A stretch of 55,266 bases of DNA, taken from positions 1 through 55,266 of IMG/VR virus record IMGVR_UViG_3300047560_002167. One strand, written 5' to 3'. The notes beneath the pieces were generated by a model. That model made no database searches and was not told the origin of the DNA. It saw nothing but the letters and a program-made list of their open reading frames with translations. A program made the position numbers and the translations under genes. Below are positions 1 through 55,266 of this stretch, piece after piece. The stretch is from a virus. Lineage: Duplodnaviria; Caudoviricetes. The number at the start of each line of letters is the position of its first letter. Positions within the stretch are counted from its first letter, which is position 1.

Positions 1-1185
1 TTAGGCAACTTAGTAACTGCAAACTACTTTAGTGGTTCAGGTAACTTATTAAGTAACTTACAAGCCGGTAGCATTTCTGGAACTGTAGCCAACGCTAACT
101 ACTCAACATATGCAGGCACTGTAATAACTGCGGCACAACCTAACATTACAAGTACTGGCACATTAACTAGCTTGGCGGTAAGTGGATTAATTACTGCAAC
201 TGGCACTGGTATTAAAGCTGCGAATATTCAAGATAGCGCAGGTACTGTAACTATTGTTACACGATATGGCAGTGTGTCAGGTGATGTCGGCATCTATGGT
301 AATTTAAATGTCGGTACGAGTGGTACTGGTAATTTAATCTCAGTCAATGCTAATTTGGGTAACTTAGCTACCGCTAATTATTTCTCAGGTGATGGTGGCT
401 TATTAAGTAACATAGTTGCAGCTAACATTTCTGGTACTGTATCAACTGCAGGCACGGTAACAACTAATGCTCAACCGAATATCACATCAGTAGGTTCACT
501 AACCGGATTAACCGTAAGTAATTCTACTGGCGTAGTAAACTTCGCAACTACTGCTAACGTAACTTTAGGCTCAGTATCTAACTTACACATTTCAGGTGGT
601 TCAAGTGGTTATGTATTGAGTACAAACGGTTCTGGTTCATTGAGTTGGGTTGCCCAATCCGGTGGCGCACCAGGTGGTTCAGATACATACGTTCAGTTTA
701 ATGATGGTAGTTCGTTTGGCGGCAATGCAGGGTTAACGTTTGATAAGACGACTACTACACTAACTGCAAATAACATCGTAGCAACTTCATCTGCTAATTT
801 GGGTTCAGTAAGTAATGTAACTATCACAGGTGGTTCAGCCGATTATGTTTTGAAAACTGACGGAGCAGGTAATCTAAGTTGGACAGCACAAACCAGCGCC
901 GGGGGCGGCACTATAGGGGTTACTGTTGATAATTTCACCGGAGACGGCTCAGAAACTGATTTTGTACTAAGCGTCACTCCAACAAACATTAATCACACGG
1001 TTGTTAACTATAATGGTGCTACTCTGTTACGTGATGCATATTCATTAGCAGGGTCAACCCTAACATTTGACAGTGCCCCTGCAGATGGATCATATATAGA
1101 AGTAACAACAACCGAATTGCAAGATTCTTCAACTTTTGCAACTACTGGAAAAGCTATTGCAATGGCAATAGTATTTGGATTTTAA
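1..1185 (+). CDS. Tail-fibre-like structural protein, 5'-truncated by the window edge
   Basis: Frame 1 is open from base 1 (LGNLVTANYFSGSG...), so the ORF-track TTG start at 172 is not the real start. It has AQPNITS repeats and YVLxTxGxGxLSW modules. It ends with FTGDGSETDFVL...LTFDSAPADG and a GKAIAMAIVFGF tail, typical of phage fibre proteins. Confidence 0.8.
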   Translation, partial: LGNLVTANYFSGSGNLLSNLQAGSISGTVANANYSTYAGTVITAAQPNITSTGTLTSLAVSGLITATGTGIKAANIQDSAGTVTIVTRYGSVSGDVGIYGNLNVGTSGTGNLISVNANLGNLATANYFSGDGGLLSNIVAANISGTVSTAGTVTTNAQPNITSVGSLTGLTVSNSTGVVNFATTANVTLGSVSNLHISGGSSGYVLSTNGSGSLSWVAQSGGAPGGSDTYVQFNDGSSFGGNAGLTFDKTTTTLTANNIVATSSANLGSVSNVTITGGSADYVLKTDGAGNLSWTAQTSAGGGTIGVTVDNFTGDGSETDFVLSVTPTNINHTVVNYNGATLLRDAYSLAGSTLTFDSAPADGSYIEVTTTELQDSSTFATTGKAIAMAIVFGF

Positions 1186-1194
1186 GGAAAGAAT

Positions 1195-1554
1195 ATGTCA
1201 GCACCAAACATCGTACAAGTTTCTAACATTATAGGTAATACCGGAGTACAAGCAGTGACTACAAGTGCAACTGCTATTACTACTAACTCAGGCGGCAGCG
1301 GTAAAGTATACAAGATAAATTGTTTAATGGTATCAAACGTAGATGCAACTAACGCTGCTACATTGACTGTAGACTTATACAGAAGTGGCACCGCGTATAC
1401 GATTATCAATCAATTGCCAATTAGTATCAACACGGGTTATACTCCAATTGACAAAACATTAAGTTTGTATTTGTTAGAGGGTGATACATTAAGACTAACA
1501 GCGAATGCAAACAGCAGATTACAGGCGGTGTGCAGCTGGGAGGAGATTAGCTAA
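1195..1554 (+). CDS. Small conserved phage structural/fibre-associated protein (119 aa)
   Basis: AAGGA SD at 1184-1188. The sequence MSAPNIVQV...LYLLEGDTLRL...CSWEEIS matches a small beta-rich protein type that commonly follows GKAIAMAIVFG-ending fibre genes. Its stop overlaps the next start (TAATG). Confidence 0.75.
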   Translation: MSAPNIVQVSNIIGNTGVQAVTTSATAITTNSGGSGKVYKINCLMVSNVDATNAATLTVDLYRSGTAYTIINQLPISINTGYTPIDKTLSLYLLEGDTLRLTANANSRLQAVCSWEEIS

Positions 1555-4500
1555 TGTTTAACGGTGGTATCAGAGGTAAAAGAGCAAACGACAATCAGGG
1601 TACAATAAGCCCGCAAAGTAAGTTTGTTCAATCAAAAAATCCACAACCGTATATTTCCGGATATGCGGTTAGTGGAAGTGATGATACCGCATTAGATCCT
1701 GCAGGGGGGCAAACAGTACTAGTTAATGGTACTGGATTCGCAACAGGTGTTTCTGCTACATTAGCCGGAACACAAATAGGATCAGTAACATTAGTAAGCC
1801 CTACACAAATTAGTTTTACTAGTCCTGCAAAAGCGGGAGGAAGTTATTCATTAGTTGTTTATAATACTACAGGCGGCGCAGCTATATTAGTTCCGGGTTT
1901 AACATATTCTAGTATTCCAACATTTACAACATCAGCCGGAAGCATTGGTAGTTATTATGAAACTACTGCAATTAGTACTAGCGTGACTGCTACAAGCGAC
2001 AGTGCAATTACATATAGTTTGAGTAGTGGTAGTTTACCTAGCGGAGCAACATTAAACAGTGACGGTACTATTACTGGAACTAGTCCAGTAGATAGCTCAA
2101 GCACCACGTATACATTTGATATTAAAGCAACTGACGCTGAATTACAAGACGTAACTAGAACATTTACGTTAACAATTAATACTGATGTTGTCAGTTGGGT
2201 AAGTCCTGCAGACAATACAACTTACTCATTGGTTGGCAATCAAGCAATGGCTAACGTAACTTTAAATGCAACTAGTGCTGCAGGATACAATGTAAGTTAT
2301 ACTGCCAATGCATTACCAACAGGAGTAACATTAAGTGGTAATACTATAAGTGGAACTCCAACTGTTGCAGCAGCCACTAGTACTCTATTAACAGCTACAT
2401 CCGCAACTACTAGTCGCAGTGCCACTAGAACAGTAAGTTGGACAGTATCTTTAGGAGATACATATTGGAAAAACGTATCACTACTACTAAGTGGCACTAC
2501 GCCTACAACTTCTTTCATCAATGACGCAAGTTTGAACAATAGTCAGATAACTATTGCAGGTGATACTAAGCCAAATAAACTTAATCCTTATCAAGGTAAT
2601 GGTTATTACGGTGTCAGTCATTCAGCAACGCCTGATTATCTAAGCGTCCCTCACAATAGCAATTTTAGTTTAACTAGTGGGCAAACAGATACTTTTATAA
2701 TTGAAGGTTGGTTTTACTTTAATGTAGTGACTGCACAAACGAGTTTATTTGATAAGTCCGGTGTCAACGGTGTGTCATTTGCCAATTGGACTGTGTACTT
2801 AAACGCATCAAGTCAAATTCAATTGCAATGGGGTGTGTCAGGTTCACCGGGTACATCTACTGTTGGTTTAATAGGATCTACTTTCGTACCTGTTGCCGGA
2901 ACTTGGTACCATATTGCATTCGTCAAATCTAACGCAGATTGGGCTGTGTTTGCTAACGGTACACGCATCATATCATATAACGGTTTGAACACTGCAGGTG
3001 ATGCGAACCCGTCTACATTAAAAATTGGATTTGGCATTCAAAGTAGTGCAAACTCAGCGTATTTCAATGGATATATTTCTAACGTTCGTGCTTGGAGAGG
3101 CACCAGTGGTGCACCTTATTCTGCAACATCAACTACATTAACTGTACCCACTAGTCCATTAACAGCAATCGCTGGTACTACGTTATTAACACATCAGAGT
3201 TCGAGGTTTGTTGATGTGTCAAGTGGTGCCGCAACGGTAACAGCAACGGGTGCAAACATTAAAGTTTCACCAGCAATACCATTCGCAGCCAACAGTACAT
3301 ACGCTACTTACGGTAGTGCTTACTTTGACAACAACGGTGACTATTTGAGTACACCTAGTAATGCAGCATTCACGTTTGGTACTGGAAACTTTACAGTAGA
3401 AGCATGGGTATATATAACAGCATACAATGGTTCAACATATGAGCCGGTATTTGCAAACTCATATTTGTTCTATATTGGCGGCACTGGTAAAGTATTGATG
3501 TATAACGGCACAGCGGACGTAGTTGCTGGCACCGCAGGTGATGTTCCAATTGGATCATGGAATCATGTAGCATGGGTAAGAAATGGAACAACTGTAACTA
3601 TCTATGTGAACGGTGTAGCGAAAGCAACAGGAACGGTAAGTGCGTCAATTGCAACTGCAAGCCCTAACCTAATAGGTAATTATTCAACTAACTATTTTCC
3701 TGGTTACATTGCAGATGTGCGAGTGAATAATACAACTGCTCTATACACAACAACCTTTACACCACCAACTGCACCACTAACAGCAGTAGCAAATACAAGT
3801 TTATTAACCTTACAATACAACGGTGGTGCAACTAATAACGGCTTTGTGGATCAAAGTAGTTTCAACAACATCATTACTAGAAATGGTAACACTACTCAGG
3901 GTACGTTTAGTCCATACAGTCAGACTGGTTGGAGCACTTATTTTGGCACTACTGCTATGGGATTTCAAACTCCGGCAAGCTCATTGACTAGTATTATTGG
4001 AACAAGTACATTATCATCTACTTCTACTTTTACAATTGAGGCATGGATTAATCCATTATCTAGGCACAGCGGTGGCGGCGCCGCGTTAGGTTATGTTGCA
4101 GGTTCAATGAATATTACTGGCCCTCAAGCGGATTGGGGATTTGGGCCAGACAGTACAGGTAAGTTAACAGTTTGGTGGTGGAACGGCAGTAGCATTGTCC
4201 AAGCAACTAGTACCAATGCAGTTCCATTACACAATTGGACTCATATCGCAACAACAATAACATCCGGTGCAATCAAAATATTCATTAATGGTAATCTAGA
4301 GACACTCACCGGCACTACTACAGTAACAACGGTATCCGCATCTCAGTCTACGTTTACGGTAGGTGGATACACATACGCAAGTACGACTTGGCAGGGCTTT
4401 AATGGGTATATCAGTAATCTACGAGTAGTCAAGTCCGCATTGTACTCTGCTACTTTTACACCGAGTACAACACTGTTGACATCGATTGCAAACACCAGTT

Positions 4501-7175
4501 TGTTGACATTCCAAAATAACAGAGTTGTTGATAATTCTTTTAATGGATACACATTAACCCCAGTAAACACACCGTCTGTCCAAGCCTACAGTCCATTCGG
4601 CGGTGTAACAAGTGTACCGACAAGCTATAGTAATTACTTTGATGGTACTGGGGATTATTTGAGTATGAGTAACGGTACTCCTGTAAACTTTGGGACGAAT
4701 AATTTTACAATTGAAGGTTGGTTCTATACGACTTCATTGGGGGCTGTACAAACACCATTCGCTATTAACTTATCAGGCTCAGGTTCGAGCACTTGTATAT
4801 TCACAAACATAACAACCGGTGGAGTATTTACCGCTAAGGGTTATAGTGGAGGCACTGTCTACACTACAACAGCTCCATCTACCCTTGCAGTGAATACATG
4901 GTACCATTTTGCTATAGTTAGAAATGGTACATCGTTGGATTTGTATGTCAATGGAACTAAAGGAACTTCAGATACCCCTGGATCCAATTCATTAAACGGT
5001 GGTTCAACTTATGTCACAATGATTGGTGCAGGTTACACTTCTGGTACTACTGTTGGACAATTCTTTACCGGGTATATTTCTAATATTAGAATTATTAACG
5101 GGACTGCACTCTATACCACAACATTCACTCCTAGTACAACACCACTAACTACAACAAGTCAAGGTGCAACTGCATCACAGGTATCATTATTAACTTGTCA
5201 ATCGTCAACTATGGTTGATAATAGTACAAACTATGTTGCAATAACCGCTAACGGTGACACAAAACCATATACATTCAATCCGTTTGGCATGACCAATACA
5301 ACACAAGTTGCATATTCACCAAGCGTGAATGGTGGTTCAATGTACTTCGATGGTACTGGTGACTACCTAACTGCACCATATAATCCTGCATATGAGTTGG
5401 CTACTGGAAACTTTACGATTGAATTTTGGATGTACAAGACAACTACCGGTGACCAGTATATTGTACACAATAGACCAACAAGTTCAGCAACTGGTTTTGC
5501 TGTAATGACATATTCAGACACGATTCGTTTCTACTTCACCGGCGGCACAAGCGTTAACACTACTGCTACGATTACATTAAATCAATGGTATCATATTGCA
5601 TTAGTGAATACAGATGGCACCATGAAGATATACTTTAATGGCGAACAAAAATTTAGCGGATCAGTTGGAACAGGTTCTACTACATCACCTACTAACTTGT
5701 TCATTGGATGCGATAACGGTCCTTCATTCAGTAGTTTCTTCAATGGTTATTTAAGTGACCTTAAAATCACGAAGGCAGCTTTATACTCAGCATCTTTTGT
5801 ACCAGGTGTCGCACCGGCAACGCCTACAACAACAATCGGAACTTCTGTATACAGTTCTTCAATTTTATTGAACGGAACGATTGGTGGCATCATTGACTAT
5901 CACGTAACTAACAACTTAGAAACAGTTGGTAATACTCAACTAGCAAGTGAAGATCCATATAGCGGAAGTTATTATAGTAATTACTTTAATGGTAGCACTG
6001 ATTGTTTGAGTATACCTGCAAGCAGCGCATTCAGCATAGCAACAAATACAACACCGTTTACAATTGAATGCTGGGTTAATTTAGCTTCATCAACCGTACA
6101 GCAATATATCTTTAGTGAAACATATAGTACTGATGCAGTTAATTTGGCTGCAGTATTTAATAATGGGTCTTCTAGCACACCGGACAACGTTGGATTATAC
6201 CCAGTGCTAGGATATTATACCGGCTCAGCCTGGGCAGTTTCGGCGGTTTCATCAACTGCTATCACTCTCGGTGCATGGTATCATATTGCTTATGTATTCA
6301 CTGGTTCTACTACTAAAATCTTTATCAACGGTGTTGACACAACAGCAGCCGGTGCTGCAACAACTTGGGGCGGAACATTAAATAGTAATGGCGTAGCATG
6401 GAACATAGGTAGACGTTGGGATACTAGCGGAGGCTCGGGCAGTTATACTAACGGGTCAATTAGTAACTTTAGATTTGTCAAAGGTACTGCGGTCTACACA
6501 TCGAACTTTACACCAAGTACTATACCTTTAACATCAATAACAAATACAATGTTGTTAACCTGCCAATCAAACAAGTTTGTTGATAATAGTACAAACGCAA
6601 TAACACTAACACCCGTAGGAACACCAAAGGTTAAATCAATGAACCCATTCCAGCAAAACACCGGAAAGAGTTTGTACTTTGATGGTACTGGAGATTGGTT
6701 ATCTATTCCCACAAACCCTAATATGATGTTAAACACCGGAGACTTCACAATTGAGGGCTGGATATATAAAAACGCAACATCTACTACGATGTGTCTAGTA
6801 GATTTAAGAAATGCGGCTAGTTCTAATATAGGCATTTCAGTATTAGTACAAAATACAGGACTAATGCGTTATGTATACGGAGCCACTGGGGCATCGGTGT
6901 TAGCAAGTACAACCGTCATCCCCGAATTCCAATGGGTTCACATTGCAGTGACTAGGTCAAGTAATACTGTTAAACTTTTTATAAACGGGGTCCAAGAAGC
7001 TACAACCGTAAATGATACTACAAATTATAATGTAAACGCCCCGTGCCTGGTAGGAAGTAACATTGGTAACACATCATTGATGAATGGCTACATCAAAGAC
7101 CTAAGAATTACTAAGGGAGTAGCACGATACACTGCAACGTTTACTCCACCTACAAGTCCGTACGAAACAAAGTAA
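1554..7175 (+). CDS. Large adhesin/receptor-binding protein: IPT/TIG domain, two putative Ig (He_PIG-like) domains and seven LamG/ConA-like lectin domains (1873 aa)
   Basis: GGQTVLVNGTGF...SPTQISFTSPA is IPT/TIG-like. GSLPSGATLNSDGTITGT and ALPTGVTLSGNTISGTPT are He_PIG-like. There are seven copies of F(T/I)(I/V)ExW...WxHxA...GxIxxxR/K, beginning near 2600, 3310, 3925, 4625, 5330, 5970 and 6665. Confidence 0.85.
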   Translation: MFNGGIRGKRANDNQGTISPQSKFVQSKNPQPYISGYAVSGSDDTALDPAGGQTVLVNGTGFATGVSATLAGTQIGSVTLVSPTQISFTSPAKAGGSYSLVVYNTTGGAAILVPGLTYSSIPTFTTSAGSIGSYYETTAISTSVTATSDSAITYSLSSGSLPSGATLNSDGTITGTSPVDSSSTTYTFDIKATDAELQDVTRTFTLTINTDVVSWVSPADNTTYSLVGNQAMANVTLNATSAAGYNVSYTANALPTGVTLSGNTISGTPTVAAATSTLLTATSATTSRSATRTVSWTVSLGDTYWKNVSLLLSGTTPTTSFINDASLNNSQITIAGDTKPNKLNPYQGNGYYGVSHSATPDYLSVPHNSNFSLTSGQTDTFIIEGWFYFNVVTAQTSLFDKSGVNGVSFANWTVYLNASSQIQLQWGVSGSPGTSTVGLIGSTFVPVAGTWYHIAFVKSNADWAVFANGTRIISYNGLNTAGDANPSTLKIGFGIQSSANSAYFNGYISNVRAWRGTSGAPYSATSTTLTVPTSPLTAIAGTTLLTHQSSRFVDVSSGAATVTATGANIKVSPAIPFAANSTYATYGSAYFDNNGDYLSTPSNAAFTFGTGNFTVEAWVYITAYNGSTYEPVFANSYLFYIGGTGKVLMYNGTADVVAGTAGDVPIGSWNHVAWVRNGTTVTIYVNGVAKATGTVSASIATASPNLIGNYSTNYFPGYIADVRVNNTTALYTTTFTPPTAPLTAVANTSLLTLQYNGGATNNGFVDQSSFNNIITRNGNTTQGTFSPYSQTGWSTYFGTTAMGFQTPASSLTSIIGTSTLSSTSTFTIEAWINPLSRHSGGGAALGYVAGSMNITGPQADWGFGPDSTGKLTVWWWNGSSIVQATSTNAVPLHNWTHIATTITSGAIKIFINGNLETLTGTTTVTTVSASQSTFTVGGYTYASTTWQGFNGYISNLRVVKSALYSATFTPSTTLLTSIANTSLLTFQNNRVVDNSFNGYTLTPVNTPSVQAYSPFGGVTSVPTSYSNYFDGTGDYLSMSNGTPVNFGTNNFTIEGWFYTTSLGAVQTPFAINLSGSGSSTCIFTNITTGGVFTAKGYSGGTVYTTTAPSTLAVNTWYHFAIVRNGTSLDLYVNGTKGTSDTPGSNSLNGGSTYVTMIGAGYTSGTTVGQFFTGYISNIRIINGTALYTTTFTPSTTPLTTTSQGATASQVSLLTCQSSTMVDNSTNYVAITANGDTKPYTFNPFGMTNTTQVAYSPSVNGGSMYFDGTGDYLTAPYNPAYELATGNFTIEFWMYKTTTGDQYIVHNRPTSSATGFAVMTYSDTIRFYFTGGTSVNTTATITLNQWYHIALVNTDGTMKIYFNGEQKFSGSVGTGSTTSPTNLFIGCDNGPSFSSFFNGYLSDLKITKAALYSASFVPGVAPATPTTTIGTSVYSSSILLNGTIGGIIDYHVTNNLETVGNTQLASEDPYSGSYYSNYFNGSTDCLSIPASSAFSIATNTTPFTIECWVNLASSTVQQYIFSETYSTDAVNLAAVFNNGSSSTPDNVGLYPVLGYYTGSAWAVSAVSSTAITLGAWYHIAYVFTGSTTKIFINGVDTTAAGAATTWGGTLNSNGVAWNIGRRWDTSGGSGSYTNGSISNFRFVKGTAVYTSNFTPSTIPLTSITNTMLLTCQSNKFVDNSTNAITLTPVGTPKVKSMNPFQQNTGKSLYFDGTGDWLSIPTNPNMMLNTGDFTIEGWIYKNATSTTMCLVDLRNAASSNIGISVLVQNTGLMRYVYGATGASVLASTTVIPEFQWVHIAVTRSSNTVKLFINGVQEATTVNDTTNYNVNAPCLVGSNIGNTSLMNGYIKDLRITKGVARYTATFTPPTSPYETK

Positions 7176-7187
7176 AAATAAAAAGAA

Positions 7188-7194
7188 CTAAATA
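7188..7194 (+). promoter_or_regulatory. Putative T4-like late promoter core (CTAAATA)
   Basis: Lies in the 25-bp intergenic gap, 6 nt before the ATG at 7201. It resembles the T4 late consensus TATAAATA, and related words occur in three other intergenic gaps. Confidence 0.45.
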
Positions 7195-7200
7195 TAAGAT

Positions 7201-10200
7201 ATGGCTATCACATTATTACAACCGTTTAATTTCGACTCATCCAAAGACTATACCTTTGCTAATGTGACTGCCACGGCAAATATCATTGCAAGTAACGCAA
7301 ATCTTGGAAATGCAGCTACAGCTAACTATTTTATTGGTAACGGTGCATATTTAACTGGATTGCCCGCAAGCTACGCAAACTCAAATGTAGCGGCATATTT
7401 ACCCACATTTACAGGTGAGTTGAAAGCAGGTAATGCAAATCTCGGAAATGCAGCTACAGCTAACTATTTTATTGGCAATGGGGTTTACATCAGTAATATC
7501 GCTGGTGCAAACGTATCCGGCACAGTAGCCAATGCAACATATGCAACTAGTGCAGGTTCTACTGGTTCAGCGACAACTGCAGGCACTGTAACAACTGCGG
7601 CTCAACCAAATATTACATCAGTCGGGTCATTGACCGGATTAACGGTTAGTAACAGTACTGGAATTGTCGATTTCACTACTACTGCTAATGTAACATTAGG
7701 TGCAATTGCTAACTTGCATATCTCGGGTGGTACTTCAGGGTATGTATTACAGACAGATGGTACTGGCAACTTAAGCTGGACTGCACAAACCGGTGGCGGG
7801 GGTGGCTCTGGCACACCCGGCGGCGCAAATACTCAATTGCAGTTTAATGACGCCGGCAGTTTTGGCGGAAGTGCTGCGCTCACGTTTAATAAAACAACCA
7901 ACGCATTATCATTGTCAGGTAACCTAACAGTTACTAATGCTAACATTACATCTAATATTTCAGTAGGTTCTGGATCAGGTGGTAACATTACTGGTGCAAA
8001 TATAATTACTGCAAATTACTTTGTAGGTGCCGGTAATGCATTAAGTAACATCACTGCTGCAAACATAACTGGCACCGTGGCCAACGCAAACTATTCAGCA
8101 TATGCGGGCGTAGTAACAACAGCAGCGCAACCAAATATTACAAGTGTTGGTACACTGACCAACACTACATTGGGTTCAAGTAACTCATTAACCGGTGGTA
8201 ACTTAGTAAGTGCAACGTACTTAACCGGTACTTTGACTACAGCAGCCCAACCTAACATTACGAGTGTTGGTACACTAACTAACACAACATTAGGTGGTGC
8301 TAACTCATTAACCGGTGGTAACTTAGTATCTGCTAACTATATTACTGGTACACTAACAACAGCCGCACAGCCAAATATTACAAGTGTTGGTACATTAAGT
8401 TCACTAACAATTACTGCCAACATTACTAGCGGAAACGCTAACTTGGGTAACTTGGCTACTGCAAACTATTTCACAGGTAACGGCGCATTATTAACGGCAG
8501 TAACAGGTGCAAACATCACAGGTACAGTAGCCAATGCAAACTATGCTACATATGCCGGCACTGTATTAACAGCCGCACAACCAAATATTACAAGTGTCGG
8601 TACATTAAGTTCATTAAGTGTTACTGGAAATCTTACATCAGGTAATGCGTCATTAGGAAACGTTGCGTCAGCAAACATAATGAATTTGGGTACAGGAGCT
8701 AGACCCGCAAACGTTCAAACAAACAGTGCCTTATTTGTAGTTAGTAATACTGCTGCCGCTAGCCCTCCAATATCAATTCAAAATAGGTTTGCAACTGGAT
8801 ATTCTTCTATAGACGTTTTTAATTCTAGTAACGTTTTCATGGGCGCAATGGGCGCCGCAAACCCTAGCGCAACGTCAGTTCCGGCTCTCGGTAATGCAAT
8901 GTATATGTATTCTGAGTCTGCGGGTGGTGTTGGATTATTTGCAAATAGTGCGAATGTTTCATTTTCTGCGAACGGAAACGCAAACATATTAGTGGTTACT
9001 GGCACCGGTGCAAATGTATCCGGCACACTAAATGCTACTGGTAATATTATTGGAGCTAATGCTAATTTAGGTAACATAGTAATTGCAAATTACCACAGTG
9101 GTAACGGTAGCCTACTAACAGGAATAACTGGCGCCAATGTAACAGGTACAGTTGCCAATGCAACATATGCAACTAGTGCCGGATCAGCAACTACAGCCGG
9201 TACATTAACAACAGCAGCCCAACCAAATATTACGTCAGTCGGTACATTAAGTTCACTTGCAGTAACAGCAAATGCTAACGTAGGTAACTTGTACAGCAGT
9301 GGACAAGTAAATGGGGTTGATGCAATATTTACTGGTAATCTAACAGTTCAAGGTAACACTACATATGTTAACGTTGACACATTTAGAGTAGAAGATCCTG
9401 TAATTGAGTTAGGCGGCGGCCCTAATGGAGCATCTTTATCTACTAATGACGGTAAAGACCGCGGAACATTATTGCATTACTACACTACTGCACCGGTAGA
9501 TGCGTTTATGGGTTGGGACAACTCAAACGCTGAGTTTGGTTTTGGTAGTAATGTATCATTATCAGGTGATGTAGTAACTTGGAATACTTACGGTAATGTT
9601 CGTGCAAGCTACTTTTTGGGTAATGGTAGTCAATTAACAGGTACTATTGCCAACGCTAACTACTCAGTATATTCAGGTATTGCATATAGTGTTTCTGGAG
9701 CAAACGTATCTGGAACAGTGGCTAATGCAACATATGCTGATTCAGCTGGATCAGCAACATCTGCTACATCTGCGACAACAGCGGGTACAGTAACTACCGC
9801 GGCACAGCCAAATATCACTTCAGTTGGTACGTTAACTGGATTTGCTAGTAACGGTACAGTTAACTTTGCTAATGCTACTAACGTAACGTTGGGCAGCACT
9901 AGTACGCTTCATATCAGTGGCGGTACGTCTGGGTATGTTCTACAAACTGACGGCGCCGGCAACTTAAGCTGGACTGCACAAACAGGTGGCGGTGGTGGTG
10001 GCTCTGTAGGTGGCGCTAACACCGAAGTTCAATACAATGATTCAGGCTCTTTTGCTGGAAGCGCAGCCTTCACATTCAATAATGCATCAAACACATTAAC
10101 ATCTGCTAATATTGTCGCAACTGCAAATCTAACAGCAGCTAATGCTAATTTGGGCAATGCTGTAACAGCTAACTATTTTATAGGTACGTTCTATGGTACA

Positions 10201-11166
10201 GCAAACGCCGCTACAACTGCAACTACTGCTGGCACTGTTACTACAGCGGTTCAACCTAACATTACGAGCACCGGTACACTAACTAGTTTGACTGTAAGTG
10301 GACTATTAACAGCTACTAGTACTGGGGTCAAGACTGCAAACATCTTAGATTCTACTGGCACTGTAGCGATTAATACTAGATATAATAGCAAAGCTGGCTC
10401 GATCGGTGTATACACTGATGTGACTGTGGGTACTAGCGGTACTGGCAATTTAACTGTTAACGGTAACACTAATTTAGGATCCAACGCTAACGTCTACATC
10501 TCTGGTGGTGATCCAGATTATGTGCTATCAACTGACGGTGCAGGTAACTTAAGTTGGGTAGCACAAACAGGCGGTGGAGGCGGTGGCGGCTCAAGTATTG
10601 CTAACGGAACAAGTAACGTTAAAATTGCAACAAGCGGTGGCGATATTACTATGACTGTTAACGGTACTGCAAACGTAGTAACCGTTGCTAGTACTGGAGT
10701 CACTATCACCGGAAATACAGATTTGGGCGCAAACTCAAACGTTTTGATTTCTGGTGGTACTAGTGGACAGGTATTAGCTACAAACGGCGATGGAACATTA
10801 TATTGGACTACAGCCGGATCGTCAGTCGTATATCAATTAGATGATTTGTCTAGCTATACTGATGGAGTACTAAACACTTTCATGTTGGCTTACAATCAGT
10901 CTATCGTTGAAATAACCGATCCGTTCGGTATTCTAGTGACTATTAATGGGGCAACACAGCCAGCATGGGTCTGGAATACTGACACAGTTTGGCAAAACTT
11001 TACGTTATCCTCACAAAAAGGATACACAATTATTACCCCGGGGTATCTAACATTTGCAGATCCTCCCCCTGCAGGTGCAGAAATTATGGTCAGAACGGTG
11101 ACCGGGACTACAAATCCAGTACCTAGACGATACCCATTCATGCCTGGCGATATTATGCTAGGATAA
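7201..11166 (+). CDS. Long tail-fibre-like protein with AQPNITSVGTL repeats (1321 aa)
   Basis: Contains eight TA(A/V)QPNITS(V/T)G(T/S)L repeats and many ANLGNxxxANYF repeats. It has poly-Gly hinges after YVLxTDGxGNLSW modules and the phage-fibre motif GNLTVQGNTTYVNVDTFRVEDPVIEL...DRG...FMGWDNS. Confidence 0.8.
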   Translation: MAITLLQPFNFDSSKDYTFANVTATANIIASNANLGNAATANYFIGNGAYLTGLPASYANSNVAAYLPTFTGELKAGNANLGNAATANYFIGNGVYISNIAGANVSGTVANATYATSAGSTGSATTAGTVTTAAQPNITSVGSLTGLTVSNSTGIVDFTTTANVTLGAIANLHISGGTSGYVLQTDGTGNLSWTAQTGGGGGSGTPGGANTQLQFNDAGSFGGSAALTFNKTTNALSLSGNLTVTNANITSNISVGSGSGGNITGANIITANYFVGAGNALSNITAANITGTVANANYSAYAGVVTTAAQPNITSVGTLTNTTLGSSNSLTGGNLVSATYLTGTLTTAAQPNITSVGTLTNTTLGGANSLTGGNLVSANYITGTLTTAAQPNITSVGTLSSLTITANITSGNANLGNLATANYFTGNGALLTAVTGANITGTVANANYATYAGTVLTAAQPNITSVGTLSSLSVTGNLTSGNASLGNVASANIMNLGTGARPANVQTNSALFVVSNTAAASPPISIQNRFATGYSSIDVFNSSNVFMGAMGAANPSATSVPALGNAMYMYSESAGGVGLFANSANVSFSANGNANILVVTGTGANVSGTLNATGNIIGANANLGNIVIANYHSGNGSLLTGITGANVTGTVANATYATSAGSATTAGTLTTAAQPNITSVGTLSSLAVTANANVGNLYSSGQVNGVDAIFTGNLTVQGNTTYVNVDTFRVEDPVIELGGGPNGASLSTNDGKDRGTLLHYYTTAPVDAFMGWDNSNAEFGFGSNVSLSGDVVTWNTYGNVRASYFLGNGSQLTGTIANANYSVYSGIAYSVSGANVSGTVANATYADSAGSATSATSATTAGTVTTAAQPNITSVGTLTGFASNGTVNFANATNVTLGSTSTLHISGGTSGYVLQTDGAGNLSWTAQTGGGGGGSVGGANTEVQYNDSGSFAGSAAFTFNNASNTLTSANIVATANLTAANANLGNAVTANYFIGTFYGTANAATTATTAGTVTTAVQPNITSTGTLTSLTVSGLLTATSTGVKTANILDSTGTVAINTRYNSKAGSIGVYTDVTVGTSGTGNLTVNGNTNLGSNANVYISGGDPDYVLSTDGAGNLSWVAQTGGGGGGGSSIANGTSNVKIATSGGDITMTVNGTANVVTVASTGVTITGNTDLGANSNVLISGGTSGQVLATNGDGTLYWTTAGSSVVYQLDDLSSYTDGVLNTFMLAYNQSIVEITDPFGILVTINGATQPAWVWNTDTVWQNFTLSSQKGYTIITPGYLTFADPPPAGAEIMVRTVTGTTNPVPRRYPFMPGDIMLG
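7306..7475 (+). repeat. Exact 32-nt direct repeat (7306-7337 and 7444-7475) within the fibre gene
   Basis: ggaaatgcagctacagctaactattttattgg occurs at both positions and encodes GNAATANYFIG. Confidence 0.9.
8116..8400 (+). repeat. 120-bp (40-aa) coding tandem repeat, about 2.4 copies
   Basis: Units start at 8116, 8236 and 8356 and encode TTAAQPNITSVGTLTNTTLGxxNSLTGGNLVSAxYxTGTL. The segment taactcattaaccggtggtaacttagta is identical in the first two copies. Confidence 0.9.
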
Positions 11167-11178
11167 GAAAAATTAGAG

Positions 11179-11185
11179 ATAAATA
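11179..11185 (+). promoter_or_regulatory. Putative T4-like late promoter core (ATAAATA)
   Basis: Intergenic, upstream of a GGAG SD (11203-11206) and the ATG at 11212. It matches 7 of 8 positions of TATAAATA. Confidence 0.5.
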
Positions 11186-11211
11186 TATAATCGCAATCAA
11201 TTGGAGCAAAC

Positions 11212-14200
11212 ATGGCTAGAAAAACACTTTTAAGTACGTATTACACATTCAATCCTACTACTAGGACAATCGTTATTCCTCAAGCAGTCCCCAGAGAAAG
11301 ACTGGTTTTAATCACTAACGTGATGACGGATACCGTAGTATATAACTTTTCGGACAACAACTTAAAGGCAACCGCATATACGATTGCAACAGATGCGTTG
11401 GGCAATACGACTACAACAGTAACGTTGCAGTATAATACCGCTGCAATGAGCGCATCTGATGAATTGCAAATTCTAATTGATGAATATGACGAGAAATTTA
11501 GCCCAAGCGAAGTATATACTGATCCAGTAAACAAGATTAGAACTAGCCAACCACAAGCATTGATTGATACTGACTTTGAATATAGTACACAAGCTACTAA
11601 GTGGGAAAGTTTAGCGATGATTGATAATCGTCCGTTTGCTTACTATAACGTTAACAGCCCATTGTTGATTACTGATGTAACTGCGACTAACGCTTCACGT
11701 ACTATTACTGTAACAGCTACTTCTGGCGCACCAGCTGCCGGTACTGCGGTCTATATCTTAGATACTACATATGCAGGCGCCGATGGTCTATACATCGTTG
11801 ATACAAGTAACGGCTCAACATCATTTACATATACCGCAAGATTGCGTTATACAGGTACTACCGGTAGTATTTTTGTTTCTGGTATCACTTCAGGATATAC
11901 AGGATCTATCTATACAGGTGCAAGTATTGCAATGTCAGGTATTACTTATTCAAGTACTGCTGTCACAGTAACAACTACTTATCCACATGGATTGGCAGTA
12001 GGTAACGAAATTGCATTAACTGGTACATCAGCATCAACGAATGCTCCAAACGGTTCATGGACTGTTGCTACTGTCACTAGTCCAACTTCATTCGTATTCT
12101 ATGCAACTAATGCTCCGACTGGTTCTATTACTGGTGGTACTTTATATTGCAGACCAACTGGTGGGTTTAACCACAGAGCATTTGATGGTGGTGTACAGTT
12201 TAGTACAAACGCACAAAGTCACAATCAACAAATGATTCGTCAAACTCGTAGATACTTCCGTTATCAATCAGGTAAGGGTATTCAAGTATCTACTGGTACA
12301 TTATTGAAACCAAGCATTAACGTTGATAGTATTACAAGTTCAGGTACTACTGTTACTGTTGTAACTAAGTTACCGCATAACTTAAACCCGGGTGTAGGTA
12401 TTACAATTGCTCGTTGCAACGAGACTGCGTATAATGGAGCATTTACGGTTGCAACAGTCATTGACCCATATAAATTTACATACACCTCATTAAGCGCTCC
12501 TAGCGCCGCAACTGCTAGTGGAAATTATGTTCTATCAGTGACTACTTGGAACGGTGCAACAACTCGTGTAGGTGTTTTTGATAATCAAAACGGTATCTTC
12601 TTTGAATTTGATGGTCAAACATTGTATGCAGTTAGACGTAGTTCAACATATCAATTGAGCGGCTCTGCTAGTGTAACTGCAAACTCAAGTACAGTTACCG
12701 GTATCACATTGAACGGTGTGACTACTAACTTCAGCAAACAATTACAACCTGGTGATTTTATTGTCATTAAGGGTATGAGTTATCGTGTTGATACTATTGC
12801 AAGTGACACAAGTATGACAATCGTTCCACCGTATCGTGGAACTACTGTAGGAAACGTCACTATCAGCAAGACGGTTGATTTAAGAATTCCACAAAGTCAA
12901 TGGAATATTGACCGTGCTGACGGCACAGGACCATCAGGTTATAATTTAGACTTGAGTAGAATGCAAATGTTCTACATGGACTATTCATGGTATGGTGCTG
13001 GCTTTATTCGCTGGGGATTCAGAGGCGCAACTGGTGATTGTATTTATTGCCATAAGTTAATTAACAACAACATCAATTATGATGCATACATGCGTTCTGG
13101 TAACTTACCTGCACGTTATGAGACTAACACATTTGCAAAAATGGCGATATTAACGTCAACATGTTCAAGTTCTGATACATCAATTAACGTAACGGATCAT
13201 GCTACATGGCCCACCGCTGGTACTATTTGGGTGCATAACGGTTCTCAAAGTGAGTTCATTAACTACACCGGCAAGAGCCAAGTTGCAAGTTTGACTGGTA
13301 CTACTACATTAGGTAGTTTTAATATTAGTATGACAAATACTAGTGGTGTAGTTGTAGGACAATATGTAACTGGTACTGGCATTCCATACGGAACAACAGT
13401 TCAATCTATTGTTTCAAATACAAGCGTTACATTAAGTGTTCTACCAACATTTGCTGTTACTAGTGGAACATTCTTATTTGGACCAACGTTGACAGGTTTA
13501 ACAAGAGGTCAAGGTGGCGGATCATTGACATTTACTACTACAACAGGTAGCCCTGTAATCACTGGTGCAAGTACTAGTGGTATTCAAGTTGGACAATATG
13601 TAATTGGAACTGGTATTCCACCTAACGCATATGTAACATCTATTGTTACTAACACTAGTGTTTCATTAAGTGAAGCTGCAACTGCATCGGGTTCTGTTAG
13701 TTTAATTTTCCCACCAATGGGTCAAACTGCACAAACATTCACATATAGTGCTACTGCACCAACCGCAGTTGAATTACATGCACCTGAATTCGCTCCAACT
13801 ATCAGTCACTGGGGTACATCAGTTATTATGGATGGTAGATTTGACGATGATAAATCATTCGTTTTTACACGCGGTATGACAACTACAGTATCAGTGACAA
13901 ACGGTAACAACAACGCCATTATGAGTTTCCGTATCGCACCTACAGTAAGTAACGGTGTTACTTCAAGTATCTTGGGTACTCGTGAAATTATCAACCGTAT
14001 GCAGATGGTTTTGCGTAACATGGACTTGTTCAGTAACGGTCAATTTTTGATTACATTGGTATTGAACGGGGTCGTTTCAAGTGCTACACCAAACTGGGCT
14101 TCACAAGGCGGCTCAAGTCTAGCTCAATATATTACACATTCAGCAGGTACTACGTTATCCGGTGGTGAAGTTGTATATGGATTCTTCTTGAACACTGCAG

Positions 14201-14403
14201 GTGGTACAAACTATACAACTACATCAGTTGAATTGAACTTATTACGTGATATGGGTACAAGTATTTTAGGCGGTGGCGCGGCAGCAGGTAACACTGCTAT
14301 CTATCCAGATGGACCAGACGTTATTACTGTTATGGCACAGAACATTGGTTCAGGTGCAGCAAACATATTCGGTCGTGTATCATGGACTGAAGCACAAGCA
14401 TAA
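11212..14403 (+). CDS. Putative virion structural protein (1063 aa)
   Basis: GGAG SD. The motifs DPVNKIRTSQPQALIDTDFEY, RQTRRYFRYQSGKG and DYSWYGAGFIRWG are ones I recognise from structural proteins of T4-like aquatic phages. It has small inserted beta-domains (TVTTTYPHGLAVG, VTKLPHNLNPG) and two GxxVGQYVxGTGIP repeats. Confidence 0.7.
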   Translation: MARKTLLSTYYTFNPTTRTIVIPQAVPRERLVLITNVMTDTVVYNFSDNNLKATAYTIATDALGNTTTTVTLQYNTAAMSASDELQILIDEYDEKFSPSEVYTDPVNKIRTSQPQALIDTDFEYSTQATKWESLAMIDNRPFAYYNVNSPLLITDVTATNASRTITVTATSGAPAAGTAVYILDTTYAGADGLYIVDTSNGSTSFTYTARLRYTGTTGSIFVSGITSGYTGSIYTGASIAMSGITYSSTAVTVTTTYPHGLAVGNEIALTGTSASTNAPNGSWTVATVTSPTSFVFYATNAPTGSITGGTLYCRPTGGFNHRAFDGGVQFSTNAQSHNQQMIRQTRRYFRYQSGKGIQVSTGTLLKPSINVDSITSSGTTVTVVTKLPHNLNPGVGITIARCNETAYNGAFTVATVIDPYKFTYTSLSAPSAATASGNYVLSVTTWNGATTRVGVFDNQNGIFFEFDGQTLYAVRRSSTYQLSGSASVTANSSTVTGITLNGVTTNFSKQLQPGDFIVIKGMSYRVDTIASDTSMTIVPPYRGTTVGNVTISKTVDLRIPQSQWNIDRADGTGPSGYNLDLSRMQMFYMDYSWYGAGFIRWGFRGATGDCIYCHKLINNNINYDAYMRSGNLPARYETNTFAKMAILTSTCSSSDTSINVTDHATWPTAGTIWVHNGSQSEFINYTGKSQVASLTGTTTLGSFNISMTNTSGVVVGQYVTGTGIPYGTTVQSIVSNTSVTLSVLPTFAVTSGTFLFGPTLTGLTRGQGGGSLTFTTTTGSPVITGASTSGIQVGQYVIGTGIPPNAYVTSIVTNTSVSLSEAATASGSVSLIFPPMGQTAQTFTYSATAPTAVELHAPEFAPTISHWGTSVIMDGRFDDDKSFVFTRGMTTTVSVTNGNNNAIMSFRIAPTVSNGVTSSILGTREIINRMQMVLRNMDLFSNGQFLITLVLNGVVSSATPNWASQGGSSLAQYITHSAGTTLSGGEVVYGFFLNTAGGTNYTTTSVELNLLRDMGTSILGGGAAAGNTAIYPDGPDVITVMAQNIGSGAANIFGRVSWTEAQA

Positions 14404-14412
14404 GGATTTACA

Positions 14413-14937
14413 ATGTTAACTAATAGCGAATTACAAGTATTACCGGCAATCTCTGACAACGCTACATTTTATGTAGAGTTACAAACGTCAACTGTCGGTT
14501 CTACTGGTTCGCTATACGCAAGTCCTAATCTAACGTTTGTTCCAGCAACAAATACGTTAGGGCTTAACGGAACTGTAAACATCAATGGTTTATCACTAAC
14601 TAATAATACCGCTGAGAAAAGAGTTGCTCCATCAATTATCAACGGTGCTGTCACTTTAAACTTAGCAGATGCTACATTGTTTGATGTATATTTGAACGCA
14701 AGCATTACTCAATTTATTATCTTAAACGTTCAACCCGTAGGTAGAATTAGCTCGTTTGTGTTAGTAGTTACGGCTGACGGTACAACCCGTCCTGTGATTT
14801 GGCCCACTAACTTTAAATGGCCCTCAGGTACAGCACCTACCATCACAACTACTGCCGGTAAAAAAGATGTGTTTTTATTTTTTACAGTTGACGCTGGCTC
14901 AACTTGGCAGTGCTTTATTACTGGACAGAATTTATAA
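14413..14937 (+). CDS. Short fibre/adaptor protein (174 aa)
   Basis: AAGGA SD. The C-terminal domain SFVLVVTADG...WPTNFKWPSGTAPTITTTAGKKDVFLF...TW is a common phage fibre-tip/adaptor signature. Confidence 0.65.
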   Translation: MLTNSELQVLPAISDNATFYVELQTSTVGSTGSLYASPNLTFVPATNTLGLNGTVNINGLSLTNNTAEKRVAPSIINGAVTLNLADATLFDVYLNASITQFIILNVQPVGRISSFVLVVTADGTTRPVIWPTNFKWPSGTAPTITTTAGKKDVFLFFTVDAGSTWQCFITGQNL

Positions 14938-15473
14938 TGGCTAACTATGCACATATTGAAAACAATGAAATTACAGGTGTTTATGATTTAATTCCAGATA
15001 ACTGGAGAAACATAAGCAACTTTTCTGCATTGGATGATATGGCATTCATCCAATCATTGGGCTGGAGAGCAATAGTAAAACAGTTTCCACTCATTGACGA
15101 AAACACCCAAAAATTGGGTAATCCTATATATAGAATTGAAAACGATTCCGTTATAGAAACATACGAGGTAATCACGTTACCTACATATTCTCAACCAGAA
15201 CAAGTTGAGCCAACCGAAGAACAGCTTATTCAGTATAAGATAAATATACATATAAACGCTATGGCTCAATTAAGAATGAAACGAGATACACTTTTACTTG
15301 CCACTGATTATACTCAGTTGGCAGATGTCATGACCCTTAATGGAGAAGAATTGACAGCAGCTTTCAACACATATAGACAAGAGTTAAGAGATTTAACTAA
15401 CCTATATGAAAACGATCCAGAATTCTTGGATGAAAGAACTGTTGTTTATCCTGTTATACCTGGGAGCAATTAA
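14937..15473 (+). CDS. Phage tail (fibre) assembly chaperone (178 aa)
   Basis: The ATG at 14937 overlaps the upstream TAA (TAATG) and is preferred over the TTG at 14904. The C-terminal LRMKRDTLLLATDYTQLAD...YRQELRDL matches the Phage_tail_APC-type motif RxxRDxLLxxxDxTQLxD...YRQxLRD. Confidence 0.75.
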   Translation: MANYAHIENNEITGVYDLIPDNWRNISNFSALDDMAFIQSLGWRAIVKQFPLIDENTQKLGNPIYRIENDSVIETYEVITLPTYSQPEQVEPTEEQLIQYKINIHINAMAQLRMKRDTLLLATDYTQLADVMTLNGEELTAAFNTYRQELRDLTNLYENDPEFLDERTVVYPVIPGSN

Positions 15474-18400
15474 ATGAGCTCCTTAGCATTAAGATTACTT
15501 GCGGCGCAACAGTTTGCGCAGGGTCCTAATACTACCCTCTATATGTGGGGCAATAACTCCTATGGTCAATTGGGGGTATCCAGTGTTAACAGTTATTATA
15601 GCTGGAGTCAATTAAGCAGTGGTGCCTCTCATTCTGTTGCTATTCGTAGTGACGGTTCGTTATTTGCTTGGGGAAACAACACTTCAGGTCAGTTAGGTGA
15701 TGCTACTACTATTAGCAGAAATAGCCCAGTTCAAATTGGTGTTTCAAGTTGGAGTCAAGTAGCTGCCGGCGCATTTCATACTATAGGTATTAAAGTTGAT
15801 GGTACGCTATGGGGTTGGGGCAACAACACATACAATCAATTAAACAACTACTTATTGCCTAATAGCTCATATCCTATATTAATCAGTAGTGATAGTTGGT
15901 CACAAATAAGTGCAGGTGGAATTCACAATTCTGCAATTAAATTAGACGGTAGTCTATGGACTTGGGGTGGTAACACATCGGGTCAGTTGGGTGTAAATAA
16001 TGCATTTACTAAATTTAGTTTAGGCACAGGTCATTATGCTGCTATAAGAGCAGACGGCACATTATGGACCGGCGGCACTAATGCTTCAGGTCAGCTTGGT
16101 GATGGTACTACGGTCGCTAAACTTATCACTGATATTCCTTCTGTACAAATTCCCGGGAGCTGGACTAATGTTATGGCTTCATCGGATCTTACTTTCGCTC
16201 TCCGAGGAGATGGAACGTTGTGGTCATGGGGGGCAAACGGCTTCGGCCAACTAGGCTTAGGGGACACAATTAGTAGAAGTGCTCCGATACAAATTTCAGG
16301 ACAATCTAATATTGTCGAAATAGGAACTGCAATACACGATACTGCGGGCATGACGACATTTTGGAGAGACTCGGCATACAGAGTGTTCGGTGCAGGTTAT
16401 AACACATTAGGTTCCTTAGGAGACGGTACTTTAAGTTCTCGTAGTAGTCCAGTACAAGTAGCATTCCCACCAACACAAGCCGGATTAGGTGCAGGAATAG
16501 GAGTCGGTTCTTCTATCCTTACTAACGGTACTTTGTGGGTATGGGGAACTAATAACTATGGTCAATTAGGAAATAACACAACCGTCAATCAGAGTTCTCC
16601 TATCCAATTGGGAACAGATAAATGGCTTGCTATAGCAGGCAATGACGGTGGATTATACGGGATTAAAGATAACTATACATTATGGTCTTGGGGTAATAAC
16701 ATATATGGACAGTTAGGTGATGGTACTACTATTAGTAGAAGTAGCCCAGTGCAAATTGCAGGTAGCTGGAGTCAAATCATCGGTGGGTACGGATCAACGT
16801 ATGCACTTGATATGAACAACACACTATGGTCATGGGGCCGTAACGATTTAGGCCAATTAGGACAAAACACCACAATTAACAGAAGCAGCCCTATACAAGT
16901 TAGTACAAACCAGTGGAAACAACTTGAATCTGAAACGTATCACGTAATCGGATTGCGAAGTGATAATGCTATATTTACATGGGGTCAAAATCACGTAGGT
17001 CAATTGGGATTAAGTGATACTGTTAATCGCAGTTCACCTACACAAGTTGGCACTAGTTCGTGGAGTCAAATCGCATCTAATGGCACTGGTACATTTGCAA
17101 TTACCGTAGATAATAAATTATTTACATGGGGTGATGGAAGTCAAGGTGACTTAGGTAGCACTGCAACAGTGTCAAGAAGCAGCCCAGTGCAAGTTGGTAC
17201 AAGTAGCTGGACTCAAATAGCTGCGGGTGGCAGAACAGTGATTGCGACTAGATTAGATTACACCTTATGGGCTTGGGGATTTAATTTAAACGGCGAAGTA
17301 GGTGACAACACCGTTATCTTTAGAAGCAGCCCGGTTCAAATCAGTACTAGTAGTTGGATAACTATTCAATCATCAGGCGGCACAAGTTTTGCTGCACGAT
17401 TGGATGGCACATTATGGGCTTGGGGTGGTAACACCACAGGGCAGATAGGTGATACTTCTACTCTCAATAGAAGCAGCCCGGTTCAAGTTTCTATCGGTTC
17501 AGTATTCAAGGGCATGAAGTATTTAGGTGGAGGTTCTCGTGCTTCCGGTGCATTAGACTTTGGTAATAAATTATGGACTTGGGGTATCGGAACAAGCGGT
17601 TCAAGAGGTGATGGTACAACATCTAACAGGGCTATCGCAGTATTGACCATGCAAGATAAACTTTGGAATACTGTAAATTTTGGATGGAACTCAGGAAGAG
17701 GGATTGACTCTAACTATAAACTATGGTCATGGGGACTCAACACTCAAGGTCAGGTGGGCGATGGAACCACAATTGACAGAAGTAGTCCGGTGCAAATTGG
17801 TACAATGAGTTGGTCTACCGTAGCAGCGTCTAGCTCACTGCCCAGTGTCGTGGGTGCAACAGTAGATAATACCTTATGGGGTTGGGGTACCAACCAGTAC
17901 AACGTACTTGGTCTCGGCGAAGCTACTACTATCGCTAGAAGTAGCCCTGTGCAAATTGGCAATCTTGGGCCAGTTGACTTTTTGAAAACTACTACCTCTG
18001 AATTAAGTGTAGCACAAACAAATGGTATATTCTATGCATTAGGTGGACTTAAGGCATCAACTGCATTAGGAATTAGTACCCCTACTATTCTTCCTAACTT
18101 CAATTTACCATATCAACGATTATCAAAAGTTAACAATAGTAGTTATTCATTTGTAAGTGCAGGTAAGGCTCATACTACTGCAATCACAGTAGATAACAAA
18201 CTGTTTACTTGGGGTGACAACTCACAGGGTAAGTTGGGAGATTCTACATTCGTAACACGTAGTTCGCCCGTACAAATTGCAGGTGATTGGAATAAAGTTT
18301 CTGCTGGCGGCAGTCATACACTTGCGATAGATAGTCAATATACATTATACAGTTTTGGTAGTAACTATTCAGGGCAATTGGGAACTAATACAGGCAATTC

Positions 18401-21400
18401 TACACCTACATGGGTTAAACTACATGATGGTGCTAATCATACACTAGCTATCAAGAGTGATAGCACACTGTGGGTATGGGGTAAAAATGATGCAGGTCAA
18501 TTAGGTGACGGTACAGTTATCAACAGAAGTAGCCCGGTGCAAATTGATGGTAGCTGGAATAGTGTCAGTGCAGGACAACGTCATACATTAGCTATTAAAA
18601 CTGATGGTTCATTGTTTGCATGGGGATTCAACGTAACAGGTCAACTAGGTTTGAACTACAACGCACCGAGACTCAAATGGAAATCACTAGCTGCCGGCAC
18701 TTTCGCTGTTGCAATTGCACCTGATGATACATTGTGGACTTGGGGTCTAGGTACTGCTGGACAATTAGCAGATAGTACCATCATAAGTAGAAGTTATCCT
18801 ATACAGATAGGCATTGAAAATACATGGGATCAAATATCAATAGGTTATACTCATGCTATTGCAAAGAAAAAAGACGGTACAGTTTGGACTTGGGGAAGTA
18901 ACGCACACGGGGAATTAGGTGACAACACAATCGCTCCTAAATCTAGTCCTGTGCAGGTACCAGGTTTATCTAATGTACTCAGTGTTGCTGCGGGTGGATC
19001 ACATACTGCTGTTATTACAAGTGACAATAGATTGTTTATGTGGGGTAACAACATAAACGGTGCACTTGGTGATAACTCAACTAGCTACAGAAGTAGCCCA
19101 GTGCAGTTAGGTACTACTGGTATAGCATCGGTTTACTTGCAATTATATACAACTCATTTCTTAACCACTGACAACCGATTATTTGCTATGGGAAATAATA
19201 CTAGTGGTCAGTTAGGAGACAGTACAACATCAAGCAGAAGTAGTCCTGTTCAAGTCGGTGGTAGCTGGAATAATATCGCTTCTGTCTATAATTCTATCTA
19301 TGGTATTAAAACTGATAGTACACTATGGTCGTGGGGTGATAACACGAGCGGTAGACTAGCTCACGGCAATACTAACAACCTTCAAAGCAGCCCTGTACAA
19401 ATCGGTACAAGTAGTTGGAGTCAAGTATCTGCATTTGGAACTACAATGCTTGCTAAACGAATTGACAATACATTGTGGGTTGCAGGTAGTAATATAGGTG
19501 ATGGCACAACGTTCGGTAGAAGCACACCTGTACAACTAACGGGATATAGTGCAGGTAATCTAAGCATAGTACAACCTTCTCAAGTGGTTGATATTTCAGG
19601 CTTTGCTGACCAAAACAATAACATATACGTATGGGGAAACAATAACACAAGCGGTGTGCATGGTGATGGCACTACAATCGCAAAATATATACCTACTCCA
19701 GTATTACAATTTGCAAACGTAAGTAGTCCAACACAAGTAACTACCGGTAGCTGGAGTCAAGTAGCAGCCGGTGCATATCATTCATTGGCTATAAAGAGTG
19801 ATGGTGGCTTATATGGATGGGGTCTCAACGATAGAGGTCAAATTGGCGCAGGTATAGTAAGTGTTATCAATTGGACTAAGATTGTAGGAGACTTAACACA
19901 GACTTATGGTATCAGAAGTGATGGTACATTATGGGGATGGGGTAATAATGCTGCAGGTCAATTGGGACAAACAAACGTCACTAACAGAAGCTCGCCGGTA
20001 CAGATTGGTTTAGGTACGTTCAGTGATGTTGCTTCGGGCGATGCTCACGTTCTTGCAGTTACAACAGATGGTAAGTTATTAGGTTGGGGTAAGAATGACT
20101 ATGGTCAAGCCGGCGCATTAAGCTGGGCGCAAATATCTGCAAGTCAAGACCCCGCACCATTCATGTTTGCTATACGTAGTGACGGTGCATTATTTTCTTG
20201 GGGAAGAAATAACTTTGGTCAATTAGGAGATAGTACTACTACAGATAGAAGTAGTCCTGTTGTACTTGATACTAACAGTTGGTCACAAGTTAGTGCAGGT
20301 GTAAACCACGTATTGGCAAAACGTAATGATGGATTATTGTTTGCATGGGGTTTGAATAATGCAGGTCAACTTGGTGATTTCAGTACAGTAGCTCGTAGTA
20401 GCCCAATTCAAATAGGTAATGCGTATCCATCACTGTCATTTAACGGATCTAACGAATATTATACAGTAGCACCTAACACTACATTGGCGTTTGGTGCAGT
20501 TGATTGGACTATTGAAATGTGGGTGTTCTTGAAAGGGTATGCTGCAACATCTACTACTCTATATGATACTAGACCCGCAGGCACTGGTTCAACTGCAACT
20601 TATCAACTTATCAACATTTCATCAACTGGTTTCATAGGTTATAGTAGTGGTGCAGTTGTTTCTGACGGAATCGCAATTGTTCCATTAAACCAGTGGAATC
20701 ATATTGCAGTGTCTAGACAGGGCTCTAGTACTAGATTGTTCTTAAACGGTGTACAAGTTGGTACTACTATAACTGATTCAGTATCTTACATTGTAGGAGC
20801 TAGTAGACCTATTATTGGTAGTGATGGTAACGTACCGAACAGTGCAGGATACAACTTCAACGGATTGATGAGTAATATTAGAATAGTTAAAGGTGTTGCA
20901 GTATACACCGGTAACTTTACCGTACCTACATCACCATTGGAAGCAACACAATCAGCAGGTACTAATATATCTGCTATTACTGCAGGTCAAACTAGTTTGT
21001 TGACTGGTCAGGGATTGTTTGATAGATCAGGAAATAATTTAACTATCTCTCCGTTTGGAACTGCAACAGCCGCACCAGTGACTCCGTTTGCAAGTGTTGA
21101 CAAATTAGTAGGAAGAAATGTACTTCAATTGTCTGCGGGAGATTCTACTTCAATGGCAATTGGTAGTGACAATACACTCTGGGTGTGGGGGTTAAATGCG
21201 AGTGGGCAGTTAGGACAAAACAATACCGTAAATAGAAGTAGTCCGGTACAAGTTACCGGTAGTTGGTCATCTGTGACTGCATACAGCAGCCATGCAGCAG
21301 CAATTACTACGGATAATAGATTGTTTACGTGGGGCTTAAACACTAGTGGTCAGCTGGGTGTTAACGATGTAGTGACACGTAGTAGCCCTGTACAAGTTGA

Positions 21401-24400
21401 CGGTAGTTGGATTAATGTTGATGTTGGGTTCAATCATACAATTGCAATTACAACGGATAACACGTTATTTACTTGGGGTAATAATCAATTATATCAGTTA
21501 GGTGACACAACTACTATCAATAGAAGTTCACCCACACAAATTGCAGGTAGTTGGAGCATAGTTAAAGCAGGGGCATCAACGTCGGCAGCAATTGATACTA
21601 CGAATAAGTTGTACACCTGGGGTAATAATGCTAGCGGACAATTGGGTGTAGCCCCTATGTCATGGACTATGGCACTAAATCAGGCTATGGTGCGTTCTAA
21701 CGGTGTTGTGTATATTTGGGGTCAAAACGCATACGGTGAAGTTGGTGATGGTACTACTATACAGAGAAGTAGTCCTATTCAACTAGGATCTACAAGCTGG
21801 ACTGTAATTTCTAAAACTGGATATGTTGTAATGGGTATAAAACCTGATTACACATTGTGGGCATGGGGTATAAACAACCTTGGATCATTGGGTGACGGTA
21901 CTACTATCAGTAGAAGCAGCCCAGTTCAAATCGGCATTGATAAGAGTTGGATGAATATTTTTGTAGGTCAAAATCGTAGCTATGCAAAAGATTCAACTGG
22001 AATAATATGGGCCGCGGGCTCTAATGACGCCGGCCAACTAGGCGATGGCACTACAATTGATAGAAGTAGTCCAGTACAAATTAATGCGACCTCTGGATCT
22101 TGGAGTGTTATCTCAGCAGGTGTATCACATACATTAGCACTTGATAGTTTAGGCCAGTTATATGGTTGGGGTAGAAACGTTGAAGGTCAAATCAACAATT
22201 CACCATTAACATTTGCACAGATCGGTAACGGTGTAGCATTACGAGCAGATAATCAACTATGGGTATGGGGTAATAACGGAGGCGGCGCACTAGGTGATGG
22301 CGCAACTGCTAATAGAAGCTCGCCTGTGCAAATTGCAGGATTATGGAAATCTGCACAGTTACGTGGCGCCGCAGCAACTTATCCGGCAGGTAACGGTATC
22401 AGAACTGACGGTACATTGTGGGGTTGGGGTACTAATACATACGGTGGTATCGGAGACAATTCTACAATCAGTAGAAGCAGCCCAGTACAGATCGGCACTG
22501 ATACTAATTGGTTAAGAGTATTTGGTATAGATGACGCTAACTTTGCAATTAAGACAGATTACACCTTATGGGCATGGGGAAACAACAACGCAGGTCAATT
22601 AGCACAAAGTGATACGGTCAATCGTTCAAGTCCAGTACAGATTGCAGGCAGCTGGTCACTTATCTCAGCTAACGGTGGCACTGCATTCGGTATACAAACT
22701 GACGGTACATTATGGGCTTGGGGAGTAAACGCATATGGTGAATTGGGCCAGAATGATAGAGTATACAGAAGTAGCCCAGTACAAGTAGGAACACGTAGCT
22801 GGACGTCAGTTAGTGTAACTTATAATTTAGTAGCTGCTATTAGAAACGACGGCGGATTATTCACATGGGGTCATCCTACAAACGGCTCTATGGGTGATAC
22901 TACAACAATTGATAGAAGTAGTCCAGTTCAACTAGGAACAAGCAGCTGGACACAAGTTGCAACAACACACGGCGGTGTAGCAGCAATTAGATTAGACGGT
23001 GGTGTATTTACATGGGGCTCAGTAACAGGTGTACCAAGTACACTAAGAAGCAGTCCTGTTCAACTAGGAACAAGTAGCTGGACACAAGTGACTAGTGGAT
23101 ACTTTACTATTCATGGGGTGACATCTGATAATAGATTCTTTACATGGTCTACTCAAGGTTATCCACAGGGTGATAACACCACTGTTGCAAAGAGTTCTCC
23201 TGTATTAACTGTAGCTACACAAACTAACTTATCAGCAGTCTTAGTACCAGCGTATTCTATACCTACTCAAATTGGTAATCGCAGTTGGTCATTGATAGCA
23301 GCTGGGTGGCAGCACAGCATCGGGGTAACTACAGATAATACATTGTGGGGTTGGGGTTTAAATACGTATGGTCAAGTAGGTGATACTTCAACTGCAAACC
23401 GCAGCAGTCCTGTACAAGTATCAATTGCAAGTGGATATAGTTGGGCACAGATATCAGCAAACCAATCTGCAACAGCGGCACTAACAACAACTGGAGCATT
23501 ATGGACCTGGGGTATTAACAATGCAGGTCAACTAGGTTTGAACATTGCGAACACTGTGAACAGAAGTTCTCCAGTCCAAGTGGGTACAAGTAGCTGGATT
23601 AGTATATCTACTTCCACAAACAACATGTATGCAGTTGATTTAGCCTATAGACTGTTTACATGGGGTAACGGCGCATTTGGAGCGTTAGGTGATAATCAAA
23701 CAGTATCACGTTCTTCACCTGCATTAGTTGGCACAAACCTTGAAACGTTAATAGTATCACCTGTACAAGTTGGTAATAGTAGCTGGAGTATGTTAGCTGC
23801 TACTGGATACATGATGGCTGGTGTTACATCACCTCCTGCAATATTATATGCATGGGGTGTTAATACATACGGTCAATTAGGTATGGCCGATGCTGTTACT
23901 AGAAGTAGCCCAGTGCAAGTTATTGCAGGTCCGGTAATTCCAAACAGAAGCAGTCCGGTGCAGATAGCATCCGGTAGCTGGAGTCAAGTGACTGCAGGTA
24001 ATAGCTTTAGTGGTGCTATTCGTAGTGATGGTATGTTATTCATGTGGGGTATCAATTCATCAGGACAAATAGGTGATGGTACTACATTGAATAGAAGTTA
24101 TCCTGTTCAAATCAGCACAAGCAGTTGGGTTGAAGTTGGTTCAGGTACATCACATGCTATTGCTACTATGGCTAACAATAGTGTTTGGACATGGGGTAAC
24201 AATCAATATGGACAATTAGGTCAAAATGATAATGCTAACAGAAGTAACCCTATACAAGTAACATCTAGTTCATTCTCTCAAATTTCTTCTGGTGCAAACC
24301 ATGTTGTAGGTTTAATTGGTAATGCTATTTACGGATGGGGCGACAATTCGTTTGGTCAATTAGGAAGATCATTGTCTCCTGTAATCTGGGATACAGTGAT

Positions 24401-27400
24401 AATGGGACAAACAAGTTATGGTTTAAAGAACGGTAACTTATATGCATGGGGTTATGCTGCTGTAGCTGCAACATATGCAGGTTATGGTGACGGTACTACG
24501 GTCAATAAGAGTAGTCCGGTGCAGATAGGTACCAGTGCAGACAAATATACTTTACTAGCAAGTAATCTAGGTGCAGCACACATAGTTGCAGTAAAACCCG
24601 ATAATACTATTTGGGCATGGGGTATAAACTCAAACGGGCAATTAGGTGATGGTACAGTTGTTACACGATCAAGTCCTGTACAGATATTAGCTAAAGCACC
24701 AGGTGTTAGCAAGCTAGTACTCGGTGCCGCATATACTTTAATGCTTACAACCGGTGGAACATTATTTGGTTGGGGACTAAACACTAACGGTCAGTTAGGT
24801 CAAAATGATACTGTTGCTAGAAGCAGTCCTGTACAAATCGCAACCAATGTTATAGATATAGCAGCATGTAACTTAGCCGCAGCATATATTCGCAACGATA
24901 ATACATTATGGACATGGGGAGGTAACAGCGACGGCGGCCTTGCAGTCAACGATTTAGTATTCAGAAGCAGTCCAGTTCAAGTTGCTGGAAACTGGAAACG
25001 TGTAGTGGGTGCCGCAACAAACTTTGCGTTCTTACGCAATGACAATACTTTATGGACTGCCGGTGTTAACGCATCAGGGCAACTAGGTGATAACACTACT
25101 ATTAACAGAAGCACCCCAACTCAAATTGCCACTGGTGGTATGTGGCAAGATGTTGTTGCATCACATAACGGTCCTGCATTCATGGCAAAGGCACAAGATA
25201 ATTCTATATGGGTATGGGGAACTAACACTGTTAACGGTATACTAGGAGTAGGTGATACTCTTAATAGAAGTGCGCCAACACAAATTTTCTCTAAAGATGT
25301 TAATGCATCTTTCTTCCCGCAAAGTAGCATTTATTTCAGTTTAAAAATTAATAACTTATTATACGCTTGGGGACTAAATAACGTAGGACAATTGGGTATG
25401 GGTAACATTGTAGCCAGATCGGCTCCAATGCAAGTTGGCATCGCAACAGATACACAACAAAAATCAATAACGTTATTAGATAACAATAACTATACAAAAG
25501 TTAGCGCCGGCGCCCAACATACTGTTGCATTGCGTAGTAATGGCACTGCATGGGTGTTTGGTCAAAACACGTTTGGACAACTAGGGCAAGTCACAGATAC
25601 TATTAGTCGCAGTAGTCCTACACAAATAAATGCAGGACAATCATATAGTACTGTGTTTGGATTAGGATCGCAGACTCGTCTAGCTAGTGATAGTGCTACG
25701 TTTGTTGCAGGTAACAACGCTGCTGGACGTGGTGAACTAGGTACAGGTGATACTGTTGCTAGAAGCAGTCCGGTACAATTATCTGCCGGCACATCTGTAG
25801 GCGCTGGTGATAACACGTATGTTCTTCCTTTAAGAGTAGGTTTAAGTTCATGGTCACAAGTTAGTGGTGGTTACTCACATACCATTGCTATTCGCACAGA
25901 TAGTACACTGTGGGCCTGGGGATATAACGTAGGAGGTCCATTAGGACAAGGTACGACTGTTTCAAGAAGCTCACCTGTGCAAATCGGAACTAGTTCATGG
26001 GCATCTGTTTCTGCCGGAAACAGTTTCAACACTGCTATCAGAATTGATAACACATTATGGACATGGGGCTTGAATACTAGTGGACAACTAGGTGATAATA
26101 CAACATCAAGTAGAAGTAGCCCAGTGCAACTCGCTGGTCTATGGATAGATTCAGAAGCAGGTAATACATTTGCTGGTGCAATCGCAATTAATAATACTGT
26201 ATGGACTTGGGGAGCTAATGGATCAGGTGTTCTAGGCAACACTTCTTTAATCGCAAGAAGCAGCCCTGTACAAGTTGGTACTGATACGTTTAAAGTATTG
26301 TCACTGACAGAAAACTCTGTAAGTGCAATTGATTCATATAGTAATTTAGAAACATGGGGCGACAACTTATATGGTCAACTTGGTAATAATGGTAGTTACT
26401 ATAGCTGGAGTATTCTAAGTGGTGCCGGAAACTACTTCACTGCGATTCGTAGTGATGGTACTTTATGGACATGGGGCGAAAATACATACGGACAGTTAGG
26501 TAACAATACAACTAACTCTAGAAGCAGCCCAACACAAATAGGTACAAGTAGCTGGACTAATGTTAGAGCCGGTAACTCACATGTTGTTGCAATTAGAGCA
26601 GATGGCACTAACTGGACATGGGGATTCAATACTAGTGGACAGGTCGGTGATGGTACTTCTATTAATAGAAGCAGCCCAGTGCAAATTTCTACTTCGTTCA
26701 CTGATATTGCTGCCGGCGACACACATACATTAGCAATAACAAGTGATGGTACTCTATATGCATGGGGAAATAATAGTTCACTTCAATTAGGTATATACGA
26801 TGCATTCTCTCGTAGTAGTCCTACTCAAGTTCCAACTAGTGTTAAGTTTAAATCGTTAAGCGCCGGCACATCACATAGTTTAGCTATTGCAACTGATGAT
26901 ACGTTATATGGCTGGGGCTCTAACTTATATGGACAAGTAGGTAAATCTACTGCAACATTTACTGTTTCAGGTACAGCTACTACAATGAATGCACCTGGAT
27001 TTATAACATCACAGGGTAAGTTGTATGCTTGGGGTATTAATAATAATGGTCAACTAGGTGATAACACTACTATCAATAAACTTAGTCCAGTGCAAATAGG
27101 AGCATTAACTACTTGGAGTAAAATAATACCAACCTTCAGTAACAATAATACTTTTGGTTTCTTCAAGACAGATAATACACTATGGGTGTCTGGTAATAAC
27201 AGTAACGGTCAGCTTGGACAGACTGATACTATTACTAGAAGTAGCCCTGTTCAATTGTCAGCAGGCGCTGGTAGAAGTTGGACATCGTTTGTCTTTGGTA
27301 CTAGTTTTGGTATAGGAATAAAAGATGACGGTTCGTTATGGACTGTGGGTGATAATGTCGCCGGCCAATTAGGTGACGGTACGTTGGTTAACAGAAGTAG

Positions 27401-29939
27401 TCCAGTACAAATAGGTACAAGTAGTTGGAGTCAAGTCTCTGCTGGTAATGGCGTTGCTGGTGCACTTATGGCTGACGGTACACTATGGACATGGGGTAGT
27501 GGAAACTTAGGTGGACTAGCAGGAGGTACTACTGTATATCGTTCATCGCCGGCACAGATAGGTACTGGATATGCGTCAGTGTATATTACTGACCAAGGCG
27601 GACACGCAATCACTACATTAGGGCAATTGGTAGTTTGGGGCTGGAACGCAAGTGGTAACTTGGGTGATAGTACTACTGTTAACAAGTCAGGATTAACAAC
27701 AATTGCAGGAAGTTGGACTCAAGTTGCGAGTAATGGTTTTTATTCTCGTGCTGGTATAAGAAGTGATGGTACACTATGGACATGGGGTGAAAACAGTAAC
27801 GGTCAATTGGGAACGGGAGACACCGTATCTAGAAGTAGTCCGGTGCAAATTTCTGGAGGAGGCAGCTGGACATTAGTTACGAATATAGCCAGTGGTAGTT
27901 ATGCCGCCCGCAAGATAGATGGTTCAATATGGTCATGGGGCGGCAATCCCGGAGATAATACTAATAACAGAAGTAGTCCAGTTCAAATATATGCATCAGC
28001 AATGACACCGCAAGTATTCAATGAGCCTACTCAAGTTAGTACAAGTACTTGGAACGTGATAAGCGCCGGCGCCTTGTTTAGTACAGCAATCAGAAGTGAT
28101 AATAAGTTATTCTCTTGGGGAAATAACAACCTAGGACAATTAGGAGTATCATACTCATATAACCAAATTGCGGCAACTAGTATATATGGTACAACTATTC
28201 TAACACAAAACAACCAGATTTGGCAAACAGGTTATAACCTAAACGGTGGATTAGGTGATAACACTATTCTAAGTAGAAGTAGTCCAGTTCAAGTCGGCGT
28301 GTTTGGCGGAATAGCCGGGACCAATAGATATACTCAAGTTGCTTCTGGTTATTATGGAACTATAGCAATAAAAGATGATAGCACACTGTGGTCCTGGGGA
28401 TATAACACAGATGGGTCAGTCGGAGATGGAACTACTATCGCTAGATCAAGTCCAGTTCAAATATCAACCGGCTCATGGCAATTTATATCAACGACAACTG
28501 ATACTGGAGCTACGTCAAGAACATCATATGCTATTCGTGATAATGGTACTCTATGGTTATGGGGAAGCAATAGTTCAGGTCAGTTAGGTGATGGTACTTC
28601 TAACAATAGAAGTAGTCCAGTACAGCTCGGGCTAGACACATGGCGATTTGTTACTGGTTCATTGTTAACTACTGCCGCTATTCGCACTGACTACACACTA
28701 TGGATGTGGGGTAATAACACTAGTGGTAAATTAGGTGACAGTACTACTGTAGCTAAGAATAGTCCTATACAAGTCGCCGGCAGTTGGAGTCAAGTTAGTA
28801 TCGGTGGATATGCAAGTCACGTTGTTGCTTTGGATATGTCAGGTAGACTGTTCACTTGGGGATTCGGTGCAGCCGGACAATTAGGAAGCGGTACTGCTGC
28901 ATCCAGAAGCAGCCCATTGCAGGTTGGTACTCTGTCATATATCTCTGTTGCAGCCGGTACTAGTATGACTGCTGCTATTGATTTTTCTAACAGATTATAT
29001 GTGTGGGGTGCAGGCACTGCCGGCAACTTGGGTGATGGAACAACAGTGGGTAAGTCAAGTCCTATTCAAATCGCTGCGGATAAACAGTGGTTAAGTGTTG
29101 TTATAGGTGGAGATAGAGTTACTGCTATAACAACTGATAAACAAATTTGGATGTGGGGATCCAACGTTTACGGTGCTTTTGGTGATAACACTACAACTTA
29201 TAGAAGTAGCCCAGTACAAATTTCTGCGTTTACACCTAACTATCCACTAAGCTCACCTACACAAGTTGGTACTAGTAATTGGAGTGATATAACTGCAGGT
29301 AGTGACTTTACTGCTGCGATAAGAACAAACGGTTCGTTGTATGCATGGGGTAATAATGCATCTGGTCCATTAATGGCCGGAACTACTAACTCTAGAAGCA
29401 GTCCAGTTCAAGTAGGTGGCAATTTATCTTATGTACATGTGTCATCTGGATACTCAACGTTGTTAGTAGTTAACACAAATGATCCACTACAAGGTAACAA
29501 GTTGATAGCTAGTGGTGCTGGCACTGCAGGACAATTAGGAGATAATACAATAGTAAGTAAGAACTTACCGACAGCAGTATTGTTTAGTATCGCGGATAAT
29601 AAGAGTAATCCAACTCAAATTACATCCGACGATTATACTGGATATTATCAAAGTAGTCCAGTTCAAGTGGGAAGTGAAAGCTGGAACTTAGTTTCAGCGG
29701 GTGAAAATCACAGTTTAGGCATCAAATCCTCAGGTTTATTATTCGCATGGGGTTACAATCAAAATGGTCAAGTCGGTGATTCTACTACGATAAATAAGAG
29801 TAGTCCTGTACAAATAAGTACTGCAACAACATGGGTTGAAGCGGAAGCAGGATACAATCATAACGCAGTAGAAAAATCTGATGGTAGCGCATATACATTT
29901 GGTAACAACAACGATGGTCAACTTGGGGATGGTACATGA
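15474..29939 (+). CDS. Giant RCC1/BLIP-II beta-propeller repeat protein A (4821 aa; 91 blades plus one root strand; one LamG insert)
   Basis: Uninterrupted 14.5-kb ORF of ~50-aa repeats SWxxVSAGxxHxxAIxxDGTLWxWGxNxxGQLGDxTTxxRSSPVQIG, matching the RCC1 consensus. It ends mid-repeat at GQLGDGT. Confidence 0.93.
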   Translation: MSSLALRLLAAQQFAQGPNTTLYMWGNNSYGQLGVSSVNSYYSWSQLSSGASHSVAIRSDGSLFAWGNNTSGQLGDATTISRNSPVQIGVSSWSQVAAGAFHTIGIKVDGTLWGWGNNTYNQLNNYLLPNSSYPILISSDSWSQISAGGIHNSAIKLDGSLWTWGGNTSGQLGVNNAFTKFSLGTGHYAAIRADGTLWTGGTNASGQLGDGTTVAKLITDIPSVQIPGSWTNVMASSDLTFALRGDGTLWSWGANGFGQLGLGDTISRSAPIQISGQSNIVEIGTAIHDTAGMTTFWRDSAYRVFGAGYNTLGSLGDGTLSSRSSPVQVAFPPTQAGLGAGIGVGSSILTNGTLWVWGTNNYGQLGNNTTVNQSSPIQLGTDKWLAIAGNDGGLYGIKDNYTLWSWGNNIYGQLGDGTTISRSSPVQIAGSWSQIIGGYGSTYALDMNNTLWSWGRNDLGQLGQNTTINRSSPIQVSTNQWKQLESETYHVIGLRSDNAIFTWGQNHVGQLGLSDTVNRSSPTQVGTSSWSQIASNGTGTFAITVDNKLFTWGDGSQGDLGSTATVSRSSPVQVGTSSWTQIAAGGRTVIATRLDYTLWAWGFNLNGEVGDNTVIFRSSPVQISTSSWITIQSSGGTSFAARLDGTLWAWGGNTTGQIGDTSTLNRSSPVQVSIGSVFKGMKYLGGGSRASGALDFGNKLWTWGIGTSGSRGDGTTSNRAIAVLTMQDKLWNTVNFGWNSGRGIDSNYKLWSWGLNTQGQVGDGTTIDRSSPVQIGTMSWSTVAASSSLPSVVGATVDNTLWGWGTNQYNVLGLGEATTIARSSPVQIGNLGPVDFLKTTTSELSVAQTNGIFYALGGLKASTALGISTPTILPNFNLPYQRLSKVNNSSYSFVSAGKAHTTAITVDNKLFTWGDNSQGKLGDSTFVTRSSPVQIAGDWNKVSAGGSHTLAIDSQYTLYSFGSNYSGQLGTNTGNSTPTWVKLHDGANHTLAIKSDSTLWVWGKNDAGQLGDGTVINRSSPVQIDGSWNSVSAGQRHTLAIKTDGSLFAWGFNVTGQLGLNYNAPRLKWKSLAAGTFAVAIAPDDTLWTWGLGTAGQLADSTIISRSYPIQIGIENTWDQISIGYTHAIAKKKDGTVWTWGSNAHGELGDNTIAPKSSPVQVPGLSNVLSVAAGGSHTAVITSDNRLFMWGNNINGALGDNSTSYRSSPVQLGTTGIASVYLQLYTTHFLTTDNRLFAMGNNTSGQLGDSTTSSRSSPVQVGGSWNNIASVYNSIYGIKTDSTLWSWGDNTSGRLAHGNTNNLQSSPVQIGTSSWSQVSAFGTTMLAKRIDNTLWVAGSNIGDGTTFGRSTPVQLTGYSAGNLSIVQPSQVVDISGFADQNNNIYVWGNNNTSGVHGDGTTIAKYIPTPVLQFANVSSPTQVTTGSWSQVAAGAYHSLAIKSDGGLYGWGLNDRGQIGAGIVSVINWTKIVGDLTQTYGIRSDGTLWGWGNNAAGQLGQTNVTNRSSPVQIGLGTFSDVASGDAHVLAVTTDGKLLGWGKNDYGQAGALSWAQISASQDPAPFMFAIRSDGALFSWGRNNFGQLGDSTTTDRSSPVVLDTNSWSQVSAGVNHVLAKRNDGLLFAWGLNNAGQLGDFSTVARSSPIQIGNAYPSLSFNGSNEYYTVAPNTTLAFGAVDWTIEMWVFLKGYAATSTTLYDTRPAGTGSTATYQLINISSTGFIGYSSGAVVSDGIAIVPLNQWNHIAVSRQGSSTRLFLNGVQVGTTITDSVSYIVGASRPIIGSDGNVPNSAGYNFNGLMSNIRIVKGVAVYTGNFTVPTSPLEATQSAGTNISAITAGQTSLLTGQGLFDRSGNNLTISPFGTATAAPVTPFASVDKLVGRNVLQLSAGDSTSMAIGSDNTLWVWGLNASGQLGQNNTVNRSSPVQVTGSWSSVTAYSSHAAAITTDNRLFTWGLNTSGQLGVNDVVTRSSPVQVDGSWINVDVGFNHTIAITTDNTLFTWGNNQLYQLGDTTTINRSSPTQIAGSWSIVKAGASTSAAIDTTNKLYTWGNNASGQLGVAPMSWTMALNQAMVRSNGVVYIWGQNAYGEVGDGTTIQRSSPIQLGSTSWTVISKTGYVVMGIKPDYTLWAWGINNLGSLGDGTTISRSSPVQIGIDKSWMNIFVGQNRSYAKDSTGIIWAAGSNDAGQLGDGTTIDRSSPVQINATSGSWSVISAGVSHTLALDSLGQLYGWGRNVEGQINNSPLTFAQIGNGVALRADNQLWVWGNNGGGALGDGATANRSSPVQIAGLWKSAQLRGAAATYPAGNGIRTDGTLWGWGTNTYGGIGDNSTISRSSPVQIGTDTNWLRVFGIDDANFAIKTDYTLWAWGNNNAGQLAQSDTVNRSSPVQIAGSWSLISANGGTAFGIQTDGTLWAWGVNAYGELGQNDRVYRSSPVQVGTRSWTSVSVTYNLVAAIRNDGGLFTWGHPTNGSMGDTTTIDRSSPVQLGTSSWTQVATTHGGVAAIRLDGGVFTWGSVTGVPSTLRSSPVQLGTSSWTQVTSGYFTIHGVTSDNRFFTWSTQGYPQGDNTTVAKSSPVLTVATQTNLSAVLVPAYSIPTQIGNRSWSLIAAGWQHSIGVTTDNTLWGWGLNTYGQVGDTSTANRSSPVQVSIASGYSWAQISANQSATAALTTTGALWTWGINNAGQLGLNIANTVNRSSPVQVGTSSWISISTSTNNMYAVDLAYRLFTWGNGAFGALGDNQTVSRSSPALVGTNLETLIVSPVQVGNSSWSMLAATGYMMAGVTSPPAILYAWGVNTYGQLGMADAVTRSSPVQVIAGPVIPNRSSPVQIASGSWSQVTAGNSFSGAIRSDGMLFMWGINSSGQIGDGTTLNRSYPVQISTSSWVEVGSGTSHAIATMANNSVWTWGNNQYGQLGQNDNANRSNPIQVTSSSFSQISSGANHVVGLIGNAIYGWGDNSFGQLGRSLSPVIWDTVIMGQTSYGLKNGNLYAWGYAAVAATYAGYGDGTTVNKSSPVQIGTSADKYTLLASNLGAAHIVAVKPDNTIWAWGINSNGQLGDGTVVTRSSPVQILAKAPGVSKLVLGAAYTLMLTTGGTLFGWGLNTNGQLGQNDTVARSSPVQIATNVIDIAACNLAAAYIRNDNTLWTWGGNSDGGLAVNDLVFRSSPVQVAGNWKRVVGAATNFAFLRNDNTLWTAGVNASGQLGDNTTINRSTPTQIATGGMWQDVVASHNGPAFMAKAQDNSIWVWGTNTVNGILGVGDTLNRSAPTQIFSKDVNASFFPQSSIYFSLKINNLLYAWGLNNVGQLGMGNIVARSAPMQVGIATDTQQKSITLLDNNNYTKVSAGAQHTVALRSNGTAWVFGQNTFGQLGQVTDTISRSSPTQINAGQSYSTVFGLGSQTRLASDSATFVAGNNAAGRGELGTGDTVARSSPVQLSAGTSVGAGDNTYVLPLRVGLSSWSQVSGGYSHTIAIRTDSTLWAWGYNVGGPLGQGTTVSRSSPVQIGTSSWASVSAGNSFNTAIRIDNTLWTWGLNTSGQLGDNTTSSRSSPVQLAGLWIDSEAGNTFAGAIAINNTVWTWGANGSGVLGNTSLIARSSPVQVGTDTFKVLSLTENSVSAIDSYSNLETWGDNLYGQLGNNGSYYSWSILSGAGNYFTAIRSDGTLWTWGENTYGQLGNNTTNSRSSPTQIGTSSWTNVRAGNSHVVAIRADGTNWTWGFNTSGQVGDGTSINRSSPVQISTSFTDIAAGDTHTLAITSDGTLYAWGNNSSLQLGIYDAFSRSSPTQVPTSVKFKSLSAGTSHSLAIATDDTLYGWGSNLYGQVGKSTATFTVSGTATTMNAPGFITSQGKLYAWGINNNGQLGDNTTINKLSPVQIGALTTWSKIIPTFSNNNTFGFFKTDNTLWVSGNNSNGQLGQTDTITRSSPVQLSAGAGRSWTSFVFGTSFGIGIKDDGSLWTVGDNVAGQLGDGTLVNRSSPVQIGTSSWSQVSAGNGVAGALMADGTLWTWGSGNLGGLAGGTTVYRSSPAQIGTGYASVYITDQGGHAITTLGQLVVWGWNASGNLGDSTTVNKSGLTTIAGSWTQVASNGFYSRAGIRSDGTLWTWGENSNGQLGTGDTVSRSSPVQISGGGSWTLVTNIASGSYAARKIDGSIWSWGGNPGDNTNNRSSPVQIYASAMTPQVFNEPTQVSTSTWNVISAGALFSTAIRSDNKLFSWGNNNLGQLGVSYSYNQIAATSIYGTTILTQNNQIWQTGYNLNGGLGDNTILSRSSPVQVGVFGGIAGTNRYTQVASGYYGTIAIKDDSTLWSWGYNTDGSVGDGTTIARSSPVQISTGSWQFISTTTDTGATSRTSYAIRDNGTLWLWGSNSSGQLGDGTSNNRSSPVQLGLDTWRFVTGSLLTTAAIRTDYTLWMWGNNTSGKLGDSTTVAKNSPIQVAGSWSQVSIGGYASHVVALDMSGRLFTWGFGAAGQLGSGTAASRSSPLQVGTLSYISVAAGTSMTAAIDFSNRLYVWGAGTAGNLGDGTTVGKSSPIQIAADKQWLSVVIGGDRVTAITTDKQIWMWGSNVYGAFGDNTTTYRSSPVQISAFTPNYPLSSPTQVGTSNWSDITAGSDFTAAIRTNGSLYAWGNNASGPLMAGTTNSRSSPVQVGGNLSYVHVSSGYSTLLVVNTNDPLQGNKLIASGAGTAGQLGDNTIVSKNLPTAVLFSIADNKSNPTQITSDDYTGYYQSSPVQVGSESWNLVSAGENHSLGIKSSGLLFAWGYNQNGQVGDSTTINKSSPVQISTATTWVEAEAGYNHNAVEKSDGSAYTFGNNNDGQLGDGT
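20427..21090 (+). other. LamG/ConA-like lectin domain inserted between RCC1 blades (protein A)
   Basis: SLSFNGSNEY...DWTIEMWVF...NQWNHIAVSR...FNGLMSNIRIVKGVAVYTGNFTVPT. Boundaries are approximate. Confidence 0.85.
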
Positions 29940-32900
29940 GTAACAATACTAATCGCTCGTCCTTAACGCAAATTGAAGGTAAAACAGGGGCTTATGCTAT
30001 AAGCCCCGTTAGTGTTGGCTCTAGTTGGAAAAGTTTAAGCATCGGTTCAAGCCACGCTGTCGCTATCAAGAATGACGGAACACTATGGTCATGGGGTAGT
30101 AACCAATATGGTCAAGTGGGTAATAATACTGTTTCAATACAGTCTAGTCCTGTTCAAATTGGAACAAGGTTATGGTTAAGCGCCAGTGCTGGTGCCAATC
30201 ATTCAATGGCAATTCGTAGTGATGGATTGTTATTCGGCTGGGGTCAAAATTCTAGCTACCAACTAGGTAACAACGGTCTCGCATATAGTAATTATTGGAG
30301 AATGGCGTCGCCTGGATATTCGCATACTATGCTTATTAAAGCTGACGGTACATTGTGGGCTGTCGGCGGAAATACTCAGGGTCAACTAGGTAATAACACT
30401 GTAGCTGCGGTCACTAGTCCTATCCAAATTGGAACTAGTTCATGGTCTATGGTGACTACTTCTACATTGAACACGTTTGCGATAGATATTAATGGTAGAT
30501 TGTTTGCATGGGGTTATAACTTAGCAGGTGACTTAGGTTTAAACGATGTAACTAACAAAAGTAGCCCGACACAAATAGGAACTAGTTTATGGACTACTGT
30601 TGCAACTACTGCCGGTTCGGTTTCAGCTAACGATGCGGGATATGCGATTGATATTAACAAGAATTTGTTTGCATGGGGTTTTGGTACTAACGGTCAATTA
30701 GGCGATAACACTATTGTAAGTAAGAGTAGCCCTGTATTCGTCGGTGCTAATTTTATCAAAGTTGCCGCAACTGACGGTGCAGCCGTTGCTATAGATGGTA
30801 CTGGTAATATATTCACATGGGGTAAAAATGACCTTGGTCAACTTGGTCAAAATGATACAATTTCACGCAGCGCACCCTCTCAAATACCTTCATCATATGT
30901 TTGGTCTAATGTAGTAACCGCACAAAATACAATGTTTGGTTTGACTAACACAGGATTATTACTTGGCTGGGGCCAAAACACTGCAGGTATAATCGGAGAT
31001 AGTACTAATATCAACAGATCCGCACCTGTGCAGATTATGACTAATGTAAGTAAACTATCATCTAAAAATTACTTACAAACAAGCGTAATTGACACGTCAG
31101 GTAGTCTATGGATGTGGGGTGACAACACCGGTGGACAATTAGGTGATGGTACAACTATTAGTCGCTCTGCTCCAGTGCAGATAGGCAACTCAAAATGGGC
31201 AGCAGTCACTTCTACTATTAGTGGAACATTAGGTGTAACTACTGATAACAAACTATGGGCTTGGGGTAAAGATTCAGGCAACTACGAATTATATTTTACT
31301 ACCTCCGATGCACTTGCAGCAACTTATAGAAGTAGTCCAGTTCAAACTGGTGCTGGTTTGTTATCCGATAGCCCGGTGCAAATAGGTACTAGTTCATGGG
31401 TGTCTGTTAGCGCAGGTACAGACCATACCTTAGCAATTCGCAGCGATAAAACTTTATGGGCTTGGGGTAGTAACTTGGTAGGTCAATTGATTGCCCCTCA
31501 GTTCGCCGGACAATTAGTGAGCAGTCCAACACAAGTTGGTACGAGTAGTTATGTTACTGTCAGCGCCGGCAACAGTTTCAGTTTAGCCATTACTAGTGAT
31601 AACAAGTTAATATCAGCAGGCAACAACACTAATAACCAATTGGGTTCAAGTACGTTCTCTAATTTAAACACATGGTCAAAAGTTGTTGAGTCTACTGGAC
31701 ATGCATTGGCAATCAGTTCAGATGGTAAACTATTTGCATGGGGTGATAATACTGGCGGACAATTGGGTGATGGTACTACGATAAGTAGAAGCAGTCCAGT
31801 TCAGATCGGTACTGATACATGGACAAACATATCAATAAATTCAGAAAGCACTACTATAAATTTAGCAAGTAGTTTTGCTATAAGAGCCGACGGTAAACTA
31901 TTTGCGTGGGGGAATAACGCTAACGGACAACTAGGTCAGAATGACTTGATTGCTAAGAGTAGTCCAGTTCAAGTTGGTGCGGGGAAATCATTCGTTCAAG
32001 TGTCTGTTGGACCCACATTCCATGTGGTTGCAATTGATAGTGTAGGATCATTATGGGCTTGGGGATTTAACACACAGGGTCAGTTGGGCACCGGTGACAC
32101 AATTGCTAGGTCAAGTCCAGTGCAGATAAATTCAAACAGCTGGCTTCAAGTTGCAGCCGGTTATAGTTATGCAAGCGCAATTCGCAGTGATGGAATGTTG
32201 TTTGCATGGGGCGGTAATATCGGAGGGCAATTAGGCCTAAATGATATTATAAACCGTAGCGTAATGACGCAAATCGGTACAAGCAGCTGGAGCCAAGTCT
32301 TTACAGTTCAGGGCACTGGTCAATCCGGCCCACGCCTTGCACTTCGTAGCGATGGTACATTGTGGGGGTCTGGCTACAATGCCAATGGACAACTAGGTGA
32401 TGGTACTTTGACTAATAGAAGTAGCCCAGTGCAAGTTGGCACATCTACTTGGTCTAAAGTAGAAATTCACAATAATGCAACTATAGGTATCCAGCAAGAT
32501 GGCAGTTTATGGTTCTGGGGGGTTAAAGCTCCGGTAGCAGGTTCTGATAATGCAACAGCCAGTTTTACATATAGCTGGACTCAAGTTGCAGGTGGTAGTC
32601 AAAATAGTTATGCAATACGTGCAGATAGCACATTGTGGGGCTGGGGATATAACATTGCAGGCCAAGTGGGAGATAACACGACTGCATCTAGAAGCGCTCC
32701 AGTTCAAATCACCATAGGGTCAGCATTGTGGAAAGATGTGACCGGCGGTGGCTCATTTGCTGTTGCAATTAATTCTCAAAATAGACTGTTTGCATGGGGT
32801 AAAAATGACCAAGGTCAATTAGGTATAAACCACACCAATAATGCAAGCTCACCTGTGCAAATTGCAGCACCGTTATCTAGTTTTTCTAGTGTCAACTCAG

Positions 32901-35900
32901 GATATTATCATTCATTAGCTATTGACACTGCAGGTAAACTGTGGTCATGGGGAAGTAATAGTTTTAGACAACTAGGATTGACTGATTCTGCATACTCATA
33001 TCTAAGTTGGAGTCAAGTTTCAACTAGTGCGAGTCATTCAATGTTCATTCGCAGTGATGGTAGATTGTTTGGTGTTGGTTATAACGGCTACGGTGCCTTA
33101 GGTGATGGTACTGTAGTAAACAAGAGTAGCCCGGTTATAATCGGTTCTGAAAAATGGATTGATGTAAGCGCAGGTCAACGTGGCGATGGCAGTACAGCAA
33201 ACTATACCATAGCAATTCGCAATGATGGAATGTTGTTTGCATGGGGATATAACCTAGCCGGCGAATTAGGTGATATTACAACCATCAGTAGAAGTAGCCC
33301 TGTTCAACTAGGCACAAGTAGCTGGATTGCGGTTGCTTCCGGCACTAGTGGTAATTACGCTATTCGCAATGATAATATGTTATTTGCATGGGGAGGAGAT
33401 GCACCTAGTACTTTCTCTGGTGGTCCAGTTAGATTCTATGCTAGTAGTAGCCCTGTACAAGTAAGCACAAAACCTTATTCTAAAATATTCGCTAACCCAT
33501 CCGGCAGCCCAGGATCTACCCCGATCACAGGAGCATATGCCTTAGCATTGGATACTGATAATAAATTATGGGCTTGGGGTAACAATAGTGTAGGTCAGAT
33601 GGGACGATTAACTTACGATAGTTGGACTAGTGTAGCTATTACAAATAACCAATCTCGTACTATGTTCGGTATCAAAGAAGATGGCGTTTTGTATGCATGG
33701 GGAACAGATTTACAAAGCGTTGCTGATTACACACAGACATACAATGGACCTACACTCAAATCAAGTCCCATCGTAGTAGGTAATACGACACCTATGTATA
33801 CTAAATTTGCCTCAGTCTCGGGTGGCTACAGCCACATGTATGCAATTTCTACAGATGGTAAGTTATATGGCATGGGCGTACCTAACGTAGGTTATGGTTT
33901 ACCTGATGTATATAGCTGGAGTCAAATTAGAAGCACCGGTATTACTACATATGCAATTCGCAATGATGGCTTAATGTTTGCTTGGGGTAGAGATGATTAC
34001 AGTCAAATGGGCGACTTTGGTACGGTTCAAAACCGTAGTGCTCCCATTCAAATTGGAACTCTTAGCTGGAGTCAATTAGCAACTGCTACAGGTCAAGTCT
34101 CATCTATGGCAGCTATCACAAGTGATGGCAGATTGTTTGCATGGGGATATAATAACCAGGGTCAATTGGGCTTAGGTGATACTAATGGTAGGCAATCTCC
34201 AGTTCAATTGGGTGTAGGTTATAGTTGGAGATCCGCAATAGTAAGTGTTAACTCACACGTATACATGCGTGATGATGGTGTGTTATTTGGTTCCGGATCT
34301 AATACTAACGGGGTATTTGCTGCAGGTGCTGCACCTGCATCATTAAGAAGTAGTCCAGTTCAAATAAGTTCTACTAACTATAATTCAGTAGTGTTCGTAG
34401 CAGAAAATTCTACTAGTACTACTGCAATATTAGCCATTGATAAGAATCAAAACTTATTCACCTGGGGTTCTGGTTTATACGGAATGTTGGGCGATGGTAC
34501 TACTATTAATAGAAGCTCACCTTTACAAATTGGAACAAGTAAATGGCAATCAGTCGCAGCCGGCAATAGAACGGCAGCAGCTATTACTGTTGATGGTAGA
34601 CTGTTTACATGGGGCGGAGATGCCGCATACTATACATTAGGCTCAAACGACAAATCATGGAGATTAATTTATTCAGCTGGTTCTACCACGTTTGGCATTG
34701 ATTATGCACAAAGATTATGGACGTGGGGCGCCGGCAGTAACGGTATATCAGGAACCGGTACTACAACCAGCAGAAGTAGCCCGGTTCAGATAGGTACAAG
34801 TAGTTGGGCACTGGTCTCTGGTTCAGGTGAACATGCTTTAGCAACCACATTCGGAGGCGGATTATGGACATGGGGGCGAAATATCTTTGGTGCATTAGGA
34901 TCTGCCAACACAGTAGACAGATCCAGCCCAGTGCAAATTTCTTCAGCTTCGTTCCCTGTAATTGTTGCTGGTCCTTACCAATCATCTGCTGCGATTGATT
35001 CATTGAACCAATTATGGACATGGGGAAGTAACGGCGGTGTACTAGGAGATGGTACTACAATAAACAGAAGTCAACCCGTACAAATCACAGGTACATGGGC
35101 TGATGTTAGTATCGGTAATAGTGTAATGTATGCTATCAGAAGTGACCGCACGCTATGGACATGGGGTCTAAACACTAGTGGTCAATTGGGATTGAACAAT
35201 GCAAATAATTATTCAAGCCCGGTACAAATAGGTACAAGCAGTTGGTTAATGGTATCTGCTGGATCTAAAAATTTCGTAGCTGCAATTGACGTTAATAATA
35301 GACTATTCACTTGGGGCGCAAACGTTGAAGGTGAACTAGGAGATAACACAACTGTTAGTAAGTCTAGTCCTGTTCTAGTAAGTTCCGGCACTGCCGGTGC
35401 AATAGCATTCACTGGATCAAGTAGTATTGCATCTACAAGCAATATTAATCTTGGCGCAGGTTTATTTACAGTAGAAGGCTGGTTCTATAGAACATCTGCG
35501 GTAGGTTCTAATACGTCATTCTGGGGTTCTACGAATGGAACAGGTTCAACCCCTAAAATAATATTCAATCAAATGAACACCGGTGAGCTTCGTGTATGGC
35601 AAAACGATGCAGCAGTACTGACTACCTCTACTACTTTAGTCCCACAAAATACTTGGGTTCATATTGCAGTAGTAAGAGATACAGTAGCGCCCGGCGCGAT
35701 TAAAATTTATGTAAATGGTCAATTACAACCATCAACTACAAATCCGTCAGGTGATTACTCAGGTATAACTGGCACATTTAATATTGGTGCTGATGGTGAA
35801 GGTGCATATTCTCCTTTCCCTGGATCTATTTCAAACTTTAGAGTAGTAACAGGTGTAGCAGTATACACTGGTAACTTCACAGTTCCTACTAATGTGTTGA

Positions 35901-38900
35901 CTACATCGCAATCATCAGGTACTAACATTAGTTCAGTAACAGACTCACAAACTCAATTGTTAGCATATGCCTCAACTGCGAATGATGCATCAATCTATGG
36001 GCGAACTTTAACACTAACTAATGCCAGTACTACATTCTCGGGACCGTTTAACGAACGATGGTTGCAGGCAGTCGCAAATAACGGCTCAGTGTTTGCACGT
36101 AGAATCGATAACTCTTTCTGGGTATGGGGCAACAACACCGGTGGCGAACTTGGTTTAAATGACGCTATTGCTAGAAGCAGTCCAGTGCAACTTAGTGCAT
36201 TCAGTAAAGAAAGCATCGTTCTAAATAACATAACTATACAACCTAGTATAGGTAATAACAACACTGTGTTATATAACAACGGAGCTGGACTAATGTGGGG
36301 TTATAATGCAGCCGGTGGTATCGGTGATAACACTACAGTCAATAAATCAAACCCAGTTCAAATTGCACCTGATCCCTCACGTTCTAGCCCTGTACAAGTT
36401 GGTACTGATTATTGGACTCAAGTTGTAGGTGGTGCCTATCACTTTATCGGACAACAAACTAATGGTAAACTATATGCCTGGGGTAACAACGCACAGGGAC
36501 AATTAGGTACAGGTGATATTGGTTTCCGTGGTAATCCTACATTAATATCTAATACTCTTTATTCATCAGTTCAACTGTCAGCCGGTGTATCTAGTACATA
36601 TATGAAAAGTACTGGTAAACTATATAGTTGGGGTGGTAATAACTATGGTGAAATGGCTGCGGATAATTCAACTATAGCTAGAAGTAGCATTACACAAGTT
36701 GCAACTAATAGTGTTTACACGTTACAGCAATTCTTCAATGGTTCAAGTTATACACAAGTTGCTAGTTATAATCACACTGGTGCAATCAAAGATGACGGTA
36801 CATTGTGGTTGTGGGGTAGAAACAACAATGGACAACTAGGAGACTTGACTGTTGTAGATAATAATAGCCCAGTACAAATTGCAGGTAGTTGGACACAGAT
36901 TGAAGTCGGCTACTCTACTACGATGGCTCTCAAAACAGATGGTACATTATGGGTTTGGGGTAATAATAGTTACGGACAGTTGGGCCAAGGCCACACTGTT
37001 GCTAGAAGTAGCCCAGTGCAAGTTGCCGGCAGCTGGAATAAGATAGCTGCAACCGGAAACACTGTGTTTGCGATTCGTACAACAGGTACTCTATGGGCAT
37101 GGGGCAACAATACATACGGAGTGTTAGGTTTAAATGATATTGTTCATAGAAGCAGCCCTGTGCAAGTTGCTGGTAGTTGGACTAATATCACTGCACTCGG
37201 TGACAGTATATTTGGTGTTAAAACAGACAACACTTTATTTGCATGGGGTGATAACTCTTCAGGGCAACTAGGTGTTAATGATTTAATTAATCGTAGTAGT
37301 CCAGTACAAGTAGCTAACGCAGGTACTACTGCAGGTGCATTCATCTTACCTAAATCAAATCCAAACCAGAATGGCAACTCAGGCGTAAATGCAACATCAT
37401 TTATTAAAGACAATGTGTTGTATACGATAGGTAACAACGTGCAGGGTCAATTAGGTTTCGGTGCTGTGACTACAGCTTCCAGCCCAGTGCAAGTTGGTAC
37501 TTTTGTTTCAACATACGTTAATAGTCCTATTCAAATAGGTACTGATAGCTGGAGTCAAGTATCAGCAGGTACAGACCACGCGGCAGCTATTTCCCCTGAT
37601 GGAAGATTGTTCACATGGGGTGGTAATGGTTCAGGTCAATTGGGCGGCGGTGGCGGCGAATATCTAAGTATCTCTACTAACGGTAATTCAAGTACTAATA
37701 GCTCAGGTAGTAACTATGGATTCACCGGTTATGTTCGCAGTGACGGAACATTGATGATGGTTGGATTCAATGGTGGTGGACAATTAGGTCAGGGGACCAC
37801 AGGTAATACCTATAGTAGCCCGGTTCAAGTAGGTGCTACTGGATACTGGAAACAAGTATCAGTCGGCGCAGCAAGTGTCACATTAGCAATTGATTATCTA
37901 GGTAGATTGTGGGCGTGGGGTTATAACGTCTGGTCAAACTTGGGTACTAATGATAGTACTAATTACTCTAGCCCGGTGTTAATTGCGGCTACCAACAGTT
38001 GGGTACAAGTAGCAACTGCAACACGTACTTCATATGCTATTGACACTGCTGGCAGATTGTGGGCATGGGGCACTAATACTTACGGTGGTATAGGAGATGG
38101 TACTACAATTAACAAGTCTAGTCCAGTGCAAATTGGAACTGGTACTGATTGGAAGGCAGTGTACAATGGAGCGTGGTCACTACATGTACATGCTATAAAG
38201 AATGATGGTACATTATGGGCTTGGGGATATAATGCCAACGGTCGCTTGGGTGATGGCACTACAGCCCACAAATCTAGTCCTGTACAAATTCCAGGTAGCT
38301 GGACAATGGTAAGTCATAATGGTGAATATTACACTGAAGGTTGGGATAGTTATGGTGTGAAAACCGATGGCACACTTTGGACCTGGGGCTTCCTGGCAAC
38401 GTCAACGACACCAGTGCAACGTTCTAATGCTAGTGTCACAAGTTGGTTAGGTGTATATGGATACATGTATGGTGCATTTGCTTTAGCAAGTGATAATTAT
38501 TTGTATTACATGAACGGAAACAATGACGCTAATACATATTTTAATTGGTCAGGCGCCGCAACCGGTGTTGTAACTCAACCGGTTGCACTTAGTACAAGTG
38601 TAAGTTTCAAGAACATAAACACATGGCAAAACTTTAGACTTGGACAAATATGGCCAACACCTGATAACAAATTATACGTATGGGGTGATAATAGCTCTGG
38701 TTTATTGGGACAGAACGACCAGATTAGCAGAAGCAGTCCTATACAACTAGGTGCAAATCCAAGTGCGTTTACACCCGCGCAAGTAGTATCAGGTAGTTGG
38801 AATCAAGTCAAAGCCAGTTCAAGTCATACAGTTGCGATCAAGAATGATAGCACACTATATGCATGGGGTTTAAATGCATCAGGTCAGTTAGGCACAGGTG

Positions 38901-41900
38901 ACACAGTAAGTCGTTCATCTCCTGTACAATTACCATCTAATACGAATGCGTATGTTAACTCCGTTCAGTTTAGTTCAGGTAATTACACAACTGTACCATA
39001 CAACGCAGCATTCTTGTTATCTGCAAGTAACTTTACGATTGAGGCATGGATATATCCAACTACAACTAGTGTAAGACGAGGTATCGTTAATAACTGGTAC
39101 ATTGGTGGTGAATTCTATTTTGAGATTACTACAGGTAACAACTTGATATTTGGATATACTAACGTTGCATCTGGTATTTCGACTCCTGAATATACTGGTA
39201 GCACTACTATTAATAGTAATGTTTGGACACACGTGGCTATTGTTAGAAACGGCTCAGCCTGGCGTTTCTATATTAATGGTGTAGCTGATGCAACTACATA
39301 TACATCATCAGACACTATGTACTACTATAATGGTACAACAAAGCCTTTGTTAATAGGTGTTGGTTTAGATTACTCCGCACCGTTTACGGGTAAGATTGCT
39401 GGTTTAAGAATAGTTAAAGGTGTTGCTGTATATACTGGTAACTTTACAGTTCCTACAATACCCGCAGCATCGACACAAAGTTCCGGTACTAATATATCTG
39501 CTATTACTGCAGGTCAAACAATCTTATTGACAAACCAAACGATAATATTTGCCGATACTTCTAGTAACAACTGGACTGTTACTCCGACAGGATCACCTGC
39601 AATAGTACCTGCTTCAGAAATATATACAGGTTTAAGTGTCCAGCCGTTATATCAATGGTCTGTTGTTGGTAAAGGTTCCGGATATATAAACTCTGTCGTT
39701 CGTAATGACGGTACATTGTGGAGTACTGGCTTGGGCTCTTCGGGTCAGATTGCTAACGGGACTACAACTACGTATAGTAGTTACGTATCAGTGGGATCTA
39801 CGACAGTTAACTTTAATGCAGCATTAACTAAAGTAGATGACCAGAGTTATACAGTCGCAGCGGCAGGATTCGGTCAATCATTAGCTATTCGCAATGATGG
39901 TACATTATGGGGCTGGGGACTAAATTCACAGAATCAATTGGGATTTGGTCCCGGAGAAGTCTGGACTAATACTACGGGGGGCACATTTCAAGCTGCCGCA
40001 ATGACTTCCTTGGGTAGATTATTTACTTGGGGTGCTAATACATGGGGAAGTGTCGGAGATGGTACTACTACTGCAAGAGCAACACCTCAGTTAATTCCTA
40101 GCTTAATTAGTTGGACGCAAATGTCTGCTTCTGGGGATTCAATGTTCGCTATTAAAGCTGATGGTACATTGTGGGTCTGGGGAGCAAACTACAACGGACA
40201 ATTAGGATTAGGCGACACTGTTTCTAGAAGCAGTCCTGTGCAGTTAGGCTCTTCAACTAACTGGACTAATGTATCTGCAAACAAAGTATATGTTACTGCA
40301 TTAAACTCATTGGGCCAACTATGGGCCTGGGGTGCAAACTCAGGATCAAACTCAACTGGATCATTAGGTGATGGCACTACTATAGATAGAAGTAGTCCTG
40401 TGCAAGTTGCCGGCAGCTGGTCAATTTTAGGTACATATGATGCAGGTGGTTCGGTGTCAGCCACTACATATGCTATTAAACCAGATGGCACTATGTATGC
40501 ATGGGGTAACAACGGTAGCGGGCAATTCGGTGACTCAACAGTAGTTTCTAGGAGTCAACCAACACAAATAGGCATAGGCTATAGCTGGTCTATGGTTGGA
40601 TGTACTAGTCAATCTATGTTAGCACTTCGCTCAGATGGTACATTATGGGTTACCGGTGTTGGGACTAACGGCGTATTAGGCACCAACGAAGTAATTGCTA
40701 GAAGCAGCCCAGTTCAAATCGGCACATCTGCAAGTGGAGCATTAATACAATGGAAATCAATTGGTATAGGTACTAGCTGTGCGGCTGCGATTCGTGCAAA
40801 TGATAATTCATTATGGGCTTGGGGATATAATTTAAACGGCGCATTAGGTGATGGTACTGTCGTGCCTAAGAGTAGCCCAGTGCAAATTGGTCAAAGTCAA
40901 TGGTTAGTAGTATCAGGACTGGGATTTGGACTCCATGGAATCACTATTGATAACACATTGTTCGGTTGGGGCGGATCATATACCGGTAACGGAACAACCA
41001 TTTCTTCTAGTAGCCCGGTTGCAGTTGATAGTACAGGTTTACTGACTGCACCTTATACACTAGTTTCAAGCCCAACACAAATTGCAGGTAGCTGGAATAA
41101 AGTGTCTACTGGATATCATCATACATTGGCAATTAAAGCTGATGGTACACTATGGGCATGGGGAAGTAATAGTGAAGGTCAACTTGGGACTATCACTAAC
41201 ATGACCCTACTAAATCACGGTGCAACGTCATTCGTGAAAGCTGATAATACGCTATGGACATGGGGTAATAACGCTAGTGGTCAAGTAGGTGATGTTACCC
41301 TTGTATCTAGAAGCAGTCCGGTGCAAGTATTTGCTCCTATTAGTTGGAATCAAATTTCAGATTCATACGAAGGTGGCAACGAAGCCGGCGGCGAAATGGG
41401 TAGAGTCGGTGTTGATGCGTACGGATATCTATATGCATGGGGCAAAAATACATACGGTCAATTGGGTACTAACAACACGACTGGTTATAGCACTCCTCAA
41501 AAGATTGGCGTACAACAATGGAAGATATTAGCAACACCGTTTGGTATTAAAGAAGACGGTACGTTGTGGGCTTGGGGATCTAACGGTGACGGCCGTCTAG
41601 GTGACGGTACAACTTTAACCAGAAGCAGCCCTGTACAAATCGGTCTAAGCAGTTGGATGGCTGTATCATCAAATGGTCATGCAATTAGAGTAGATGGTAC
41701 ATTGTGGGGCTGGGGCGAAAATTCAAAAGGCGGCATCGGTGACAACACAACAGTCAACAAGTCTAGTCCAGTTCAGATCGGCACGTTGACCAACTGGAGA
41801 CGAGTGAATGCTAACAAACGTCCTAATTATAGAGAAGCTGGATTTGCAATCAACTCACTTGGCCAGACATTCGGTTTCGGTGAAAACACGTTTGGACAAG

Positions 41901-44900
41901 TGGGTGACAATACTACTATCAATAGAAGTAGTCCTGTACAAATAGGTACTACTGCAAGTTTTGTCTTTATTTCTAGCAATTCACATAGTCTCGCAATTGA
42001 CAATTTAGGACGTTTGTATGGTTGGGGATATAACAGCAACGGTCAAGTTGGTAACGGAGCTGGTGGCCCGACAGGATCATACATATCAAGCCCAGTACAG
42101 ATCGGTACTAGTAGTTGGATAACAGTAGCAGCCGGCTTTGAAACATCTTACGGTATAACTGTAGATGGAACATTATTTGCATGGGGTAACGCAGGATTCG
42201 GAGCATTGGGAACCGGTGACATTATAAAACGTTCAGTGCCTACACAAGTTGGTACTGATACTTGGAAAGAAGTTGCAGGAACTAGCGGGTATACTGGGTA
42301 TGCTGTAAAATCTGACAATTCAGTTTGGTGGTGGGGCGCAGGTCCTTCAACTTCTAGTCCTGTACAAATTTCATCAGCCGCATCAACTAATCCATATTTA
42401 GATATAGTAGCTGATCCTGATAATGGCCCAATCTATGCTATCACAAATAGTAAAACGCTAGTTACATTAACACCAACAACAACGCCGTTTGATGGTGGCA
42501 TTTGGACTAGTGCAGTAAGTATCATTGGCTACAATGCAGCTATCCGTGATGACAAAACGTTATGGATGTGGGGTGCAAATACTCTTGGACAATTAGGTGA
42601 TGGTACTACTATCAACAGAAGCAGTCCAGTACAGGTTCCTGGTAGTTGGAATTTTATATCAGGTAATGGTCAGTCAAGTAATGGCTGGACTGCTGGTATT
42701 AAAACAGATGGTACTCTGTGGATTTGGGGTATGAACTATAACGGATACTTTGGTGATGACACAAGTACAGGTTACAGAAGCAGCCCAGTTCAACTTGGAA
42801 CTAATAGCTGGATTACACTAGCATCTAGTGGTGTAGGTACATTGATTGCGATTGATGCTTCTGGTAAGTTATTTGCATGGGGTTCAAACGCATACGGTCA
42901 GTTGGGCTTAGGCGACCAAGTAACTAGAAGCAGCCCAGTTCAAGTTATGGCAGGTAGAAGTTTCACACAAGTTGCAGCAAATTATTATGCCTCATACGCA
43001 CTAGAGACAACAGGTACATTGTGGGCTATGGGAGTTAATACTGCAGGTTACTTGGGTGATAACACTGTTGTTGCAAAATCAAGTCCAATTCAAGTTAACG
43101 CAAGTAGTTGGGCTACAATTGCCGCAACAGGATTACATGCTATGGGATCTATTATCGTTGACGGTGTAACTACATTATGGACATGGGGTGGAAACACATA
43201 TGGTCAACTTGGATTAGCAGATAAATTAATCTCAGGTGCGATGAGTAGTCCAGTTCAAATTGGCGCAGTCTATGATTCTGACAGAATTCGTTATTCAAGT
43301 CCAGTACAAGTTGGTCTAGGCTATAGTTGGATAAATGTATCAGCTGGGCCATATGCATCAGTAGCAGCAAGACAAGATGGTACTGTTTGGACTTGGGGTA
43401 TGAACTTAGTTGGTCAGTTGGGTGTCAACGATGTTAAGTATCGCAGCAGCCCAGTGCAAGTTGCAGGTACTGCAGCCGGTAGTGTAGTTTCATTGAATCT
43501 TCCTAAGCAAATATCAATGAACGGCGATCCAATCAATGGTGCTGACACTAGTATTTGGATTCAAGGGCGTGATGGTGGATTATATACGAATGGATATAAC
43601 CTATACGGTCAAGTTGGTAATGCAGCAACAGTGACAAGAAGCAGTCCTGTGCAAATCGCAACAACGGCTATGGGTACTAGCCCCATCGTACCGATCAACA
43701 TCACATCTACTAGAGGATCTAGTTTCGTTGCTGTAGGTCACGGCAATGCTGTTGCTGCTATCGCAAGTAACGGCACATTGTGGGCTTGGGGTACTGGCAC
43801 GCAAGGCCAATTAGGCTATAATACTAATGCAACTACATCATTGCAAGTTAGTGTCGGTAACAATCCTCAGTCATACAAAGTAGGAGAGAATTCTATCGGC
43901 GCAAGTAGCTGGAGTCAAATCAGTGCAGGTTACAATCATGCACTAGCAATTGATTCAACTAACAGACTATTCGGCTGGGGCAACTACGCAGCTAAAAATC
44001 CAATTGTAACTTCTACTATGAGTTGGAAGTCATTCATTAACGATACTACTACTATAGCACTTCGTTCAGATGGCACACTATGGGTTTGGGGCTATGGCGG
44101 CACTGGAAGCATGGGTGATAACACTACCGTTAACAAGAGTAGCCCAACACAAGTAGGTACAGACACATGGAATCAAATATCTAATGGTTCAAACCAAGTG
44201 GGTGGTATCAAAACTGATGGTACATTGTGGTTATGGGGATATAACCCATATGGTCAATTAGGAGATAACACAGTAGCAAATAGAAGCAGTCCAGTTCAAG
44301 TTGCTGGCAGCTGGTTATCCCTATCATGCGGCCTTAACAACACTGCAGCCATTAAAACAGACGGAACGTTGTGGCTATGGGGAGACAACACAAACGGTGT
44401 ATTGGGAGACAATACAATTGCCCCTAAATCTAGTCCTGTTAATATCGGCTCTCGTGCAACATGGAAGAAAGCGGTATTATCATCTACTTCATCTTATGCA
44501 ATTGACAACGACGGCAACTTATATGCATGGGGACAAAACACTAACGGTGAATTGGGTTTAAACGACACTGTAAACAGAAGTAGCCCGGTGCAAGTTGGCA
44601 CATCTAAGTGGATTAATATCGCTGCAGGTCTTGGCGGCAGTGGTGGTTTTGCATTAGCATTACGTGCAGATAACACACTATGGGGTTGGGGTTACAACTT
44701 CAACGGCTCAGTAGGTGATTCAACTGGTATTTCTAGAAGCAGCCCGGTACAAGTTGGAACTAGTTTATGGTCTAGTGTGAATTCAGGCCCATTCTATAGC
44801 AGTAGTTTTGCTACTGACATTAATGGAAGATTGTTTGCATGGGGATATAATAGCACCGGTACTGTAGGCAATAGTACTACTGTACCATATCAAAGTCCTG

Positions 44901-45307
44901 TACTAGTAAATGCGTCATATACTTTATTGGGTGTAGGTAACGGTGTCGCCGCAAACGATCCTAATGGATTGTTGTATGCTTGGGGAACTAACACATATGG
45001 TAACTACGGTGACTATTCAGCTATTTCATACTCTTCGCCGGTATTAGTTGTTACTAATACTATTAGTCCAAATACTAGTAGCCCAGTTCAACTAATGAGT
45101 GGATCATGGAGTCATGTAAATGCAGGTAATGACGTTAACCTAGTTGCTGATTCTAACGGGACATTGTATACTTGGGGTAGAAATGACATGCAACAGCTTG
45201 GATTGAATTCTACTAATAGATTTGTCACTAGTCCAGTTGTAATAGGTACCCAAACACGAGACACGGGCGCTGGAAATAACAATTCAGGATACATCAAAAA
45301 TATCTGA
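29936..45307 (+). CDS. Giant RCC1/BLIP-II beta-propeller repeat protein B (5123 aa; two LamG inserts)
   Basis: Uninterrupted 15.4-kb ORF of the same repeats. It starts in an ATGA overlap with MSNNTNRSSLTQI, which is the second half of a repeat. It ends with a first-half repeat, QTRDTGAGNNNSGYIKNI. Confidence 0.93.
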   Translation: MSNNTNRSSLTQIEGKTGAYAISPVSVGSSWKSLSIGSSHAVAIKNDGTLWSWGSNQYGQVGNNTVSIQSSPVQIGTRLWLSASAGANHSMAIRSDGLLFGWGQNSSYQLGNNGLAYSNYWRMASPGYSHTMLIKADGTLWAVGGNTQGQLGNNTVAAVTSPIQIGTSSWSMVTTSTLNTFAIDINGRLFAWGYNLAGDLGLNDVTNKSSPTQIGTSLWTTVATTAGSVSANDAGYAIDINKNLFAWGFGTNGQLGDNTIVSKSSPVFVGANFIKVAATDGAAVAIDGTGNIFTWGKNDLGQLGQNDTISRSAPSQIPSSYVWSNVVTAQNTMFGLTNTGLLLGWGQNTAGIIGDSTNINRSAPVQIMTNVSKLSSKNYLQTSVIDTSGSLWMWGDNTGGQLGDGTTISRSAPVQIGNSKWAAVTSTISGTLGVTTDNKLWAWGKDSGNYELYFTTSDALAATYRSSPVQTGAGLLSDSPVQIGTSSWVSVSAGTDHTLAIRSDKTLWAWGSNLVGQLIAPQFAGQLVSSPTQVGTSSYVTVSAGNSFSLAITSDNKLISAGNNTNNQLGSSTFSNLNTWSKVVESTGHALAISSDGKLFAWGDNTGGQLGDGTTISRSSPVQIGTDTWTNISINSESTTINLASSFAIRADGKLFAWGNNANGQLGQNDLIAKSSPVQVGAGKSFVQVSVGPTFHVVAIDSVGSLWAWGFNTQGQLGTGDTIARSSPVQINSNSWLQVAAGYSYASAIRSDGMLFAWGGNIGGQLGLNDIINRSVMTQIGTSSWSQVFTVQGTGQSGPRLALRSDGTLWGSGYNANGQLGDGTLTNRSSPVQVGTSTWSKVEIHNNATIGIQQDGSLWFWGVKAPVAGSDNATASFTYSWTQVAGGSQNSYAIRADSTLWGWGYNIAGQVGDNTTASRSAPVQITIGSALWKDVTGGGSFAVAINSQNRLFAWGKNDQGQLGINHTNNASSPVQIAAPLSSFSSVNSGYYHSLAIDTAGKLWSWGSNSFRQLGLTDSAYSYLSWSQVSTSASHSMFIRSDGRLFGVGYNGYGALGDGTVVNKSSPVIIGSEKWIDVSAGQRGDGSTANYTIAIRNDGMLFAWGYNLAGELGDITTISRSSPVQLGTSSWIAVASGTSGNYAIRNDNMLFAWGGDAPSTFSGGPVRFYASSSPVQVSTKPYSKIFANPSGSPGSTPITGAYALALDTDNKLWAWGNNSVGQMGRLTYDSWTSVAITNNQSRTMFGIKEDGVLYAWGTDLQSVADYTQTYNGPTLKSSPIVVGNTTPMYTKFASVSGGYSHMYAISTDGKLYGMGVPNVGYGLPDVYSWSQIRSTGITTYAIRNDGLMFAWGRDDYSQMGDFGTVQNRSAPIQIGTLSWSQLATATGQVSSMAAITSDGRLFAWGYNNQGQLGLGDTNGRQSPVQLGVGYSWRSAIVSVNSHVYMRDDGVLFGSGSNTNGVFAAGAAPASLRSSPVQISSTNYNSVVFVAENSTSTTAILAIDKNQNLFTWGSGLYGMLGDGTTINRSSPLQIGTSKWQSVAAGNRTAAAITVDGRLFTWGGDAAYYTLGSNDKSWRLIYSAGSTTFGIDYAQRLWTWGAGSNGISGTGTTTSRSSPVQIGTSSWALVSGSGEHALATTFGGGLWTWGRNIFGALGSANTVDRSSPVQISSASFPVIVAGPYQSSAAIDSLNQLWTWGSNGGVLGDGTTINRSQPVQITGTWADVSIGNSVMYAIRSDRTLWTWGLNTSGQLGLNNANNYSSPVQIGTSSWLMVSAGSKNFVAAIDVNNRLFTWGANVEGELGDNTTVSKSSPVLVSSGTAGAIAFTGSSSIASTSNINLGAGLFTVEGWFYRTSAVGSNTSFWGSTNGTGSTPKIIFNQMNTGELRVWQNDAAVLTTSTTLVPQNTWVHIAVVRDTVAPGAIKIYVNGQLQPSTTNPSGDYSGITGTFNIGADGEGAYSPFPGSISNFRVVTGVAVYTGNFTVPTNVLTTSQSSGTNISSVTDSQTQLLAYASTANDASIYGRTLTLTNASTTFSGPFNERWLQAVANNGSVFARRIDNSFWVWGNNTGGELGLNDAIARSSPVQLSAFSKESIVLNNITIQPSIGNNNTVLYNNGAGLMWGYNAAGGIGDNTTVNKSNPVQIAPDPSRSSPVQVGTDYWTQVVGGAYHFIGQQTNGKLYAWGNNAQGQLGTGDIGFRGNPTLISNTLYSSVQLSAGVSSTYMKSTGKLYSWGGNNYGEMAADNSTIARSSITQVATNSVYTLQQFFNGSSYTQVASYNHTGAIKDDGTLWLWGRNNNGQLGDLTVVDNNSPVQIAGSWTQIEVGYSTTMALKTDGTLWVWGNNSYGQLGQGHTVARSSPVQVAGSWNKIAATGNTVFAIRTTGTLWAWGNNTYGVLGLNDIVHRSSPVQVAGSWTNITALGDSIFGVKTDNTLFAWGDNSSGQLGVNDLINRSSPVQVANAGTTAGAFILPKSNPNQNGNSGVNATSFIKDNVLYTIGNNVQGQLGFGAVTTASSPVQVGTFVSTYVNSPIQIGTDSWSQVSAGTDHAAAISPDGRLFTWGGNGSGQLGGGGGEYLSISTNGNSSTNSSGSNYGFTGYVRSDGTLMMVGFNGGGQLGQGTTGNTYSSPVQVGATGYWKQVSVGAASVTLAIDYLGRLWAWGYNVWSNLGTNDSTNYSSPVLIAATNSWVQVATATRTSYAIDTAGRLWAWGTNTYGGIGDGTTINKSSPVQIGTGTDWKAVYNGAWSLHVHAIKNDGTLWAWGYNANGRLGDGTTAHKSSPVQIPGSWTMVSHNGEYYTEGWDSYGVKTDGTLWTWGFLATSTTPVQRSNASVTSWLGVYGYMYGAFALASDNYLYYMNGNNDANTYFNWSGAATGVVTQPVALSTSVSFKNINTWQNFRLGQIWPTPDNKLYVWGDNSSGLLGQNDQISRSSPIQLGANPSAFTPAQVVSGSWNQVKASSSHTVAIKNDSTLYAWGLNASGQLGTGDTVSRSSPVQLPSNTNAYVNSVQFSSGNYTTVPYNAAFLLSASNFTIEAWIYPTTTSVRRGIVNNWYIGGEFYFEITTGNNLIFGYTNVASGISTPEYTGSTTINSNVWTHVAIVRNGSAWRFYINGVADATTYTSSDTMYYYNGTTKPLLIGVGLDYSAPFTGKIAGLRIVKGVAVYTGNFTVPTIPAASTQSSGTNISAITAGQTILLTNQTIIFADTSSNNWTVTPTGSPAIVPASEIYTGLSVQPLYQWSVVGKGSGYINSVVRNDGTLWSTGLGSSGQIANGTTTTYSSYVSVGSTTVNFNAALTKVDDQSYTVAAAGFGQSLAIRNDGTLWGWGLNSQNQLGFGPGEVWTNTTGGTFQAAAMTSLGRLFTWGANTWGSVGDGTTTARATPQLIPSLISWTQMSASGDSMFAIKADGTLWVWGANYNGQLGLGDTVSRSSPVQLGSSTNWTNVSANKVYVTALNSLGQLWAWGANSGSNSTGSLGDGTTIDRSSPVQVAGSWSILGTYDAGGSVSATTYAIKPDGTMYAWGNNGSGQFGDSTVVSRSQPTQIGIGYSWSMVGCTSQSMLALRSDGTLWVTGVGTNGVLGTNEVIARSSPVQIGTSASGALIQWKSIGIGTSCAAAIRANDNSLWAWGYNLNGALGDGTVVPKSSPVQIGQSQWLVVSGLGFGLHGITIDNTLFGWGGSYTGNGTTISSSSPVAVDSTGLLTAPYTLVSSPTQIAGSWNKVSTGYHHTLAIKADGTLWAWGSNSEGQLGTITNMTLLNHGATSFVKADNTLWTWGNNASGQVGDVTLVSRSSPVQVFAPISWNQISDSYEGGNEAGGEMGRVGVDAYGYLYAWGKNTYGQLGTNNTTGYSTPQKIGVQQWKILATPFGIKEDGTLWAWGSNGDGRLGDGTTLTRSSPVQIGLSSWMAVSSNGHAIRVDGTLWGWGENSKGGIGDNTTVNKSSPVQIGTLTNWRRVNANKRPNYREAGFAINSLGQTFGFGENTFGQVGDNTTINRSSPVQIGTTASFVFISSNSHSLAIDNLGRLYGWGYNSNGQVGNGAGGPTGSYISSPVQIGTSSWITVAAGFETSYGITVDGTLFAWGNAGFGALGTGDIIKRSVPTQVGTDTWKEVAGTSGYTGYAVKSDNSVWWWGAGPSTSSPVQISSAASTNPYLDIVADPDNGPIYAITNSKTLVTLTPTTTPFDGGIWTSAVSIIGYNAAIRDDKTLWMWGANTLGQLGDGTTINRSSPVQVPGSWNFISGNGQSSNGWTAGIKTDGTLWIWGMNYNGYFGDDTSTGYRSSPVQLGTNSWITLASSGVGTLIAIDASGKLFAWGSNAYGQLGLGDQVTRSSPVQVMAGRSFTQVAANYYASYALETTGTLWAMGVNTAGYLGDNTVVAKSSPIQVNASSWATIAATGLHAMGSIIVDGVTTLWTWGGNTYGQLGLADKLISGAMSSPVQIGAVYDSDRIRYSSPVQVGLGYSWINVSAGPYASVAARQDGTVWTWGMNLVGQLGVNDVKYRSSPVQVAGTAAGSVVSLNLPKQISMNGDPINGADTSIWIQGRDGGLYTNGYNLYGQVGNAATVTRSSPVQIATTAMGTSPIVPINITSTRGSSFVAVGHGNAVAAIASNGTLWAWGTGTQGQLGYNTNATTSLQVSVGNNPQSYKVGENSIGASSWSQISAGYNHALAIDSTNRLFGWGNYAAKNPIVTSTMSWKSFINDTTTIALRSDGTLWVWGYGGTGSMGDNTTVNKSSPTQVGTDTWNQISNGSNQVGGIKTDGTLWLWGYNPYGQLGDNTVANRSSPVQVAGSWLSLSCGLNNTAAIKTDGTLWLWGDNTNGVLGDNTIAPKSSPVNIGSRATWKKAVLSSTSSYAIDNDGNLYAWGQNTNGELGLNDTVNRSSPVQVGTSKWINIAAGLGGSGGFALALRADNTLWGWGYNFNGSVGDSTGISRSSPVQVGTSLWSSVNSGPFYSSSFATDINGRLFAWGYNSTGTVGNSTTVPYQSPVLVNASYTLLGVGNGVAANDPNGLLYAWGTNTYGNYGDYSAISYSSPVLVVTNTISPNTSSPVQLMSGSWSHVNAGNDVNLVADSNGTLYTWGRNDMQQLGLNSTNRFVTSPVVIGTQTRDTGAGNNNSGYIKNI
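35390..36055 (+). other. LamG/ConA-like lectin domain inserted between RCC1 blades (protein B, first)
   Basis: FTVEGWFY...NTWVHIAVVR...FPGSISNFRVVTGVAVYTGNFTVPT. Boundaries are approximate. Confidence 0.85.
38942..39652 (+). other. LamG/ConA-like lectin domain inserted between RCC1 blades (protein B, second)
   Basis: NFTIEAWIY...NVWTHVAIVR...FTGKIAGLRIVKGVAVYTGNFTVPT. Boundaries are approximate. Confidence 0.85.
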
Positions 45308-45322
45308 GCATAGTTTCACTGA

Positions 45323-45329
45323 ATAAGTA
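45323..45329 (+). promoter_or_regulatory. Putative late promoter variant (ATAAGTA)
   Basis: Intergenic, upstream of a GAGG SD (45351-45354) and the ATG at 45362. The same word recurs at 48425. Confidence 0.35.
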
Positions 45330-45361
45330 ATGTACTACACATTATTTTAAGAGGAAGAAAC

Positions 45362-47116
45362 ATGCACGAAATTGATGAGATGCTTAAATTGCAATTGGAA
45401 GGACACCACAAAGAAGCCCGTGTCCTTTCTGATAAATTAGAAGCTATCGGGGCCGATAAGATTTTAGATCCAAACGGCAAGAACACACAAGACATTTGGA
45501 TGCGCCACTGCTTTAACCGCGGCTGGTTCATAATTCAAGATGGTGACTATCAAACTGGTTGTAAGCTATTAGAAAATGGTCGTTTCTTGAACGTATACGG
45601 TTCTCCACCACTACGCACAGATGCACCTATCTTTAACCCAGATGAACACGACATTAAAGGTAAATCAATTATCGTATCACTAGAAGGTGGATACGGTGAC
45701 GAAATCATTCACGCACGTTTTGCAACTTCATTTAAGAAGCTAGGTGCAAGCCATGTTTATATCGCAGCAGCGCCTGAACTAGTTTCTGTATTTGAACGTA
45801 TTGAAGGTGTTGATAAAGTTATCTTACGTAATCAAGCAAGTTCAGTAGCACATGACTACTGGGTCCCGGGCTTTAGTGCTGGATGGGTATCAGGGCACAC
45901 GTTTGATGACTTCCCAAATCAACCATACTTAACACCTCGTAGTGATAGCGTTGAAGTATGGAAGGGAATGATTAATAGTGACAAGATTAAAGTTGGTATT
46001 CGTTGGGCAGGTAATCCTAAGTTCGAACATCAACAGTTCCGTCGCTTCCCGGAGAACTTTATTACAAACTTGGCTAAGTATCCTGAGTTACAAATCTATT
46101 CATTACAGAAGGATCATAACTTAATCAACTTACCAGAAGGTGTACAAGACTTACAACACTTCTTGATTAGTTGGGAAGACACAATGGCAGCTATTGCTAA
46201 CTTAGATATTGTTATCACAAGCTGTACAAGTATTGCACACATTAGTGCTGCGATGGGAAAAGAAACATGGGTCATGGTACCAGTTCTTCCGTATCACACA
46301 TGGACATACGGTAGCCCAGACAATGATGGCTCACCTTACTATAACTGTGTTAAACTTTTCCGTCAAGTAGAAAAGTCAAAGTGGAATGTTCCTTTCCAGA
46401 AGATGTATGCTGCATTAGAAGAAAAATTTAATCTAGCACACATCGACCAACCCGATGAAGATAGAGTTACTAAACGTATCAACTTAGGTTGCGGCTTGAA
46501 GAAGATTGAAGGATTTGTAAACGTTGACGTTAGTCCAACAGTTAAACCTGATCAAGTAGTTGACTTGAATCAGTTCCCTTGGCCATTCAAAGACAATGAG
46601 TTTGACCACATTGTAGCTAAAGATATCTTAGAGCATTTGGGTGAAACAAGTAAAGACTTCATCAAAGTTATCAAAGAAATGTATCGTATTAGTCATAACG
46701 GTGCAATCTGGGAAGTTGAATCACCTCACTGGCGTTGTGATACAGCGATTGATGACCCAGACCACAAGCGTCTAATCACTATGGGTATGTTTAACTTGTT
46801 CAATAAGCGTATGTTGATTGAGAAGTTGCAAACAGGTGGAAGTGATAGTGCATTGGCATTTGAACATGATGTGGATATTGAGATTTGTGATATGCAGTTT
46901 GACTACACAAAGCCTTGGCAAGACCGTTTGAAAGCTCGTCAGATTACAGAAGACGAATTGACCTATGCATTGAATCATTTCAACAACGTTGCATTGAGTG
47001 CTAAGTATTTGATTCAAGTTCATAAGCCCGGTCGCAATGACTTTAGTGAATATGAACAATTAGTTGAGAAGAAACTACAAGAGCCATTGAAGTTAACAAC
47101 TAATAATGACTTATAA
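45362..47116 (+). CDS. GT-B (GT9-like) glycosyltransferase fused to a class I SAM-dependent methyltransferase (584 aa)
   Basis: The N-terminal part has EGGYGDEIIHARF, IRWAGNP and DIVITSCTSIAHISAAMGKETW...SPYYNCVKLFRQ, as in TPR-associated GT9-like proteins. The C-terminal part has INLGCG...FVNVD...DLNQFPWPFKDNEFDHIVAKDILEHL, a Methyltransf_11-like signature. Confidence 0.8.
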   Translation: MHEIDEMLKLQLEGHHKEARVLSDKLEAIGADKILDPNGKNTQDIWMRHCFNRGWFIIQDGDYQTGCKLLENGRFLNVYGSPPLRTDAPIFNPDEHDIKGKSIIVSLEGGYGDEIIHARFATSFKKLGASHVYIAAAPELVSVFERIEGVDKVILRNQASSVAHDYWVPGFSAGWVSGHTFDDFPNQPYLTPRSDSVEVWKGMINSDKIKVGIRWAGNPKFEHQQFRRFPENFITNLAKYPELQIYSLQKDHNLINLPEGVQDLQHFLISWEDTMAAIANLDIVITSCTSIAHISAAMGKETWVMVPVLPYHTWTYGSPDNDGSPYYNCVKLFRQVEKSKWNVPFQKMYAALEEKFNLAHIDQPDEDRVTKRINLGCGLKKIEGFVNVDVSPTVKPDQVVDLNQFPWPFKDNEFDHIVAKDILEHLGETSKDFIKVIKEMYRISHNGAIWEVESPHWRCDTAIDDPDHKRLITMGMFNLFNKRMLIEKLQTGGSDSALAFEHDVDIEICDMQFDYTKPWQDRLKARQITEDELTYALNHFNNVALSAKYLIQVHKPGRNDFSEYEQLVEKKLQEPLKLTTNNDL

Positions 47117-47711
47117 TATAACAATGGATTTTAGTTGCGGTGGGCATGGGTCAATACAAAATATTACCCATCTCATCAATACATACGGAATCCCTAACAC
47201 TATTATTGAAGTTGGTGTGTTTGAAGGTAACACCACGTTCTGGATGGCAGACCAACTAACACCGCACAACAGCAACCTTAAAATATATGCAGTTGACCCG
47301 CATGTGGGTAGCAATGATATGTCAGAAGATCCTGCTATGGTTCATGCTAACTTTACACATAATTTAAATGAATGTAAGCATAAGAATGTCGAGTACATAC
47401 GCAAGTATAGTGAAGATGGTTTGATTGACTTGATTAACAAAGGTGTCAAAGCTGAGTTAATCTACATCGACGGAGACCATAGAGCAGCCGGCGTATTAAC
47501 TGACTTAGTACTAGCATACAAACTATTAGTACCGGGTGGTGTAATATTGTGTGATGATGCTACTGTTTGGAAATACAAAGATAAGAATGGTACTGAAGCG
47601 GCACAGATGAGTCCTAGACTAGCAATAGAGATGTTCATACAATGCTATTGGCATCACATTGAACCTATTAAAGTACCAGATCCCTGGCAAACAGCATTTA
47701 GAAAATTATGA
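47106..47711 (+). CDS. Class I SAM-dependent methyltransferase (Methyltransf_24-like)
   Basis: Motifs IEVGVFEG, YAVDPH, LIYIDGDH and LLVPGGVILCDD. The start could alternatively be the ATG at 47124. Confidence 0.85.
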   Translation: MTYNITMDFSCGGHGSIQNITHLINTYGIPNTIIEVGVFEGNTTFWMADQLTPHNSNLKIYAVDPHVGSNDMSEDPAMVHANFTHNLNECKHKNVEYIRKYSEDGLIDLINKGVKAELIYIDGDHRAAGVLTDLVLAYKLLVPGGVILCDDATVWKYKDKNGTEAAQMSPRLAIEMFIQCYWHHIEPIKVPDPWQTAFRKL

Positions 47712-48412
47712 ACTTATATCGTAGTAACAACACACAAGTAGACGCTGCCTACATCATTACTGTTAAAGGTAATAGTAACAGCGAAAAGTATTCAAAGCAA
47801 TGTCAAGAAAGTTGCGAGAAAGTAGAGATGCCATATGTAGTATGGGATGCATACGATGGTACTTCTCCTGGACAAATCATTCCACCTGAGAATCTAAGGA
47901 ATGACAGATTTATGAACATGATTAAGATCACCGACCACTATCTTACTAGAGGTGAAGTAGCATGTGCATTAAGTCATATCAGCCTATGGGAGCATTGTGC
48001 AGCGATTGACAAACCTATCGTTATCTTAGAGCATGATACAGTGATGCTTCGCAAGTTTTCTGAGCACCAAAGCTATAACACTATTTGTTATCTAGGTGGT
48101 GCTGAGTGGGCACAGCAAGGTTGGAAAGTATATCCTATCCCACCTCATGCTAGTGAAGGTCCCAATTACTTGTTTATTTGTCGTGCCCATGCATACAGTA
48201 TTGATCCTCAAATGGCTAAGAACTTACTCAGTTACGTATTAAAGATGGGAATAAGTGCTCCATTAGATATTATGCTTCGAGCAGATTTGTTTGCGATTGT
48301 ACATCAAGGCTTGTATGCCGCTGACGTAATGAGCGACAAAACTGATACTACTATCGCAGCTAGACCGTTCGAGGGTAGAACTACTAAACGCAACGATAAA
48401 TTAGAATGGTAA
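47708..48412 (+). CDS. Glycosyltransferase family 25-like protein
   Basis: The GT25 signature is present as DAYDG...LTRGEVACALSHISLWEHC...IVILEHD...AHAYSI...PLD. ATGA overlap with the upstream gene. Confidence 0.8.
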   Translation: MNLYRSNNTQVDAAYIITVKGNSNSEKYSKQCQESCEKVEMPYVVWDAYDGTSPGQIIPPENLRNDRFMNMIKITDHYLTRGEVACALSHISLWEHCAAIDKPIVILEHDTVMLRKFSEHQSYNTICYLGGAEWAQQGWKVYPIPPHASEGPNYLFICRAHAYSIDPQMAKNLLSYVLKMGISAPLDIMLRADLFAIVHQGLYAADVMSDKTDTTIAARPFEGRTTKRNDKLEW

Positions 48413-48420
48413 AGTCGAGG

Positions 48421-48440
48421 TCAGATAAGTAATTGTCTGA
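48421..48440 (+). promoter_or_regulatory. Hairpin (8-bp stem, GUAA tetraloop) overlapping an ATAAGTA word and the start codon
   Basis: tcagataa-gtaa-ttgtctga pairs fully, with one U-G pair. Its last base is the A of the ATG at 48440, and GAGG lies immediately upstream. Confidence 0.45.
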
Positions 48441-48874
48441 TGAACGTATTTCAATTGAACTATGATGCTAGACTTAGAAGCTGGTACGACTTAAGAGCCG
48501 AAATTGACGGCACCCTAATCCAAAATAAATGTGTAGAGATCGACAATTGGTGGCAAAAAGCCCCTCTTGTCAATCACCATTTGCATCCACAAGATACTGA
48601 AGTTTGGCCCGGACCCTGGGATCTTTTGGTAGAAAACACCTATTGTACTGTTGCAAGAGCATTAGGAATGTGTTATACTTTATTACTAACAGGGATAGAT
48701 GACATTGAAATAGTAGAAGCAACAGATAGAATGGGCGAGGACGTTACATTAGTCCTTGTTGACAACGCAAAATATGTGCTTAATTACTGGCCCGATACGG
48801 TACTAAGTAATAATCTAACAGACTTTACAATCAAGCGCTCCATAGATATTTCAAATCTAAAAACAAAAATATAA
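48440..48874 (+). CDS. Conserved hypothetical phage protein (144 aa), possible transglutaminase-like fold
   Basis: Clean ORF filling the gap between genes. Motif pattern WPGPWDLL...YC...ALGMCYTLLLTG...LVLVD...YVLN. Confidence 0.7.
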   Translation: MNVFQLNYDARLRSWYDLRAEIDGTLIQNKCVEIDNWWQKAPLVNHHLHPQDTEVWPGPWDLLVENTYCTVARALGMCYTLLLTGIDDIEIVEATDRMGEDVTLVLVDNAKYVLNYWPDTVLSNNLTDFTIKRSIDISNLKTKI

Positions 48875-48884
48875 TAGGTGAAAA

Positions 48885-51224
48885 ATGAATAACATTAACG
48901 TAGTTAAACGTGATGGGACAACCGTCCCTCTAGATATCTCAAAGATACAAAGACAAGTAGCATACGGGTGCAGGGGGATAGATAACGTATCTCCTAGTAT
49001 GATTGAAATCAAAGCACAAATCGAATTACATGATGGAATGACTACTAAGACAATTGATGAACTATTGCTTAAAGCAATGGTAAATTTAATTGATGAAACT
49101 GAAAACTCTGATATCAATAACGTTAACTATCAACAAGTAGCAGGACGTCAAAAAGTCTCTATGCTACGTAAAGAAGTCTATGGAGACTATAATCCACCTA
49201 AGTTATATGAAATCGTTCAAAAGAACGTAAAAGAACAGATGTATACACCTGAGCTATTAGAGTGGTATTCAGAAGACGAATGGAACATAATTGATTTGTT
49301 TATTGACCATAGCAAGGACGAAAATTACACCTATGCGGCTATCGCCCAATTGGCAGAAAAGTACTTAGTGCAGAACCGTGCTACTGGTCAAATCTATGAG
49401 ACACCACAAGTTCGTTATGCTATCGCAGCGGCGACAGCTTTCCATAACGAACCCAAAGAAAACAGATTAAAATATGTAAAGGAATATTATGAAACAGCCA
49501 GTGACGGTCACTTTACTCTTGCTACACCCGTTCTTGCAGGTCTTGGTACACCTACGAAGCAATTTAGTTCGTGTGTTCTCATTAGTGCTGATGATACATT
49601 GGATTCTATTTTCGCAGCCGGAGAGATGATGGCTAAGTATGCCAGCAAACGTGCAGGCATTGGCTTAGAGATTGGACGTATTCGTCCAGTTGGCGCGCCC
49701 ATTCGTGGTGGCGAAATCAAGCATACGGGTCTTATACCATTCTTGAAGAAGTGGTTTGGCGACTTGCGTTCATGCTCACAAGGTGGTATTCGTAACGCTA
49801 GTTGTACAGTTACATTGCCAGTTTGGCACTATCAGTTCGAAGACTTCATTGTATTAAAGAACAATCAGGGTACGGAAGAAACACGTGTACGTCAAATGGA
49901 CTACTCAATCGTAGTCAACAAGATGTTCTTTAATCGTTATAAGAATCAAGAGAACATTACATTGTTTGATCCACATGAAGTTCCAGACTTGTATGAAGCA
50001 TTCTATCGTGACACGGAAGAATTCGAAACATTATACAAGCATTATGAACATAAGCGTGGCATCAAAAAGAAAGTGTTGCCAGCAGTTGAAATCTTTAAGA
50101 ATGGTATCCTTAAAGAACGTACAGATACAGGTCGTATCTATCTAGTATTCATTGACAACGTTATTAATCAAGGTCCTTTTGATACGAAAGTTGACCCGAT
50201 TTATCAGAGTAATCTATGTCAAGAGATATTATTACCTACTAAACCCTTCCAACGCATTGAAGACGAGGCAGGACGTATTGCCCTCTGTACATTGGGCAGT
50301 GAAAACTGGGGAGCGTTTAAGACGCCCCAAGAAATGCGTAAGAGTTGTAGAGTATTAGTAAGAAGTCTAAGTAATCTCCTTAGCTATCAAGACTTTCTAT
50401 CAGTGCAAAGTCGTCTAGCTAACTTAGAATTCGAGCCTCTTGGTATAGGTATTACAAACTTAGCATACTGGCATGCAAAGCGTGGGTTGAAGTATGGCTC
50501 ACCTGAAGCATTAGCAGAAGTTAAACGATGGATGGAACATCAAGCATATTATCTAATCGAGGCTTCAGTTGAATTAGCAAAAGAAAAAGGTGCATGTCAA
50601 AAGTCAGCACAAACATACTACGGTAAGGGCATTTTCCCGTGGGAACGTAGAAGTGAAGGAGTTAACGAACTCACAGACTTCTCACCTAGTTCTACGTTAG
50701 ATTGGGAAGGCTTGCGCCAGAAGTTATTGCAATATGGCATTCGCAATGCTACACTAATGGCTGTAGCACCAGTTGAATCATCGTCAGTTGTATTGAACTC
50801 AACAAATGGTATTGAAATGCCAATGGAACTAATCAGTGTGAAAGAATCTAAAGCAGGTTCATTCGTACAAGTTGTTCCAGAGTACAAGAGATTGAAGAAC
50901 CGTTATCAACTAATGTGGGATCAACGTGATTGTATCGACTATCTAAAGACAGCCGCAGTTATTGCAGCATACGTGGATCAGTCACTAAGTACTAACACAT
51001 TCTATAATCCTGCGTTCTTTGAGAAGGGTAAAGTTCCCGGAACATTGGTAGCTAAGAATCTAATGCTTGCATACAAGTGGGGCATTAAAACAATGTACTA
51101 TTCATTAATTAATAAAGTAGGATCAAAAGCAGTACTACAAGAAGATAACGTTATTCCATTCGTCAAGCATGATCCATTCTTGGCAGAGATGATGGATGAA
51201 GACTGCGAGGCATGTAAACTATGA
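48885..51224 (+). CDS. nrdA: Ribonucleoside-diphosphate reductase class Ia, alpha subunit
   Basis: N-terminal ATP cone (VVKRDG). Catalytic motifs FSSCVL, QSNLCQEI and IALCTL, the radical-relay TMYY and a C-terminal CEAC are all present. Confidence 0.97.
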   Translation: MNNINVVKRDGTTVPLDISKIQRQVAYGCRGIDNVSPSMIEIKAQIELHDGMTTKTIDELLLKAMVNLIDETENSDINNVNYQQVAGRQKVSMLRKEVYGDYNPPKLYEIVQKNVKEQMYTPELLEWYSEDEWNIIDLFIDHSKDENYTYAAIAQLAEKYLVQNRATGQIYETPQVRYAIAAATAFHNEPKENRLKYVKEYYETASDGHFTLATPVLAGLGTPTKQFSSCVLISADDTLDSIFAAGEMMAKYASKRAGIGLEIGRIRPVGAPIRGGEIKHTGLIPFLKKWFGDLRSCSQGGIRNASCTVTLPVWHYQFEDFIVLKNNQGTEETRVRQMDYSIVVNKMFFNRYKNQENITLFDPHEVPDLYEAFYRDTEEFETLYKHYEHKRGIKKKVLPAVEIFKNGILKERTDTGRIYLVFIDNVINQGPFDTKVDPIYQSNLCQEILLPTKPFQRIEDEAGRIALCTLGSENWGAFKTPQEMRKSCRVLVRSLSNLLSYQDFLSVQSRLANLEFEPLGIGITNLAYWHAKRGLKYGSPEALAEVKRWMEHQAYYLIEASVELAKEKGACQKSAQTYYGKGIFPWERRSEGVNELTDFSPSSTLDWEGLRQKLLQYGIRNATLMAVAPVESSSVVLNSTNGIEMPMELISVKESKAGSFVQVVPEYKRLKNRYQLMWDQRDCIDYLKTAAVIAAYVDQSLSTNTFYNPAFFEKGKVPGTLVAKNLMLAYKWGIKTMYYSLINKVGSKAVLQEDNVIPFVKHDPFLAEMMDEDCEACKL

Positions 51225-52321
51225 GCAAAGAACAATATAATTTAAGCAAACCAACAAACTATCTACAACGTAAAATGTTCCTGGATCCAGAAGGTCCTGT
51301 AACTGTGCAACGTTTTGAAGAAGTTAAGTATCCTAAGCTACAGAAGTATGAAGAAACAGCACGTGGCTTCTTCTGGGTTCCAGAAGAAATTTCTCTAACA
51401 AAAGATAAGATTGACCATAAGGAATCAAGTGATGCTATTAAGCATATTTTTACTAGTAATCTTCTTCGCCAAACTGCTTTGGACTCTATACAAGGTCGTG
51501 CGCCAAGTCAAGTCTTCGGCCCCGTTTGTTCGATTCCGGAACTTGAAGCTCTTACGCTTACTTGGGGTTTCTTTGAAACTAGCATTCATTCCAAAAGCTA
51601 TAGCCACATTATTAGGAATGTCTACGGGGTACCTAAAGATGAATTCAATAAAATTCACGACACCCAAGAAATTGTCAGCATGGCAGCTAACGTTGGGCGT
51701 TACTACGAAGACTTGCATCAACTTAATTGCAAAAAAGAATTGGGACAAGACGTTGATATATACGAGCATAAGAAAGCGATTTGGCTTGCCCTCCATGCGT
51801 CATATGCACTTGAGGCATTGAGATTCATGGTATCATTCGCTACTAGTCTTGCTATGGTAGAGAATAAGATTTATATAGGCAACGGGAACATTATCTCGTT
51901 GATTCTTCAAGATGAGTTATTACATACAGAATGGACGGCATGGCTTATCAATCATGTCACAAAAGACGATGCTGACTTTGTACAGATTCAGGCTGCTACG
52001 CATCACGAAGTATATTCTATGTACATGGATGTTATTAACGAGGAAAAAGCATGGGCCGAATATCTCTTTAAAAAGGGAGTCGTCATTGGGCTCAACAGTG
52101 AGATCCTTAAAGATTTCGTTGACTATACTGCTTTCAATAAACTTAAAGATATTGGAATCAAGTACCTGGAACCTCACCCAAAGTCAAGCCCTATCCCCTG
52201 GTTCAACAAGCACGTGAACATTAACAAGAAACAATCAGCACTACAAGAGACAGAATCAACTAACTATGTTATTGGTGTTATGTCCGATGAAGTAGAGTTT
52301 GATGAATTACCAACACTATAA
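51221..52321 (+). CDS. nrdB: Ribonucleoside-diphosphate reductase class Ia, beta subunit
   Basis: Motifs FFWVPEE, LDSIQ, ETSIHSKSY (iron ligands and the radical Tyr), LEALRF, DELLH and QETESTNY. Confidence 0.97.
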   Translation: MSKEQYNLSKPTNYLQRKMFLDPEGPVTVQRFEEVKYPKLQKYEETARGFFWVPEEISLTKDKIDHKESSDAIKHIFTSNLLRQTALDSIQGRAPSQVFGPVCSIPELEALTLTWGFFETSIHSKSYSHIIRNVYGVPKDEFNKIHDTQEIVSMAANVGRYYEDLHQLNCKKELGQDVDIYEHKKAIWLALHASYALEALRFMVSFATSLAMVENKIYIGNGNIISLILQDELLHTEWTAWLINHVTKDDADFVQIQAATHHEVYSMYMDVINEEKAWAEYLFKKGVVIGLNSEILKDFVDYTAFNKLKDIGIKYLEPHPKSSPIPWFNKHVNINKKQSALQETESTNYVIGVMSDEVEFDELPTL

Positions 52322-52330
52322 AGGAACAAA

Positions 52331-52579
52331 ATGATTAAAGTATATTCAAAACCTAATTGTCAGTTCTGTGATATGTCAAAGCAACTATTAGAAAGCCGCG
52401 GCGTAGCATACGAATCTATTGATATTACACAAGACCCGGAAGCACGACAAATGCTAGTGGATGCAGGCTTCAGAAGTGTCCCACAAATCTATAACGGAAC
52501 ACATCATATCCCAGGTGGATATCAAGGTTTAGCGGGTATGTCACCCGAAGAATTCAGGGAAAAAGTAGCAAAGGAATAA
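52331..52579 (+). CDS. Glutaredoxin/NrdH-like redoxin
   Basis: YSKPNCQFC active site and RSVPQI...IPGGY. AAGGA SD, directly after nrdB. Confidence 0.92.
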   Translation: MIKVYSKPNCQFCDMSKQLLESRGVAYESIDITQDPEARQMLVDAGFRSVPQIYNGTHHIPGGYQGLAGMSPEEFREKVAKE

Positions 52580-52580
52580 C

Positions 52581-52877
52581 ATGTTAGAAACAGGTCAAGT
52601 ATACACATTTAAATTAAACTCAGGAGAAGAACTCATGGGTAAGTTCATCGAACAAATCGACAACTATCTTACAATCGAGGCTCCAGTCAGTATCGCACCG
52701 GGACCAAAGGGTATGCAACTAATGCCTAGCTTATTCACTGTAGATCCTGATGCTCAGGTTACGCTAAATACTAGTTGTGTTTCAATTTATGCTTTAACTG
52801 AAGATTCAGTTAAGATGAAGTATATTGAAGCAACTACTGGAATTCAAGTTCCAGAGAAGAAGATTTTAGTAGGATAA
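52581..52877 (+). CDS. Hypothetical protein, likely Sm-like fold (98 aa)
   Basis: TFKLNSGEELMGK...YIEATTGI matches a small protein type common in T4-like phages. Confidence 0.65.
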   Translation: MLETGQVYTFKLNSGEELMGKFIEQIDNYLTIEAPVSIAPGPKGMQLMPSLFTVDPDAQVTLNTSCVSIYALTEDSVKMKYIEATTGIQVPEKKILVG

Positions 52878-52880
52878 ACA

Positions 52881-53162
52881 ATGGCAGGGATTAGTCGTAA
52901 AGGTGACACAAATCAAATGGGCGGCGCAATTATGCGTGGCGCCGGAACTGTGTTTGCCAACGGCATCCCTGTAGGCTTACATACAAGTCAAATCACCCCA
53001 CACGCACCGTGGGGTAGACCACATCCCCCGCATGACGCGGCAGTTACTACAGACGGTAGTCCAACTGTATTTGCAGAGGGAGTTCCTGTACTACGTATAG
53101 GGTCGGGCAACAGTTGCGGACATAGCATTGTAGGTGGTTCAGGAGACGTATTCGTACCATGA
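52881..53162 (+). CDS. PAAR-domain tail spike tip protein (T4 gp5.4-like)
   Basis: ISRKGD, TVFANGIPV and GSPTVFAEGVPVLRIG...CGH...GSGDVFV, with His/Cys residues positioned as metal ligands. Confidence 0.9.
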   Translation: MAGISRKGDTNQMGGAIMRGAGTVFANGIPVGLHTSQITPHAPWGRPHPPHDAAVTTDGSPTVFAEGVPVLRIGSGNSCGHSIVGGSGDVFVP

Positions 53163-55207
53163 GTTTAACTCCATTAAAAGTTAATACAATGGGTTCATTG
53201 TTAGGTAACACGGGATTAAACATTAATCCTGATGCTGCCACTTATATGGGTACAAGTACTAGTTTAAGTACATATACTCCTGGACTAGCAGTATCTACTA
53301 CAGTGCTTGATAAACTAACACGTAGTATTCGTTTAGCATATACTAAGATCGGTACTGGGTTTGCTGATGTATCACAATCTACGTATAATAGATTAATAAG
53401 CATCGGCTCTACAACTATCCCGGCATTAGGTAATAGCTTACCTAGTACATATACAAATACATATACGGGTGAGACAACTAGCTATGGGTTCTTACGACTA
53501 ATCGCATTACAAGCATATAGAGAGTTTCATGTTAATAACGGAAGTTATACTGATTTCTTGTCTACGTTTAGAATGTGCCATAGTAAAAAATCACAACTAA
53601 ATCAAACCATTACATCATTACATAATAGCAAAACGTTTTTAGACGGCGCATATAGTAACATGAATGATTTGGTTAGTGCAGATATTACCGGTATTAACTT
53701 AAGTACGTTCTATTGGGGACAAGACTTAATCAGATCGGGTCGTGCTATTGATTTACAAAATATTGACCAATTTGGACAGCCTGACGTATTATTAAGAACA
53801 TTAAAGGCTAATAGAGCGATCGGAAGACCATTGAATATCGCATTGTTAAGTGCGGGTATTAATGGAACAGATTTAGAACTATTAACTAACGGTCAGCCAG
53901 CAACTGACGAACAGCAACGTTTACTATACGCGGCTTTCTCGTTGATTATGGATAATGACTTAAAAGATACTTTAATCCCATTAAACTGTCAGACTCCTGA
54001 TCTAACATCATTAGCTGACTTATTAGATCCTAAGAAACTATTCCCTAATAGTTATATGTCATTGAGTTATCCACAGTATAACGCAATTACATTGCCCACA
54101 AACTCAAAAACATATTATCTCTTGTATACTAACGGTACAGTTAATAGTAGACCTGATTCGGGACTGGGTGAAAGACTAATGAATATCCTACCCGACGACA
54201 TAGCATTTGCCGCTGACGCATTTAGTATGGCTATGCAACAGATTCGTAATATTCAGACTATGAATATTGAAAAGTTCAGTCAAGTTGTAATGAACCTTGA
54301 GAACGTTAACGGACTAACTGTGGGCGGAACTAATGTTCCAGTTAACTCGTCACTAGCTGACGTAGCATTGAATAGTATTGCTAAAGGATCCGGCACTAAT
54401 AATCTATACACGATGTTAGATTACTTTGGGTCTATGACTAGTTTACACTATGAGTGGAGAGACATTCAGACTAGAATCCAAGCATTACAGACAAGCAATT
54501 TAATAGGAATTTATAATTCAATTTATACATCATTGTCTGGCCCGGGCCCATATACAGATTTAGATACATTAATAACTAATGCTAATACAGAGATATCAAA
54601 TATATTAGCAAGCAAGCCAGTAGCGGCACAATTACTAATAGATGAGTACAATACATTCGGTACTCATTTAAAGAAAGAGCAAGATGCTAGAAATCTAGCA
54701 TTACCAGGACTAAGTGATTTAACAAGTAACGAAACAGATGTTATATCATTCATAGATAGTTTAGACCAATATGCACTAGAAACGGAATTCGCCGGAGCTA
54801 GCCTCACATTAGAGAATATTGCGAACATTACTATACCAGGAGGAAACTTTTTAGTAGCGTCAATGCGAGAAGCAAGAAACGCAAAACGATTAGGTTTAAC
54901 TGGAGCAGAGCTAGATAACGATGTTAATGGCACCGCTTCACTACAGTTACCTAGAATAACCGGATCAACCCTAGCGAACTCCCCGATCCCTGGTTATAAT
55001 AACTCAAGTAAGTTACAAGATGTCCCTATCGTTACGGGCGCAGCAACTACTTTGGGCAGCCTTGCGGGCAGCCCTGAAACAATGTTAATACCTGACAATT
55101 TAAGCATATTGGTTCAACCAGCTGCTAATACAGTATTAACTCCAGACGAAGCAATACTAGATGTTACATTATGTAATTGCGACTGCTGGGATAACATCGA
55201 TGATTAA
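53159..55207 (+). CDS. Hypothetical protein (682 aa), coupled to the PAAR gene
   Basis: Long clean ORF with an ATGA overlap and a C-terminal CNCDCW. No family recognised. Confidence 0.75.
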   Translation: MSLTPLKVNTMGSLLGNTGLNINPDAATYMGTSTSLSTYTPGLAVSTTVLDKLTRSIRLAYTKIGTGFADVSQSTYNRLISIGSTTIPALGNSLPSTYTNTYTGETTSYGFLRLIALQAYREFHVNNGSYTDFLSTFRMCHSKKSQLNQTITSLHNSKTFLDGAYSNMNDLVSADITGINLSTFYWGQDLIRSGRAIDLQNIDQFGQPDVLLRTLKANRAIGRPLNIALLSAGINGTDLELLTNGQPATDEQQRLLYAAFSLIMDNDLKDTLIPLNCQTPDLTSLADLLDPKKLFPNSYMSLSYPQYNAITLPTNSKTYYLLYTNGTVNSRPDSGLGERLMNILPDDIAFAADAFSMAMQQIRNIQTMNIEKFSQVVMNLENVNGLTVGGTNVPVNSSLADVALNSIAKGSGTNNLYTMLDYFGSMTSLHYEWRDIQTRIQALQTSNLIGIYNSIYTSLSGPGPYTDLDTLITNANTEISNILASKPVAAQLLIDEYNTFGTHLKKEQDARNLALPGLSDLTSNETDVISFIDSLDQYALETEFAGASLTLENIANITIPGGNFLVASMREARNAKRLGLTGAELDNDVNGTASLQLPRITGSTLANSPIPGYNNSSKLQDVPIVTGAATTLGSLAGSPETMLIPDNLSILVQPAANTVLTPDEAILDVTLCNCDCWDNIDD

Positions 55208-55234
55208 TTAATCACTCACTGTTATCGTGCTTAA

Positions 55235-55263
55235 CAACGGGCTTTTCAGCCCATTGAAAGGAG
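55235..55263 (+). promoter_or_regulatory. Small GC hairpin followed by a strong SD for a gene beyond the window
   Basis: gggct-tttc-agccc at 55239-55252, extendable by caa/ttg, followed by aaaggag at 55257-55263. Confidence 0.4.
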
Positions 55264-55266
55264 TAA

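Follow-up and report, generated by a model that had tools for sequence, protein, structure and literature searches.

The window, i.e. the whole 55,266-nucleotide stretch of DNA that was analysed, comes from a source record that is a fragment of an uncultured phage (CheckV 16%). It carries two very long neighbouring genes, called A and B here, with tail-related genes ahead of them. P1 to P23 denote nested blocks of repeats within A and B, and the root is the block that contains them all.

1554..7175, forward strand: protein of 1873 aa with seven Laminin_G_3 stretches
14413..14937, forward strand: small tail-fibre-like gene (phrog_7760 and phrog_9017, tail fiber protein)
14904..15473, forward strand: tail assembly chaperone-like gene (PF16778, Phage_tail_APC, E 4.7e-10; phrog_4912, tail fiber assembly)
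15474..29939, forward strand: gene A, 4821 aa, 504.6 kDa; 90 detected RCC1 heads and two inferred blades; holds root blade 1 (head only), P1 to P12 and one Laminin_G_3 insert; C-terminus ...GNNNDGQLGDGT*, a head without its own tail
15513..15575, forward strand: N-terminal partial head of gene A (aa 14-34, ...TLYMWGNNSYGQLG), root blade 1
29936..45307, forward strand: gene B, 5123 aa, 536.3 kDa; 89 detected heads and one inferred blade; holds root blades 2-7, P13 to P23 and two Laminin_G_3 inserts

A and B consist of RCC1 repeats plus the three Laminin_G_3 inserts, with 185 repeat matches across the two proteins; outside the repeats lie only ∼20 residues ahead of the first head and ∼20 beyond the last tail. 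In gene A the profiles RCC1 (PF00415), RCC1_2 (PF13540) and WD40_RLD (PF25390) match 60, 41 and 23 stretches, respectively; scores for the RCC1-type profiles are far above the cut-offs, and PF25384 (an RCC1-like domain model) is also matched.

The two halves of the repeat were searched for separately, as the original prediction had proposed, with one HMM for the head (strands A-C up to GQLG) and one for the tail (strand D, DxTTxxRSSPVQ), both built from A and B themselves. Heads scoring at least 2 bits number 90 in A and 89 in B, while in ten shuffled copies of the proteins the best head reaches ≤1.7 bits and the best tail ≤−0.2 bits. The spacing of the W-x-W-G anchors is trimodal. Of 178 successive spacings, 23 are short (33-43 residues, a head running straight onto a head with no space for a tail), 125 are normal (45-58 residues) and 23 are long (59-70 residues). 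Two more measure 79 residues, single spacings of 109 and 120 residues could each fit one undetected blade, and three of 271-287 residues are the Laminin_G_3 inserts. The tail matrix misses nine closing tails, which are too degenerate.

A stack parse that used spacing alone, with thresholds set before any block was counted, closed 23 blocks, of which 18 hold a multiple of seven blades (16 with seven and two with 14). Permuting the order of the spacings 20,000 times gave a mean of 1.57 such blocks (SD 1.21) and a maximum of nine. All 12 blocks of gene A are multiples of seven in this parse, and the five misfits, every one in gene B, arise from indels within single blades. A beam search brought every block including the root to seven or 14 blades at a cost of seven overrides among 181 heads (located by inspection at B23, B44, B46, B51, B65, B72 and B78). 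Three further blades, after A17, A63 and B72, were taken from gaps because they are too degenerate for the HMM; all but two of the overrides and inferred blades fall in gene B. The total is 179 detected and three inferred blades, i.e. 182 or 26 × 7.

The bracket-like repeat grammar in A and B is real. The 23 interruptions and the count of seven or 14 blades per bracket that had been proposed from reading the sequence are recovered by the automatic procedure, including its comparison with shuffled order, and the independent parse returns the same tree. The proposed block starts agree to within 33 nt for all 23 blocks and, P2 and P5 apart, the ends to within 48 nt; in those two an inferred degenerate blade accounts for the mismatch. 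Block sizes other than multiples of seven, which would speak against the prediction, do not occur in 18 of the 23 blocks; the remaining five need the overrides. The insertions use any of blades 1 to 7 as host and not blade 7 only: blades 1, 3, 5 and 6 of the root, 3 and 5 of P1, 2, 3 and 7 of P3, 2 and 5 of P5, 6 of P6, 4 of P7, 4 and 5 of P10, 6 of P14, 3, 4 and 5 of P15, 4 and 5 of P16, 2 of P17 and 5 of P18. According to the parse, root blade 1 is broken off after GQLG by the whole of P1. The root propeller is common to both genes, and the deepest paths run root > P1 > P3 > P5 > P6 > P7 > P8 and root > P14 > P15 > P16 > P17 > P18 > P19.

One of the 23 insertions, P8 in P7, was modelled as a 697-residue segment.

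21648..22199, forward strand: P7 N-flank (A aa 2059-2242); blades 1-3 whole and the head of blade 4, stopping at ...YGWGRNVEGQ
22200..23243, forward strand: P8, child of P7 (A aa 2243-2590; model residues 185-532)
23250..23738, forward strand: P7 C-flank; orphan tail AYSIPTQIGN (23250-23279), then blades 5-7

The AlphaFold2 model has a mean pLDDT of 83.5 and a pTM of 0.55 with an alignment of 10-11 rows, the homologues having been picked for the same gap pattern and topology; from the single sequence the pLDDT is 41.6. P8 is modelled as one complete seven-bladed propeller at residues 185-532. VIA-align superposes it on UVR8 (8gqe_B) with Z = 46.2 and an r.m.s.d. of 2.0 Å over 339 aligned residues, on RCC1 (1a12_A) with Z = 36.7 and on BLIP-II (1jtd_B) with Z = 23.3. 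Residues 185-533 are spanned by a fifth or more of the VIA-align rows, and a full propeller is not placed on model residues 1-340 or 340-697. The predicted propeller is the bracketed one, rather than seven consecutive repeats taken whatever the brackets, the outcome that the original prediction had named as evidence against itself. Foldseek alignments of the model, which follow sequence order, have an r.m.s.d. of ∼23 Å and are uninformative either way.

The outer propeller was tested with ESMFold2 as two separate chains (residues 1-184 and 527-697). The two flanks of P7 are predicted to join with an ipSAE of 0.87 over three runs, compared with 0.00 for the best of three controls (the mark is reached by 58 of 80 solved complexes and two of 110 mismatched pairs), a score that may reflect likeness to solved RCC1 structures and that any 4 + 3 RCC1 blades might equal. 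The partner pLDDT is 88 and the contacts agree to at least 92% between runs. Error is lowest for the contacts of residues 171-174 (strand C of blade 4) with 539-542 (PTQI in the orphan tail). Blade 1 (5-43) and blade 7 (651-694) contribute further interface residues, which we read as the predicted ring closure of P7. The predictions for this host and child thus place a whole propeller between strand C and strand D of a blade in a second one, in line with the grafting into the C-D loop originally proposed. We infer that all 23 insertions fold in the same way.

Together, A and B would form a single self-similar assembly of 1.04 MDa, its 182 RCC1-type blades making up about 26 propellers of seven blades each, a reading to which we give a probability of roughly 0.75. 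Each blade would consist of a head with strands A, B and C, ending in GQLG, and a tail with strand D (RSSPVQ). At 23 places the chain would exit a blade after strand C, build a full propeller (twice one run of 14 blades) and return for strand D. As an inserted propeller may itself be interrupted, the result would be a rooted tree six insertions deep, each child being held to its parent by two adjacent chain crossings. The three Laminin_G_3 domains appear to be inserted at blade boundaries.

20418..21114, forward strand: Laminin_G_3 insert in P6 (PF13385, E 3.1e-15), a 246-residue segment after head A33
35375..36056, forward strand: second lectin-like insert, in P19, ∼230 aa, a 237-residue segment after head B36
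38933..39653, forward strand: third lectin-like insert, in P16, ∼240 aa, a 252-residue segment after head B54

The gene A insert came from our own scan (PF13385 at 57.1 bits against a cut-off of 27.6) and those in gene B from a precomputed whole-protein annotation. The P6 insert, a concanavalin A-like lectin, follows the tail, separating strand D from the strand A that comes next, and the P19 insert occupies the same kind of position.

A and B lie in a tail/baseplate module, with baseplate-wedge-like, virion-structural and tail-fibre-like genes upstream on the same strand. The C-terminal part of the 1873-aa protein matches PHROGs named baseplate wedge subunit or virion structural protein, and the tail assembly chaperone-like gene, which is outside the tree, ends one base ahead of gene A. 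Single RCC1 genes adjoin baseplate wedge and long tail fibre genes in Synechococcus phage S-SRM01, and BFVD matches include proteins named tail fibre. As to a domain for attachment to tail or baseplate, A/B give one weak 'tail protein' PHROG match (phrog_20500, E 4.7e-13, no single stretch passing); another protein could mediate the attachment. We lean slightly towards the assembly being a multivalent host-binding tail appendage of a large T4-like (Kyanoviridae-like) freshwater phage. The mass of the ∼1 MDa virion appendage originally envisaged holds (504.6 + 536.3 kDa), but its place in the virion is putative, drawn from gene neighbourhood.

A nested tree that is real but lies outside the virion, acting in or on the host cell as a scaffold, as a decoy or in DNA handling, is unlikely but carries some weight. 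In PHROGs, RCC1 families of phages are classed, purely by their name, as 'DNA, RNA and nucleotide metabolism', although this category derives from the eukaryotic name of the family and not from a test. The available part of the paper on jumbo coliphage phAPEC6, which has eleven RCC1-like genes, speculates on DNA ordering (PMC7247149). The genes downstream of A/B (methyltransferase-like, 2OG-Fe(II) oxygenase and ribonucleotide reductase) and the lack of a recognisable attachment domain in A or B also fit action in the cell; on the other hand, A/B come straight after the baseplate-like, fibre-like and tail-chaperone genes, fibre-like proteins of other phages end in RCC1 propellers (IMG/VR loci L023-L028, with one propeller each) and the lectin-type inserts suit surface binding.

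The tree crosses from one gene to the other. Parsed alone, gene A leaves two blocks open (stack [1,7]) and gene B opens with two tails.

29934..29939, forward strand: gene junction ACATGA; the TGA of A (29937-29939) overlaps the ATG of B (29936-29938), with B in the −1 frame
29936..30019, forward strand: first 28 residues of B, MSNNTNRSSLTQIEGKTGAYAISPVSVG; two orphan tails of 12.4 and 1.4 bits

The reading frames of A and B differ, the two genes share an ATGA overlap and the ORF break sits in the C-D loop of P1 blade 7. In the parse, P1 blade 7, with its head at the C-terminus of A, takes the first tail of B, and root blade 1, with its head at the N-terminus of A, takes the second; the tail runs on exactly over the break (DGT, then MSNNTNRSSLTQ). 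The claim of a single protein does not stand: there are two ORFs, the break inside a blade is conserved, and P1 and the root span the gene boundary. Among 118 other giant RCC1 proteins, 27 stop no more than 16 residues past the last W-x-W-G (four with ...GQLGD[GN]T) and 24 start with M-x-x-T-(x)-RSSPVQV. The same in-blade split is found in homologues of 30-47% identity, its position varying by homologue class (after GQ, GQLGL or GQLGDGT). The first 28 residues of B would give strand D to the last blade of A and then to its first (root blade 1), and the rest of the root would then be built by B. Completing blades in trans would therefore staple the two proteins to each other; we infer that they assemble, and they are probably produced in step via the stop-start overlap.

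The alternative of one 9,944-residue polypeptide, made by a −1 ribosomal shift between 29906 and 29936 with the break as a recoding site, is improbable. The exact continuation of the tail agrees with it, and the frame of B has no stop in the 30 nt ahead of its ATG, but by eye there is no X XXY YYZ heptamer in 29906-29936, the sole stretch with both frames open. RNA folding without pseudoknots gives no sign of unusual structure over 121 nt around the site (z = −0.84), the sole clear hairpin starting ∼50 nt downstream as against the 5-9 nt expected at a −1 shift site. A recoding site would be conserved, as the break is; however, B-like homologues start with Met here, an ATGA overlap is an ordinary coupling signal and the differing break positions are easier to reconcile with chain breaks in a tolerant loop than with a single recoding signal.

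The nesting grammar is found in many giant metagenomic RCC1 proteins, a survey of which the original prediction had suggested. In the 118 proteins, 214 of 454 closed blocks hold exactly seven blades, compared with a mean of 21 and a maximum of 35 in 300 permutations, and 37 proteins have at least three such blocks. Of the 118, 48 have at most one short spacing and resemble plain tandem arrays. These 48, and the degeneracy of several tails and heads in A/B, are what could be cited for ∼26 propellers strung like beads, each of seven consecutive repeats and with decayed repeats as the irregularities. For A/B this is very improbable: decay would not yield seven or 14 blades in each bracket and seven in the parent, the 18 automatic multiples far exceed the permutation maximum, the complete propeller of the model coincides with the bracket and the interrupted blade has the orphan tail as its predicted partner. 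In the beads arrangement the decayed repeats would amount to three-stranded blades and spare strands.

Contigs from two other studies cross the gene junction: one of 1853 bases covers 28901-30629 with 140 differences and no gap, and one of 229 bases covers 29762-29986 with 20 differences and no gap, so that the strains are ∼92% identical there, with no indel among the differences listed and none that would rejoin the two frames. That repeat misassembly or a recent frameshift created both the pattern and the split is extremely improbable, despite the metagenome assembly as source and a region repetitive at the protein level, since the ORFs are open over 14.5 and 15.4 kb, the blades (only ∼39% identical to each other in their heads) are too divergent to mislead an assembler, a 14,888-base contig from the probable source sample, which is not independent, is identical over 28900-31000, the two other contigs are ∼8-9% divergent and the split recurs in the distant homologues.

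We see an even chance that the nested two-chain assembly represents a new architecture class: a recursive dendritic RCC1 assembly of 26 units and depth six over at least two trans-stapled chains, a bush-like ∼1 MDa adhesin on the tails of large aquatic phages, with its grammar used by a whole undescribed group of giant RCC1 proteins. Domain insertion usually occurs once per chain and rarely twice. Here, one fold has apparently undergone 23 insertions into itself, all obeying one strict rule, namely a whole multiple of seven blades after strand C; the sequence can accordingly be read as a language of balanced brackets whose folded product would be a tree. If true, this offers a natural test case for the folding of very large β-rich proteins, in which the leaves can fold first and draw the halves of their parents together, and a route, relevant to protein design, to rigid, branched, multivalent binders from one module. 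Linear repeat counting would then misdescribe a large group of metagenomic giant proteins. The conserved in-blade gene break suggests a general means of joining giant subunits by strand donation and, for phage biology, the assembly points to a putative, as yet unexplored kind of structure for host recognition in large phages of fresh and marine waters.

Precedent for the tree architecture is so far known only at one or two levels. As described in the available part of the source, yeast Trm734 has three WD40 propellers (BPA, BPB and BPC); BPB, a complete propeller, interrupts BPA between strands c7 and d7, and the BPA/BPB pair lies inside the velcro of BPC, between d7 and the rest (PMC6847430). 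From that description, the joint is the same as in A/B, a whole propeller between strands c and d, at two levels, but Trm734 uses blade 7 only (a velcro variant) and has three propellers in one chain of ∼1000 residues, whereas A/B have RCC1 repeats, 23 insertions in blades 1 to 7, six levels and ∼26 propellers over two chains. No WD40 repeat family is among the Pfam matches listed for gene A. With a Trm734-type joint but RCC1 and not WD40 repeats, A/B are therefore similar to it in working and not a member by descent. The view that no described protein has such an architecture has to be given up, as on this account Trm734 has it at two levels and many metagenomic giant RCC1 proteins share it. 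The triple propellers of the DDB1/CPSF160/SF3B3 type are comparable to Trm734.

RCC1, UVR8, the HERC2 RLDs and BLIP-II share with A/B the repeat family (PF00415, PF13540 and PF25390) and the seven-bladed fold, but have one uninterrupted propeller per domain. The ∼50-residue repeats of A/B match the RCC1 profiles; seven-blade closure is predicted for P8 and implied elsewhere by the count of seven. Ran, UV-B or β-lactamase functions are not implied for A/B, and Ran exchange would be unexpected in a bacterial phage. The giant RCC1-only proteins of Oscillospiraceae are almost all RCC1 repeats and are predicted to be extracellular, and the word 'nested' occurs 0 times in the available text (West-Roberts et al., 10.1101/2023.11.21.568195). 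Compared by this partial description, they resemble A/B in being very long and nearly wholly RCC1 repeats; they differ in being bacterial, from gut metagenomes and described as one domain repeating. Fibre-like phage proteins (L023-L028 and, in BFVD, the tail fibres of Pseudomonas phages Littlefix and PollyC) also have an RCC1 propeller in a fibre context, but a single one after a fibre-like N-terminal part and with no nesting. In Sec13 with Nup145C or Sec31, the propeller of one chain is completed by strands of another, like the completion in trans proposed for A/B; there, a six-bladed propeller receives a whole blade, whereas B would donate single D strands to two blades.

Every long ORF of the window lies on the + strand. 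The record is linear, has a CheckV completeness estimate of 16% and is probably a piece of a large phage from a freshwater metagenome. Two neighbouring giant genes, A and B, have a combined product mass of 1,041 kDa, in agreement with the figure of about 1 MDa originally claimed; they overlap by ATGA and are read in different frames.

15474-29939, + strand, gene A, 4821 aa
29936-45307, + strand, gene B, 5123 aa

In gene A, Pfam finds no repeats other than RCC1-type ones, and an insert of ~230 residues is a Laminin_G_3 lectin-like domain; gene B has two further inserts of this size, and PF13385 is precomputed for B. A 49-position repeat HMM was made from clear repeats and then split into a head HMM (34 positions, strands A-C) and a tail HMM (DNTTVNRSSPVQVG; the C-D loop and strand D). 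Scanning with the two separate models, a check proposed with the original prediction, detected the repeats above shuffled-sequence scores: the top head in ten shuffled copies of A + B reached 1.7 bits and the top tail -0.2 bits, and at ≥2 bits A has 90 heads and B has 89. Iteration of the head HMM gained a single weak head, A63b. The tail matrix gives 161 tails at ≥2 bits against ~182 expected, and nine closing tails are supported by length and a strand-like pattern only, so the motif alone cannot call every closing. The blade total is 182 (26 × 7), with 179 detected and three inferred. A 164-aa ORF antisense within gene A (25871-26365, - strand) is probably no gene.

The original prediction, made by a model from the sequence alone, held that blades are interrupted after the head, that complete propellers follow and that an orphan tail later closes the interrupted blade. 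To avoid judging degenerate motifs by eye, we used the distance between successive conserved W-x-W-G motifs. The 178 spacings comprise 23 at 33-43, 125 at 45-58 and 23 at 59-70 residues, the remainder being two at 79, one at 109, one at 120 and three at 271-287 residues (the lectin inserts). A short spacing means that the next head occupies the place of the tail, and a long one leaves space for a second tail. In a stack machine, a short spacing therefore opened a block and a long one closed one; ≥73 residues closed two and ≥95 residues permitted one hidden blade. This gave 23 closed blocks of 14, 7, 7, 7, 7, 7, 7, 7, 7, 7, 7, 7, 7, 3, 7, 7, 6, 5, 2, 14, 7, 1 and 7 blades. The block sizes are multiples of seven, as had been claimed, in 18 of the 23 cases and in 12 of 12 in gene A, far above the permuted spacing order (20,000 permutations; mean of 1.57 such blocks, maximum nine); the claim falls short at five gene B blocks, which need overrides. 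The misfits in gene B are single blades with internal insertions or deletions. Heads B23, B44, B65 and B78 are over-long yet have one tail each, B46 lacks its tail and is lengthened by a low-complexity insertion, B51 has lost the GQLG loop and retained its tail, and the HMM misses the degenerate blade that follows B72. In a beam search, seven overrides over 181 heads sufficed, after which all blocks and the root (the outermost level) have seven or 14 blades; these overrides differ slightly from the seven assigned by inspection, at equal cost. The grammar search gave no solution for block sizes of 4-6 and 8-10, a comparison that is unfair and carries no weight because 181 or 182 heads are not divisible into such blocks. 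The bracket pattern is real and far beyond chance, and the tree obtained here is the one originally drawn, with block coordinates close to those first proposed: root(P1(P2,P3(P4,P5(P6(P7(P8)),P9),P10(P11,P12))),P13,P14(P15(P16(P17(P18(P19)),P20),P21,P22)),P23), where P1-P12 are blocks of gene A and P13-P23 of gene B.

The root is itself a seven-blade set spanning both genes, a feature of the gene boundary that the original prediction had half seen. It consists of the N-terminal partial head of A (aa 14-34) together with heads B1, B2, B10, B11, B81 and B89. Parsed alone, gene A leaves the stack [1,7] open, that is, one root blade lacking its tail and P1 with seven heads and six tails. The C-terminus of A is ...GNNNDGQLGDGT* and the N-terminus of B, MSNNTNRSSLTQIEGKTGAYAISPVSVG, comprises two tails (12.4 and 1.4 bits). 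An open stack in A and a start with two tails in B mean that A beyond residue 34 is an insertion in root blade 1; the other six blades of the propeller hosting A are encoded in B. The ORF break falls in the C-D loop of the last blade of P1.

The interruption follows the head in 23 of 23 cases, and the linker to the first strand of the child is 0-8 residues in 22 of them and 14 residues in the case with a low-complexity insert. The gap between the two tails at a closing is roughly 8-15 residues. Host blades are found at all positions from 1 to 7. The lectin inserts are placed elsewhere than the children, after the tail and between strand D and the next strand A. The 14-blade blocks P2 and P22 have no internal interruption, and each is putatively two tandem propellers within one loop. 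Heads of different propellers have a mean identity of 0.391 in register versus 0.382-0.389 at the six other cyclic shifts, and in 48 of 253 propeller pairs the best match is at register 0 (the comparison excluded P2b, P5 and P22b, which include inferred blades). With between-propeller head identity at about 39% in any register, the sequences give no clear signal of recent copy-and-paste of whole propellers. The A-like proteins (window 15474-15575; P0015, P0020, P0040 and P0049 among the homologues) have a Leu-rich N-terminus of ~17-25 residues (M..L...L...) that runs directly into the partial head (...LY.WG.N..GQ.G); in the first blade it may take the place of strands A and B, or it may have another role.

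The fold was predicted for P7(P8), the simplest parent-child pair (A aa 2059-2755, 697 residues), which is ordered as four blades (the last interrupted), seven blades, an orphan tail and three blades. AlphaFold2 without an alignment gave a pLDDT of 41.6. For an alignment (A1), segments that align end to end without a tail-sized gap were sought in 121 proteins; ten were found, with identities of 36-49%. In the IMG/VR loci L001-L021, none of 51 long alignments had the P7(P8) gap pattern. With A1, the pLDDT was 83.5 and the pTM 0.55, with low confidence at residues 462-464 and 524-533 only. VIA-align, run against PDB chains in the Foldseek ranking, mapped complete RCC1-type propellers to model residues 185-532: UVR8 (8gqe_B) has a Z of 46.2 and an r.m.s.d. 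of 2.0 Å over 339 aligned residues (model range 185..532), and RCC1 (1a12_A) has a Z of 36.7 and an r.m.s.d. of 2.4 Å over 329 (model range 200..536). Residues 185-532 correspond to the bracketed P8 (window 22200-23243; originally 22209-23225) and not to the first or last seven repeats. The bracketed child thus forms a complete propeller in the host-plus-child model, the prediction of which had been proposed as a check. The best 50 VIA-align rows all fall on P8 and are uninformative on the flanks. The sequence-order alignments of Foldseek against the PDB superpose poorly (r.m.s.d. of about 23 Å) and nothing was drawn from them.

A complex predictor was run on the two flanks (1-184; 527-697), supplied with their respective slices of A1. 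The pair gave an ipSAE of 0.87 in three runs versus 0.00 for the best of three controls, with 192-204 contacts and a partner pLDDT of 88, and the runs share at least 92% of contacts. Of 80 solved complexes, 58 reach this ipSAE mark, as do 2 of 110 mismatched pairs; these counts are only approximate when an alignment of one's own is supplied. The least expected error is between strand C of the interrupted blade (LYGW, 171-174) and the orphan tail (PTQI, 539-542). Contacts with the opposite flank also involve blade 1 (residues 5-43) and blade 7 (651-694), which we read as a predicted 4 + 3 ring that is closed. Many RCC1 propellers have solved structures; the result for the flanks may reflect likeness to these, and any 4 + 3 RCC1 blades might pass. 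The nested architecture as such is the best-supported reading, to which we give a probability of roughly 85%.

The break between A and B is found in relatives. At the junction, a 14,888-base contig from the probable source sample is identical, but it does not count as independent. Positions 28901-30629 are matched without gaps, at 140 differences, by a 1,853-base contig from another study, and positions 29762-29986, ungapped as well and at 20 differences, by a 229-base contig from a third; in no run is an insertion or deletion listed. Read by eye, the A frame meets another stop at 29964-29966, while the B frame is open from 29906 only. Given these stops and no insertion or deletion, the A and B frames do not form one ORF in the relatives either. 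Among the 118 listed giant RCC1 homologues, 27 end at most 16 residues past the last W-x-W-G (for example ...GNNNNGQLGDGT and ...GNNSNGQLGDGT); recurring classes of end are ...GQLGDGT, ...GQLGL, ...GQLGNLR and ...WGDD[SN][YF]GQ, the last in nine proteins. A further type of terminus, an initial Met with a tail no more than a few residues on (such as MSNSTNRSSPVQV... or MSITRSSPVQV...), is seen in 24 of the 118, usually with a second tail-like stretch ahead of the first head. Several of these proteins have a longest contig of the same length as a partner with the opposite type of end, which suggests adjacent gene pairs. Two proteins, P0113 and P0074, combine a tail-type start with a head-type end, which suggests trees divided over three or more genes. 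No match to an A/B-like junction was found in loci L001-L022.

A conserved recoding site at the break, in place of two chains, is improbable: no slippery heptamer was found at the junction, and the surrounding RNA fold is unremarkable (z of -0.84). A and B would instead be two polypeptides made in step via the stop-start overlap, with strand donation linking the chains. About 50 nt into gene B there is a perfect 9-bp hairpin (GGGGCUUAU / AUAAGCCCC, 29986-30008).

A survey of large RCC1 proteins for the same grammar had also been proposed. The homology search, limited to proteins of 2651-8437 aa, gave 748 at E ≤0.001 among 1391 scored. The same automatic parse was applied to 118 listed proteins, excluding those of the window, and is rough for homologues since the HMM was trained on the window. 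It gave 454 closed blocks, of which 214 hold exactly seven blades; 300 permutations averaged 21 such blocks and never exceeded 35. At least three seven-blade blocks occur in 37 of the 118, and 48, with one short spacing or none, resemble plain tandem arrays. As judged by this parse, the nested grammar is a recurring design, and nested and tandem forms coexist in the family. In 18 of the 48 tandem-looking proteins the detected head count is a multiple of seven (e.g. 84, 77, 70, 63 and 56). One homologue, P0003 (3583 aa, on a 38,656-base contig), is identical to A residues 1239-4821, shares its stop with A and may not be independent of the window.

The original prediction knew of no protein with this architecture. 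The joint is in fact known from yeast Trm734, the chain of which opens with strand d7 of BPC, makes BPA as far as c7 and then the whole of BPB, after which it returns for d7 of BPA and then makes BPC (PMC6847430). Trm734 has the same bracket language as A and B, to a depth of two; it differs in having WD40 repeats and insertion at the closing blade only. Giant RCC1-only proteins are known in gut Oscillospiraceae, with nesting unmentioned (10.1101/2023.11.21.568195); coliphage phAPEC6 has eleven RCC1-like genes (PMC7247149); and PMC9218822 does not mention nesting or insertion. In the full-text literature searched, mostly outside subscription journals and supplements, nothing was found that describes a recursive propeller tree or the nesting of one RCC1 propeller in another, and the phrases nested, interrupted or discontinuous propellers were absent. 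The best-supported reading of A and B is a known joint taken to unprecedented depth and number, over two chains with a conserved break, which in distant homologues is seen at the protein level.

Four genes with matches to tail or virion proteins lie upstream of A.

1554-7175, + strand, 1873-aa protein with seven Laminin_G_3 stretches; the last ~200 residues match PHROGs named baseplate wedge subunit/virion structural protein
upstream of A, + strand, 1063-aa protein with an end-to-end match to phrog_5838 (virion structural protein)
upstream of A, + strand, small tail-fibre-like gene
upstream, + strand, tail assembly chaperone (PF16778), ending one base short of gene A

Laminin_G_1/2 and the lectin-like Toxin_R_bind_N profile also match the 1873-aa protein, more weakly. 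Downstream of B are methyltransferase-like genes, a 2OG-Fe(II) oxygenase and ribonucleotide reductase. The ORFs at 7201-11166 (1321 aa), 1-1185 (at least 394 aa) and 53159-55207 (682 aa) have no PHROG or Pfam match at E ≤0.001. For a neighbouring gene, megablast against 50,697 phage records gave no match; the best protein-level relative is only 37% identical. Some BFVD matches are named tail fibre. In the cultured Synechococcus phage S-SRM01 (Kyanoviridae; locus L022), single RCC1 genes are neighbours of the genes for the baseplate wedge and the long tail fibre, and a 2OG-Fe(II) oxygenase is close by. In other uncultured phages, fibre-like genes carry one terminal RCC1 propeller. From this gene context we lean towards A and B forming a multivalent host-binding appendage, in which a compact, doubly tethered tree would display many propeller faces and three lectin domains; no attachment domain was found in A or B.

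In both phages only a few genes separate the RCC1 genes from the oxygenase downstream (window 47708-48412, L022 8956-9414), and that of S-SRM01 is surrounded by glycosyltransferase, sulfotransferase and sugar epimerase genes. The fibre-like genes of loci L023-L029 are of another kind than A and B. L023-L028 are near-identical IMG/VR contigs that carry, at about 1885-7033, a run of three or four paralogous fibre-like genes (569-717 aa), two of which start MSQS.AQL...; in each, the terminal RCC1 repeats break off after strands A-B of a blade (...SSGNHSSFAIKTVT*), an ordinary velcro closure.

Follow-up and report, generated by a model that had tools for sequence, protein, structure and literature searches.

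RCC1 rings, tandem RLDs, the insertion of domains into propellers and the completion of propellers in trans are all known from previously described systems. Members of the RCC1/UVR8/HERC RLD family (PF00415) are built as single rings or as separate tandem rings. With respect to insertion, the integrin alpha I domain sits between blades of a seven-bladed propeller, which resumes after this folded insert; domain insertion is usually one level deep. Completion in trans is exemplified by Sec13, the propeller of which is completed by a blade from either Nup145C or Sec31. RCC1-like proteins also occur in phages. Phage phAPEC6 encodes eleven such proteins of unknown role, and the available portion of that report describes no nesting among them (PMC7247149). 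A search of the full-text literature, with supplements and most subscription journals outside its reach, returned no published description of nested or inserted RCC1-family propellers.

Here we describe two adjacent open reading frames, A and B, that together span positions 15474–45307 of a 55-kb virus record fragment (IMG/VR record IMGVR_UViG_3300047560_002167, class Caudoviricetes); the whole stretch analysed, 55,266 nucleotides in length, is referred to as the window. We consider it likely that the products of A and B combine 26 seven-bladed RCC1 propellers and three LamG domains in a single, very large branched body, in which propellers are nested within propellers, a mutual exchange of strands would hold the two chains together and the whole is a probable virion fibre or adhesin. 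This reading starts from an observed grammar of blade junctions, the blade counts, a conserved gene split and one modelled unit, from which closure of the upper-level rings and of the outermost (root) ring, the strand swap, the location and the function would follow.

Relative to the RCC1/UVR8/HERC proteins, A and B share the repeat motif and, in the modelled child ring, the fold, and the root termini fit the 2+2 strand closure of that family. However, the rings of A and B are nested, up to six levels under the root, and the child rings lack a closure of their own, unlike known RCC1 rings. The modelled parent ring is similar to the integrin alpha propeller in carrying a folded insert in a propeller loop, but the integrin insert is a different domain, whereas A and B take up propellers of their own family, and do so recursively. 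As in Sec13, strands of another polypeptide are proposed to complete a propeller; Sec13 receives a whole blade in one direction, whereas A and B would exchange single strands in both directions between the products of coupled genes. The cyanophage S-SRM01 carries the same RCC1 module at the same tail-fibre position, but as single propellers in the two genes that were translated.

Gene neighborhood and repeat content

Genes A and B follow a tail-fibre assembly chaperone-like gene and a pair of fibre-related genes (Table 1). Also upstream is a gene for a 1873-aa protein with seven LamG stretches, and a 1321-aa upstream protein had no family match. The genes downstream of B are methyltransferase-like and for a 2OG oxygenase and a ribonucleotide reductase large subunit. 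The product of the fibre gene of the window is 46–50% identical to "fibre/virion structural" proteins of Synechococcus T4-like cyanophages, and RCC1 genes lie downstream in just 3 of the 80 loci that have this neighboring fibre gene. A megablast of the upstream genes against phages gave no match, and a scan of viral contigs with the chaperone found no relative. From the fibre genes and the chaperone gene directly upstream, the A/B assembly is predicted to be a probable fibre or adhesin of the virion.

In terms of composition, both frames are nearly pure RCC1 repeats. PF00415 gave 151 matches at E ≤ 0.001 in the frames of A and B, and three of the 150 matches listed fall under the Pfam gathering cut-off. 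Using a 49-position blade HMM made from this sequence itself (consensus GTGSWTSVAAGGSHTLAIRTDGTLWAWGNNTSGQLGDNTTVNRSSPVQI), we obtained 179 core matches, which together with three degenerate blades read by eye give 182 blades. The elements of a blade are named W (SWxxVSAG), H (HTLAI), C (LWAWG), G (NxxGQLG) and P (SSPVQI). The three LamG inserts, which belong to the Laminin_G_3/concanavalin A-like lectin family, score 57.3, 74.1 and 78.1 bits, above the PF13385 cut-off of 27.6 that Pfam applies. Blade register between propellers is weakly conserved, with 23 of the 182 blades having their best match at the same position of another propeller (26 expected) and the in-register offset being the best in 74 of 325 propeller pairs (46 expected), a result that does not speak for recent copying of whole cassettes.

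Table 1. Features of the A/B locus, with positions in the window
Feature	Position	Strand	Remark
Fibre/virion structural protein (1063 aa) and 174-aa protein with tail-fibre-like C-terminus	11212..14937	+	Upstream context
Tail-fibre assembly chaperone-like gene, 189 aa	14904..15473	+	PF16778 (Phage_tail_APC), E 4.7e-10; abuts gene A
Gene A	15474..29939	+	4821 aa; 92 blades, one LamG domain
TLYMWGNNSYGQLG, third strand and hairpin of root closing blade	15534–15575	+	W strand directly after, no SSPVQI strand ("open")
LamG (Laminin_G_3) between two blades	20415..21116	+	E 2.7e-15
Modelled (AF2) unit, A residues 2060–2753	21651..23732	+	Depth-5 parent (3.5 + 3.5 blades) around depth-6 seven-blade child
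ATGA, A stop (TGA) overlapping B start (ATG)	29936..29939	+	B in -1 frame; ACATGAGT same in G002
Gene B	29936..45307	+	5123 aa; 90 blades, two LamG domains
NRSSLTQIEG, first strand of protein B	29951..29980	+	Read as the putative missing last strand of A's final blade, in trans
YAISPVSVG, spare strand	29993–30019	+	Closes bracket opened at 15575; read as fourth strand of closing blade
Root blades 2 and 3	30020..30277	+	Blade 3 open (without last strand)
Seven-blade child within root blade 3	30278..31360	+	Parse; bracket positions kept in G002
Spare strand LSDSPVQIG closing root blade 3, then root blades 4 and 5	31361..31663	+	Blade 5 open
Child tree within root blade 5	31664..43858	+	77 blades, 11 propellers, depth 6, two LamG
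LamG (Laminin_G_3) between two blades	35375..36055	+	E 1.7e-20
LamG (Laminin_G_3) between two blades	38933..39652	+	E 9.9e-22
Weak spare strand NNPQSYKVGENSI (43859–43897) closing root blade 5, then root blade 6 (43898–44005)	43859..44005	+	Blade 6 open, degenerate hairpin
Seven-blade child within root blade 6	44006..45064	+	Parse
Spare strand SSPVQL closing root blade 6, root blade 7, then half blade TQTRDTGAGNNNSGYIKNI	45065..45304	+	Blade HMM and parse
TQTRDTGAGNNNSGYIKNI, C-terminal, first two strands of closing blade	45248–45304	+	Translation

Bracket grammar of the blade junctions

Junctions between blades were measured as the number of residues from the G element (GQLG) to the next W strand. 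The WG-to-WG distance alone was rejected as a classifier, as it is blurred by loop insertions. The G-to-W distances fall into three classes of 0–12 residues (no P element), 15–25 residues (one P) and 27–37 residues (two P), and we took a junction with no P as an opening bracket ("open") and one with two P as a closing bracket ("close"). On this basis, a stack parser returned 23 closed groups, 21 with seven blades and two with 14, and the remainder is a seven-blade root. The parse accounts for 182 blades in 26 propellers, and the maximum depth is 6 in A as well as in B. By this parse, the root has four children, and every ring except the root (25 of 26) is housed by another ring, either within one of its blades or between two of them. 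Most propellers lie inside a parent blade, between the GQLG hairpin that follows the third strand and the SSPVQI fourth strand, and two children are located between blades. In the mechanism that we propose, a child propeller would be inserted in a parent blade at precisely this point, after the hairpin and before the fourth strand, and its two ends would consequently meet on the sheet of the parent.

Since about a fifth of the junctions are unclear by motif, 35 of the 182 were left ambiguous in a test of solvability, the rule of which was that each closed group holds 7 or 14 blades and the root 7. The real junction order has eight valid parses under this rule, all of one topology and differing only in whether three bracket pairs are taken as 14-blade blocks, while none of 3000 shuffled orders has a valid parse. 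Several of the motif-ambiguous junctions are settled by the grammar itself, including two that belong to the root. The bracket pattern is real and far beyond chance, and the nested parse proposed in the initial annotation of this DNA is thereby borne out with our own blade HMM and stack parser.

Structure model of one parent–child unit

To examine the nested fold, one 694-residue segment of A (residues 2060–2753) was modelled with AlphaFold2 (AF2). The single-sequence model was unusable (pLDDT 41.9); with a 91-sequence alignment, which included nested homologues and may have guided the model, the pLDDT was 85.2 and the pTM 0.60. Besides the first eight residues, confidence falls below 50 only at model residues 183–191 and 522–538, which are the two bracket junctions. 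Whole RCC1-type rings align to model residues 192–534 (VIA-align; 49 of 50 and 47 of 50 rows listed), and the one child modelled, blades 5–11 of the 14, is a closed ring of seven four-stranded blades. Matches of the child ring to UVR8, HERC1/2, RPGR and RCC1 have Z scores of 31–37.6, the best being UVR8 8gqe_B (Z 37.6, rmsd 2.9, 327 aligned residues), with HERC2 3kci at Z 35.6 and RCC1 1a12 at Z 31.6.

With respect to the parent, three of the 50 rows listed align model residues 1–2 to 686–694 with whole seven-blade propellers. These are phiKZ gp131 4gbf_B (Z 16.8, rmsd 3.8, 251 aligned), integrin alpha6 7cec_A (Z 13.4, rmsd 4.4, 248 aligned) and integrin alphaM 7p2d_A (Z 13.2, rmsd 4.5, 249 aligned), the last of which bears an inserted I domain in its propeller. 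Each flank of the child has about 170 residues, and an alignment of about 250 residues therefore requires both flanks; closure of the parent is judged here from the first and last aligned residues of these three rows. A ring at 192–534 together with flanks that match jointly excludes a tandem register (1–370, 370–694) for this model. The structure 3jrp, titled "SEC13 with NUP145C insertion blade", was also among the matches listed for the unit. Overall, the model supports a nested fold for one of the 25 parent–child junctions that the parse predicts.

The root propeller and the split between A and B

The initial annotation had also held that the root consists of exactly seven blades encoded by segments dispersed from 15534 to 45304. 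This holds in our hands as well, as the segments translate at the positions given in Table 1 and the independent parse agrees, with root blades starting at 30020, 30161, 31388, 31538, 43898 and 45098. The spare strand NNPQSYKVGENSI and the open junction after root blade 6 were assigned by grammar rather than by motif. Gene A encodes a 19-residue N-terminal segment, followed by the N-terminal strand and GQLG hairpin of the root and then the root's first child with its descendants, and gene B supplies the other six blades of the root together with three child trees and all but one of the four strands of the closing blade.

A putative closure of the root by an RCC1-type pairing of two N-terminal with two C-terminal strands, as had likewise been suggested, agrees with the ends of the two proteins, A opening with the third strand of a blade and B running only as far as a second strand. 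The arrangement fits a passage on the RLD of alsin, in which strands 1–2 of the first blade come from the C-terminal part and strands 3–4 from the N-terminal part (PMC8773251). The W-H-C-P order of the blade elements was adopted from the same review passage (PMC8773251) rather than read off the AF2 model. Under this order, children would lie between C/G and P, run from W to P and lack any closure themselves, and 2+2 closure would be found in the root only. If the blade is instead P-W-H-C, the children lie between blades with 3+1 closure, and the tree and all counts are unchanged.

What is not supported is the notion of the root as part of one chain that folds last, as the coding sequence breaks within a blade, where A stops and a different frame takes over with B. 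Specifically, A ends with GQLGDGT and a stop codon and B begins with MSNNTNRSSLTQI, so that A's final blade is cut after its hairpin and ahead of its last strand. Overlaps of the ATGA and TAATG type are the usual form of coupled stop-restart junctions, and the split between A and B looks like such a junction at the sequence level. There is no slippery heptamer of the form X XXY YYZ in CTT GGG GAT GGT ACA TGA before the stop of A, nor before the stops of the related phage locus described below (G002), and the B frame upstream of its ATG is not readable as RCC1. A sequencing error is ruled out by the occurrence of the same ATGA overlap in G002 at ≤48% protein identity.

A stop and start inside a blade means that the N-terminal strand of the root comes from A and the rest from B, and closure of the root would thus be intermolecular. 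In our proposal, the overlapping stop-start would lead to two chains being made. Protein A would then donate its N-terminal strand to the closing blade of the root in B, and the first strand of protein B would complete the last blade of the top propeller in A, such that the root and A's first child would each be closed by strands swapped between two polypeptides. This reciprocal donation would lock the two chains together.

The predicted contact was modelled as a complex of A residues 1–42 with B fragments 14–118, 471–579 and 4641–5123. The ipSAE was 0.52, a value graded as weak support, as compared to 0.01 for the best control (controls included one with the C-terminal B fragment replaced), for a job unlike those of the calibration and in which a pass may reflect resemblance to RCC1 rings of known structure. 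The runs showed at least 88% contact agreement and a partner pLDDT of at least 57. Of the 78 solved complexes used for calibration, 51 reached the mark, as did two of 108 mismatched pairs; at scores ≤0.60, passes came from only five of the 78 solved complexes and from all four passing mismatches (of 180).

Conservation of the root in a related locus

A relative, G002, was located via its fibre gene, which is 70% identical to that of the window. It has three RCC1 open reading frames of 3286, 3105 and 5117 aa in the same chaperone-first gene order. The sequence ACATGAGT is identical at the ORF2/ORF3 junction of G002 and the A/B junction of the window, and ORF1 and ORF2 of G002 overlap by TAATG at an opening bracket. 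Within the RCC1 interior, G002 and the window are 32–40% identical, which is no higher than blade against blade. The first 580 residues of B are colinear with ORF3 at 48% identity with three brackets all in place, the last 464 residues of B are 42% identical to G002, and A residues 1–470 are 44% identical to ORF1. Compared in this way, the root is the same in G002, with its blades, brackets and both termini conserved at 42–48% identity.

Parsing of G002 was successful in part. ORFs 1 and 2 together (113 blades) have a valid parse in which one group needs 21 blades, and none of 2000 shuffles does. There is no valid parse of G002 in its entirety, nor of ORF3 as tokenised, which has 96 blades and is one short of 6+7k; adding one blade to ORF3 allows it to parse almost anywhere and is thus uninformative. 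One child has 14 blades in the window and apparently 7 in G002 (from hand-read junctions, with an ambiguous closing junction in G002). As A is colinear with ORF1 only to about residue 470, the extra seven blades seem to lie between two blades.

Alternative readings of the locus

If A and B were beads on a string, consecutive sets of seven blades would close their own rings and the junction lengths would reflect loop variation only. Most homologues of 750, 1100, 1450 and 1800 aa are indeed unbroken runs of regular junctions that start at the third strand and end after the second, and the family is thus found mostly as tandem arrays without seams. For A and B themselves, however, all 23 closed groups hold 7 or 14 blades, the 3000 shuffled orders fail to parse and the modelled ring falls inside the brackets rather than in either half of a tandem register, which leaves the bead arrangement very improbable. 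Another reading, also unlikely, retains the nesting but joins A and B in one chain of 9,944 residues, produced by a programmed -1 frameshift or by read-through, or takes the split for an assembly error. Such a chain would account for the continuation of the blade over the junction, from GQLGDGT to MSNNTNRSSLTQI, and for the position of B in the -1 frame. Against this, G002 shares the ATGA overlap despite its ≤48% identity and has a second split at TAATG, the slippery heptamer is missing, and the frame of B upstream of its start does not encode RCC1 blades.

The brackets may also be scars of past insertions, with the leaf and low-level rings folding and the upper parents and the root left open or disordered. 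This would be compatible with the degeneracy of two root markers, with an AF2 model that covers a low level only and with the complex score of 0.52. We nonetheless regard it as rather unlikely, as exactly seven blades are kept at every level, the root included, and this regularity, together with the conservation of the root in G002, would be difficult to account for if selection did not maintain closed rings. On balance, we favor the nested, two-chain assembly.

Significance and the wider RCC1 family

Should the nested assembly be confirmed, the same fold would recur to six levels below the root, yielding a branched body of about 1 MDa instead of a string of beads. It would provide an extreme natural test of co-translational folding, as children must fold before their parents close, and an example of a propeller divided among genes, the parts of which rejoin by strand swapping. 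The presence of missing or spare SSPVQI strands and of sets of seven would furnish a simple sequence rule for reading giant "RCC1 family" proteins. It would also suggest that cyanophage fibres display many sugar-binding-type domains as a compact bush.

More tentatively, and with slightly more doubt than conviction, A and B may exemplify a class of self-similar, tree-shaped proteins. In this class, a seven-blade RCC1 cassette would have been inserted repeatedly in one specific loop of its own kind, giving trees of 6 to >10 levels in many phage fibre genes. Where coupled stop-start sites divide the genes, the chains would rejoin by swapping single beta-strands, and closure of the outermost ring would have to wait until one protein's first strand joined the last strands of a second protein, the coding sequence of which lies 30 kb away.

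As judged from the sequences of homologues, the nested architecture is not unique to this phage. The 229 homologues of 586–1868 aa are in the majority unbroken tandem arrays of two to five rings; a unit of seven blades between an opening and a closing bracket is present in 34 of them, and the blade count is exactly seven in 45 of the 74 simple bracket groups (crude thresholds). Small homologues of about 1,099 aa, P0231 and P0057, show the crude pattern "(bbb(bbbbbb)bb)bbbbbbb", in which b is a blade. Propeller counts of 2, 3, 4 and 5 are found among the homologues, in nested and non-nested forms. At E ≤ 1e-50 there are 730 giant homologues of 2651–8437 aa, annotated only as repeats, and among the 120 listed, 56 of the 119 parsed contain seven-blade bracket units, with 80 of 137 simple groups holding seven. 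The deepest homologue, P0235 (5840 aa), has a regular doll-in-doll pattern about 11 levels deep, and in a crude stack parse 6 of its 12 groups closed at seven blades.

These relatives also bear on the suggestion in the initial annotation that the locus grew from a single ~370-aa RCC1 gene by internal insertion. Insertion of whole seven-blade cassettes is plausible given the single-propeller cyanophage genes, the homologues with two to five propellers with and without nesting, and the child that apparently has 7 blades in G002 and has 14 in the window; the order of the insertions and descent from one ~370-aa ancestor find no such backing. The single-propeller genes are those of S-SRM01, a cultured freshwater Synechococcus phage in which the gene for the long-tail-fibre distal subunit is immediately followed by RCC1 genes of 344, 405 and 393 aa. 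The 344- and 405-aa products, the two that were translated, are single propellers with C at the start and H at the end.

Architecture of the RCC1 genes and their homologues

With respect to the origin of the sequence, a database homologue of gene A (P0234, 3583 aa) was found to match it at 100% identity across 74% of gene A. P0234 is a truncated copy of the gene A protein sequence, recorded from another contig of 38.7 kb, and its presence there indicates that the phage in the window, or a very close one, has been assembled more than once.

All three LamG inserts in the RCC1 genes are flanked by a P strand (the last of a blade) and the W strand that begins the next, which places them between blades. 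They also share a common motif, VKGVAVYTGNFTVPT, followed by an SGTNIS...T stretch. In two further homologues, P0235 (5840 aa) and P0236 (7937 aa), a crude parse of the junctions suggests nesting to a depth of approximately 10–11 levels. By the same parse, the child propeller of P0235 sits in blade 5 at each level, and most levels of P0236 carry a LamG-sized insert.

In the relative G002 (L091+L092), the RCC1 array is divided into three ORFs, and the additional split, between ORF1 and ORF2, is a TAATG overlap located exactly at an opening bracket, that is, a blade lacking its last strand. Given this position, one propeller of G002 would comprise three chains.

Neighbouring frames and base composition

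The 1873-aa ORF matches PHROGs labelled either virion structural protein or baseplate wedge subunit. It gives the module that holds the RCC1 genes a second giant protein of lectin-type repeats. The 1321-aa ORF gave no Pfam or PHROG matches at the thresholds applied.

Features located in the window
Feature	Position	Strand	Remarks
ORF, 1873 aa	1554-7175	+	seven Laminin_G_3 stretches, E 2.9e-120
ORF, 1321 aa	7201-11166	+	between LamG protein and fibre protein
LamG insert	20415-21116		
Antisense ORF, 164 aa	25871-26365	-	within gene A
LamG insert	35375-36055		
LamG insert	38933-39652		

Between positions 16001 and 46000, GC skew is 0.09–0.17 over both RCC1 genes, as compared to ~0–0.07 for the upstream genes. 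The skew probably stems from the repeat, which is rich in glycine and tryptophan, and not from replication. The antisense ORF has most likely arisen by chance, as an open frame in repeat DNA.

What the first reader, a model, noticed from the sequence alone, without database searches (positions are those of the whole stretch)
29880..30025. The boundary between the two giant genes falls inside a blade: split protein, frameshift or error
Seen: gene A ends ...GQLGDGT-stop and gene B starts MSNNTNRSSLTQI in the -1 frame (ggt acATGAgt aac). Together these form blade 7 of P1, and the following AISPVSVGS closes the bracket opened at ~15575. The break lies in the same loop that accepts propeller insertions and splits the blades almost evenly. 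ATGA coupling is normal here (47708, 51221, 53159), and GGGGA lies shortly upstream. Inference: if translated separately, B donates strand D to A's propeller P1 and A donates strand C to B's root propeller. That would be a reciprocal strand-complementation clasp, possibly avoiding a 10,000-aa chain. Alternatively, adding one base (aca atg agt) would fuse the genes into a single ~9,944-aa ORF, so a recent deletion or assembly error cannot be excluded.
Basis: partly seen in the sequence, partly recalled or inferred. Interest (0 to 1): 0.85.

Follow-up and report, generated by a model that had tools for sequence, protein, structure and literature searches.

The report
Conserved gene split inside a propeller blade
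Two giant phage genes meet in the middle of one small structural unit (a blade of a beta-propeller), and the same cut is kept in distant relatives, so this is very probably a real two-chain protein held together by swapped strands and not a sequencing error.

Summary
ORF A (15474-29939, 4821 aa) ends ...GQLGDGT-TGA. ORF B (29936-45307, 5123 aa) starts MSNNTNRSSLTQI in the -1 frame, with an ATGA overlap.

A strand-level parse closes into nested 7-bladed RCC1 propellers only when A and B are read together. It gives 182 = 26x7 three-strand units and a root of 7 blades. None of 200,000 shuffles matched this.

The error or recent-deletion reading is refuted:
- A second contig carries the identical split.
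- Assembled contigs from two other studies, about 91-92% identical, bridge 29936 without a gap.
- An orthologue only 36-38% identical keeps the same ACATGAGT junction.
- Other relatives cut the same loop as TAA|ATG in frame, or as TAATG.
- About 10-14% of 220 giant RCC1 proteins begin with the orphan strand or end just after GQLG.

A programmed frameshift is unsupported. There is no slippery site, no nearby RNA structure, and the frame relation is not conserved among relatives.

Best reading: two polypeptides made by coupled translation. B's N-terminal strand completes A's last blade. A's N-terminal strand sits in B's root blade.

The clasp itself is inferred from sequence. The co-fold gave no answer, and there is no protein-level evidence.

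The parts
15474..29939 (+). ORF A, 4821 aa. It holds 13 nested RCC1 propellers minus one outer strand, plus one orphan strand for the root propeller.
29936..45307 (+). ORF B, 5123 aa. It holds the root propeller and 12 nested propellers, and begins with two orphan D strands.
29936..29939 (+). ATGA stop/start overlap (B's ATG, A's TGA). It is kept as ACATGAGT in the orthologue and in two further relatives.
29925..29929 (+). GGGGA, a Shine-Dalgarno-like word 6 nt before B's ATG. It is built on a rare GGG glycine codon.
   Evidence: GGG in 5 of 147 GxLG loops; any 5-nt SD-like word in 16 of 147; GGGGGA kept in the orthologue. Weak on its own.
29826..29927 (+). The last three-strand unit of A (A 4785-4818), strands A-C of blade 7 of propeller P1. 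It has no D strand in A.
29951..29974 (+). B residues 6-13, NRSSLTQI: the donor D strand for A's last blade.
   Evidence: the preceding 6-residue lead is of canonical length
29996..30019 (+). B residues 21-28, AISPVSVG: a second D strand that closes root blade 1, opened by A's N-terminus.
15534..15575 (+). A residues 21-34, TLYMWGNNSYGQLG: a lone strand C with its GQLG loop, which opens root blade 1.
   Evidence: Ordinary one-propeller phage RCC1 proteins start the same way.
45188..45304 (+). B's C-terminal tail (B 5085-5123): the last D strand, then ...DTGAGNNNSGYIKNI. I read this as strands A and B of root blade 1 (velcro closure).
   Evidence: An ...IKNI end is kept in relatives. The strand assignment is by likeness only.
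26373..26411 (+). A about 3634-3646, GQLGNNGSYYSW. This loop is continuous here, but relatives place a second gene boundary in it (GQIGNNT-stop / MLSWTT..., TAATG).
30269..31369 (+). B 112-478: a complete 7-bladed propeller inserted between the three-strand unit B 80-111 and its D strand.
   Evidence: UVR8 4dnv_B: Z 49.4, rmsd 2.0, 348 of 368 aligned, model 118-477

Best explanation
A and B are two separately translated halves of one structural unit: a tree of 26 nested 7-bladed RCC1-like propellers in a T4-like phage of aquatic bacteria, probably a fibre or surface protein.

The gene boundary sits in the loop between the GQLG turn (end of strand C) and the outer strand D of the last blade of A's outermost propeller. 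The ribosome stops at TGA and very probably restarts at the overlapping ATG, which would give about one B per A.

B's first 28 residues act as a donor extension. Strand NRSSLTQI completes A's last blade. Strand AISPVSV, together with A's N-terminal strand (A 21-34) and B's C-terminal two strands, forms blade 1 of B's root propeller. The two chains would therefore be locked by strands swapped in both directions.

Shown: the DNA split is real, old and conserved, and the strand bookkeeping closes only across the chains.

Inferred: restart of translation, the physical strand swap, and the role in the virion.
For: 1. The split is real.
- The exact B sequence is on 2 contigs. A 3583-aa protein from a 38,656-b contig is 100% identical to A 1239-4821 and ends at the same stop.
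- In assembled contigs of public runs, X1 and X2 (possibly the source sample) cover the junction with 0 differences and 0 gaps.
- X3 (another study; 229-b contig covering 29762-29986; 20 differences) and X4 (a third study; 1853-b contig covering 28901-30629; 140 differences) bridge it with 0 gaps. No indel is listed from 28819 to 31436.

2. The split is conserved.
- Orthologue loci L101 and L102, from two metagenomes, have ...FGNNSNGQLGDGT-stop / MSINTNRSSLTQV... with the same ACATGAGT.
- Their identity to the window is only 36% over A's last 1000 aa and 38% over all of B.
- The ends are the best-kept parts: A's last 100 aa are 71% identical against 37% for the 100 aa before them. B's first 50 aa are 60% identical, and A's first 100 aa are 60%.

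3. The same loop is cut with other geometries. A scan of 258 fetched loci gave 6 distinct junctions:
- 4 use ATGA (window, L101/L102/L247, L181, L182).
- 2 use TAA|ATG in the same frame (L023, L190).
- The orthologue also has a third cut, TAATG, at a loop that is continuous in the window.

4. Of 220 giant RCC1 proteins (at least 2600 aa), 31 end within 7 aa after GQLG and 23 start with a D strand (examples).

5. Strand bookkeeping.
- A+B closes into 7-bladed propellers only when read jointly.
- The three-chain orthologue also closes only jointly: 210 = 30x7 units and a root of 7. One of 24 settings of 4 ambiguous linkers does this.

6. B's lead before RSS is 6 aa, the length found in 101 of 110 loops. 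A read-through loop would be 9-10 aa.

7. Ordinary one-propeller phage RCC1 proteins start with strand C and end with D, A, B. A's start and B's end look the same.
Against: - There is no protein-level or RNA-level evidence that B starts at 29936 or that A ends free.
- Only assembled contigs were available, not raw reads, so rare variants carrying an extra base cannot be excluded.
- X1 and X2 may be the source sample. The second contig may derive from the same or a sister sample.
- The SD-like word is weak evidence, since 16 of 147 loops carry one by chance.
- The parse depends on my hand classing of about 50 linkers. Two levels came out as 14 blades. The orthologue's parse needed a post-hoc choice and still has a 12/16 pair.
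- The second structure model, of a parent-plus-insert unit, was poor (pLDDT 55). No model therefore shows a parent blade closing around an insert.
- Fused forms above 8437 aa could not be searched properly. None above 7235 aa is among the best 150, but A, B and the orthologue are not listed there either.
Confidence: 0.8

Rival explanations
1. One ~9,944-aa protein is made by recoding at the junction: a -1 ribosomal frameshift in this clade, or stop read-through in the TAA|ATG clade. Any separate products would be by-products.
For: The blade is continuous in sequence across the junction. Giant single chains up to 7937 aa exist in this protein class. Nothing here measures translation.
Against: - There is no X XXY YYZ heptamer in ...CAA CTT GGG GAT GGT ACA TGA (read).
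- The only strong hairpin starts about 48 nt downstream. The 121-nt fold is not unusual: z = -0.84, and 39 of 200 shuffles fold as well. The hairpin is not kept in the orthologue.
- Relatives cut the same loop with three different frame relations (-1 by ATGA, 0 by TAA|ATG, -1 by TAATG), each with its own ATG. One recoding mechanism cannot explain that.
- The read-through loop would be the longest of 110.
Confidence: 0.07
2. A sequencing or assembly error, or a very recent deletion of one base, broke a single 30-kb gene.
For: Adding one base would fuse the frames. The window is a metagenome-assembled fragment. In simulation, a single-base deletion inside A or B yields an ATGA-type boundary in 551 of 13,866 and 552 of 14,772 positions, so ATGA alone is not proof.
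Against: - The same junction is on a second contig.
- Contigs from two other studies show no gap at about 8-9% divergence.
- An orthologue at 36-38% identity has the same junction, as do two further relatives.
- 'Clean' ATGA boundaries, with at most 2 out-of-frame codons as seen here, arise in only 103 of 13,866 and 124 of 14,772 simulated deletions.
- There is no homopolymer longer than GGGG at the site.
Confidence: 0.02
3. The split is real, but the two proteins do not swap strands. A's last blade and the root's first blade are simply incomplete, or are completed in some other way. A and B act separately or bind through other surfaces.
For: No structure or complex prediction supports the swap. 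The first 24 residues of B are disordered (pLDDT below 50) when B 1-536 is modelled alone. That is expected under either reading.
Against: - B's orphan strands keep the D-strand consensus (NRSSLTQI against NRSSPVQI) and are conserved in relatives, although B has no partner unit for them.
- The strand count balances exactly only across chains, in the window and in the three-chain orthologue.
- The chain ends are the most conserved parts.
- One homologous loop is continuous in the window and cut in relatives. This implies the cut does not change the fold.
Confidence: 0.1

Closest known systems
RCC1-like 7-bladed beta-propellers (RCC1, UVR8, HERC2 RLDs; Pfam PF00415 / PF25390)
   Same: The repeat sequence and fold match. 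Pfam hits lie far above cut-off. The modelled insert B 118-477 matches UVR8 at Z 49.4 and HERC2 RLD2 at Z 43.4. Ring closure uses the two chain ends (velcro), as in ordinary one-propeller phage RCC1 proteins.
   Different: Here 26 propellers are nested inside one another's GQLG-to-D loops, up to 6 deep, and the unit is spread over two genes. Known RCC1 domains are single, self-contained propellers in one chain (recalled).
Donor-strand complementation in chaperone-usher pili (recalled, no call)
   Same: A fold that lacks its edge strand is completed by the N-terminal extension of the next subunit. B's N-terminus would do this for A's last blade.
   Different: The fold is a propeller blade, not an Ig-like domain. 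The exchange is reciprocal between two different giant chains, with no chaperone or polymerisation known. It has not been shown physically here.
Sec13 completed in trans by Nup145C, Sec31 or Sec16 (PMC2922654: search listing and start of abstract only; details recalled)
   Same: A beta-propeller completed by strands from another polypeptide.
   Different: There the partner supplies a whole extra blade to an open 6-bladed ring. Here single strands are swapped within blades, in both directions, at a site where relatives have a continuous chain.
Translational coupling through overlapping stop and start codons (ATGA, TAATG) in phage and bacterial operons (textbook knowledge)
   Same: The ATGA overlap, with a purine-rich word 6 nt upstream. 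Three other ATGA junctions lie in the same window.
   Different: The coupled genes here are not two folded units but two parts of one beta-sheet.
RCC1-like proteins of jumbo phages, e.g. eleven in coliphage phAPEC6 (PMC7247149, passages read)
   Same: Phage-encoded RCC1-like proteins of unknown role.
   Different: The passages read do not mention nesting, giant size or split blades. The paper guesses at a DNA-ordering role, whereas the tail-fibre-like neighbours here point to the virion surface.

Membership tests
RCC1-like repeat beta-propeller (PF00415, PF13540, PF25390) | Pfam repeat and domain models above their gathering scores | tested here: met
   A scores 2520.7 bits on PF25390 (cut-off 150) and 1693 bits on PF00415. 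B scores 2156.3 and 1400.4.
RCC1-like repeat beta-propeller (PF00415, PF13540, PF25390) | A seven-bladed propeller fold | tested here: met
   B 118-477 superposes on UVR8 (Z 49.4, rmsd 2.0, 348 of 368 residues). The parse gives 7 blades in 21 of 23 closed propellers, and in the root.
Translationally coupled overlapping genes | Stop of the upstream gene overlaps the start of the downstream gene | tested here: met
   ATGA at 29936-29939. It is conserved in relatives.
Translationally coupled overlapping genes | Ribosome-binding word at proper spacing | tested here: inconclusive
   GGGGA lies 6 nt upstream and uses a rare GGG codon (5 of 147). However, 16 of 147 equivalent loops carry an SD-like 5-mer anyway.
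Translationally coupled overlapping genes | Downstream translation depends on upstream termination | not testable with these tools
   This needs reporter assays or ribosome profiling.
Programmed -1 ribosomal frameshift | Slippery heptamer X XXY YYZ at the shift site | tested here: not met
   Read: CAA CTT GGG GAT GGT ACA TGA contains none.
Programmed -1 ribosomal frameshift | Stimulatory RNA structure 5-9 nt downstream | tested here: not met
   the only strong hairpin is at 29987-30007, about 48 nt downstream. Overall z = -0.84. The hairpin is not conserved in L101.
Programmed -1 ribosomal frameshift | The same frame relation kept among relatives | tested here: not met
   relatives use TAA|ATG in frame, and TAATG.
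Donor-strand / in-trans strand complementation | A domain that lacks a strand in its own chain | tested here: met
   A's last unit has no D strand, and the root blade lacks strand C within B. This is by sequence parse only.
Donor-strand / in-trans strand complementation | A terminal extension on the partner that carries the missing strand | tested here: met
   B 1-28 holds two D strands before its first three-strand unit. The feature is kept in 23 of 220 giant relatives.
Donor-strand / in-trans strand complementation | Physical pairing of the donated strand in the partner's sheet | not testable with these tools
   It needs a solved structure, cross-linking or co-purification of A and B; no tool result here bears on it.

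The most novel reading that the evidence does not exclude
Phages build propeller 'megaproteins' of 8,000-11,500 residues as sets of two or three chains. The chains are cut only in the GQLG-to-D loop and are re-joined by donated beta-strands.

The cut would be structurally silent, since the same loop is continuous in one phage and cut in its relative. It would be made possible by coupled translation, so that each new chain's first strand docks on the blade just finished by the previous chain.

This would be a natural, conserved case of gene fission inside a beta-sheet. It might reflect an upper limit on workable chain length.
Probability: 0.45. Interest if true: 0.9.

Novelty: new variant of a known kind. 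Interest (0 to 1): 0.78.

Why it matters
The result shows that a gene boundary can lie inside a single beta-sheet and be kept for a long evolutionary time. Gene callers and domain annotators would treat A and B as two unrelated 'RCC1 repeat proteins' and miss that neither half can close its fold alone.

It gives a natural system for studying strand complementation and co-translational assembly. It also bears on how very large proteins are made: a two-chain unit of 9,944 residues here, and a three-chain unit of 11,550 residues in a relative.

The family is common in public metagenomes and is almost wholly unnamed. In one search, 685 proteins of 2651-8437 aa scored E <= 1e-30 among 1330 candidates.

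Four searches of the held paper library found no paper on nested or split RCC1 propellers in phages. Subscription journals and supplements were not searched.

Tried and rejected
- Complex prediction. I sent a minimal P1 as three fragments of A (1-175, 874-973, 4717-4821) plus B 1-32 as partner, without alignments. The verdict was 'no answer' (score 0.00, mark 0.34). This is no evidence either way.
- Second AlphaFold job. The target was A 2059-2770, a parent propeller with one inserted propeller, using a 5-row alignment. Mean pLDDT was 55.2 and pTM 0.44. That is too poor to use, so I ran no fold search on it.
- Close relatives of B's N-terminus. Scans of viral contigs (best 42%) and of metagenome contigs (best 42%) gave only ordinary-sized RCC1 genes. 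The tool says records near the window may be left out.
- The exact junction pattern with 0-3 free bases matched nothing in viral contigs.
- blastn against GenBank phages found no match.
- The search for homologous proteins with a 400-aa piece and 'longer' covered only 701-2000 aa and found no orthologue.
On a 2000-aa piece it covered only 3501-5000 aa. Fused forms above 8437 aa were therefore not searched by that tool.
- The search of protein representatives: none of the best 150 exceeds 7235 aa. A, B and their orthologue are not listed either, so this is weak evidence.
- The RNA fold of the junction is unremarkable.
- The SD-like word is not significant on its own.
- The look-up of sequencing runs was unreachable four times and then worked. 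Only assembled contigs were available, not raw reads.
- Supplementary files of papers were not consulted.

Full report
**What is there**

The window is a linear 55,266-b viral metagenome record, estimated 16% complete. Its neighbours look like a T4-like myovirus. ORF 11212-14400 is 46-50% identical to virion structural proteins; 86 GenBank phage records match it, and 57 of them are named Synechococcus phages. Other neighbours match PHROG families annotated as follows:
- baseplate wedge and virion structural protein (ORF 1554-7175);
- tail fibre protein (14413-14937);
- tail fibre assembly (14904-15473);
- methyltransferases and ribonucleotide reductase, downstream of B.

ORF A runs 15474..29939 (4821 aa) and ORF B 29936..45307 (5123 aa). 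Both are RCC1 repeats from end to end. B also has Laminin_G_3 inserts.

A ends ...YTFGNNNDGQLGDGT-TGA. B starts ATG-AGT..., MSNNTNRSSLTQIEGKTGAYAISPVSVGSSW. The codons overlap as ATGA, with B in A's -1 frame.
- GGGGA lies 6 nt upstream.
- ATGA overlaps occur at 47708, 51221 and 53159.
- The fused length would be 9,944 aa.

**Is the boundary inside a blade?**

I built two small HMMs from 18 canonical repeats of A and B. One covers the three-strand unit (SWSQVSAG..HS.AI..DGTLW.WG.N..GQLG, 'ABC'). The other covers the outer strand (D.TT.NRSSPVQIGT, 'D').

Most units are followed by one D. Some are followed by none, and some linkers hold two or three D strands. I classed every non-canonical linker by eye. 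I then ran a stack parse, in which 'ABC after ABC' opens a level and 'D after D' closes one.

Read as one string, A+B gave these results:
- 23 closures, 21 with exactly 7 blades and 2 with 14 (two propellers in one loop);
- nesting up to depth 6;
- a root level that ends with exactly 7 blades and nothing open.

Units number 92 in A and 90 in B, which is 182 = 26x7. A alone leaves the root blade open and leaves its outermost propeller P1 with 6 blades plus an open seventh. B alone begins with two unmatched D strands.

As a control, 0 of 200,000 shuffles of the linker classes gave all multiples of 7. The best shuffle had 8 seven-bladed levels, against 21 observed.

An AlphaFold model of B 1-536 had mean pLDDT 78.5, with residues 1-24 below 50. 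It contains a complete 7-bladed propeller at 118-477: UVR8 4dnv_B, Z 49.4, rmsd 2.0, 348 of 368 residues aligned. This propeller sits between the unit B 80-111 and its D strand, as the parse says.

Ordinary one-propeller phage RCC1 proteins start with strand C and end with D, A, B. A's start and B's end have that form. A+B therefore has the shape of one velcro-closed unit.

**Is the split real?**

- The exact B sequence is on 2 contigs. A 3583-aa protein from a 38,656-b contig is 100% identical to A 1239-4821 and ends at the same stop.
- Four public runs hold the region as assembled contigs.
  - X1 and X2 (one sample, possibly the source) cover the junction with 0 differences and 0 gaps.
  - X3 (another study) has a 229-b contig covering 29762-29986 with 20 differences and 0 gaps.
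  - X4 (a third study) has a 1853-b contig covering 28901-30629 with 140 differences and 0 gaps.
  - No indel is listed between 28819 and 31436.
- These are contigs, not reads, so rare variants remain untested.

**Are homologous loci fused or split?**

A search among proteins of 2651-8437 aa returned 685 hits at E <= 1e-30 among 1330 candidates. Many show the same ends.

The clear orthologue pair lies on two contigs from two metagenomes (L101, L102). It reads ...FGNNSNGQLGDGT-stop / MSINTNRSSLTQVAGYTTQYSLSPIQIG..., with the same ACATGAGT and GGGGGA upstream. Identity to the window is only 36% over A's last 1000 aa and 38% over B. The chain ends are the best-kept parts:

| Segment | Identity to the orthologue |
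|---|---|
| A, last 100 aa | 71% |
| A, the 100 aa before those | 37% |
| B, first 50 aa | 60% |
| A, first 100 aa | 60% |

A scan of all 258 loci fetched gave 6 distinct junctions of this kind, plus one false hit:
- 4 use ATGA.
- 2 use TAA immediately followed by ATG in the same frame (L023, L190).

The orthologue contigs carry three consecutive giant frames: 3289, 3107 and 5169 codons by the search, and 3286, 3105 and 5159 aa when counted from each ATG. Their extra boundary (...FGQIGNNT-stop, TAATG, MLSWTT...) falls in a loop that is continuous in the window, at A about 3639-3644. The best match of that chain end is A 3582-3639 at 58.6%, with the next best at 46%.

A parse of the three chains closes only when all three are joined: 210 = 30x7 units and a root of 7. 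This happens in 1 of 24 settings of four linkers that I left open. In that setting 20 of 24 levels have 7 blades, and the others have 21, 14, 12 and 16. This is a weaker, post-hoc replicate.

By an automatic test of the termini of 220 giant RCC1 proteins, 31 end within 7 aa after GQLG and 23 begin with a D strand.

**Frameshift?**

- There is no X XXY YYZ site.
- The only strong hairpin starts about 48 nt downstream. It is not conserved, and the region's fold is ordinary: z = -0.84.
- Three different stop/start geometries at the same structural loop rule out a common recoding device.
- The GQLG-to-RSSP loop is 6 aa in 101 of 110 loops. B has exactly 6 aa before RSS and A keeps 3 more, so a read-through loop would be the longest of all.
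- ATGA alone is not proof. In simulation, 4% of single-base deletions inside A or B create an ATGA boundary. Only 0.7-0.8% create a clean one like this.

**How it most likely works**

Two chains are made from one message, with restart at the overlapping ATG. This step is inferred.

B's N-terminal 28 residues carry two donor strands. The first finishes A's last blade. The second, together with A 21-34 and B's C-terminal ...GAGNNNSGYIKNI, makes root blade 1. The strand assignments come from sequence likeness, not from a structure.

The cut is at an edge strand, in the loop that elsewhere accepts whole inserted propellers. The split units whose parts I could pair total about 8,200-11,500 aa. The pairs on contigs of equal length sum to 8,230, 9,458 and 11,533 aa, and the three-chain orthologue to 11,550 aa. 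The 19 self-contained single chains reach 5,840 aa. This fits a chain-length limit but does not prove one.

**What failed**

- The co-fold gave no answer.
- The model of a parent-plus-insert unit was poor.
- Searches for single chains above 8,437 aa were not possible.
- The best 150 reach only 7,235 aa, but they also omit A and B.

**Literature**

Searches found no paper with RCC1, cyanophage and propeller together. Nothing on nested or split RCC1 propellers appeared among the listed hits; I saw titles and abstract starts only.

One paper notes eleven RCC1-like proteins of unknown role in jumbo coliphage phAPEC6 (PMC7247149, passages read). In-trans completion of Sec13 is known (PMC2922654, listing only). 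Pilus donor-strand complementation is recalled from memory.

**Verdict**

The split is a conserved design of a widespread, undescribed class of nested-propeller phage proteins. The reciprocal strand clasp is the best-supported mechanism, but it has not yet been shown physically.

Noticed in passing
window 15474-45307: A+B parse as 26 seven-bladed RCC1 propellers nested inside one another's GQLG-to-D loops, up to 6 levels deep. I found no description of such an architecture in the papers searched.
   Followed up: partly
window 16005-18137 (A 178-888) and B units 63-76: Two nesting levels came out with 14 blades. They are probably two propellers in tandem within one loop. A missed bracket pair is not excluded.
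   Followed up: no
window 20376-21116, 35342-36058, 38894-39691: Three non-RCC1 inserts of about 240-266 aa follow a D strand. Pfam reports Laminin_G_3 (concanavalin-like lectin) in B, with 2 stretches; the best is B 3015-3161. A's insert looks alike by eye, but Pfam did not list it.
   Followed up: no
window 29987-30007: A perfect 9-bp hairpin (GGGGCTTAT GCT ATAAGCCCC) lies inside B's spacer between the two donor strands. It is not conserved in the orthologue L101. About one such hairpin is expected by chance in 55 kb (my estimate).
   Followed up: partly
window 14904-15476: A 189-aa ORF with tail-fibre-assembly / chaperone-like PHROG hits ends TAA directly before A's ATG (TAAATG). This fits A/B being a fibre-like virion protein that needs a helper.
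   Followed up: no
G001 (49,857 b) and G002 (75,325 b); loci L101, L102, L259-L266: The orthologous unit is cut into three chains (3286 + 3105 + 5159 aa = 11,550 aa, about 30 propellers). The middle chain starts directly with a three-strand unit (MLSWTT...).
   Followed up: partly
proteins P0127-P0390: Giant RCC1 proteins of 2,600-7,937 aa are common in public metagenomes. Nearly all have no name beyond 'alpha-tubulin suppressor-like RCC1 family protein'. Their lengths cluster near multiples of about 360 aa among the 700-2000 aa hits (about 1100, 1450, 1800).
   Followed up: no
window 25871-26365 (- strand): A 164-aa antisense ORF lies inside A. It is most likely a by-product of the repeat composition.
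   Followed up: no
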